Shown here piece by piece: positions 1-64,000 of a stretch of DNA of 64,000 nucleotides. The stretch comes from Blastocystis sp. Blastoise (Eukaryota; Protista; Bigyra: Opalinata). Within the stretch, counting starts at the first letter, position 1. Each line of letters begins with the position of its first letter. The stretch is from the NCBI GenBank assembly GCA_039096225.1, contig JBBPEB010000033.1, positions 1,054,001 to 1,118,000 on the forward strand. Direction: 5' to 3'. The notes under the pieces are model-generated. The model was not told where the DNA came from. It made no database searches and worked only from the letters and a program-made list of their open reading frames with translations. The position numbers and the translations under genes were made by a program.

Positions 1-820
1 TTTACTTTGGTGATACCTGTTGTTCTTATGAAATTAAATTATATAATTCTATTGAAAAATATTTCAATGAGTTTATTAAACAAGAAAAATGTGAATTGTA
101 TGATATATATATATGTTTATATATATGTTTATATATATATATGTTTATATAAGTTTATATATATGTTTATATATGTATACTTTTATAAATATATATATAT
201 ATATATATATGTTTATATAATTTAGAATAGATAACGATAGTAAAGAACAAAGATTATTAGTGAAAAGTATATATATAATATCAATATTAATAATGTATAT
301 ATATATATATATATATTTAGATCTATTTAACGAAGAAAATAATAAGAAATTTCTAGAATATTCTGGAGTGTTTGATATACTTGATATAAAAGATGTCACT
401 TTACAATGTATATATCTAAATTTTTACGTATATATATAAATATGTTAACTATATTTAGATGGTTTTTCTGAAGATATTCCTTATGAATATATATATCCCT
501 CCAATTTACATGCAATATTTCCTAGATTAGAAATATATACTTTAAAATGTATATATATAAGTTAAAATTATTTTTATATGACAATATAATATATATAATA
601 ATATATTATATATATCTAGTATATTATTATTGTACAAAAAAAGAGATTCGAATAAAACCAACTGATTCACATTATAATGAATTATTTGATGAATATAAAC
701 TGATTTATAATGGTTATAATGATTCTATTAATCATAATGATTATTATCAATATCAAAAAACAAGAATTAGTTCATGCGATTTAAATCGTTATTCGATTCG
801 TAAGGCTTCTTTAGATGGTG

Positions 821-861
<41 letters not shown>

Positions 862-1353
862 GAAAGTAATAAGGTCAATAAATCTATAATAATTGATAAA
901 CAAGAGTTAAATAAAAATAATGAAGCGAAACCTGATTTATATATAGACTCACTTTCTAGATATTCACGTGAATATAATCAAGAAAAGATGAATCTCTATA
1001 AAGGTTTTTATAGAAATAGTGAAACGACAATCAGTACATGTACATTTACATATATAGATGAAAATGGAGGTATATATAATGAACTATACTACACTATAAT
1101 AATAATATATATATATATTATCTATATATATGGTGATAAATAATAATTAATGTATATTCTATAGTAAGAGATATACAACATCCAATTATGGAGTATGCAT
1201 ATATTAATAATTAATAATAATCAAATAATGAAATCTATTTCTATTAATTTATATATATATATATATATAGTTGTTCTGAACAATTAAGTGAAATTACAGC
1301 ATATCTATTAAGATTACCTATTTGTAAACAATTAAAAAGACTAACAAACTTAC

Positions 1354-1397
<44 letters not shown>

Positions 1398-4300
1398 TAA
1401 TATATTTTATTATTATATTTTCTTATTATTTAGATTATTATAAATTCAAATTACAAGTTGCTACTCCTCCTTTTTTAAAAGCTTTAAATGAAGGTCTATT
1501 TGATTCTATTCAAATATTTAATATACTTGATTGTATATATGATTATTATTTATTTTCTTTTATATATTCATATATATTCTTTTTATTATATATATATTTT
1601 TTATTATATTTATTCATATATATTCTTTCTACATTTTATAATATTTCATATTTATAGTTATTAAACCATATTGTTTTCTTGAATATATACAATTATTTAA
1701 GGATATAATAACAACTCATGTATTTCCAAATGTAACTACACTAGAAATATCGGGTATATTTTTATATTTATATTCTCATTATATATATATACACTATTAT
1801 TATATTATAGATTCCAAATTTCATGAAAACATACAATTTCAATGCGAATTTCTATCATTATTTCATAGAGAACAATTTCCTAATTTACATATATATAATA
1901 TAAAACCTATTACTTCTATTCTATCAAAATATAATCAATACGAAATTTCTTTATTATTTCCTATATCTTTTTTAAATTTAATAAATATAATTGAAATTGG
2001 TTCTGTTGGGTTAAGCTTTGTAAAGTGCGAAGAAGATGTGATTCTATTCAATCAACTAATTGAACTTTCAAAAATTTATTCATCTATTATTAATAGTATG
2101 TTAATAAATATTATAAAAATATATATATTATATATTATACTATTAAAAATATATTTTATTTATATATATAGTAAGTTTATGTCTTGATGATTATAATTCA
2201 TCATGGAATCAATTTCTCAAATCTAATCTATTTATTAATAATCTTAAGTTAAATTGTATATATATATATATAATGATTATTATTTATATTATTATTTATA
2301 TAATAAAAATTATTATTATTCTATATATATATATATATATATTAGTTAAAAATATACAAAAGAATAAAGTTAAATATACTCCAATTGATTTAAGTCAGTG
2401 TACAATTAAAAAATTTTGGTTTGGTATATCTATATATATTTAATATTATTTAAAATATATGTATACATAGAAATGTATATTTGTTTTGATTATTTAATAA
2501 ATGATTATAAGAATTTCTTTTCAAATATGAATTCTAAACAATTAGAATATGTAAATCTTAAATGTATGTACTTATATATTATACTTTTTATAAATATTAA
2601 TATATATATATATAATTATTTAGTTTTATTGTTATACTTGTAACTATTTCTTTTTTATAATAATAATTATTATAGTTTTATATGATCACTACCAAAAACA
2701 ATATTTTTATATAAGTGATTATTTAAAAATGTTATCAACTATTAATTATTCTATGGTTAATACTCTAATTATTGGTATATACAATATATTATATATATAT
2801 GTTTAGTTGTATATAATATATATAGAAGATGAATATGATAGTAGACCTGTGTATGATAAAGATAGTGATAGTAATGATAGTAATGATAGTAGTGATAGTA
2901 GTGATAGTAGTGATAGTAGTGATAGTTGTGATAGTAGTGATAGTTGTGATAGTGATAATAGTAATGATAGTAGTGATAGTTGTGATAGTGATAATAGTAA
3001 TGATAATAGTGATAGTGATAATAGTAATGATAGTGATAATAGTAATGATAGTAATAATAGTGATAATAGTAATGATAATGATAATAGTAATAATAATAAT
3101 AATAGTGATAGTGATGATAGTGATGATAGTGATGATAGTGATAACAGTGATAATAAAGATGATAATAATGATAATGATAATGATGATATTAATAATGAAA
3201 ATCATAACAGTGATAATAATAATATTAAAGATGATATAAAAGATAACAATCAAGATGATAATAAAGATGGTAATGATGATAATAAAGTTGATGATAAAGA
3301 TATAGATAAAGATGATGATAATGATAATGATAAAGATAAAGATAATGATAATGATAATGATAATGATAATGATAATGATAAAGATAAAGATAATGATAAT
3401 GATAAAGATAAAGATGATAATAATGATAATATTAGAGATAATAATATTGATACTATTAAGCATGATATAAACGATAATAATAATACTATTAATAATAATA
3501 CTAAAAATACTATAACTAATAATAATACTATTAATACTACTACTAATAATACTAATAATAATAATAGTAATAATAGTAATAATAGTAATACTAATACTGA
3601 TACTAATACTAATAATAATAATAATAATAGGTATACTATTTATATTAAAAAGTTTAATAACAAATATAACAATATTATAGATTATTATAGGATAGTTAAA
3701 TGCTATAGTGATTTTAAAAATACTTCTAATCCGAATAATAATAAAATTACTTTAAAAGAAGAAAATAATAATTTTAAAACAAATTCAGCTATGTATAAAT
3801 ATATATCAAAATTTTCAAATCATTTAGTAAAATTAACTATAAAAAGTATACTATAAAAATACATATTTATTTAATGATATTCTTTTATTAATAACATTTT
3901 ATACTTTTTTTAGGTGAAAAAATTGATTGTGTTCTTATATTACAAACAACAATTACAATGAATTTCTGGACAAATATTGAAGAACTGTCTTTAAATTTTT
4001 GTATATAAATCTAATAAATTTATATATATATATATATAGATAAAAATCATAAAATGTGTGATATCTTTCAAACTCTTTTTGATCATTTTGAAAATAATTC
4101 TTTTTCAAAACTGAAAACATTAACAATAGAAAAAACGTGTATATATATTTATATATATTATTAGTTAATATGTTTGTTCTATACATATAGATTTTATGAT
4201 TATACATCTTATTCTATATTATAGGTTATAAAAATGAATTTCAAGAGATGATTTCTTCTATAGAGATTCTTAGAAACTATAAGCAAATTGACAAATCTTC

Positions 4301-5108
4301 TCTAGAACAATTTTCTTTTGAGTTATATTTTCCAAGTATTTAGAAGGTTTATTTTTTGCTACTATTCGCTATTATTTATTTTTCTTATTAATATTATTTA
4401 TTTTTCTTATTAATATTATTTATTTTTCTTATTGATAATATTTATTCTAATAATTACATTTTTTATTTTTTATTAAAAGAATTCAATATATGTATACTTA
4501 TAATCTATTTATTTTTAATATATATTCATCATTATAATATATTTATTTTTTTTAGCATTAAATATTAATATATTTTATTATTTAGCTCCAGATGGATTTA
4601 CTGATATTACATTAAATAATCTATTAGAAATATTTCCTCTGCTTTCTAATTATTTAAATAGACCGATTATTTCTATTTCTATGTGTCGTTATGCTATTTA
4701 TTATGATTATTCTAATGATTATTGTAATTATATATATAATGAGTTACAACAAGAATATTCAAAAAATATTTTATATCTCAAACTTTGTATATATATATAT
4801 ATATTATTATTATTTTTCTTAGTACTTTTTATAATAATAACTATATATATATATTTCTTTTTAGTTATTAGAGATTCTGCATTTTTAGATCAAATTCAAA
4901 ACTTATTTTTAAAGAATTCATTCCCTTATTTAATTGCAATATATAATTATACTAGTATTCTATTATATATAAATAATATATATATATATTAATACTTATT
5001 TATATAGTTGATGTAAATATTACTTCTTTTAATGAAAAACTGAAGGAATCTATGATTCAATATAATCACCCATTAACAATTTATAAAACAAACATACAAA
5101 GACTTTAA
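1..5108 (+). CDS. BTB/POZ-like + LRR-like family protein, copy A (5'-partial; 20 introns in window; D/S/N-rich insert)
   Basis: Hand-spliced through 20 GT-AG introns with an open frame to TAA 5106-5108. Shares the motifs IPYEYIYPSNLHAIFPRL, TPPF...GLFDS, TTHVFPNVTTL and FPNLHIY with copies B-D. The start lies upstream of the window. Confidence 0.8.
2830..3630 (+). repeat. Coding low-complexity (GAT/AGT/AAT)n tract encoding D/S/N/K/T-rich sequence in copy A
   Basis: ORF 2807..3856 reads DSSDSSDSCD...DNDNDKDKD...NNT, in frame between flanking LRR-like exons. Confidence 0.9.
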
Positions 5109-6003
5109 TATTTTTATTCTATATATATATATGTATATAAAATATTGTTCATATATAAATTATATTCTCTTTTTTTATTGTACTTATATATTATTTTTTT
5201 AAACATTTGATAGAATTATGTTTTTATTTTTTAATTAAAAAATGTTATATGAAACTATTTAACGATAATCAAAAATAAACAATGAATTCTATTCTTTTAT
5301 GGCATCTATATGAAAAACAATAATAGTATCAGATGATTTGTATCAGTATTGAGTGTTTCTTTTGATACCAAATAATAATATATATTTATATATTGTTATT
5401 ATTAAATCAGTTTTAACATAATACATTTATTATAAATTTTTATTATAAGTTATACCTAAAAATGTAAAATTAAATCATAATACATACCAAAATAAAATGT
5501 AAATAGAGTCTAAATATATGTATTTGTTCATTAATATAATTGTTTTCATAATAATACTTTACATATAATGTATTTTTTAACAAAATTAAGTTGTTTTTTA
5601 AATTTGTTTAATAAAAAGAATAGAAAATTAAAACAATTACATTAACAACTAATTATATATATACAAGAATAGAATATATTCTAATAATAATCAAAATTTA
5701 CATATATATATACTAATAGAAATAATAGAATATATAAGTATATGAATACAATATTTTAAATTACATTATTAAAAAAAAAATGGAAATATATATATCAACA
5801 TAGAACAAAAACTTGATGATATATACAAGTTAAAGTAAAAACAATGAATAATATAAAAACTTATAAATTAAATATATAGTATTTAAAAAAATAATTTTTT
5901 AATATAAAAACTAATAAATAATACATAGATCATTAAAACCGACACAAAAAAAAAACATAAAAAAAAAAACCAAAATATTTTTAATAAATAAAATAAAATA
6001 CTA

Positions 6004-8060
6004 TTATTGTCTCCAGAATCCATCAACTATTTGTTTAGAATTTTTACAATCAACATAGGAAATACAGGTTGTTTTTCCTACTTCTAAAAACATACTTTTC
6101 CCTCCATACCCAACTGTAAATTTAAGTTCAACTATATATCTATTCCAATTACTACCATAAGTACCTATATGTATAGGACTATATAAGGATTCATATAAAT
6201 TAGCTAAGGAAATAAGTGTAATATATGGTATTTCTTTTAATGTATCCATATATTGATTATTTCTATTTGGATTATTATAAGAAATCATGGATACTGCATT
6301 TTTACTGTAAATTGATAAATCTTGAATAGATTTATTCTCATCTGCATTTATAAAAACTGTCATTTTTTCTTTATTAAAATATTTACGAAGTATAATAACA
6401 GGATCATAATAATATGAATTATCAACTAAAGGCATCTCTAAAAATTTATCACCATGTCTTATATGTATATCAGCATCATAAGAGTCTTGACAATGAGGAC
6501 AATTTTCTTTTCTATAATTCTTAATCCATTCTATTGTTCTTGGATTCATTCTTGTTAAGAAAGTAATTGCTTGTATTCTCCAATATATCACACATTCTTC
6601 TTTTATTAAACCATTTATATCACAGAATTCTTGTACAAATTTAGGAACAGTTTTAGGTCTACTTAAGAAAGGAGTTGAATGTGTTTTTGCATATACATAT
6701 TGATCATTCTCACTTTCTCTTTGCATTTTCTCATAACGATTATAAGATCTAAAATCAGGAATACGTTTATCTAAATCATTTAAAGATAATATAGATTTAC
6801 CATCAAATGTAATATTAGTAATTGGAGAAAAATAGCAATTATAAGTTTTTTCTGTACAGAAATCTTTATCAATCCAATTAGGAATTCCATTATCTACATA
6901 CATAAGAATTCTATTTTGATTAATAGCTACTGCTAACATACATGTAAATACATGCATTAAAGATCCAAAACCAGAAGTCCATCGACCTGCAAATAAATAA
7001 CGAATATTATAATTATTATTCATATCTCCATTTAAAGAACGAAATTGATGTTTCCATATCCTATGTTGTATATAATAAGTACCATAAATAGGATGATAAT
7101 CTTGTTTATTTGATTTAAACCAATAATAACTGTCATCAGGAAATGATGTATATTGACTATTTATAGATTCAAAATCTTTATTAAATGACATATGAAAGAA
7201 TGTAGATCGATATATATATTGAAGATATTCACTTTGTAAAGGATAATAATAATCTAATATAGAAATTATTTGTTTTGTATTATAATTAGCAACAAGTCTC
7301 CAAAATATACCAACTTTATCACGATGCTTATTTAAATTATTCACTAAATTATTATATATTTGTGGATATTCAATAGGAAGAGTAGGAGAAGGTGTAGGAG
7401 GAATAGTAGGAGGAATAGTAGGAGAAGGTGTAGGAGGAATAGTAGGAGGAATAGTAGGAGGAATAGTAGGAGGAATAGTAGGAGGAATAGTAGGAGAAGG
7501 TGTAGGAGGAATAGTAGGAGGAATAGTAGGAGAAGGTGTAGGAGGAATAGTAGGAGGAATAGTAGGAAGAATAGTAGGAGGAATAGTAGGAGGAATAGTA
7601 TGTTGATTAGTAGGAGTCATAGTGGGTGGCACAGTAGGACTAAGATTTGGAATCATTGATTTCTTGTCATCAACTAAATTATTCTGCGACAGAGAGGATC
7701 TAAAATGACAAAAATATATGTATACTATTTTAGATTGAAAAAAAATGTAAAATAAAAAGATAATATTGTTAAAAACAATCAAGTGAGAATCAAAGAAATA
7801 AAAAATATATACGTATTGCTTGCTTTGCTACCAATAACAGAAGATACAAGGATATGTGATTGAATAATTCTGTAATTCTGTGGATTATTTTCAATAATAA
7901 TGAATTTAGATTCAGTAGAATTCTACAAAAAAATGAGGATAGAATCCGTATGAAAATATAAATAGTGAAGAATACATACTTCATAGCGAGAATTACTAAA
8001 TACTAAAATAAACGACATTAAACATATGAATAAAAGTAAACATATATATTCTAGTTTCAT
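6004..8060 (-). CDS. GT23 / alpha-1,6-fucosyltransferase (FUT8-like), type II membrane protein with Pro/Thr stem
   Basis: The ATG at 8060 gives the signal anchor MKLEYICLLLFICLMSFILVFS. Two introns (~7979-7923 and 7812-7700) join it to ORF 6004..7782. Fucosyltransferase motifs SGFGSLMH, IHIRHGDK and IGTYGSNWNRYIVEL are present. Confidence 0.8.
7378..7640 (-). repeat. 12-nt coding tandem repeat encoding (PPTI/PSPT)n mucin-like stem
   Basis: Repeated aggaggaatagt / aggagaaggtgt units on the + strand. Confidence 0.9.
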
Positions 8061-9493
8061 CGCAATGTAAGGTCCTATACAAAGGATAAAAGTTTAGAAA
8101 AAAAGTATTAATTAGAATTATGATTTACAAAAAAGTGATTTATTCTAGTAATAAATATAGAGAATGCTGAATATCATGTGTATATATAGGGAAATCTACA
8201 TACAAGTAAAATTAAATATTATATGACGAACAATAAAAAAATTTGATAAAAATATGTTTTAGGAAAACCAATTACTAAAACGTAAAATAACTTTTGAAGG
8301 GATTCATAGTGAATATTCAGGATTTTCTTGTTTTTTAAAAATTATTCTTTAACTTTAAGTAACTAAGAGATTATTCGTTATCAAAGACGATCTATATTTT
8401 CGTCGATACTCCACAAGTATATAGTTGTCAAAAGGAAAAATATTATGCACGATAAGAATAGTATTTGTAATATGTTAACTATTTTTGAATGAATATGTTT
8501 CTCATCTTCTATCATTGAACAATAAAATATGAAATGAAATGAAATATTGAAAAAATTTAGGATGCTGAAGTAATTAATTTCTTTCTGACATGTCTTCCAG
8601 TCAGTGAAATTGTTGCTAGTGCTTATTTAAGCAGCCTGTTCCAATAGCAAAACATCAGAATAGAATAATTAATTCATATCTATGAAATTCAATAAGTAAA
8701 CATTAAATATATTTAATAAATATAGTATATTGTTTATAAATGAGTGAATTATGTTGTTTTTGATATCTCGTGATGATACATTAATAGAATTATTCTAAAT
8801 AAGTTATTTAAATTATCTTTAGGTCATTTATCGAAGTGATATTTTTTTTAATAATTATTTCTTTCCTTTTCTAATTAATCTATTATTAATCTAATGATAT
8901 ATTTGAAAGATGAAAGTGTTTTTATATAGAGGAGATATATTATATTATTCTTTTGTATTTTAATAACATATTTTTATGTATCATAGTGTTAAAAGTATAT
9001 ATATATATATATATATAATCATTATCAATTTCAACTTTGTAAAATAATTTAAGAACAACAAAAGATTAGCATAACAACGGAAATATACTTATATATATAT
9101 TAAAGAAATGAATATAAATAGAAAGAATACTGCTCTTCTATGTTTACTATTATTAATGAATAATAATAAAAAAAGATATATATCTTAAATATACAGAGAA
9201 ATATTATTTATATTTATTAAAAAAAAAATCAATTATATATATAAATATTATGATATAAAAATAAAATTATAGATAATATAAAAGAATTATAAACATATAT
9301 ATATATTCATAAAATATTATTAAATATGAATAACAAGAAAAAAAAACATTTACTGAAAAAAAAAAAGGAAATATACATAAAAAATATAAAATAGCTAATA
9401 AACCAAAAATGTAAATAAATAAATAATTAAAAAATAGATAATAAATAAATAAATAAATAATTAAAAAATAGATAATAAATAAATAAATAAATC

Positions 9494-11458
9494 TTAGCAT
9501 CTTCCCCATACTTCATATTCATCAATAATAAAAGTATTTGATGTATATTCATTTTTAGTATTCACAAATAAAGCATTACGTTGAGAAGTATTGACTTCTT
9601 TATATGATTTCGCTTCACAAGAAGAAGAATAATATTCATCGCAATGATCTCCTATCATAATATCACTGCTAAAACAAGGACCATAAGAAACATCACAATA
9701 TATACCTTTATTCTTATTTCTAGCACCATAACCATAACGAGTAGGAGGAATATTATGCTCATTACTTAATGTAAATAGAAACTCTTTAGAATGAGGCTTA
9801 AAACCTATATTTATATATATATATTCATTTTTTTTAAATATCAAAATAGTTAATATATAAATAGAAAAAATATATAAAATAACGAAATATATATATATAT
9901 AAAATAAAAAAAGTAAATATAAATAAATACCACCAGATTTATCCCAATCTTGATCTGTATATCCTCCAAATATATTAAATTGTCCATTATGACCTCTCTG
10001 TTTTATTATAGTTACTGTTTCTCCCATATCATCGCAACATCTATGAAAAGCTTTTGAAGCAAAATGATAATTTTTACCATTATATAATAATATTATTAAT
10101 GTTTATAATAAATATAATAAATATAATATATATAATAAATATAATAAATATAATATATATAATATATATAATAAATATAATAAATATAATAAATATAATA
10201 AATATAATAAATATGATAAATATAATAAATATAATAAATATAATAAATATAATAAATATAATAAATATAATAAATATAATAAATATAATAAATATAATAA
10301 ATATAATAAATATAATATATATAATAAATATAATAAATATAATAAATATAATAATAAATACTTATATATAATTTTCCATTGTTTATCTGTACCAAGCCAT
10401 TTAAGTAAGGCAGTTTCATACGATTTACGAGTTAAAACAGTTGATCGATGAAAACATTGAAATGGTGTTATAGCATCAGTAGCTATTTCTTTACCTTTTT
10501 CACCAAATATACTTTGAAATTCATTTATAAAAATATCTTTATTAATAGAATTTATTTGTTTTTCTTCAAGTTCAAGATAACCATCATAAATATATTTATT
10601 TATATAATTCTCATATTTATAGTCAACACTAATATAATCATTACGTCGACTACAGGAAACTACCATAGAACCAATTACAGTTTTAGAAGGAATATACTTA
10701 TATATATAACCATCATCATAATTCATTATATATTTTTCCCATAAATTATGTTCTTTTAAATAATCACTTATAGAATCATCACATGAACCATTTACTTCTA
10801 AATCTACTTTATCACCTTTTTTATATTGTTTCATATGATTATCTCTTCTTTCTCTACATTCTATTAATTCTACAGGAAGAGATAAATTACAAAATTCAAT
10901 TAAATCTATAAATTCTAATTTTTCATCAAATGAATATTTCGAAAAATTTATTTCTTTTCCATTTAAATAATCCATAAAACAATAAATAAAAGCATCATTA
11001 CCATCATAACCTAGAAATATTGTTCCATCATTTGTTCTTAATTCACTTAAAGATTGCTCGTAGATATATGAATAAGGAATAGATTCAATTAATTGTTTTG
11101 AAATTTGAAATATAGGACCATTATTAGTAAAACGTATAAAATCGATATCCTGATTGTTGATATCATTGACATTTGATTCATTCATAATATTCATTTCACT
11201 TTCATTGAATGCTTCGATTTTCTTTTCCATTAAAGGAGAAGATAAATCCAATTGTGAACCCATACATGGTTTCACAGTAATATTAATATCGCCTTTATTA
11301 TTAATACTAGAAGCTAATTTTCCTAAAAGATCACCAAGCTTTAATAACGAGGATAAAGAACTCATCAATTGTGTTGTTAGTTCTCCATAAACTTGAATAC
11401 ATTCCTTCAACTGGCTTGCTTCACCACTTGAACTTAACACACTTTCTTGTACAACCAT
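9494..11458 (-). CDS. BTB/POZ-like + TLDc domain protein (2 introns)
   Basis: KCTD-type BTB-like segment IRFTNNGPIFQISKQLIE...RTNDGTIFL...FMDYLNG. TLDc motifs WLG...WKIIY, FHRCCD, IFGGYT, EFLFTL, YGPCF and EYEVW. Introns are 10361-~10080 (no AG) and 9930-9805. Confidence 0.8.
10082..10360 (-). repeat. Intronic 9-mer minisatellite (TATATTTAT)n
   Basis: Tandem ataataaat units on the + strand fill most of TLDc intron 1. Confidence 0.9.
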
Positions 11459-12959
11459 AAGCAGATAAAAGGAGAAAAATAAAGATAATAAAAAAATATT
11501 TATTACCCTGCTTATTTTGCTTTTTCACTATTTTTTTTAATTCCTTAATTATTCCCTTATTTTGCATTTTAAAGTGTAGCTACTTTTTTAATTGATTACT
11601 AATTATTGTTTCTCACAAAAATACTCTCTATGTTTCTTAGAATAAAGTGTTCATTGTAGATCAGTATATTAATAATTAATATAAATAGAAGATTGTGATT
11701 TGATTATAGATGTAAAATACTCTAACAATAAAATAGTATTCTTATTTATGTCATAAAACTTGATTGATTGAAAGCTTTGTTTGTAATTCTCTTATTTTAC
11801 ATATATTTGTTTTTATTTATATTTATACAGAATTCATATATTTATATTTTATAATTATTTTTTTCTAGAATTCTATTATTATGTTTTTCTTGTAATCATT
11901 CCCTTTTTATAACTATATTATGAATTATTTTGAATTTATATATATCTGCTCATCGAAAAGAATCTTCTCTATAGTCTTTAGATGCAGTTATTCCTCCTCT
12001 TTCATGTAATTTCTATCTTCTATTTATTGTTACTCTTCCATTCCTATTTCATAGTATTTTATTCTCTATTTTGAATACAATAATGAATTAGGATATCTTA
12101 TTCAATTATTATTATTATGATTCATAATATATTATCTATATATATATATAACAACTGATTTTGATAGTATATTCAAGAAGATATTCATGTTAATATATAT
12201 GGTGTATATATATTGTTAAACTATTCATAAATATAATATATAAATAATTTCAAGTATTTTTATTTTTGATATATTTATATATTAAAAGTTATTGATTATT
12301 ATATTATATAATAAGAATACAGTCATTATCAATTTAAAAATAATATTTATTTCTTTATTTGATAACAAATAATTATAGTTAACTCTTATAATTCATTTAT
12401 TGAAAATATTTTTATTTGTATTTTTATTTTTATACATATAAACAATATATTCTTCAACGGTATATGTTCAAACAGAAAAATAGAATTCAATAATACTATA
12501 GAAAACATATAGACTATAATTAACTAATGAAATTTAGTGAAAGTGTCTTTTTTAAACAGTAAACAAATTTAATATTATTGTAATTAGAATAGCTTTTCAA
12601 ATAATTTTAGAGTATTATATTACGTCACTTTCAGTACATAAAATAATAGGTATCAAGAATGATCATGAAATATTCCTCTTCTTATATATAATAACCACTA
12701 TTATAAAATATAAAATAGCTACTAGTTCAGTATACTTTTGTAATAAATAAAATTCTATGGAAATAATTGTAATTTTTCACTAATTCTAATTACAATATAC
12801 CTATTTTCATGGCAACGATAAATAAGTTCTTCATAGTGATTCTTATTTAATACTTGTAATCATAATTCACATTATTTTAAATCATTATTTCTTTCAATAT
12901 CTTCAAATGAAACAATGTTTTTTATTTATATAAATAATTAATAGAAATAATTTGAAAAA

Positions 12960-13068
12960 GAAATATATATAAAAAAATGATAATTGAATATAATCAAATA
13001 AAAAAATTAGAAATATATTAAAAAAATGATAATTGAATATAATGAAATAAAAAAATTAGAAATATATT
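12960..13068. repeat. ~49-nt direct tandem duplication just downstream of copy B
   Basis: aaaaaatgataattgaatataat(c/g)aaataaaaaaattagaaatatatta occurs twice. Confidence 0.85.
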
Positions 13069-16000
13069 ATTTCTTTTCTATGTTGATTTCATAATATACA
13101 CGATTTTCTTGAATAAATAGCGAATTATTCATTTGGTGTTTGTATATATTGAGTTTTTCATCTGAAATATCATTACCTAAATAATAGAATATCAAAAGAA
13201 ATAATTATATACTTTTATAAATAATAAAAAACTCTTTCAATTTAGGGATTTATCCGGTAGTAATAAAATCTATAAGTTTTGATAATTGTTCCTCATTATA
13301 AATATATATAATTAAATGAATTTATTATGTAATTATTTATATAAATACATAATCCTAAACTTCTTATGTGTTGAGTTTTATTTTCATTCATACATCTAAC
13401 AACGTTTCTATCTCAAATTTACTCATCGTTTCATCTATATATATATATATATATACCTTTTGTACCAATAATTGTATTCATAAATAAATGACTATCATAT
13501 TTACATCGAAAAATTGAATTATTCAGATCATAAAAGAAATAATTAGATGTACTATTAAACATATCTATACAATAACAATATTAATCAATATGAATAAAAT
13601 CAATATTATTATTAACATACCAACTAATCGAACAATACATGATGATAAAAAGTTGTTATTATTTATATATTCACAAAATATTTTAATAAAAGAAGTCCAC
13701 CATTTATTATTGTCATATTTCGGTATACATACATAAGTTATTTAATAAATATAAATTTTAAAATGATGATAAGGTTAAATATAAATATATATACAAATAT
13801 TGATATATTTTAATTTAGGGAAATTTTTTGTAGTGTATAGTTTACAAAAATTATCATCTGGTATATCCTTAATATCTAAAGTAATATTCATAAAAATATA
13901 TAGAATGAAATATATAATATACTGTATTAACATATTATTATTATAATATATATATACCTAGAATTAATTGAGTTGTATTATGGAAACAACCTTTAGGAAT
14001 TAATCGATTTATAAAAGTCATATAACAAACTAATAATAATAGTTAATATTGATTATATAAATTATCATTACACATAATAATCATTATATATATATATATA
14101 CATCTTAATTCAACAATAGAAGCCTTAGAAATTAATTTAATCATTATATTTTCATATGCAGTTAAATACTTAGATGATAAGTCTTCTTCCATTGAACTTA
14201 CTATATTTATATATAATTATTTGTTTTATAAATATATAATATACAATTAATCGTTAACTTATGAATAGTATTAAACTTATTGTCATTAAAAAGAGTTGAT
14301 ATCCATGTTAAATATTTTACACTTATATTATCATCAACTATAGATATTATTTAAATCATAATAACTATATATATATCTATAAAGAATATACATGAAATAT
14401 CTAAATCATTCAGATGTTCTAATATAGTACTCTTTAAGAATCTTTCTAATGAATCTCTTTCATCAATTTTACTTAGATAACTATTATCATTATGATTATC
14501 ATCACTATCATCATAATTATCACTATCATTATCATCACTACCATCATCATCATCACTATCATCATAGTTATGACTACCATCAGAGCTATCACTAGCATTG
14601 TTATAATAGTTTTCTATAAATGAATAAATATTAATAATAGTATATAGTAACAATAAATTGATTAAATGTAAATGAATACCTTTAATTTGAAAAAATAAAC
14701 TATCAACTTTTTGCTTATTATTCTCAATATAATCTAACTTTTTAAAACTTTCAAAATTAGAAAAATCAACTATATATATTAAAAGATATAGTATATATAT
14801 ATATAATATATATATATAAAATAATAAAAAAATATTTCATACTAGCAAGTTTATGAAATGAAATAAGATTTTTCGCTAATAATTCATTTAAACGAGGAAA
14901 ACAATAAATATAATAACCTATATAAAAAGTAAATAAATTTAATTAATTATATATATATATAATACAAGTATGAGTATCATTTATAACTATATTAATCATT
15001 TCTATATGAATTGAATGAGTATATGCATAATAATTGAAAAGACGAATTGTTTCGTCTTTAAGATTATCACCAATCCCATGTATACGAATAGTATCTATTA
15101 TAGATAATAAATTCACTGGAAATAGAGACTCAGAATTTTTAATTTCTAGAATATTAAAAAAGTTTTTATTTATTATTAGTCTATGCATATACTTTCAGTA
15201 ATATTATAATCGATAATATGTAATTTTGGGAAGCATTCTTTCTTTATTGAAGATAATTGGAAAGAATCTATAAATTATAATAACATTATATATATATATA
15301 TACCATAATAATCATTATGGTATATAAGTTCAGTAACATTAGGAAATACATGAGTTGTCATTATTTTATTCAATAGATTATCATCAATTTGTTCAGTTAC
15401 CATCTCAACTATATAGAATAATAATATTAATAATAATAATAGTAATTACAAAAAAATAATACTGCTGTAAACACTAAATGTTGTTAATGAATCGAAAATA
15501 CACTCTTCAAATAATTTCATAAAAATAACAGGATTATAATGAATAATATATCCTAAAATAAAATATTTAGTTTATTATATATATATTTACCTGAATTTAA
15601 AATGATTTTTGAAATAGACAAATAAATAGGAAGACATAATAATTGAGATATACCATGTTCAGTATATACTATAATAATACTATTTAATATATAAAAATAC
15701 AAAATAAAAATATTATTTACAAGAATTTCTTATCATTTGTTTTAGCTATATATATAATAATAATAAACTAAATAATATTCTTATATTATATATACAATCA
15801 TATTCAATTTTGATTGAATCATAATTTGAGTAGTCATCTTTTTCTCGATTTATTTCTACTTTTGAATAATCATTTGTATATATATCTTCATTAACAATAT
15901 ATTTATATAATTTAGGTAAATTAATTTTTTTTCTTTTCTCATTATAGGAATCAATCAATTTATGAGAATAATATAATTTATTCAGATCTAAAGAAGAAAT

Positions 16001-16411
16001 CTTATTATATTCTTTTATCTCTGATTCAGTATAATACTCATATTCTTCAGGATTCTCTATTTTATAATCATTTTTATTAAAAAAACGATAATATTCCATT
16101 ATATATTCATCACTATTTGGATTTAGTAATAGTTCAGTCTTCTTATAGTGCGTTGTTACTATATATATTATATATATAATAGTTATATATACCAAAAATA
16201 GTCAATTCGCTTAATGAAGGAAATATATCTTGAATACACGATGGGCATATATATTCTAATGGAATATTCGACGAATAATCATCTAGATATATATTTAATA
16301 TATATTATAATATAATATTTATATACATATAATTGTAACTTCAGTAATATTCATCATTTTTATAAGAAGAGAATAATAGAATAATTCTTCTTTTCGTTGA
16401 GGAGTAAATAA

Positions 16412-16461
<50 letters not shown>

Positions 16462-17032
16462 TAAAAGAAAACATATATATATATTAAAAAAAACATATAT
16501 ATATATATTAAAAATATAAATATATATATATTAAAAATATATATACCATAAATAATTATATGTTTTTCCTCTAAATTGAATAATTCCATAGGTACTCGTG
16601 ATTCAGAAAATTTAACACAATAGTTATATATAGAGTAATTATTATCTTTCAAATAATTATAAAACAACTCTTTAACATGAAAAAGCAAATCATTTTGTTT
16701 TTCTTTATCAGCTGAAACTGAGTATTCAACAAGTGTTTTATATATATCATAACTATCTTTCAAATCTAATGTAAATATATCCACAATTTCTTCGTTCAAA
16801 AAAGAAATCACTTTTTCCATACTCAATGAAGGCATATCTACATAATAACTACCGTCATCATATTTCTCAGTGTGTTGAATAATATCTTGAAATGGTAATT
16901 TAGGATATTTCTTTATAAATTCTCTTGGAATCCATAATTGTTTCTCATCTTGAAAAGTAAATAAGTCTAAAATAGAATAGCATATTATTATTCATATTCA
17001 ATACATTTATCTTCAATTAATTTTTCCGACAT
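13067..17032 (-). pseudogene. BTB-LRR family copy B, probable pseudogene (5' half intact, 3' half disrupted)
   Basis: Starts MSEKLIEDKYLFTFQDEKQLWIPREF. Relative to copy D it has a +2 nt insertion (~15215), a -1 nt deletion (~13402), two acceptors without AG (~13741, ~13302) and an in-frame TAA at 13250-13252 (G*IPKL vs GEIPKL). Confidence 0.75.
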
Positions 17033-18189
17033 GATTATTTAAACTATATAAACACAATGATCACAAAAAGAAAATGCAAAAAGACAATTTTTAAAACTAT
17101 AAAATGTATAGATTCATGAAATTTACTGCAATAAATTAAAATTAAAAGAATATTTAAATCATTTGTGTAGAAATTAATAAATATATTAAAATATTTTGAT
17201 CTCTTTATGAAAAGCTAGTTTTTTCTAGTATTTTATGATAATTATGATAAATAATAAAACAACGATTAAATACTAAGATGTGCTTTATAATTAAAAATTT
17301 CCACAATTCTTTTTCAAAAAAAAAACATAAAATAATCACGATTTTTCCAAATTGTTATTTTTTTTAATTCTCTATGTTTTAGTTTGTTTATATTCATAAT
17401 ATCAACATTAATGAAATTCATGACGTTGTGCTTGCTATTTATTATTTATTTGAAAAATATTGTGATACTTAATAACAGAATTGTTGTCGATGAGTCACTA
17501 CTTGGTGACTTATAGTATATTTATTTTATTTTTTATACTATGAAGACTATAAGAAATGCATTGAGTATTATATTTCAAGAGATTATGAACTACTGTTGAT
17601 CACTTGAACCATGAGTTGAAATATAAGGTAAGAAAGATATTATAAATATGTTATTATATTAAAAATATCTAATTAAAATGAATTTCATAGCTTATTATTT
17701 TATAATTAAAAAGAAAATAAATATTTTCTGTGTAATAGAAAGATATACTCTAAATATTTAGTTTATTATTTTTATCTTTTCTTGATTGTGAAATTTGATT
17801 GCTATTGAATAGTTTAATGTAAATAAGAATAAGTGAAAATAATTATTAATAAGTTAGTATATAATAACTAACTATATATATCACCATCATAATATTTATA
17901 ATAATAGCAACTGAATGTATTGTTTAACAAATATGAATTGAATTGAATGCAAAAAAGAACAAATATTTTGATAATATTATTATTATCAAAACTAATTTAA
18001 ATAATTATATATGTCAATTCTATTTTATAACATATGAGAAAGAACTGAATATAAAACTATAAAAAATAAAATATATAATATTTATGTATAGTATGTTAAA
18101 TTAATATATATAACTAATTTAAACAATAGAATAGCTTAGATATATACTATTTCAACATTAATATGAATTATAAATATTATTTTTTGAGT

Positions 18190-18899
18190 CTTATAAAAAT
18201 ATTCTCATCGATTCTTTTAATAATAATATGTACACATTCTTAAATATATATGTATCTATTAATCTAATAATTATTTTCGTTTTTATTATATTTCTTCATC
18301 TTTCGATCTCTTCTTTCGTTGCAATTGATTAATTCTATAGATAATATTAAACCACAACATTCAAATAAATCTAATATTTCTAATTGTTCTTCATAAGAAA
18401 AAGAATTTAAATCTACGTTTTTTCCATTAAAAAAATCTAATAAATAATAAATAAAAGCATTATTTCCAGTATAATCAAGAAATGCAGATCCATCATTCGT
18501 TCTTTTTTCTTCTTCACGTTGATCATCAATAAAAGAACCTTTTAAAGAATCTAAAACAGATTTCGATATTTGAAATACAGGACCATCATTGGTAAATCTA
18601 ATGAAATCAATATCATTATCATTATTATCATCTTTATTCATCTTCATATCTTCATTATTCTTATTTTCATAAACACATTTCTTTTCAAATTCATTTCTTT
18701 CGCCTTCTTTCTCAATACAATCATCTCCAATATGTTTTATAAGTCTATTTATCGATATTCCAGAATGTATACCAAGATTGATCAGTGATCCAAATACACG
18801 AACTACGTCTTTCATCAATTCTTCATATACACTGATATCCTCCTTGAATTGCTTAAATCAATTGACATCAAAAATAACAACTTTTCTTTCACTATATTA
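18190..18899 (-). pseudogene. Truncated BTB-TLDc paralog (BTB part only)
   Basis: DIDFIRFTNDGPVFQISK...RTNDGSAFL...ERRD matches the 9494-11458 gene. There is no ATG at the homologous start, an in-frame TGA at 18858-18860, a stop at 18264 and no TLDc exons. Confidence 0.8.
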
Positions 18900-19419
18900 T
18901 AAAAAACAAAAGAAAAAAATTTAAAAATTTTTATTTCTTTTTTTATAGTTTCTTACATAAATCAGATTTTATATTAAAACATATTTATTCGTTGGTCTCC
19001 TTATATACTTTTAAGATGAATAATTATCATAAATAACACATATATTCAATATCATCACAATTACAAAAATGATTCTCTACGAATATCATCCAATTCATGC
19101 TCTAAATCACTCAGAAAAGCTAGAAAATTATAAAAAATAAATAATAATTTCAAAATATAACATTTATTTTCATTCTCATATACAATTTAGTCTTATATCT
19201 GATAAATGATATCACTGAACAAATTACAATCATAAACTATTATTAAAAATTAAACTGGTTCTAATTCTCTTACTCAAGAAAAACTAAATTTAAAAAAACT
19301 TAAAAAAACATAAGTTTTTTATTCTTATAGTTTCAACAAATTTATTAAACTATCAAATAATTCTATAAAAAGTATATACAATATCTATAGTAATTCATAG
19401 AATATAGGATATTGTTAAT

Positions 19420-22400
19420 ATGAGTACTCCGTCAACAATCACTTTGAGTGATTCTAACTCAAAAAGTAATATAGAGTTATATTCATAATCTAAGTACTAT
19501 AGACACTATTCAGTTTATCTTTCAAGATGAAGTTAAGGTTGGTATTCCAATTGACATTTTAGAATTATGTCCAGAGTCAATATTGAGTTTGACATATACT
19601 TCAGAAGACTCTTTAGATAATGAAGATCATTCTTGCTATATTGATTACCATTCCTATTCCATAGAAAAAGTGATTTCCTATCTCGAAGGAAAACTTTCAA
19701 TTGATTGTTCTCTGTCTATTACTGAACTGTGTAACATGTATAAAACATTTTATATTTTCTGTCTTCATGGAGCTTTCTCTCATTACTTTGAGTTATCCAA
19801 TATTATACAACAAGCTCTTCAAACTTTTTTAAAGAAAAATAATTGTACAATGTATGTTCATTTATATATATATATTTTTTCATATATATTTTATAATAGT
19901 TGTAAAAAAACAATATCTTCTGATATTACTGAATATATATTGATTATTGAAGGTAAATAATCTTATCTATATATATCAATATACAATAATAATAATTAAA
20001 ATTATAGGTATTATCTCAGAAGAACGAAATAAAAAATTTCTTGAATATTCCTGTTTATTCGAACTAATGAATATCACACGTGTTCATCTAAAATGTATAT
20101 TTTAGCATTTCATTGATTATATATATTATTATAATAAAAATTATATATATATATATAGATCATTATTCAAATGAAATATCTTATGATACTATATATCCAT
20201 CAAATATACATGAACTATTTCCACGATTATTAAGATATGATATAGAATGTATGTATTTATTTTATTTAATAAATTATTTTTATTTCAGATTATAATTGAT
20301 ATTAATTATTTATATTCTATAATTAATATATATATAGTAATCTATTATCCAAGTACTAAAACAATAAAAATAAAGAATGGAGATTATTTATATGATTATT
20401 TTTCTAGATGTGATTATTCAAATAAAAGTATTTTAACATATATATATAATATATACTTATATTATTAGGGAGATATGGTGGATATATAATAGATTATATT
20501 CCAAATCGTCGTTTCCCTCCTCTTAACATCAATAAAGATCCTATTGAAGAACAAAAGAAAATAATAAAATTTCAAACAGAAATTGAAGTTGTAGCAGAAC
20601 GTATAAAAAATGATCTAACCACTTATTCAAAAAAGACAAAGAAATCTAAAGAAAACATTGTTTCGAATTCTGATTATTCATTTTCATCAATATCAGATGA
20701 TAATTCTATCTCTTCTGTTGCTTCTAATCAACCTATATCTGCCAATATATCAACTAAAGAAAATAATTCGTTAAACTCGGATAAGATGATTGATTCTTTG
20801 TCTTCTTCAATTAATAACAATTCACAGAACCATTTTTCTTCTCTTCTTAAATCTTCTGTTTCTCCTCCTTCTCCGTTTCTTCCTCCTCCTATTATTACAA
20901 ATATTTCTTCTTCTTTTCTTCATCCTCATATTTCTCCTCCTTCTCCTCCTTCTCATATTTATCCTCATTCTCCTTCTTCTCCTACACTTCTTGACTTTCC
21001 TCTTTCTCCTTCTTCTTCTTCTCTTCTTCCTCATATTTCTCCTCCTTCTCCTCCTCCTCACATCGACCATCATGTTTCTACTCCTTCTCTTATTTATCCT
21101 CATACCTATCCTCCTCTTCTTCCTTCAATTCTTTCTCCTCCTTCATTTTTTTCTTCTTCTATTGTTTCTCCTTTCATTGTTGCTTCTTTTTTTCCATTTA
21201 CCTCTAATTATCCATTTGTTATTGAAAGTGATAATGATACATATGAAGATTTTCATTTTATTTCCAGATACTATTCATCAAATATAATTGTTCAATACCC
21301 TTATTATTATTCAGATACTTATAATAATCACATATTAAATGATAATAATTATCAAGATAATTATAACGTTATATCTACAAAAAAATCAACGTTTTATTTT
21401 CATTTCAAAGATAATAATGATAGTATATACTTAATTTTTTTAAATACAATATATATATGTATATATAGTAATTGACTATGAACACCCAATATTAGAGTAT
21501 CTATTTATTATATATATATATAATTTATTTTTATAGAATTCCTATTATCCCTCCAGATTCTATATTTACTTATCTATTAAATATGCCAATTTGTAAGCAT
21601 CTTAAAGAGATTTGTGTTTCAGATAGTATATATATAATTATTTACATATATAAATCTTATTATATTATTATAATAGAAAAGATATTTTGGGAACTTCAAA
21701 TAGTAACTCCTCCATTATTAACATCTTTTCTAAATGATCTTTTTGATCTTCATACAACTATCAATCTAACTGATTGTATATATATTTATTATATGATTGC
21801 TAATATATATTTTTTTTCTATTTTAAATATATATATAGTGATAGATGGAAGTTCTTATGGTCATTATAAACAATTTCTAGAAGATTATATTTCTACTCAT
21901 ATATTTCCAAATGTAACAACACTTCGAATTGATAGTATATATGTTATTATTATTAAATATATTTATATATTTATTATTATTGTTACTAGTATATAATATA
22001 TATATATATTATATATTCTATTATACAGATAGAGGGAATAAGTCATTTGATGAGAAAATGTTTAATCGATTTCTTTTATTATTTACTTCTGAACATTTCC
22101 CAAAATTACATATTTATGATCTTCAACATTATTCTATAAATAATTATGAATTTGTTACAAGTATAGATAGTATACTTCAAATACCATTAATAGAACAATT
22201 GGATACTATGTATATGACTATATCAACGGAACAAGAAGTATCATTAGATCATTCTAAAAAGAAATCATACCTTGATTCAATATTACAAACAATAAAGAAA
22301 TTAAATAATAATACAAACTATCAACTATGTTGTATATACTTATTATTATATATTTATTGTATTCTATCTATAGTTAATAATTTCATTTTCTTTAAGAATG

Positions 22401-23085
22401 ATATACTATCAGAATTATTATTACAAAAGAATGTTATCTTTAATAAAACCTATTTTTATTGTATACTCATTTTTAAACATATATATATTTTAAATAATAC
22501 CTATATATAGTAGATAATAGTACTATTGGAGCTATATACTCAGAAGATACACATTTTTTGAAGGATTATGAGTTTAAAGAATTATATATTCATGACAAAG
22601 AAGCTGGTATATTTTTATATTCTTTCATTATATATCAATAAACCCAGATTTATAGTAATCATGAATATTTTATTTATTATTTAATATATTTATAATTTTT
22701 CCTTTCATTTTAAACTTATATCCTTTTTTTTAAATTTTTACGTTATAAATAGTTAGAAATGATTATGAAAAATCAAAATTAGAGTTATCAATTTTAAGGA
22801 ATGGAAATAAAAACATAAATAAATATCAAGATCAATTGGAAATATGTATTTGTTAAGATTATTATTTTTCTTATTATATCTATAATAAAAACTATATTTA
22901 GTTATATATTCATCTGTATTCTCTCCTAATGAAGTCAATAGTTTTACTAATATTATGAATTCATTAAATACGGAACATATTGAAACGATTACTTTTTCTT
23001 GTATATATATTTATATAGTATCTATATTTTTCTTTCTGTTTATTTTCATCTTATTTAATACTATATATGATAGTGTTTTTATTCT

Positions 23086-23116
<31 letters not shown>

Positions 23117-24606
23117 CGAGAAAACTATCACATTTCATTACCTGACTTTGTTTCTAGTTTTAAGAAAGCTAATTATCCTCATTTAAAGAAATTAACTATT
23201 AGTATATATATATATATATATTCATTCTTTATTAATCAATAATACTTTTATATTAACTATTTATTATTAATCATTCAAATTATAGCATATATTAGTATGT
23301 TTGCAGGCGTAACCCTTGAAGATATAAAAATAAATGCAAAGAATATGTCTTTGTTATTATCATGCTTTTCAAATAGTCTTAAAGAATTAAATTTAGATTG
23401 TATATTCTAATTTTTCTTATTCTTAATATATATATAGTAGAACCAGATTATTATTATTTATCTTATTTTTATTATATATATAGTAGAACCAGAAAATGAT
23501 TATATGGAAACTATTTTGAAAGAAACAGTTAATTTTCCGTTATGGGAGAATATAGAATCTCTTTCTTTTCCAACAGGTAAATTTAGTTTATATAATATAA
23601 TATCAATATAATATTTATATATATATAGGACGTTATCATCGTGTCACTTGTCTTTTTGATTTTTTTTGTAATAATTTCATAAATAATAAATTATTACAAT
23701 TGGAATCATTAGTTCTTACTGGTATTTAATATTATCTTTATTTTTTATTATTATCATTAATAATAATTGCTATAATTAAATCTCTATAGGTAAAAATGAT
23801 TATGAACAGGACTATTTACTTTTTATTCATCAATTATTGAATGATTTAAATATATATAATTCTAAATCAATAATTGATGAGACTGAAAAATCTCAAAGCT
23901 TTTATTGTATATATTTGTCTATATTCTCTTCCATACAATAAAGTGATTATTCTCATTTTTCATATATATGTATTAGCAACTTTATATCTATCTAGGTGTT
24001 GACTGTATATATCAAGTCAAGGATATTATATGTAATTTTGAATCATTACAATTAAAATATCAAGAACCAATAAAATATATACATATGTCAAGAAGATTTG
24101 ATCATGTTGTTGAATTTAATAAACGATATTGGAATTCTATATATATCTTGTTACAAACACAAAATATGAATTCCTTAGAATCTTTATATATGTGTATATT
24201 ATTACTTTTAATTTTTATTTATTGTTCATTAGTTTATATTTTATATATTATATATAGATATATATGAAGAGAATGACTTAATAAAAACTGAAGAACTTTT
24301 TAATGAAAAGAACTTTCCTAATATGAAGGAGTGTACAATTTATGTAATAGGTATATTTATATATATTATATAAATAAACTTTTAATCTATATATATACAT
24401 ATATTTATATATATTTATATATATTATATATATAAACTTTTAATCTATATATATATACATATATTTATATATATTTATTCAATAATAGTATATATATTAA
24501 ATTTATTATAGAATCACTCTTTATGACACAATCATGTGAAGTTTTGAAGAATCGAGCGAAAGAATCGAGAATTTCATTTGTTGTTAATTCTTTTATTTTA
24601 GAATAA
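19420..24606 (+). CDS. BTB/POZ-like + LRR-like family protein, copy C (~23 introns; P/S/H-rich insert)
   Basis: Reads MSTPS...IQFIFQDE...YIDYHSYSIEKVISYL, with IYPSNIHELFPRL, STHIFPNVTTL and FPKLHIY. Spliced frame ends at TAA 24604-24606. Confidence 0.8.
20830..21200 (+). repeat. Coding (CCT/TCT)n pyrimidine tract encoding a Pro/Ser/His-rich insert in copy C
   Basis: ORF 20786..21475 reads SPPSPF...HISPPSPP. Confidence 0.85.
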
Positions 24607-25349
24607 TGGTGATTCCTTTTAAAGTTAATATATTTTACTATAGTTATATCTACTTATTTTTAATACTCATATATATATATATTTTTTTATGTGCCATTTA
24701 TAATCGCTTTAACTACTTTTATATCATATTTTGTGTTGTTTTGCTTATTTTAAAATTCAATGACTTTTAACAATTAAATCTCAAGAGTATTGTCATGTTA
24801 ATACTTTACTATTTTTTACCTCAACTTTATATACATAAATATAAAATTTTATAATTTTAAATAAATATCACAAAGTCTTGTGATACTTATAACATAAATA
24901 AAAATGCTTAAAAGTTATTATACTTAATTAATGGTAGTTTGTAAAAAATATAAACATCTATTAGTTACTTTTTTATTAGTACATATATGTATCAATACGA
25001 AAAGGTCAACATAAAATAAAAAGACTATTCCACATTCTATTTGATATAGAACACTATTATATGTCAATGTTATTCAATAAACATAATTTTAAATACTATT
25101 ATTTATTCATTTGTATAATCATATTTAAATATATACTATTATCACATATAATAAACATTTAAAAACTTTTAGTTTCAAATATATAAATTTAAACAAACAA
25201 AAACTAAGTGTTATAAAAATAATTATATATTAAAGTATAATAGAAATATGTATATAAATAAAAAAATCAGTGAATATGAAATTATATATGAAATAATGAT
25301 TTTAAGAAAGATAAGTATTATAAAAAAAAGAGCAATATATACATCTGTA

Positions 25350-25483
25350 TTAAAAGTCATCATAATTTCTATTATTAGTTAAGTCATAAAATACATGATT
25401 CTTTTTAATAAATGTAGAATCTTTCACTTTTTGTTTATATTCATTAATAGCTTCTTCTGATGCTTCTAATTCAGATGAATCTA

Positions 25484-25514
<31 letters not shown>

Positions 25515-28500
25515 CCATATCTACATGCGAATTTCTTTAATTTCGGTATTTCACCTGATAATACTAAATCTAATACATCAAATAATAATGTATCATTGTA
25601 AAAATCTAAATATAAAAAATATTTATATAATGTTATAATAATACTAAAAAAACTTACATATATCAAAATATCTTAAATTTGGGATTTGTTGTTGTTTAAT
25701 ACATTTAATAAATGTTTTGATTTCATTTTCAGATATTGATTCATCTTTATATATATATATAGATATATAGATAATAATCAGTAATAAAATATACCAAATT
25801 GATTACTAACAATAGTTTCTACAGATAAATTAACAGTATTCTTTATTTGTTGAATAGATTCGTTAGGATAGAAATAGAAAATACGATAATCACCAACGGT
25901 CTCTAGGAGAAGAATTCAAATAATAATAAAAAACTATTAAATAAATATATATACCATCCAAAAATATAGTACTTAATGATGGGAAATTATTACTATTATA
26001 TGAAGATAAAGTATCTATGAAATTATTGAAACATTCACTTGATTTTACATCTATATATAATTATATGATATAAAAATATATATTCAGAAAATATATATTA
26101 ATAGTAATCAGAACATTCATTATCAAGTAATCTTAACATTTTAGCATATATATGATTGATTAATCAGTATTTTATATAATCAATTTATATAAAACATGTA
26201 AATATATCAGAAGAATTATATTCATAAAGAATATTTTTGATAAATATTTAACTATATATATAAATACATATTGAAAAACGTTTCAATTTAGCGAAGTTAT
26301 TCTTAGTATATGATTCTAAAAACGCATTAATTGGTATATCATTCATTTCTAAATAATAATTATATAGTTATTTCTTGAAACTATTAAATATAATGAACAT
26401 AATAAAAAGCATAATAATAATAACTAGTATATACCAAAACTTAATATAATTGCATTTTGGAAACCTCCACTTTGAATTAATTTCATTATCATGGTATCAT
26501 AACCATATCCTAACAAGAATGAATCATAATTATATTATTATTTATTATAATAATAATTAAAAAACAATTGATGTTCATAAATTTAATACTGACTAAATAT
26601 AATATACCTTTTAAAGTAATAAACGAAGCTTTACTAACTATTTTTATAAGGATATTTTGGAAAATAGAGAAATATTCTGGTTCAGGATTCTTTTTAAGCT
26701 CAGGTACTATAAAAATAGATAAATTTATAGATAGATATAATTCTAGTATATACAATCAATAGTTAAATATTCTATGCTACTAAATGTGTTATCGTTAATT
26801 AGAGTATCAATTCTTTTTAATTCATTTATACATATTTTACTATAAACTATATATATAATATAATACTAATAATAATACATGTATATATAATCATACATGA
26901 AAGACAACAGTCTGCTAGCTTTTGTAATATACTACTATTAAATAGATGTTTAAAAGCATCTTGAATATCAAGTAATTCGTGAGTTTCATCATCACTACTA
27001 TCTTCATCACTATTATCACTTTCTTCATCACTATTATTATCATCATCACTATTATTATCATCATCACTATTATTATCATTTTCATCATCTTTATTATCTT
27101 TATCATCATCATTACTTTCATTATTATCATTACTTTCATCATTATCATTAATACTTTCAACATTACTATTATTATCATTATTATCATCATCACCACTATA
27201 ATTATCATTACTGTTATCATTTTCAACACTATTACCCTCATCATCATCACCACTATAATCATCATTACTGTTATCATTTTCAACACTATTACCCTCATCA
27301 TCATCACCACTATAATCATCATTATTATCACTATTATCATCATCACCACTATAATTATCATCAATATTATCATTTTCATAATCACTACTTTCTTCATCAT
27401 TATCACTCTCATCATCATTTTGATAATAATAATAATAACATTTTAAATCTCGATAATCATAGCCAATATAATAATCTATAAATTATATAATATAATTATA
27501 TGAATTCATACTAACAAAGTTCATTTTGAATGAATCAACTTTAACATTTCTATTTTCAAATTCTTCCAATAAATCATCAAATAATGGCTCATACTTCTCC
27601 ATATTACAAAGATCTATTAAAAACAAAATTTAAGAATAAGTAAATAATTATAAAAATCAAATAATAAAATATACTACTTAGATTAAATGTATATGTAAAA
27701 AGTCCTTTTTCAAGAATTTCTTTCTTATGAGGAAATAAATCAATAACAGTAGCTATATATACATGAAAATAAATTTATAAATATAATTAATTTACAATTA
27801 ATTAGAAACAAAAAAACCAAGTATATATATACAGCTTGAAAAAATATGGATTGAGTGATTATAAGCTAAATCACCTAAATAGATAGCATTCTTTTTCTTA
27901 TTATACCACGCCATATCTACATTTATTGTATTAATTAATGATAAAATTTGTTCAGGAATTTTTTGTTTGAAAATATTGCTACCTATGATATATATAATAT
28001 ATTTAACAAGAATATAATATATATACCATATTTATAAGTAATAATATGTAATTTTGGGAAGCATTCCTTCTTAATTAATGATAATGTGAAAGTTTCTATA
28101 TATACATAATAAACAATATAGACAAATATTTAAATATATAGCAAATGCTATATATATACCATCATTAAGAAAAAGTTCTGTAACATTAGGAAACACATGA
28201 GTTGTCATTAAATTTAAAAATTCATCATTATTAAATAATTTATTAAATTTCATAACTATATAAATAGATCATTAAAAATAATAAAAAAATCTTATATACT
28301 CCAGTTTGAAGCCAGTGAGGTGAGAGAATCAAAATAACCATCTTCAAAGGCTTTCATAAAAATAATAGCAATTTTTTTGTCGATATAAAAAATTTTATCT
28401 ATATATTGAATATCAAATAATTATAAATATTTTCTTTTTTATAAATTTATTTATTTACCTGATTGAATATCTAACTTCGAAAAATGAAAACTAGATGGAA

Positions 28501-29091
28501 AATGTAATAATTGAGCTAAACCAATTTCTGTATTAATTTTGGAACTATACCTATACAAATATATTTAAAATAAAAGTGTTTAACATATATAATTATAATA
28601 TAAATACGAGAATACCGAGAGTGTCATGTCATCTGTAAATATAATTTTAAGACAGATATATATATATATATATATATTTAATAATAATATATATATATAT
28701 AAATGTTAAGTATATATAAATATAAAAAAATACTACCATAATTAATAGCTACACTATCTTTAAGTGAATAATAGATATCTTGACTGATTTTAACTTGTGT
28801 ATAATCATCTGAATATACAGCTGGTTCAGAAACAGCTTCATAGAGTTTAGGTAATTTATTTTCAGATTTTCTATCAGAATAAGAATCTTTTATATCCCAA
28901 TCAACATTAGTATTTTCTATATCAAAAGAATTATTCTTATTATATTCATCCATCTCTAACTCAGTATAATAATCAAATTTCTCATCATCATCTATTCTTT
29001 TACCATTATTTTCACAAAAATTGGTATATTCATGTATATATTCATCAGTATTTGGATTTAATAATGTATCACCTTTCAAATAGTTTGTAAC

Positions 29092-29140
<49 letters not shown>

Positions 29141-29369
29141 ATAAATTTTTAACTGTGAAACTAAGGGGAATATATCTTGAATGCAAGATGGATAAATATA
29201 TTCTGATGGCATATTTGGTGCATATTGATCTATATATATAATCATTATTTATTGTATACTAATTATATATTTACATGTAATTTCAATATAAGTAATATTC
29301 ATCATTTTAAAAAGAAGAGAATAACGTAATAATTCATCTTTTCGTTGAGGAGTCATTAAGCCTATATAT

Positions 29370-29454
<85 letters not shown>

Positions 29455-29941
29455 TACCATTTAAATAAATATTCTGGTTGTTAGGATCAAATAGTATTTC
29501 ATAACTAGTCGAATAACATTTTGTACAATCAATATAATCATTTTCTTTAAAATAATCATAGAATAATCTTTTAATATGCGCTAATAAAATATTTTGTTCT
29601 ATGTTATCAGTTATGCATGAGTATTCAACAAGCGTTTTATATATATCAACACCATCATTTAAACTTAATGAATCAATATCCATGTTTTCTTCCATTAAAA
29701 ATTGAATCATATTTTCAATACTCAATGAAGGCATATCTACAAAAAAGCTACCATCTTCATACTTTTCAGAGTGCTGGATAATATCATGAAATGGTGATTT
29801 AGGATACTTCTCAATAAAATCTCTTGGAATCCATAATTGTTTCTCATCTTGAAAAGTAAATAAGTCTAAAAAATAGAATAACACATTTAATCACATTCAA
29901 ATACATTTCTCTTGAGTTGGCTCGGCTAAAACTTCTGACAT
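25350..29941 (-). CDS. BTB/POZ-like + LRR-like family protein, copy D (closest to copy B; acidic insert)
   Basis: Reads MSEVLAEPTQEKYLFTFQDEKQLWIPRDF, with YIYPSCIQDIFP, MTTHVFPNVTEL, KECFPKLHI and GEIPKLK. Stop TAA at 25352-25350. No lesion seen in the junctions checked. Confidence 0.8.
26985..27440 (-). repeat. Coding D/E/N/S-rich tract including a ~57-nt tandem unit
   Basis: The + strand unit atcatcaccactataat..ttttcaacactattaccctc is repeated. The sense frame reads DDESDNDEESSDY... Confidence 0.85.
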
Positions 29942-31811
29942 GACTTGCTAAACTATATAAACAAGCAACAATGAGACGATGAAATGTGTAAAAAATGATA
30001 TTTTTGTGGATATATAACGAATACATGCTTTAAACTTACTTTATTAAACTAAATTAATAAAATATTTTAATTATTTATGAATAACAAAAATAAAAAAATA
30101 TGAAACATAAGAGAGTTTCATTTCCATATATATAGAAATCTATTAAAAAAAACTATTCAAATACTAGAATTCTATTATTGCATTTTCCCACGATTAAATG
30201 TAAGTTATATGAATCATGGTTATATAGTCAAAATAACTTGAAAAAGCTAAATAATTGAAATAAAAGATTTTTTACAAAAAAAAAATAAAATGGTTATTTC
30301 TTTGGTTTCTAGTCATATAATGAATTATTAGTATTGCTTTTGTTATAAACTACTTGTTGAGACAATTGTGAGGATAAACAAATAACTCTAAGGAGATAAT
30401 TTGTGCATAATAATCTGATATGCTGAATTGTTATCATGAAAACGTGTTGAAAATGGTTTAATTGTATGTAAAATAATGTGAAGATAATCGTATAGACATA
30501 TATATTTAGAAAATAAGAATATCAAGGAAAGAATTGTTGATAAATTTCACAAAATTGGAATTTGAGCATGCTACACAGATAGGTAAGATTACGAAGTCAC
30601 ATATTAAATAATTATAATTGAATTTAATGGTATTTAGAAATGAATATCTTCTTTATAACAGAATAAATGCTTCTCAAATCATATCTTTCATTATAATCTT
30701 TATTTTTACTGAAATAAAATTAATAAAGTGTCAATTAATGAAATTAATAATATTTATTTGATAATTTTGTAATAACTTACTATATATTTATATATCTATA
30801 TAATATTTAATAACCATTTATATATTATTTACCCTGTATAATCTTATACTCTTTTAACATCTCTAATATGTATAAGAATAAACAAAAACGTAATAATTTA
30901 GTCAACTCTTCATTATGTCTTCAAGTCATATAAAAAATAGGTAAATAGAATTCTTAAAAATAGTATATTTTTATACACAAAATTATTATTATTAGATATG
31001 AGAAAACATAGCAAAAAATATATCGTTATAAGGAGAATACTTAGAAATTATCATCCTATTCATAATTAATAATGAACGACTATGAAATATATTATCAGCT
31101 ATATATAAATCGCAATAATATTATTTTAAAATGTTAGATAAATAATTCTTTTTTGTTGAAAAATGAATTATATCTATGATATTACTTATATAATAATCAA
31201 AATATATTATTATAATAAGATATATTTGTCTTTTCAATATATATATTATTATTTAAAAACTATATATTTATTTATTATTAAAGTATCAGTTTATTATATA
31301 AAAGTATTAAAATATATAAAATAAATAGTTTTCTTTTTCCTTTATGATTACAATGTTAAAAATTATGGATATATCAGAATTATTATTCTTTAACATTATT
31401 CACAGCATTTCATACACAATTCTTTTACCAATATATTCATAGAAAATATTGAATACAACTAAATTTAACATGATCACTTATTTAATTTCTGAAAGTAAAA
31501 CGAAATCAACATATTCATGTTTTACAAATCATCCCTAGTATTTTTTGTATCTTATTAATAGTTGAAACTGAATTCAAGTTGAAATTGTCATCAATTTATG
31601 ATATTACAAAGCATAAGAAAATGAGAATCCTAAAAGCATTTCACTCCCTCCACACACTCAATAAGCTTTTACACTGAGATAGCAGTTATTCATATAAAAA
31701 ACTAAGACCAAAAATTTATAGTTTTTTACAATTTTCTTTTAAATAACAAAAATTTTTATATTTTCTTTTGTTATACAACTGTTTAAAGTTTGCTTATTTG
31801 TGCTATAGAGA

Positions 31812-32510
31812 ATGGAGAACGAAGACTTTGTCTATCTGAACCAGTATATGAATAGTTTTATGATTTTTAAATCAATTGTGTAGTCCATCTGTTCTTCATT
31901 TGTTACCGGAACAGCAACAATTATTTATCAAGAATGAATCTAAGGATATTGGTATTAAAATAATTGATCAATTTGTTGATATTCTTCATTCTAAAAAACG
32001 TAATGGTGATGAATTTGATAATATTGCGAATCTGTTGGTATATATTTTTTATATTTATTACATCTATTTTTATCTTCTTTACTAATCATCTTTTATTCAA
32101 CGTTTTTCTTTTTTAGAAGGAATTTTTGAAAAATGAACTCTACGAGAGAGATATAAACGCTTTTTCTAAATTAGTGAACGCTCTTGTTGAAGTGATCTTC
32201 TCATCTAAGTTCTCGTATGAATATCTTTTTTTAATCTTATTTAATATATATTTATAGAAATCAAATGATAAGTGTATCTTTTGATATCTTAGACTCTTTA
32301 CAAGTTTATTATGGTCCAGAACTTGATGTATATATATATTAATATTATATATATATATATCTTATACCTATCGCTATTCTTTTTGTAGATTCATTTGAAT
32401 CTAAAAGAAATATTGAATTTTTATATACATATAAATAATTATGATATAAATAATAGTACTGTTTCTTATGGTAAAGAACAATATTTGAATGTGAATCGAA
32501 TGCAACATGT

Positions 32511-32541
<31 letters not shown>

Positions 32542-35500
32542 ATTATTATTATTTATTTTAGTTTACTCGTTACATTAAAAATGAAACATTTGATGCTATT
32601 GTTCCTGAATTAATCACGATTATTGAAGACTCTACAACAGAGAATAAACTATTCCCCGCGATTCTTTTTATTGCTAGTTTTTTGCCAGATCATTATTGGC
32701 CTCAAAAATTATTTGAATTGTATATATGTATAGGTTATATAATAATAAAATTGAAGTTTTTTTTATAAATAGTATTATTTAATAAATTATTATTATATAT
32801 AGGATTTTAAATAAATTTTATAATCATCAATATATATTTATTCGATGTGTATATATGGAAGTATTATCTGACATAATAGATACATATATAATTAAAGATC
32901 CTTATATATCTCCTCTCTCTTCTCTTCCTAAAGATACACTTCAAGAGAGTTTTCCTATGTATATGTATATAGAGGATATATATTCATGCTTACAAGAAGT
33001 ATTATTTGAAGATTCACAAAAATATCCTAATAATATTTGGAATATAAATGAGGAAGACAAATCAATCGAGCTTTATAGTGTATATAAATAATATATATAT
33101 ATATACATATAGGGTTATATTTCTTCTATATGTGAATTAATCTATATACAATCACCTGATGACCCTTATTATGGATATAATCGTTTTATTGTATTTATAT
33201 ATATAGAAACTATATTATACATAGCAAATAACATATATATATAGGAATTTATAAATTTCATGATTCCTATGTCATTAAAAAAAGGAGATGAAAAGAATAT
33301 TCAATTAATATACATATTATTTACTCTATATAATTATCTTGTTCAACACGAAATATTAAATACTGAGAATTTTATTAACAATCATTTATCTAAAGAACAA
33401 CATAATGTAATTGTTCATCTATTCATAGACACTTGGATGACTGTATATATATATATATTTAATATTATTTATAAGACAAAAATAATAAAAATATCTATAA
33501 TTAAATAATTATTTATTTATAGATGTTTTATAATCAACCAGAATTACCTGATTTAGCTTATACTTCTATTTCAGGTTTAACTTCTCTCGATCCTCTATAT
33601 ATATGTAATCAATTCTTTTCTGTTTATAATACTGTGATGAATCAAGAAAAGAAAGATGATAAAATAGTATTTATTTATATATATATTCTTATGGTTTTCT
33701 ATAACAAGTATATATAACATTAATATTATATGTATATAGATTATTGGATTACTTACACTTTTCGGTGATATTTGTAGTTATCTATTCCCTGTTATATCTT
33801 TAAGAACACAGCTTTATCCATTTACTTTATCTTTAATAAATTATATAGATATTAATAATCTTGAAATTTCAGCTCCTGTATTAACTATTATATATAATAT
33901 TTTTACTCTGTGTCCTGAACTACCTGGTATATATTTATATTTATACTATTATACTATATATGTATATAGACAGAACTTGTATATTTGTATCTCTTGATGA
34001 ACGAAAAGAATGGATTATGTCTGTATATATAATATATCATAGTATTCTATTATTATATATATATAGTGTCTCAAACAGATTTGTCGTTTTTACCTTCGAG
34101 GAATGACCTCTAATATATTAAAATTATCTATATTATTTCAACGTCTAATTACGTTTTTAACAAAAACAGAAATTAATGTTATATCTAAATATATTTTTGA
34201 GTATATATTATATATATATTACTAAGCAATTAATTTATAAATTTTTTTGATTCTATAACTCATATTATTAAACTTTTCTTACATAAATATAAAAAATATT
34301 ATTTATATAGTGATATTGACACGATTTCTGAGATAAAAACAGTTGATGATTTTAAAGTATCCGAAGTATTCTTCAAATATTTATATTCTGTCTATCCTGA
34401 AGTTTATATTCATTATATTAAAGAGAAGATAGAAGCAGTAGATATTCTTTTTAAAGATATAAATCCATTAGTTATTTCTTCAAATCAAATTCATAAACTT
34501 ATTAAGAAATATACTAATAATATTAATACGTTGTTTACAGCAGTATTCTTCTTTCATCAGTATATATTTATTATTTAATATGTATTATTTAATATGTATA
34601 TTATTTAATATGTATTATATATATATTATTCTATATATATATTATTCTATATGTAGAATAGATCTTCCAGATTCTCTAATAGATTCTCTTCTTCATATAT
34701 TTCTATGTATATTATCAAGTGGTTATGAGGATTATATTTTTTATATCTTTACATATATTGATAAATTTATATATAAATTAATACCAGAAATTCAATTAAA
34801 TAACTATAATTATGAATATCCCAAGGAAATGACATTATATTCAACTACTGATGATAAAGAGAAAGAAGAAGCTATTCATAAAGCAGCTACATATACTTTT
34901 AATCCTACTAATCATAATGTATATATATATAATCATGATTATATTAACTTTAATAATAATTATTATTACATTTTCCTCTATTCATATATATATAGTTTAC
35001 TTATGATTCTATTTCAGAGTCTACGATTTATACAATAAAGAGAATGATTCAATTATTTTATGTGGATATATATACATCCATTCTTTCAGATATTAATAAT
35101 AATTGTACATAAATATATTAATATTATTATAATCCATTTATTTATATTTTATATATATAGCTACAAATATAATGGATTGGAAACAAAAAACGAATATCAT
35201 GTCATCAGTATATATATATAAATAAATTTTCTTCTTTTTCTTTGTATATGTTTCTATTATATATATATATATAGATAAGTTTCATTCTCCCAATTATATT
35301 CCCTGTGAATAGTATTTATAATAAATATATATCTAAAGAAATCAGTCAACTCCGAGATATCTTTTTTAATGAAAAACATGTATATATATATCATATATAT
35401 ATATATGTATTGCTTTATATAGATTATATATAATCAGTTATTTTTATATAAATTCTATATATAGCCAATTGAAGTATGTTCTATTATAATAGATTATATT

Positions 35501-38500
35501 CAAGGAAAAACAATTAATGCAAAAATGACTGAATCTGTTGGTTTTATTCTGTATATATAGTTCATAAAGCATTATATACTTATTATATATAATTTATTAT
35601 AATTTTTTCTTTATTAAACATCACATATATATAGTAAACCTTATTTACAAGAGAATAAATTTGAAGTTACTATGCAGTCAACAACTAAATATACTAATCT
35701 TGAACAAATGAAGAATATATATCTAGCGTATCATAAAAATCTTAAAGAAGCAGCTGTTTTTGGAGGAAAATATGAATATATAGTTTATATATATAATAAA
35801 ACTATTGATATTGAATCATTTATGAATGCTCTTAATAGAAATTGTAGTATAAATGAAAAGTATGTTTATTTATCATCCTTCAATTATTTACGATTATATT
35901 TATTATTCTATTATTCAAAATAATAGTATAATTTTAATTTATATAGAATCCCTCAATATAATATTCCATCTTTAATGAATAATATCCTTCATCTTCCTAT
36001 AACAACAGAATTAGGATCACCAATACCTACTTTAGAAACTATAAATATATTAATTAGTCTTTGCTATAAATCAGGGTGTGTTCCTTTTTATGTATATATA
36101 TATTATTAGTTTTATTTTAGATTATTTCGAATTATTATATATTCAATATATATTCATTATTATTTTCAATATAATTAATAAAACTAATTACTATTAATAA
36201 CTATTAACAATATAGATTATTCAAAATATGTTTTGTGATGTTTTGAAAGAAATTAACTCGTATTCACTTTTAAAGAATTATATGTATATATTTATATTTA
36301 TTTTTTTTTACTTATTATTTATATATATAGTCAAAATATGTCATCTATAAATTTAACTACTTTTTATACTGTTACTCCTGCTCTTCTTCAATTTATGGCG
36401 AATCCATTTGAGAATATAAAGAAACAAAGTATATTCAGCTTTATTACCGGTGATAAAGAAAAAATAAATGAATCTATTCAACAAACACAACAATATATTA
36501 TCAATAATATGTATATAGAATATATATATATTTAATATATATTTATTAATACTATTTCTAAATATTTGAATAATAATATTATTATATAGATTATTCCTTT
36601 TCTTATTATTATTATATATAGTGAAGTATTGTTTTCATCTTCAACAGTAAATGATTCAAATATAATTGAGTTTTATAATTTTATGTCTTCTCTTTGGGAG
36701 AAAGTACCTACATTGACACAAAAACTATTTGTATATTAATATATACTCATTATTTTTAAATTGATATTCACTCACTAAAACATTATATAACTATATTATT
36801 ATATATTGATTATATTCTATTAATATATATATATAATAGTATATACATCTCTTTGGATATTTATTAAATGTGTCTTCTGTTTCTATTCCTGATTCCCTTA
36901 TAAATCCTCTTTGTTCTCTCCTTTTCTCTCTTATGAATAAAAAACACCAAGTAGCATCATCTCTCTCAATTATTATTCTTCTTGTTATTCATAGTAAAAG
37001 AAATAACTTTTGCATCACTTATATAGAATTCTTAGAACAAAATCAATGTATTCAATTGTTTTTTAATGTAAGTTATATATTGATTAAAATACATATATAT
37101 GAATATAAATATATTTTTATTATTACATGTATTTAGTTATTATAACATTTTGTTGAATATATAGTTATTGAATATATATAGTCTTTATATCAATCCTTTA
37201 TTTTGGATGACTCTTCTTTAACACCAGATTTAATCTCATTATCTGGAATTAAAATATTACCTGAATGTACAGTACTACATCCTTTCTATATGATGGATGA
37301 AAACATTATGCCTAGAATGCCTCAAATGAACTATATTGCTCTACTTTTTGTATATATATATATTATTAATTATTATTTTGCTTAAATGCATGTAAATAGT
37401 ATTTTCAATTATTTATATTGAAAATATGCTTATTTTATAAGTTACTTTTTTCTTTCACTATATAATATATACTATTATTTTACATACCACACAATTTTTA
37501 TTATTATCTTTGAAATACAATTACTCTTTATATATATAGGATGCTATGAAAACTCATAATGATTTATTACTACCTTATATAATCAATGAGATTTGTGAGA
37601 AAATGATTTTATGTGGTATATAAAAATAGATATATATTTATAATTATATTATTTCATAGATGATGATCACACAAGAATTTATTTTTATGTTTATGTATTA
37701 TATTATTCTTGTATAACGTCCATTATGTCTCTTTCTTCTTCTTCTCCTTTCTATGAAAACACACAAGAAATGTCTTTATCTTTAAATGTTTCATCTGAAA
37801 TCAATTGTGAAGCTTTTATAACGATATTCACATTCTTAGCGAATATCGATGAAATAGTTTGCTATATAAAGTATATATATATATAAATAATATTTTTATA
37901 TTTGTCTTTTTTTTAATATGTATTTTTATATTTATTTATTGTTGATTCAATAAGAATATATTAATCATTATAATCTATATATAGATATATTTTAGATAAG
38001 ATAATAAAAATAACGAATCCTATTTCTATTACTGTTTTAATGTGTTCAATTAATTATATAGTACGATCTTATTCATGGAAATTAGAAGAGATACAAAAGA
38101 ATTCAATTCTTTCAATAGAAGGACATACTCATGAAGTTCCATTACTTTCAGATATTCAAATGAAACTCAATGAAATTTATACACTTTTCTTTAATACTCT
38201 TGATACTATCGATATTTTTATATTTCCAGTATATATATTGTTATTTGAATATCATTATGTCTCTTTTTTATCTAATCTATTATCTATTGATATATCTTAA
38301 TAGTAAAAAGAAAAACTCTATATAATAATATATATAGCCATTAGTAAGAATAGTAACAGAATGTTGTCTTCATATATATATAAATACAAAAGGAAATAAA
38401 AAATGTATATTTATATTTATATTAATATTTATATATATATATTTATATAGTTGAAGAAAGAATTAACCAATATATGGAAAAAAGTTTTAATGTATTCAGA

Positions 38501-39769
38501 GATAATATAAAAAGTATATATATATAGTTAATTATAGTATATCCTATTAATCTTACTATATATATATATATATATATATAGATCCTCCTGAGAATAAGTA
38601 TATAGCTATGTTTCTTATATATATTCTATAATATATATATAGACCTATATGTATTGCTGAGTTTTCAAATGCTCTAATAGACTTCTATATACATGATGAT
38701 GAAATAATAAGACAATGGTATTTTGAAATGTTCAAAATTTGTGTTGAAACTAGTGTATATATATATATAGCCATATTATTTTAATTATATATTGTTATAA
38801 TTTTCTAAAAGAAATGACGTTTATGAGAATATTCAAGAAACTCAAGAATTTAAATATATTAATAAAAATGTTAAACAATATTTCGATTTTATACTAGTAT
38901 GTAATATAAATTTAATTCTATAAATATAATTAATATAATATATATAGTCTAATATAACAAATTCTGAAATAGATGAGAATTCTTGTTCTTTACTCTTAGC
39001 TTCAATAACACATTTTAGTATTGGTAATTTTACTAGAGAAACAACACAAAATAAATTATTCTATTTAGATAAACTTGAAATACTATTCTTTTCTCCATTT
39101 GAAAATGTATATATCTAGTTATTATTGTATTCTATTTGTGAATTATTTCTTTATTCAATACTTATTTTCATTATATATATATAGATTCGTATCCAAACAA
39201 AATGTTGTTTTAACTTTTTATATAGTTTTATGTCTAATGAGAATTTAACTACTTCAGTTAAGCATTTTTCAGATATATATAATGGAAAGAATCTTACTAA
39301 TGAACAAGTATACATATATTTATAAAGATATATATCAATCTAATAATCATATTATATAGAAATTAATGAAACCAGAAGTACTAAAAGAAGGAGCAGTATA
39401 TATATACTATTACTTATATAAATTGTATATTATTTTATATATATATATAGATCTATGGATTATGTTCTATTCTTGAAAATGAATATATATGTCGACCCTG
39501 TGCTATTGATGCTATTAAAGTTATACTTAATCATATGCCACTTTCAGAGTATATATATATAAATTATTTTATTTCTCCTAAATATCTATAAATAATAGTA
39601 TCTATTATTCATTAATCTTTATAGACAGTGTCAAAAGATTGTGGATACTTCCTTCCAAGAATTATTAAAACAATCGATTAATTATTATATTCCTTTAAAA
39701 ACATATTTTACTGATGAAGAATGGGAGATTATAGCGTCTTCAAATAATAAACTTAATTATTTCTCTTAA
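31812..39769 (+). CDS. PSME4: Proteasome activator PA200/Blm10 (HEAT-repeat, ~38 introns)
   Basis: The N-terminus (HLLPEQ...FSKLVNALVEVIF...FTRYI...ILFIASFLP) and C-terminus (IYGLCSIL...FKTYFTDEEWEII...NYFS*) follow the remembered PA200 layout, including a terminal HbYX-like motif. The sequence is highly divergent. Confidence 0.75.
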
Positions 39770-40417
39770 AACTAGATATTTTATTCACTATTATACTAAT
39801 AAACCTTCTTATATATATATATTTATATTATTCTAATAATAATAAATATTTTATTTAATTTCCTTTTCATCATTTTAAGCATTAGCAATGTATCTATATA
39901 TATTTTTTAATAAATACTAATATAGTTTTTATTATTATTATGAGAATTATTCCTTTTTACTAATGGTTAATTAATATTTTTTTACACAACAACATAATTA
40001 TTCTATGAAAATACTATTATATTAATCCATATACCTATTATTTAATGAAGAAATATATTTATATAAGATACTTTAACCTATATAATTATTTTCTTTAGGA
40101 TTCATAGAGTAAAACAGTTATTATAGAAAAAATTAAGATACACTAAAAGAAAACTGTTTAATTATATATGTTTATAATAGAGAAGATTCTTTTTAACATT
40201 ATAATACTAAAAACGGATTATTTTAAAATACTGTTTATATAATTATTATAGTTAAACTTTAAATTTTTTCTTTAAACAAAACAAAAAAGTAGAATAGTTA
40301 ATCAGGCAACAAATAATAAGTATTGAAAAAATATATATTTATAATCCAATAATAATAATAATAATAAAAATAAGAGTATCCTGACTAATTACTTCATTTT
40401 TTAGGTTACAAACCTCC

Positions 40418-41794
40418 TTAAAGACTTTCATTTGATCCTGGAATAATTACAACATCAACTTTGTCACCTTGACTAGAAGAATCACCTAATTTTTTAATAC
40501 TAACGAGTACAACTTCCATAGTTTCAGGGAATTTAATAGGATCTAAAGCACTTAATTTAGTCTTAAGAGTAGCAGGCATAGTATCAGCGTGGAAGTCAAG
40601 TAAGAGTTGATTAGCAACAGAAACATCAGTATTAACATGATGATTTTGATTAGCAGGAAGACTGAAACGAACAGTAAAAATAGTATTAAGAGCATCTTCT
40701 TTATCAGGCATAACATCATATATAATTAAATCATTTAATTTAGTAGTAGCAACTTCAATGAAAAGAGGATAGAATTCAAGAGTAGTATTACTATTAATAA
40801 ACTTAGAATCAACATTAGTAAGCTTAATAGTAACTTCAACATATTCTTCAGTTGAATAATCAAGACCACTACTAGCAACACATTCTTTAGTATTAATAGG
40901 AGTCCAAACAGCATCACCATCAACAGCAGCACATTTAGTATAAGCATGACCAGAATAACCTTCACCACATTCTAAATAAACAATAGTATTTAAAGTATAA
41001 GGACCTTCACCACCATTAGGATCATAATAAACTGTATAACCATCAAGGGAAGGTAAAGAAGCACAAGCTTTATCACCTTCAATAACATCAACACTCTTTA
41101 CAGTAAGACTAACAGCAACATGGAAAACAGAAGGAGCATTAGACTTTAAATAAGTAAGAATATTAGCAGCAACACCTTCAGAAGAACTATCAGTACCTTC
41201 AGCTAATTCATATTGAGAAGAATAAGAAGGAAGAGTAATAATACGAACATGAATATCAGTCTTAGGAGTTCCAACAGGACGGCCTTCACTATTTACACTA
41301 AGAGCTTCAGTATAACCAATTTGAATATCACCAACAGCAAAAGGGAAAGCACTAACAAAAGCATAAATCATATTGACTCTAGCAGTAGAAGTGAAATCAC
41401 CAGGTAATAATCCAGTAAAAGTAAGAACCATATCGACACCAGAACTACCGACAGGAATACCTTCAGGACCAGCTTGTTTACTATAACATTGATCCTCAAC
41501 AGTTTCTAAAGCAAAAGCATTATTCTTGTAAACGCAAGTCTTTTGATTCTTACCAGAATAATCACCTTCACAAGCAGTAGTTTGAGATAAATAAGGGAAA
41601 ACAGTTTCACAAGCACTCTCAGCTTGACTGTAGCAAACACCTTTAATAGCATAAGAACCAGTAGTACAAGCAGTACAAACACCACTTTCTAAAGAACCAT
41701 CACAATAGGACATACAATCAGCTCCATAATAACCAGGGAAACAAGTATCAGCAAAAGCTAAAGCAATAAATAATAAAATAGCTAAGAATTTCAT
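40418..41794 (-). CDS. Intronless secreted/surface Cys-rich protein (458 aa)
   Basis: Signal peptide MKFLAILLFIALAFA, EGF/furin-like CFPGYYGADC...CTAC, and a central C-GYSG-C-W-C module. Higher GC with strong T-ending codon bias. Confidence 0.85.
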   Translation of the reverse strand: MKFLAILLFIALAFADTCFPGYYGADCMSYCDGSLESGVCTACTTGSYAIKGVCYSQAESACETVFPYLSQTTACEGDYSGKNQKTCVYKNNAFALETVEDQCYSKQAGPEGIPVGSSGVDMVLTFTGLLPGDFTSTARVNMIYAFVSAFPFAVGDIQIGYTEALSVNSEGRPVGTPKTDIHVRIITLPSYSSQYELAEGTDSSSEGVAANILTYLKSNAPSVFHVAVSLTVKSVDVIEGDKACASLPSLDGYTVYYDPNGGEGPYTLNTIVYLECGEGYSGHAYTKCAAVDGDAVWTPINTKECVASSGLDYSTEEYVEVTIKLTNVDSKFINSNTTLEFYPLFIEVATTKLNDLIIYDVMPDKEDALNTIFTVRFSLPANQNHHVNTDVSVANQLLLDFHADTMPATLKTKLSALDPIKFPETMEVVLVSIKKLGDSSSQGDKVDVVIIPGSNESL

Positions 41795-42654
41795 CTCTTT
41801 ATTATTCAGTTATAAAACGAATTCAAAATAAAAAAAATATGAACAAAAACAAATATTCAAAAGAAAAGTTCACTTTCCAGATAAATAGAGAAAAAACAGA
41901 AGTTTTATTTAATATCAAGGTTTTTATATTCGTAAGTGTAAAAAATAATACGTTTCATTGTATACTATTCACGTTAGAATATTTTGATTTTTTTGTAATG
42001 GATTTAATAATGGAGTTCATTATGTGTGGATAGTTTTTGTCTGTATATATAATTGTTTGTGTAAAGTGTTAATTAACTTACCATAGAAATAACTTTACAG
42101 TCTTTTTTCAGTGTCTTCCCAACATGTAAAGACACTTGTTGTGAATGTCAAAAAAAGATGCTTTAAGTCAGACTTAATTTGACTGAATATAAAAAAATAT
42201 TTCTACGCTGTAAAAGAATAATCAAAAGTGTCACATTTTTTGACAATTACGACGTCGCAATAGTAGCAAATATACCTATTTTTAAATGTACTTATGCTCA
42301 ATTCTACAATAAATGCTAAATAATACAATAACAATAATAATTTTGTTTATTTCTTGATAGACAGTCTGTTGTTTATACACAAGTTTTTTAGATAATAATA
42401 TTTTAATATATTATTATAGTAAGTAGTGTAGTAAATATATAAAGTAATAAGGAAACAAAATAAATGATAAAATGAACTTAAAACAATATTATCGTGTCTT
42501 ATCAAGAATTATTAATAATAATATTGTACAGGTTTTACATCAATATTTATATATATATATGAATATATATATATAGAGACTAAACTATAAATATATTATT
42601 ATTAAAAAAGAGGATTCTATTTATTATTTTTAAATATATATAAATAATACTATA

Positions 42655-42905
42655 TTATAAGTGTGATGAGATCGTATTTGATGAATTATCATTATTATTT
42701 ATATAGTTATTTATAGAAGTTATATTTGTATCCTTATTATTATCTGAAATATTATTTGTATTATTGGAGTTATTATTATTATTAGTATCTGAAATATTAT
42801 TATTATTATTAGTATCTGAGATATTATTATCTGAAATATTATTATTATTATTTGTTATATTATTATTATTATCTGAAATATTATTATTAATATTTGTGAT
42901 ATTAA

Positions 42906-42944
<39 letters not shown>

Positions 42945-43464
42945 CTAAATATCCCCATCCACATTTATATATAGAAATATAAGGATCTTCTTTTGCTATA
43001 TATGTAATAGATAATATATATATATAAATATACATAAAGACTAAAAAAAAAATATATATATATATACATTTAAATTGAGGATCTACTTCTTCTTCATATA
43101 AAAAGCGTCTTTTACCGCTTCCCGCGATTATTATGGGCATTTGAGGGTGAAATTGAACACATGGAGTACTATCATTAGTAGTAGGTATTTCTATTTTACA
43201 TTCTGGATAATTTATACTATATATAGAAATAATGCCATCATTTTGTCCAGTTGTTATATATTGTTCATCACTTGAAATTGAAAATTGATACCTTTGATTA
43301 GTAATAATATTTCGTTTATATATAGCTATATATCCTGATTCAACATTACGTAAATCATATCTATATATATATTCATCTTTTCGACCACCAGTATATATAT
43401 ATGGACCAAAAGAACTAAATTGGACCTATATATATATATATATTAACATATATATATATATATT

Positions 43465-43496
<32 letters not shown>

Positions 43497-44936
43497 CTTG
43501 AGTAACTCCTTTAGGATGATTATTAAATATAAAACTGGCTTCATTTTCAGAATTATATATATATACAGATCCATCATATGAACCTACCTATATATATATA
43601 TATATATTAACATATATATATATATACCGCTAATAATCCTCCATATTGAGATGTAAAATCTTGACAACTAAAAATACCCTTTTGTTTTGCAATATTCCCC
43701 CGGGAATTCGAGTTATTATATAAGGTTTGAATAGGTCTTCCCCCTCTTTCAATATCAAATATTGCTAATTGTCTATATATAGTATATGTATAATATATAT
43801 TAATATATATACTATATATTTTCTTTATATTCAGTATATATATATATTTATTATATTTATTATATTTATTATATTTACAATATATTTATTATATTTATTT
43901 TATATATACTTATTATATCCTCCATATATATAGTTATGAATAGTATTATATGAAATTGAATATGCAGACATCATCTCTTCTACATGATTATACACTATAT
44001 ATATATATATATATATTAAGAATATGATAATATGAATAAGAATAATATAATATACATATATGTATAGAACAACAAGATTGAATATATTATAATATAATAT
44101 ATAGTATATATACTAGTATAATTATTATGACTATGTCCGTCATATATATCCCATAAATGTATAGGTCCACCGTGAGATGTAGTTAGTATATAACGAGAAG
44201 GAGATATACTGTCGTATGAAGGACACCTATATATATATATATATATATCATATTATAGTATATACCAAAATATACAAAACAATAATAATTATTTAAATAT
44301 ATTTTATTATATCAAAATTTTTAAAAAAAAACTATATATATATACCATATAGTATCATATATAGTGCTTCCCTCACAAAGAGTAGAAAAAGGAGTAATAT
44401 TATTTATTGAAGAGTTAGTATAGCTATCATTATTTATAGATAAAGAACTAGAATTTATATTTTCGGAGTTATATTGCCAGCCATTTATTGAAGTCAAATC
44501 AAATAATCTATTCATATTTATTTATATATAACAAAAAATACCTCATATAATTATCTTCATTTGTTACTAAAGCCATAGTACCACAAGGACTAATCTTAAT
44601 CTGCTTACAACAATTGATATCATCATAATTCTTGCATTCTTTTTGCATATTACATTGATGTGTCTTTTTTATTGGAATATTAAAATTATGATACCATATA
44701 TTTGGAGAATATGATTCCAATGATACATTTCCATGAGAATTTGATACATATTCTGTTGTATTCTCCTCAATCTTTATGTCATTTTGATCATTAATCAACG
44801 ATGGATTATCGAATAATTGTTGAATATCCTCCTCATCATTTGTTACAGCTTTTATGGTATTCTCTGTAGACTTTTGTTCAATAATACCAAGTCCATCAGT
44901 TGGATCGGAACAATCTTCTCTTTTCTCTATTTCCAT
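42655..44936 (-). CDS. WRAP53: WD40 protein WRAP53/TCAB1 (telomerase Cajal body protein 1)-like
   Basis: Spliced motifs SPCGTMAL.TNEDN, EG.TIYD..W, PIHLWD, YNHVEE...AYSI, QKGIFSC, GVTQVQFS..G..YTGGRKD, TNQRYQF and FHP..PIIIAGSGKRRF. Poly-N C-terminal tail. Confidence 0.85.
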
Positions 44937-45688
44937 TATAATTGAGCCACTTTCTATCAGCAAATTAATGAAGAAATTATAAATTAAGATATATATATAT
45001 AAATAATTAAAAAACAATAGTTTTAATCATGGAAATATTCATTTCATAATACAAATACTCCTTTATTTCCATGGAAATACTTTTTTATGTCATTTTTTTG
45101 TTTTTTAATTTCAAAAAGTAATTCATGAATACCAAATCTAGTTGAAGACAATGAACACATGTTTGTAAGAAAAATTCTAAGATAATAGAAATAATTAAAC
45201 AATCTATTTTTCTCATAATTGCCAAAACGACAAAGCATATTGTTTTATTATATTCTAAATTTGTGTATAATTTTCTCTAAACCACAGATGAAGTAAAATG
45301 ACGTTAAAAAGCACTATTCATTATTTTAGAATTATAATAAAACACTACTATTATATCAAAGTTATGTGCAATCAATTACTGTTTATAAAAAACAAAATTA
45401 AAAATTAATTCCTTAAAAACTTTTAGAAAAATAAAGCAACATATAACCTATTAAACAACTTATCATCTTTATATTATTCTTAGGTAGTAAATAAAAACGA
45501 GTATTAACTAGATTAATAGAGACAACGTATATAACAAGAGATTGTGTCTTAACAAATAACAAAAAGTATACAGTTCGGATGATTTCGGTTCAAAAACAAT
45601 ATTTCTTTTTCATTTCATCTTTTTAATATAATTTATTTTATTTGAATAATAATTAAAACTTTAAAAAATATATATAATTTATAAAACT

Positions 45689-46665
45689 ATGGAATCTAAT
45701 TACTTTGCAGTTATTGATGGATTAGTGAATAACGCTAGATTTGAATATCAAAATGATAACATACAGTCTTCTTTAGAAAGTTATAAAAATGTCATTCAAT
45801 ATATTGATTCACTTTATTCTACAATTGATGACAATTCTAAAACACTTCTTCAGACTTTACGATCTACATATGTTTTCGAGATGAATTTTGTTGATGAGAT
45901 AGCCAAGAAGAAGTATGAGGCTGAGAAATACTCTATTGAATCACCTCAAGTAATTGATGATAAGAGTATTGTTCCTCAATTGAAAGGTTACGGTTGTTTT
46001 ATGCTTAGAAATCGCCCTATGCTTCGTGGAAACAGAACTTTTAGTACAAAAGTTATAGATAATTATGATCATTTTATTCAAGTTACAAAACGTAGAATGT
46101 CTTCTGTAATGAATCGTAATAATAATGAAAAGAATAACAAGAAAATTGATGAACTTCAATTCCAAAACAAAAAGATATATGTATATTATTATTATATTTA
46201 TTATTATTAAATTATTATAATGTTTATTATTATTTTTTATTATATAAATATTATTATTATTACGCTTTTTATTATTTTTTATTATACATATATATATTAT
46301 TATATTTATTATTACTCTATATGTTGAACAAGCTATGAATTCAAGTCAATCATTTGTTCACTCCGTTAAAAAGGTATATATTATTATATAATAATATATA
46401 TTTCATACATTTTTTCTTTTAATATCTATGTTTTCAACTATTTTATTTATTTATATTCATCTTATATATAATATAGTCTTTAAAATCAAAATCAAAAATG
46501 ACACCTCATTCTGTTACTTCTAAAGATTTTGATGTTTCTTTCGATTCTATATATAAACCTATATCTTTAGAATTTTCTCCAAAATCTGTTATATCTGATA
46601 TTAGTAGTAGTTCTATTGAATATTTTGAACTCTCTCCCACGGTTAATCTTTCTTCTGAATTATAA
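45689..46665 (+). CDS. Hypothetical protein with N-terminal MIT-like helical domain (2-3 exons)
   Basis: LVNNARFEYQNDNIQSSLESY...L...R..Y resembles the MIT pattern. Exons are 45689-46180, (46323-46373) and 46477-46665. Confidence 0.55.
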
Positions 46666-47248
46666 ATTTTATAATATTTAATTAATAATAATATATATAA
46701 ATTGGCTTCTACCTATAATATATATATATATATATATATATCATTTACTCTTTTTTCTATTTCTAATATTCTCATAAATATAATCTTTCTTTTATCTTAT
46801 ATTCACATTTATTTTATTTAGTATCATTTTAGTTAGTTGCATTTCTTTTCTATTTTCATTATTAATTATCTATATAAGTCAAATTACAAGTTGTATAGTA
46901 CCTATATGTGATTCTTTCTTACTATTGTTTCTTTGTGTATCCACAATTTATTTCATTTAATATCTTCACTATAATATCATATTATCATTTCATTCTTGTT
47001 TAGTTCATTAAATATTTGTTATATTATTATATATCTTTTGTTTATAATCAAATACGACTTGTTAAATATAATTTTATTTTTGTATTCTTAAGAATTATAA
47101 ACAGAATTGTTGTTAATCATTATGATATATATAATAATATTCATAATTATTATTTTCATCATATTATTCACAATGTAGAAACAAACACATTCTTTTAGTA
47201 TAGTATCATTAGTAGTATAGAATAGATTACACTTTATATATATATATA

Positions 47249-48468
47249 TTATTGTTTAGCTCTGAGTACTTCATGTTTAATGTTAAGAAGCGTTTCAATA
47301 CGTTTCTGGAATCCAATTCGAGGGGATTCTGTTATTTGAATTGTACTTTGATCCTATATATATATAATATATTATAATGAAGAATAGAAATGATATTATG
47401 ACAGAATAGAGATTATATATATATATATATATACTTTAGAAGTAAGATAGCCATTTTCATGATCTAATTCGGCATCAATAACTCCATCACGAATGGTCTA
47501 TATATTAATATATAATAATATACATAATAATATACATAATAATAATAAACATATATATATATACACGAGCACAAATGAATTCAGCGTCTTCCGCGGTAAT
47601 TCCAAGACGATTGGCTACTTCTTCAATTGATATTCGTGAATATGATATATATATCTGACGAATAGCAAGTCGTAGAACATTCGATCGAAGTCTTAGAATA
47701 AGATGATAAGTACCATCATGTTTAAATATATCACTATATTTATTAAATAAAGAAGAAAAACCATGAACATCCCCTGTACGTACAATCTATATATATATAT
47801 ATATAGAACTATTAGTAATAATAAGAGATAATATAATAAATATAATAAATATAATAAATATAATAAATATAATAAATATAATACATAAAATAAATAAAAT
47901 AATAATAAATTCTATACTTGTGTAAGATAATAATAAGGAGAGAGAAGAGAGAGATAGGGTGTATTTATATATATATTAAATATATTTCTATCTGGAATAT
48001 CTCCCATCAATAACTGAACTAATATATATATTTGATGGATCTATATATATATAATACATCTATAATATAATAGCATATATAATATACTTTAGTTTGAATT
48101 CCGAGATATTGTTTTCCATCTATATAACGAAGAGCTTGTTGAAGAGATTCACTGCTATGAGTGTATTCTAATTGAACACATTCAATTAATCCTATATATA
48201 TACATATATATATAATAATAAGAATAACCATGAAAATTTAGATTATATAAGAATATATTCATAATAAATGACAATATACCTTTATAATAGAGATATCTTA
48301 CATATTGTTTATCGCTAATATCCGCGGGAAAATGAGATCTTTGAATGAAAGTAGCAGCAGCTTCATATTCTTTATTATATATATACATGGATAATATTAA
48401 ATTATAGAGAGATGCCTATATATATAGTTATGAATAGATTTCTATTTAATAATTCATATAGAGTAATT

Positions 48469-48500
<32 letters not shown>

Positions 48501-48588
48501 TATACTTGTCCAATAATATTATTAAATAAACATGCATTACGATATAAGGAAAATACATATCTATAGAGAACATATATTAATAATTATT

Positions 48589-48627
<39 letters not shown>

Positions 48628-49149
48628 ATCTATATACTCTCTATTGAATCCATTTTCTACTTTCTTGGCTATAATACTATAGATTCCCACGGTTCTGGCA
48701 AATAATATATTCATTGTATGTGTATGAATATCTTTATAATTATTTAATATATATAATGTAGTTTCATAAGCTTGTTGATAATATTGATCTCTGAATAATA
48801 TATAAATAAGGATATTGCCTAAATAGACATTCACAGTAGATAATTCATATTCACTGATTTCTGAAAATGAATTCTCTTCAGTTTGTATGTAATCCTTTAG
48901 GGTATTCAAATAATATGATTTGCATGCATTTTCATCCTTGAGACACTTTGATAATACGATATTAAGAGTATTTAACGATATATTCTTTCTAATTCCAGGA
49001 GTAAAGAGAAGAGCTCTCATGACAAGTGTATGGTCATTTTCTTCTTCAGCTTGTTTGACTAATTCAATGTTCTTTTTCAAAGCTTCATAAACAATATTTT
49101 GTTTAGCTTTATATATTTGAGCTTTTTTCAATTCTCTTTCAGAATCCAT
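47249..49149 (-). CDS. RPN3: 26S proteasome lid subunit Rpn3/PSMD3
   Basis: Spliced motifs FP...Q.VRYLYYKG.I..VQLEY, VQLLMGDIPDR, VRTGD, LILRLRSNV, ISYSRISI and IRDGVIDA.LDHE. Confidence 0.92.
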
Positions 49150-49397
49150 ATTTAAGTATTTGATACTTTTTATATAAATAACTCTTGTTAAATAAACATA
49201 TTCTTCCTTTTTTCTAAATAGAGAATCCTGATTTTATTCAAAAAACCTCCTCAAAACATCAAATTAATCTGGATTCACACATTATTTCTGAATTTGTTTC
49301 AAACACAAATTTCTCTTCAATCATCAAGACTTTTATTTCTTTATTATTGAAAAAACACTTTTTGTGATTGTATAATATATAAAGAAATAGAGAAAAA
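49150..49397. promoter_or_regulatory. Putative bidirectional promoter between RPN3 and RIC1
   Basis: 248-nt gap between head-to-head ATGs. Confidence 0.55.
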
Positions 49398-54745
<5,348 letters not shown>

Positions 54746-55001
54746 ACTCTGATGATTTAAATATATTTATTATTACTCAGATATTTGTATTTTTTCATTC
54801 TTCATTTTTTTTTTGTAAATTACGTATTATTATTTGTTTTCCATTGATGGATGTGTGTTTATGACTTTCTAATATATATACAAAAATGATTTTATCTTCT
54901 TTTTAATATTCAAAATTTCATCTATGTTAACATTTTATCGTTTTGTTTTTATTTTGTTTAAATTCTCAAAAAAAATCTGTTTTATTAACAACTTACTAAT
55001 A

Positions 55002-55537
55002 ATGAGTAATGGATTCTTTTTAGATACAGAATCAGGTAAAGGGATATGGACTCCTCATTATACACAAGATGGTCATCTATATTATTATAATATGATGAGG
55101 AATGAGAGTCGTTGGGATTATGAATTTGGTATAGCACCTACTGTGAATAATCAAGTAGAAATAGTTACATAGTTATTCATCAATAGTTCCATTTCATCTT
55201 TTCATTCTTTAGATGAGTTCCAATCAATCTTCAAATCAATCTTCTCTTCCTATTCAAACGGATAACACAAATACTTTTCCAGAAGCTTCCATAATTAGTA
55301 ATGAAAGTGATTTGTATAAAATAGCTATGGAGGAACGTCAGAAGAAGATTGATGAATTGAAAAAGAATAAAGAGAATCAGAAAAATAACGAAAGACAACT
55401 TACTGAAGAAGAAAAAATGTATTTACAACAAGTATGTTATTTATTAAATTATTATTCTATATATTCAATTATAGATACATTCAACGTCATTGCCTGAAAA
55501 AGATGAAGCAGCAGGAAATAAATATATTGTTAAATAA
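55002..55537 (+). CDS. Small WW-domain protein (3 exons)
   Basis: WW motif WTPHYTQDGHLYYYNMMRNESRWD. Introns ~55155-55212 and 55432-55474. Ends EAAGNKYIVK*. Confidence 0.75.
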
Positions 55538-55764
55538 TCATTTATATTATTCTTTCATGTATATATATATAATAAAAATACGATTGATTTATGTTATTAA
55601 AAAAAAGAATTTTTTTATGTATTGTTAATAAGATACAAATCTATATAAAAAACAAAACTAAACGGAGAACGAAGAATGAGTATGTTTTTACAATAAAAAT
55701 GAAATATTGAAATTAAAAGATAAATAAAATATATAAGATATTTATATAAAATAAAATGAATTTA

Positions 55765-55801
<37 letters not shown>

Positions 55802-57389
55802 TTAAGGACTATATTGAGCATAAACATCACCACAAGAGCATACACAAGCTTTATTGACTGATTTACAAGTACATAAACTAGACATATGATTTGCTAAGGA
55901 TTGAGAACTACAAGCATATTTAGCAGTCCAGAAAGTGACTGATTTAGAAGCATCTAATTTAGTATTTGTTAATGAAGGATCACTTAATGTATTCACAAGA
56001 TTATCACTCCAATAGAACTATAGAGAGATAATAGAAATAGAAAACATTAATATATTAAATATAATAATAAATAGATAAATAAATATATAATAATAATAAT
56101 AATATAATAGATATACTTTATATTGCATAGAAGGATTAAGAATGAATGTAGAACTAGGGAAGGTCATAGTATAAGGGTAATTATTATTAATAATAGCTTC
56201 TTTAGCTTGTACATTGAATTTTCTCTTTAATACATGTGTAGAAGGTTCATATTCTTCAAGTAATATATAACCAGTAGAAGCAATAATAGGTTGATTGAAA
56301 GATAAAGAAATATCGATATCAATAGGGACTTCTTCATCTCCTTCAGTTGGGAACATAGAAATAATCTTTGCAGCAATACCCATTATAAAATATTTATATT
56401 ATTATTAATAATAATAATAAATATAATAAATATAATAAATATAATAAATATAATAAATATAATAAATATAATAAATATAATAAATATAATAAATATAATA
56501 AATATAATAATAATAATAAATATAATAAATATAATAAATATATATATACTTTTATCTGTAATAAAAGAGACAGTAAGAGGTTCATTCTTAAGTCCTTGTT
56601 GATTACGTACAACACCATAACTAATAAGAGCAATATAATCTTTATTCATAAGAAGTGCTCCATAGCAATCCATATAATCAACAGTTAAAGTAGAAAGAGA
56701 AGGAGTTTGTTCTAAATAAACACAATTAGATTCTGTACTGAGTACAATCTTATGAGAGGGATCGTTACGAGGATAGATTTCTATAGTACCATCAGAAAGA
56801 GATACATACGTATTAAAAGTAACTTTAAGAGGTGTATCAATAGATACAATAGATCCTATAGTAGGAGTAATAAATGTACCTTCTAAAGTAGCAACTAGAG
56901 AAGAGAAAAGAGAGATTAGTAAAGAAAGTATAATAAATAATAATTAATAAAATAATAATAAATAAAATAATAATAAATAAAATAATTATAAATAAAATAA
57001 TAATAAATAAACATACAAGTAGCTGTAGTAAAATAGTAGATAGGAGAAGGAAGAGAAAGAGGAGAATTTGTATATTTATCAAATAAAACAGTACTACTAC
57101 TATATTGAATAGAATAAGTAGTAGCAGATTTTAATATAGGTAATGTAATATAAACAATATTTTCTTTAATTTGAACATTTTTCATATATATATAACTAGA
57201 ATCAGCAACATTATTAATAGGTGTTAAAATGAAATAATTAGCAAAGTTATTTATATCATTTTCATCTAATTTAACGAGATCTCTTTCAAAAGTAATTGTA
57301 TATATAGTTTCTGCAGATACATCCTTAGCATTATTCACGGGGAATACAGATATTATCTTTGGAACATACGATACTATAGATAATAAATA

Positions 57390-57468
<79 letters not shown>

Positions 57469-60400
57469 AATAAAATCAGCATACCATTATTTCCTTGAAC
57501 AGTTAATTTCGTGCTACTAATGCTATTACTCATAGCAATACCTCTCTTATCTTCAAAATAACAATATATATTATAACGTGTATTACTATCAGGTAATTGA
57601 ATATAATAATGATCTTGTATATTTTGTATATAAATAGATGTTTGTTGTTTAATGAAATATACAGAAGGAACAGAAGCAGAGAGAGTAGTCGATGTACAAT
57701 ATACATAACCAGGTTTATCATTTTCAATTAATAAATCGACAGTTTCTTTATTAATAGCATAAACAGTAGGTTTTAATACAGTTTCTTTAAAGGGTAAAGT
57801 AGTAAAAGAAAGAGAAGAACTAACAACACCTTCTGTATATTTATATATACAATAAACATTATAAGATTGAGAAGGGAATAATGATTCAATAGTATATAAA
57901 GAAGGTATAGAATCAATATTTGATACTTCAATTAATTGATTTTGTATATTATTTTCTTTACTAATACTACAAGTACCATCCATATTCATATTTGTAGTAA
58001 TTTGTAATGTACTAAACCAATCAGAAGGAATAACATGAAGAGTAATAGAAGGAGAAGTAATAGTATGTACAGTAAGACTAGTAATATCACTATTATAATT
58101 ATATGTAGGAGAAGAAATAGAATGTATTTCAAATGTATAATCAGTATTAATATCCATATTATTAAATTGAACACTACGAACAGAACATAATTCTTCATTA
58201 TTACATACATTAATAGATTCTACAAGAACTTTTTCTTCATTCATTGTATTATCTTCTTGTAATCTTCTAGTAGTAGTAGTAGTAGTATATTTATATAAAT
58301 CAATAATAAAATTACGTATAGCAGCATTATTACTATAATCATTACTATTCCAATATAAAGTAACACTAGATAAACTAGTAGTTTCAATATGAAGAGAAGA
58401 AGGTGATTCAGGAATAGTAACAGTATTTGTAGTTACTTGTATAGAATCACTATATTGACCATAATAACTAATACTATTAAGAACACCAAATAAACGAACA
58501 CTTATAGAATATTGTTCATTCATAATAGTAGATAAAGTAAATGCTACTTTATTTATTGTACCAATATCACATTTAATAGTATTTCCATTACATAAGAAAC
58601 GTATAGTTTTTTCTTCTTTTGATTCACAATTATCACTAATACATGTATATAAGAATTCAAATCCTTTAGGATCCATATCACTACATCTATCTATTTCAAC
58701 AGCCATATTAACTTTATAATCATTACCATCTTTTAATACTTCACGTACTATAGGTATTTGAGGTTTGACACAACCTTTAATAGTATATATATTCTTATAA
58801 GAACAAGATAAATCACTATTACATTGATAATTATCTTCATTACCATCACAGAATTGAATATTAAGTGAATAACTAGTTAATGGTTCAAATCCACATATAT
58901 AAGTACTATTCTTTGTAGTAAGAAGAGGTGTAGAAATAGTAGATAATTGAGGATAAATAGAAATAGAAGCAAGATTTGAAGGTTGTTGATATTGTATAGT
59001 AAGACAATTATTTTGTTCATCTTTAATCATATCTACAGGAATAGTACAAGGTAATACAGTACATTGATCAATAATATCACCCCAAGAACCATCTACATTA
59101 CAAGTACGTTTATATACACCACCACTACCATCAGTACAGGGAATAGTAACAACTTCACTTTCATAAGTTTCAGAGAAACATAATATACCATCACAAGTAA
59201 AAGGACATACATTACGAACACAATCTAATTCTGGTTCTTCCCATGTCATATCATCATTACAAATACGTTCAGTAATACCTGTATATCCTAATCTACATTC
59301 TGTAGTAATATTAGTCATTACAGGAATAGAAGGATACAATACACCATTATAAGTTTCTTCAGGACATTTATTAATTTCACATTCATCTATAATATCTTTC
59401 CATTCACCTTCTAAAGAACAAAGACGTTTATATTGACCATGATAATATTCAGAACATTGTTGAGTAGCATATTCACCACTATTTGTTATATTCCAAGTAC
59501 CATAATTATCAGTAATAGGAGAACAAGTAATACGTTCACAATTATTTGTAATATCACTGAAATTACCTGTAGATAAACATATACGAGTAAGTGAACCAGT
59601 ATATCCAGCAATACAAGGAACAGAAGCTTCTTCAGCATAATTAGTTTGAGGCCATAAATAACCATCTTCTTCAATACTATTACATTGAATAATAGTACAA
59701 CCATTTTGAATAGGTTCCCAATATTGAGTTTGTCCTTCTATATTACAAGTTCTATTTAATATACCTTCATAACCAATAGGACAATTAACATGAGCAACTT
59801 CATACACAGGAGTATCAGGCCATATATTACCATCTTCATCAGTAACAGAAGAACATGAACCTAATTCACAATGACTTTCAATATCTTCCCAAATACCTCC
59901 TTTATTACAATAACGATTCATAGATCCTGTACCAACAACACAAGTCTTTGTGATTGTTTGATCAGCTTCTGTTTCTTCCCAAAGAGTAATCGTAGTATCT
60001 TCAGGACATTTATTCTTAATACATCCACTCATATTAGCATTTTCCCATACACCACTAGCAGTACATTGTCTTGTAGTAACACCAGTATAAGTTTCAGGAC
60101 AAGTAATAGAAGCAATTTCTAAAGAATCAGTAGCAGGCCAAGTAAGACCTTGATGTTGATCATCATAACATACATTACGTATACATGTATTAATATTTGG
60201 TATATCCCATTCTCCTGTTGTTTTACAATAACGAGACATAGTACCTGAATAACCAGTCATACAAGGTAAAGTAGATGTGGTTTCAATAGATGTTTTAGGC
60301 CATTCTATTTCATTATATGTATTCTTTGGACAAACAGAAGGTCTACAAGTAGATTCAATAGCACCCCATTCACCATTATCTTTACATATTCTAGAAATAG

Positions 60401-61676
60401 AGCCAATTTGATCTTCACCACATTCAAGAATATATGGAGTATTAATAGGTGTTTTAGGCCATGTTCTACCTTGATCATCTGTTTCTGGTTGACATACAGT
60501 AGGTACACAAGTATTAATAACAGTACTCCAAGTAGCATTTGAAAGACAAGAACGAATAATAGAACCAGTCATTTCTTCACCACAAGATAAAGTAGCATCT
60601 TGATTAATAGGAGTTTGAGGCCAAACAAGTTGATTTTCATCAGTTTCTTCATAACAAATAGCAAGAGTACAAGAATTATTAATAATATCCCATTCACCAT
60701 TATCTTTACATTGTCTAGTAATAGAACCAATATAATTAGTAGGACAAGTAAGAGTAGCTATTTCATTAATAGGTGTTTTAGGCCAAGTATGTTCTTGATC
60801 ATCTGTTTCTGGTTGACATACTGTAGGTACACAAGTATTAATAACAGTACTCCAAGTACCATCAGCTAAACAAGAACGACTAATAGAACCAGTCATTTCT
60901 TCACCACAAGTTAAAGTAGCATCTTGATTAATAGGAGTTTGAGGCCAAATAAGTTGATTTTCATCAGTAACAGATTCACAAATAGCAGGTTTACAAGTAC
61001 TTACAATAAGTCCCCAAGTACCATCATGATTACAATAACGAGTATAAACACCAAATTCATCAGCATTACAAGGAAGAGTAGTTTCAGAATCAATTGGAAT
61101 GGATGGCCATTCACGTTGTTCATCATCAATATCTATAGGACAATGATCAGGAGTACATATACCACTAACAGTACCCCAAATACCACCTTCTTCACAATTT
61201 CTAGTTAAAGGACCACCAATAGTACCTTCACCACAATTATTAGTAACAGTTTCTTTTTCTTTAGTCATAGGCCATTCAATACCTCCAAGAATTTCATTAG
61301 GACAAGCAATAGTACAATCAACCTCAGTAGGTTCCCAAAAACCAGTTTCATTACAGAAACGTTTCACTTCACCCATATAACCTGTTTTACAATCTTGAAC
61401 GTTTTGAGTATAAGCATTTGTTTCAGGCCATACATATTCATATTCATCCATATCCGACTCACAAATAATTTGAGTACAATTAGAAATAATAGTTTCCCAA
61501 TGACCGTTTTCATCACAAAAACGAGATTGTTCGCCATCAAATCCAGTTGCACAATCGAGAAGAACTTCAGAAGAAGATTCTGTCTCAGGCCAAGTAGTTT
61601 CATCTATAATTTCTTCAGGGCAAGTAACTGCAAAAACAGTAATTACTATAAAAAGAAGTATAAATATAGAAAACAT
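55802..61676 (-). CDS. Large secreted protein: 16 Cys-rich hormone-receptor(HRM)-like repeats, FN3-like region and SbsA/Big_5 Ig-like domains
   Basis: Signal peptide, then 16 repeats of C-x-WP-T-x-C-G-G-R-C-G-W-C, an FN3-like PESPSSLHI...VTLYW segment, and PKIISVFP...DVS...ITF / IISMFP...LSFNQPI modules. Four introns in the 3' part. Confidence 0.85.
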
Positions 61677-62466
61677 AAAGATATAGAAAAAATATACCTG
61701 CTATGATAAAAATAAGAATTATATTCTTCATAATCCTATTTATTATTAGTTAATTAAAATTGTATAGAAAAAATGAAAAAAAAAAATTATCAGGAGATTT
61801 TGATTGTTTAAAAGAATCAGGGGAAATTCATTGTTTTTAAGGAAATAAAATGGTTTTTTTATGGTAAAGAAAAATAGTAGAGTTTTTGCACTAAGAAGAA
61901 AAGTGCATCGAATGAATTTAATTTTTTATTATTCAGACATATACTGAAAATGTATGAAATTTGCGATTTTTTAAAATTTTAATTTATTCAAAAAATGTTT
62001 TAAATTGGTTTTAGAAGAGATAAAAGAGTCTCTATAGGATAGAAGAATTATTGAGATGACATATGTATGAAGAGAAATGAAAATTCTAAATAAAAACTAG
62101 AATGATCACTGAGAGGATTCGTTATGAATAGTGTTTCTATTAGAATATACATTAATTTCATAATATTTAACATGATAATTTTAAATAATAAACAGGAATA
62201 ATTAAATATAATTAAAAAAAAAACACAACAAAACAAAAAGAAAATAAGGAAATATTATTATATAGAGAAGCGTTTATAGAGAATTCAAAGAAGAAAGAGA
62301 AAAATAATAAATCGCTATACTATAATGCAAGATAAGATAATATGAATAAGAATACATAAAAATAAAATACAATAGTACAAAAAAACAGAAATATAAATAT
62401 ATATTTAGGGAAAGAAAAAATAAAATAATTTCAATAGTATTACACATAATGAATAGATTTTATGCT

Positions 62467-63412
62467 TTAGAAGAATGAAGGAATACCGCCTTGATTAGAG
62501 TTTTGGTTATTCATAGATTGTTGCATACCATAACCCATAGCAGCAGGTCTTTGTTGTTGTTGCATGCCATAACCCATATTCATATTCATACCCATACTAG
62601 TAGGTCTTTGTTGTTGTTGTTGCATACCATAACCCATATTCATATTCATAGATTGTTGAGGCATACCATATCCCATATTCATAGGTTGTTGTTGTTGCAT
62701 ACCATAACCCATATTCATATTCATGCCCATTTGTTGTTGTTGTTGAGGCATACCATAGCCCATATTCATATTCATTACATTACCACTAGGTTGAGGAGAC
62801 ATGGATTTAGGCATAGCACTGGTATTATAGAGATCCATAATAGAAGCAGCAGTAGGTTTAGCATTACCCTTTAAAGTAGTATTATCTTTATCCATAATAT
62901 TTTCTGACTTTCTACTAGCAGGACTAGGAGTATTCACAGATAAATCACCTAATAAATCCATAGGAGAAGTAGGTTGTTCTACAGGAGACATAGGAGACAT
63001 AGGAGAAGAAGGAGATGTAGGAACAGGAGACATATTAAAGAAATCTTCTTCATCACCATTAGATGATTTTGTAGAACGAAGAGACTTTGAAGATTTAGCT
63101 CTACCAGAAGAGGAAGATACTTCTATATATATATATTATAATTTATTTATTATTTAATAAAACAAATATTTAATTAATTAATTAATTTAAAAAATAATAA
63201 TAATAATAAATAATATAATAAATAATAATAAAAATAATATAATAAATAATAATAAATAATAATAAATAATAAATAAAAAAAAATAATAATAAATAATAAT
63301 AAATAATAATAAATAATAATAAATAATAATATAATAAATAAAACAAAAACTTCTATACATACTACTTTGAGATTTTCTAAGTTTAGCTTTAGGAACTTCT
63401 TCTTCAAAAGCA

Positions 63413-63444
<32 letters not shown>

Positions 63445-63997
63445 TACACTCTTTCTAGGAGATTTAGAAGCTTTAGGAGTAGCACTTCCATCAAGAGGCA
63501 TAGGACTCTTTTTAGTTTCAGCAGGAAGAGGTTCTTCACCAGGTCTACGAGCCCACTTCTTCATCTCATATTTAGCACGAATAAACTTCTCTAATTCACC
63601 CATAGTACTCTGTTCATTAGGACGAGGATAATCCTTAGGTAAATGATATTCCCAATAAGCATTAGCTCTCTTATTACCCCATTTTTGCATATTCTTTATA
63701 TGCTCAGGCTTCCAACTATCAAGGTTTGTTGATCTTACAAAAGAAATATGAACACCAAGATTTCTGTGTACACCAGAACAACGAATACAAATAAATGTAC
63801 CTAAAGTAGCTGAAGCCCATCGAGGACCTATAGATCACATATATTAACTCATTCTTATTATATTATTTTCTTAATTTATAGAAAAATAATAATTTCAATT
63901 ATTTACCCTTAGAACCACAATCAGCACAAACCTTATTGTAATCCTTCTTCATAAGACCATCAAGAATCTTCTTTTGCTGAGGAGTCAAATAACTCAT
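62467..63997 (-). CDS. ArfGAP (SMAP/AGD5-like) with M/Q/G/Y-rich C-terminus
   Basis: Zinc finger CADC...[34 protein letters not shown] and FIRAKYE; DLL motif; two introns. Confidence 0.92.
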
Positions 63998-64000
63998 TCC

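Follow-up and report, generated by a model that had tools for sequence, protein, structure and literature searches.

A lineage-specific, greatly expanded BTB-LRR gene family with a fixed exon order in Blastocystis sp. Blastoise

RNase inhibitor (RNH1) and the NLRP proteins carry RI-type LRRs in equal-phase modular exons left by exon duplication, with about two repeats per exon, in single genes or small families and without a BTB domain. The closest precedents for the genes described here are the LRR genes of Tetrahymena and of brown algae. The protist Tetrahymena has LRR genes in a lineage-specific family of very large size, with about one repeat per exon; a 2019 study found more than 96% of its introns in one phase and invoked ectopic recombination (PMC6564038). 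Brown algae, which are stramenopiles, possess repeat-per-exon LRR genes in expanded families, LRR-ROCO and NB-ARC-TPR, that have been proposed as immune receptors (Zambounis et al. 2012, PMC3341825; PMC11378527). In the literature searched, an expansion combining BTB with LRR was found only for the Parachlamydia-related chlamydial endosymbiont UWE25, which has 43 BTB-leucine-rich-repeat genes (Stogios et al. 2005, PMC1257465); the same authors reported a mere handful of BTB proteins in unicellular eukaryotes. The substrate receptors of cullin-RING ligases (Skp2, FBXL, COI1/TIR1, C. elegans MATH-BTB and PRAME) join a small conserved N-terminal docking domain to a variable binding domain, and they also show lineage-specific expansions (PMC1257465).

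Here we analysed a 64,000-nucleotide stretch of contig C22 (the window) from Blastocystis sp. Blastoise, a tortoise-gut Blastocystis with a very AT-rich genome. Four BTB-LRR paralogs of about 20 exons each, wA to wD, lie in the window, all within 1-29941. A sequence-only reading had noticed a receptor-like BTB-LRR family there; this observation was confirmed and the family is far bigger than that reading saw, whereas its interpretation was supported only in part. The subfamily-2 gene wA (1..5108, plus strand; splice model, BTB exon match and paralog matches) is cut at its 5′ end by the window, so that its BTB exon (C22:1053823-1054092, plus strand; BTB exon match) spans the window start; its stop lies in exon 5008-5108 (plus strand; splice model), and 17/21 introns are phase 1 in our splice model. 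The main-subfamily gene wB (13067..17032, minus strand; exact spliced mapping, exon classes and junctions) is identical to the public protein P0002 (787 aa, WA158_005739, "hypothetical protein"), with 19 annotated exons, 17/18 introns in phase 1 by exact spliced mapping, and a T1-type BTB exon at 16547..16966 (minus strand; splice model and exact mapping). The subfamily-2 gene wC (19408..24606, plus strand; splice model) is convergent with wD, and its BTB exon (19503..19851, plus strand; splice model and genome matches) has near-identical copies (95-98%) on contigs C15, C25, and C23.

The main-subfamily gene wD (25350..29941, minus strand; sequence, splice models and exon classes) runs from an ATG at 29941 to a stop in exon 25350-25480 through about 24 exons, with introns nearly all in phase 1. 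Its LRR array (25516..28398, minus strand; splice model and per-class exon consensus) includes one-repeat exons, e.g., 28160-28255, 28027-28095, 26268-26348, 25955-26050, 25658-25744, and 25516-25605, which close on the strand consensus F/I-P-x-L-x-x-L-x-I. An acidic low-complexity exon of class E14 (26933..27475, minus strand; splice models) has counterparts at 2826-3630 in wA and 14392-14613 in wB (splice models). Interleaved with the family is a non-member gene (9494..11461, minus strand; Pfam TLDc and alignment) in which a TLDc domain comes after a BTB-like region; its profile similarity to the family BTB is weak (E 0.0016). The N-terminal exon of a second gene of this type lies at 18267..18857 (minus strand; DNA comparison and alignment), and copies of this exon (84-85% DNA identity) stand beside family genes at three loci (L015, L016, and L017).

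The wD BTB exon (29458..29865, minus strand) was the genome-search query that uncovered the family, whose genome-wide size was counted as BTB exon matches. In its own 33 Mb genome, Blastoise has at least 180 BTB exons, nearly all intact, comprising at least 121 of the main subfamily (cut-off E <= 5e-26) and about 60 of subfamily 2. Stops occur in only about 10 matches, and about 140 of the 150 scored BTB exons are open. The family amounts to about 2% of the organism's 8,547 annotated genes. Among 1.84 billion proteins it forms only 35 clusters; all six clusters sampled and all 53 LRR-region matches are named "hypothetical protein [Blastocystis sp. Blastoise]." Neither that protein search nor the LRR-region search found relatives outside Blastocystis sp. 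Blastoise, and none were found in JGI metagenome contigs. Every public model returned by protein look-ups and searches bears the name "hypothetical protein" and lacks a family-relevant Pfam domain. The words "BTB" and "leucine" are both absent from the genome paper, in which the public gene models were built with preference for RNA-seq-supported introns (PMC12129017).

Intron phase sets the family apart from its surroundings. When four public protein models were mapped exactly onto the genome with splicing, 17/18, 19/19, 17/18, and 12/13 introns fell in phase 1 (65/68); across 24 family genes, 363 of the 369 junctions joining HMM-anchored exons did so too. By comparison, 38/124 non-family introns in the window are phase 1 (Fisher p = 8e-58), with 7/41 in the neighbor gene at 31476-39769 (about 40 introns) and 31/83 in other window genes. 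Both the phase-1 bias that the sequence-only reading reported and its contrast with this neighbor were borne out; the identity of the neighbor as PA200 was not confirmed, as eight of its exons gave no Pfam match. The five LRR-like peptides quoted earlier at exon 3′ ends all reappeared there in unconstrained splice models of wA and wC. The accompanying claim that introns fall just past an LRR-like strand also held: in the AF2 model of P0003, 13/13 LRR-region introns lie −1 to +7 residues past the end of a β-strand, a register with a chance probability of about 6e-7. Repeat exons are 69-150 nt long, with lengths specific to their position, and the results support the view that each is symmetric (phase 1-1) and holds a single repeat. 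In combining single-repeat exons with an almost uniform intron phase, the family resembles the exon-shuffled LRR receptor families of the Ectocarpus/Tetrahymena type.

Structure prediction supported both proposed domains. The full-length AF2 model of P0003 (mean pLDDT 72.5; about 87 across the N-domain) contains the BTB core order β1-β2-α1-α2-β3-α3-α4-α5 at residues 12-120 (pLDDT about 87), and 10/10 ESM-Atlas structure rows for the N-domain are BTB_2/BTB (TM 0.57-0.64). Outside the window, many BTB exons of subfamily 2 pass PF02214 (21.4-26 bits) and are homologous to wC and wD (E 1e-8 to 1e-21); the head is read as a T1/KCTD-type BTB. The PF02214 gathering score was missed by the window's own BTB exons and by 24 aligned members (best single member E 0.04). 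Modeled in isolation, the N-domain reached pLDDT 69; Foldseek ranked BTB domains first, weakly (E 0.18), VIA-align, uninformative here, gave no BTB match, and the N-domain profile found no BTB among PDB sequences. The C-terminal part of the P0003 model consists of alternating helix-strand units, as expected of the curved α/β solenoid of RI-like and cysteine-containing (F-box) LRRs, in which repeats have about 24-34 residues and an LxxLxL strand. All significant Foldseek matches are LRR proteins (probability 1.00), headed by COI1, TIR1, Skp2, FBXL17, NLRC4, RanGAP, and RNase inhibitor, and the ESM-Atlas shape neighbors are F-box-LRR, PRAME, and LRRC8 proteins, supporting an RNI/F-box-type solenoid. 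Pfam BTB or LRR models matched neither the window copies nor ten full-length public models, in which no Pfam LRR family appeared even at E <= 0.1, and no LRR domain is precomputed for the 53 relatives. Neither a signal peptide nor a membrane segment can be seen in P0001-P0003.

Exon-class HMMs showed the order E2..E23 to be identical in 22/22 main-subfamily genes, with only E13 or E19 undetected in a few, and shared intron columns show that intron positions are homologous among paralogs. These HMMs revealed no duplicated or reordered exon in the 22 genes, and exon-exon matches within genes revealed no recent intragenic duplicates. Variable number and order of repeat exons together with recent exon duplicates, which also belong to the Ectocarpus/Tetrahymena type, were not found. 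As sources of variety, exon duplication (proposed earlier as an in-frame process), reordering, and variable repeat number received no support. Intron-less junctions occur in blocks (E2-E3-E4, E8-E11, and E19-E23), each of which preserves the trace of mRNAs with all exons included.

Although exon order is identical in the 22 paralogs, AU tests showed BTB and LRR trees to be in strong conflict, which shows gene conversion between paralogs. The exon swapping suggested by the sequence-only reading thus stands as homologous conversion with exon position kept, not as shuffling. For example, wD and its paralog L004 share 95-100% DNA identity apart from a patch of about 400 bp (29367..29764, minus strand; windowed DNA identity and AU tests), which covers the 3′ part of the BTB exon and the next intron and is read as a conversion tract. 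Segments of 8 kb or more have also been duplicated recently and are spread over four contigs: the segment 21819..30377, with the 3′ half of wC and the whole of wD, has copies on contigs C23, C15, and C25 at 85-97% DNA identity (megablast and paired BTB exon positions). Mean identity is 63% in the conserved head and 54% in the more variable arm. Selection is purifying to relaxed, with the head under more constraint than the arm. Overall omega is 0.5-0.7 and never exceeds 1 in pooled data; it is 0.28-0.35 at core positions compared to 0.6-0.7 at exposed ones (0.70 on strands and 0.59 on helices). The lower core values show that selection keeps the fold; with omega at 0.5-0.7, diversifying selection was not demonstrated, and these values could also fit a family drifting under weak constraint.

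Collectively, these results make it probable that Blastoise has a lineage-specific, greatly expanded cytosolic BTB-LRR family that was duplicated whole, was diversified by conversion, and may serve as a substrate-receptor repertoire. Its proteins are about 700-900 aa long, with a conserved T1/KCTD-type BTB in one N-terminal exon followed by a solenoid of about 18-20 RNI/F-box-type LRRs, which the acidic exon and a stretch of about 120 aa interrupt. In this view, an exon together with its intron was duplicated long ago to give the LRR array, so that each exon may have been left with a single repeat, and each β-strand with a phase-1 intron right after it. The finished gene of about 23 exons would then have multiplied whole by tandem and segmental duplication. 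Its copies would have diversified through point substitution, through conversion among paralogs, and now and then through the decay of an exon or the loss of introns, two changes that symmetric phases let the reading frame survive. The analogy of F-box-LRR, MATH-BTB, and PRAME proteins points to a repertoire of substrate receptors as the likely function, in which the BTB head may dock on a cullin-3-type ligase or oligomerize and each paralog's LRR surface may bind a different target; the genome does contain a cullin gene.

A combinatorial repertoire of the kind put forward for brown-algal LRR-ROCO genes, in which phase-1 exons are skipped in RNA and duplicated or swapped in DNA, would draw on the repeat exons all being phase 1-1, so that any one can be dropped in frame, and on the conflicting trees. 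The RNA-preferring public models also omit recognizable genomic exons: wB exon E3 (16327..16413, minus strand; 87 nt, phase 1-1; splice model, mapping and junctions) is intact with good AG/GT flanks and is nonetheless passed over in frame. We consider this reading quite unlikely, given the invariant exon order and content of the 22 main-subfamily genes, the lack of recent intragenic duplicates, and the inclusive mRNAs recorded by intron loss. Several skipped exons, moreover, lack splice joins that are consistent, a sign that they have decayed and not that their skipping is regulated; in wB the 3′ exons E19, E21, and E22 are of this kind and are omitted from the public model. Such decay, the omega values, the recent duplicates on four contigs, and the failure to find relatives outside Blastoise would suit a largely functionless, selfishly spreading load of duplicates, carried by segmental duplication in an expansion-tolerant genome and with many copies decaying. 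This is the least probable reading in view of the mostly open BTB exons, the constrained core, the splice sites and phases kept at 363/369 junctions, and the annotation of the family from RNA-guided models.

Among T1/KCTD BTB domains, many fail to bind Cul3, and the head could be an oligomerization module only, as in Kv channels and non-cullin KCTD proteins, making the proteins multivalent LRR scaffolds or binders unrelated to ubiquitin ligases. The nearest structural families, BTB_2/KCTD, form tetramers or pentamers; a six-frame scan detected a single cullin locus; and the neighboring BTB-like/TLDc genes have a distantly similar head without ligase context. Self-association was modeled with four chains of residues 1-112; the resulting score of 0.00 gives no verdict in either direction. 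Because the overall shape comes closest to F-box-LRR and PRAME cullin-ligase receptors, we hold this alternative to be unlikely, if conceivable. A bolder version of the receptor reading, to which we give little credence, is that about 200 BTB-LRR genes serve this gut protist as an immune-like repertoire for recognition inside the cell, with a cullin-3 ligase aimed at bacterial, viral, or transposon proteins, paralogs possibly multiplied by in-frame exon skipping, and gene conversion as the diversity generator.

Compared to the known systems, the candidate receptor family of Blastoise has several distinguishing features. Whereas Tetrahymena has phase-2 introns, highly variable exon number and order, and thousands of genes, the Blastoise family has phase-1 introns, position-specific exon lengths, fixed exon number and order, a BTB exon opening every gene, and hundreds of genes. 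In brown-algal families exons are actively shuffled and repeat numbers vary, neither of which is seen here, and their partner is ROC-COR or NB-ARC rather than BTB. The UWE25 family shares the BTB-plus-LRR expansion but belongs to a bacterium, lacks introns, and presumably encodes secreted effectors, in contrast to the eukaryotic, intron-rich Blastoise family; protein searches detected no sequence similarity between the two. The F-box-LRR solenoid is the closest fold match to the Blastoise arm; the putative docking domain is a T1/KCTD-type BTB instead of an F-box, and the likeness comes from fold alone, without a sequence-level relation. Equal-phase modular LRR exons are shared with RNH1 and NLRP, from which the Blastoise family differs in its one repeat per exon, BTB head, and large size.

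Tetrahymena and brown algae provide two protist cases in which LRR genes are locked into a single intron phase; the Blastoise family adds a third, independent one, and its frozen exon order separates "built by exon duplication" from "still shuffling." With its intron-loss blocks and measurable gene conversion, it offers a good natural system for studying multigene family evolution in a very AT-rich genome. It is also a concrete candidate for lineage-specific protein-recognition machinery in Blastocystis.

Four paralogous multi-exon genes were identified at 1-29941 of the window (G+C about 20%) in an all-against-all comparison of six-frame pieces: wA (1-5108, + strand), wB (13067-17032, - strand; public protein model P0002), wC (19408-24606, + strand) and wD (25350-29941, - strand). 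wB and wD belong to the main subfamily of these BTB-LRR genes, while wA and wC form a second subfamily whose first large exon is about 30% identical to that of the main one. Family searches covered the organism's own genome (33.3 Mb, 34 contigs), in which the window lies on contig C22 (1054001-1118000). The BTB exon of wD, the N-terminal exon, has at least 150 matching places there among 266 first-look candidates, of which about 121 are at 44-73% identity and almost all are free of stops, and the wC exon used as query added about 60 further places of subfamily 2. A search of 1.84 billion representative proteins yielded only 35 matching clusters. All six of the clusters sampled and all 53 proteins related to the LRR part are named 'hypothetical protein [Blastocystis sp. 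Blastoise]', and none of the 53 carries a precomputed Pfam domain, one fused model excepted. No relatives were found in JGI metagenome contigs scanned with the BTB alignment, and the words 'BTB' and 'leucine' are both absent from the main text of the genome paper (PMC12129017).

The BTB and LRR folds proposed by the sequence-only reading found support in structure comparison but not in these Pfam searches: the window's exon pieces and ten full-length public models gave no BTB or LRR match. An AlphaFold2 model of the public protein P0003, built from an input alignment of 24 family sequences, had a mean pLDDT of 72.5, with residues 10-125 at about 87 followed by alternating helix-strand units. 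In a Foldseek search of this model against the PDB, the top matches down to E = 2.5e-5 were LRR proteins only (including COI1, TIR1, Skp2, FBXL17, NLRC4, NLRP2/9, RanGAP and RNase inhibitor), and the closest ESM-Atlas shapes to the family protein were F-box-LRR proteins and PRAME. For the N-terminal exon, BTB_2/BTB families occupied 10 of 10 ESM-Atlas structure rows (TM 0.57-0.64), and the feature matches were also BTB. The Pfam BTB_2 cut-off is passed by numerous exons of subfamily 2 at other genomic places, and these are homologous to those of wC and wD. When the N-domain was modelled alone (pLDDT 69), BTB matches were obtained at low confidence only; a wide VIA-align search with this isolated model reached a best Z of 4.2 with no family standing out, and the N-domain profile gave a single chance match (E = 1) against PDB sequences. 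The N-terminal domain is taken to be a divergent T1/KCTD-type BTB.

Within the predicted LRR region of P0003, all 13 introns lie at -1 to +7 residues past the end of a predicted beta-strand (chance about 6e-7), and each exon therefore encodes a single repeat, made up of a loop, a helix and a strand. These repeat exons terminate in F/I-P-x-L-x-x-L-x-I. Introns were also called with a splice-chain finder that has no phase preference and uses codon log-odds from the window's long ORFs together with simple GT/AG scores. It recovered all five exon-end peptides quoted in the sequence-only reading and placed almost all introns of wA-wD in phase 1. Public models mapped exactly onto the DNA gave phase 1 at 17/18 (P0002), 19/19 (P0001), 17/18 (P0003) and 12/13 (P0004) introns. 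Exon-class HMMs anchored exons in 24 genes, and of the 369 junctions between these exons 363 were in phase 1, with introns of median 52 nt, GTATAT donors and ATAG acceptors. By the same finder, the neighbouring gene at 31476-39769 (+ strand, about 40 introns) had phases 0/1/2 of 21/7/13 and other window genes 32/31/20, so that the reported phase-1 excess does set the family apart from its neighbours (Fisher p = 8e-58). The neighbour had been called PA200; the name is unconfirmed because eight of its exons gave no Pfam match, which has no bearing on its use as a phase control.

Symmetric one-repeat exons had been read as units that could be skipped, duplicated or swapped in frame to build a variable receptor repertoire. 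Cutting the family alignment wherever paralogs have an intron column in common gave 23 exon classes, each with its own HMM, and 24 genes were scanned with these, namely the four of the window and 20 loci from other contigs. The order E2 to E23 is common to all 22 main-subfamily genes, and the scan detected no duplicated or reordered exon in any of them, which gives no support to exon duplication or reordering as a source of variety in this set. The only classes undetected in these genes were E13 (six genes) and E19 (two genes), and in wD a divergent exon occupies the expected E13 place. Introns of different paralogs share alignment columns, and no intragenic exon-exon similarity was seen to E 1e-3 among six-frame pieces of the window genes. 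The fixed order, the common intron columns and this absence of intragenic similarity argue that the LRR array is old and that it was the whole gene that multiplied.

Exchange between paralogs is nevertheless indicated when exon trees are compared, as gene conversion without any change of exon order; the proposed exon swapping holds in this form only. The DNA of wD is 95-100% identical to that of L004, a family locus on another contig, including flanks and introns; the one exception is a patch at 29367-29764, roughly 400 bp long. The BTB-exon tree conflicts with the LRR-exon tree: in AU tests, on clades chosen after the trees had been seen, the BTB data rejected (wD, L002, L004) at p = 2e-6, and the LRR data rejected (wD, L001) at p = 1e-7 and (L007, L009, L012) at p = 4e-63. 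Furthermore, the nearest paralog switches along the length of many family genes. The patch, the tree conflict and the shifting nearest paralog together point to gene conversion among paralogs. Perfect microsatellites, (ATT)n and the 9-bp (TATAATAAA)n, lie in introns or gene ends at 29378-29454 and 10104-10354, and the one at 29378-29454 borders the wD patch.

Larger units have also been copied. The convergent pair wC/wD (at least 21819-30377, the stretch covered by the retrieved loci) is a segmental duplicate found on contigs C22, C15, C25 and C23, the three copies outside C22 being at 85-97% identity. Interleaved with wA-wD are BTB-like/TLDc-type genes that stand outside the family (9494-11461 and 18267-18857; TLDc domain, BTB-like region). 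The N-terminal exon of one of them (18260-18895) has DNA copies of 84-85% identity beside BTB-LRR genes on other contigs (L015:5699-6310, L016:5117-5750 and L017:5745-6331), and because these copies adjoin BTB-LRR genes, both families seem to have been duplicated together. A TLDc part 3' of this second window copy was looked for and none was found. A 592-aa open frame at 6004-7782 (- strand) holds a long PTIPPT-type proline/threonine repeat of period 12/36, and the large region after the repeat gave no Pfam match.

Introns are precisely absent at 22 junctions, often in adjacent blocks, in 8 of 22 genes (L016, L007, L008, L009, L010, L013, L017 and L019). L016, the gene of P0004, lacks nine introns, with E2-E4, E8-E11 and E19-E23 fused (L016:250-840, 1491-1904 and 3079-3569). 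This pattern fits intron loss via repair from spliced cDNA, and the blocks would then record fully inclusive transcripts. In wB, joins around E19, E21 and E22 are inconsistent and the public model omits all three in frame, a state that, judged from the DNA, points to exon decay. Another exon that the RNA-guided public model of wB omits in frame (16327-16413, - strand; 87 nt) is intact and flanked by good splice sites; its omission could be true exon skipping or an annotation choice.

The sequence-only reading further implied diversifying selection on the LRR surface, which the substitution rates do not bear out. Paralog pairs average 63% identity over the BTB exon and 54% over the LRR exons. 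In most pairs, Nei-Gojobori omega lies at 0.2-0.6 in the BTB part, against 0.45-0.75 in the LRR part. Pooled over 11 independent pairs, omega was 0.28-0.35 for the hydrophobic core, 0.59 for the exposed helix and 0.70 for exposed strand columns; no structural class exceeded 1 by this crude NG86 dN/dS. The strand surface, with the highest value, is thus the least constrained. In most paralog pairs, dS of the BTB exon (0.36-0.55) exceeds that of the LRR exons (0.24-0.35) despite the better-kept BTB protein; differing conversion histories or codon bias are possible causes.

Compared to known systems, the family possesses several distinguishing features. The Tetrahymena LRR family is likewise repeat-per-exon and single-phase, but its introns are in phase 2, its exons are exactly 90 bp and its arrays are variable (PMC6564038), whereas the Blastocystis family combines phase 1 with position-specific exon lengths and a frozen exon order. 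Repeat-per-exon, single-phase LRR families are also known in brown algae (PMC3341825), from which the frozen order again differs. BTB-LRR proteins are on record for a chlamydial endosymbiont (PMC1257465), while here a T1-type BTB is joined to an RI-type LRR in a eukaryote.

No signal peptide or membrane segment is visible in P0001-P0003. When the entire genome was scanned with Pfam in six frames, only one cullin locus came up (G000:C15:290059-291924); either other cullin genes are split by introns beyond detection or the set is reduced. The best reading of the family is that it would form a repertoire of candidate cullin-ligase substrate receptors, because a conserved docking head is combined with a variable LRR arm, the proteins resemble F-box-LRR receptors in overall shape and one cullin gene is detectable.
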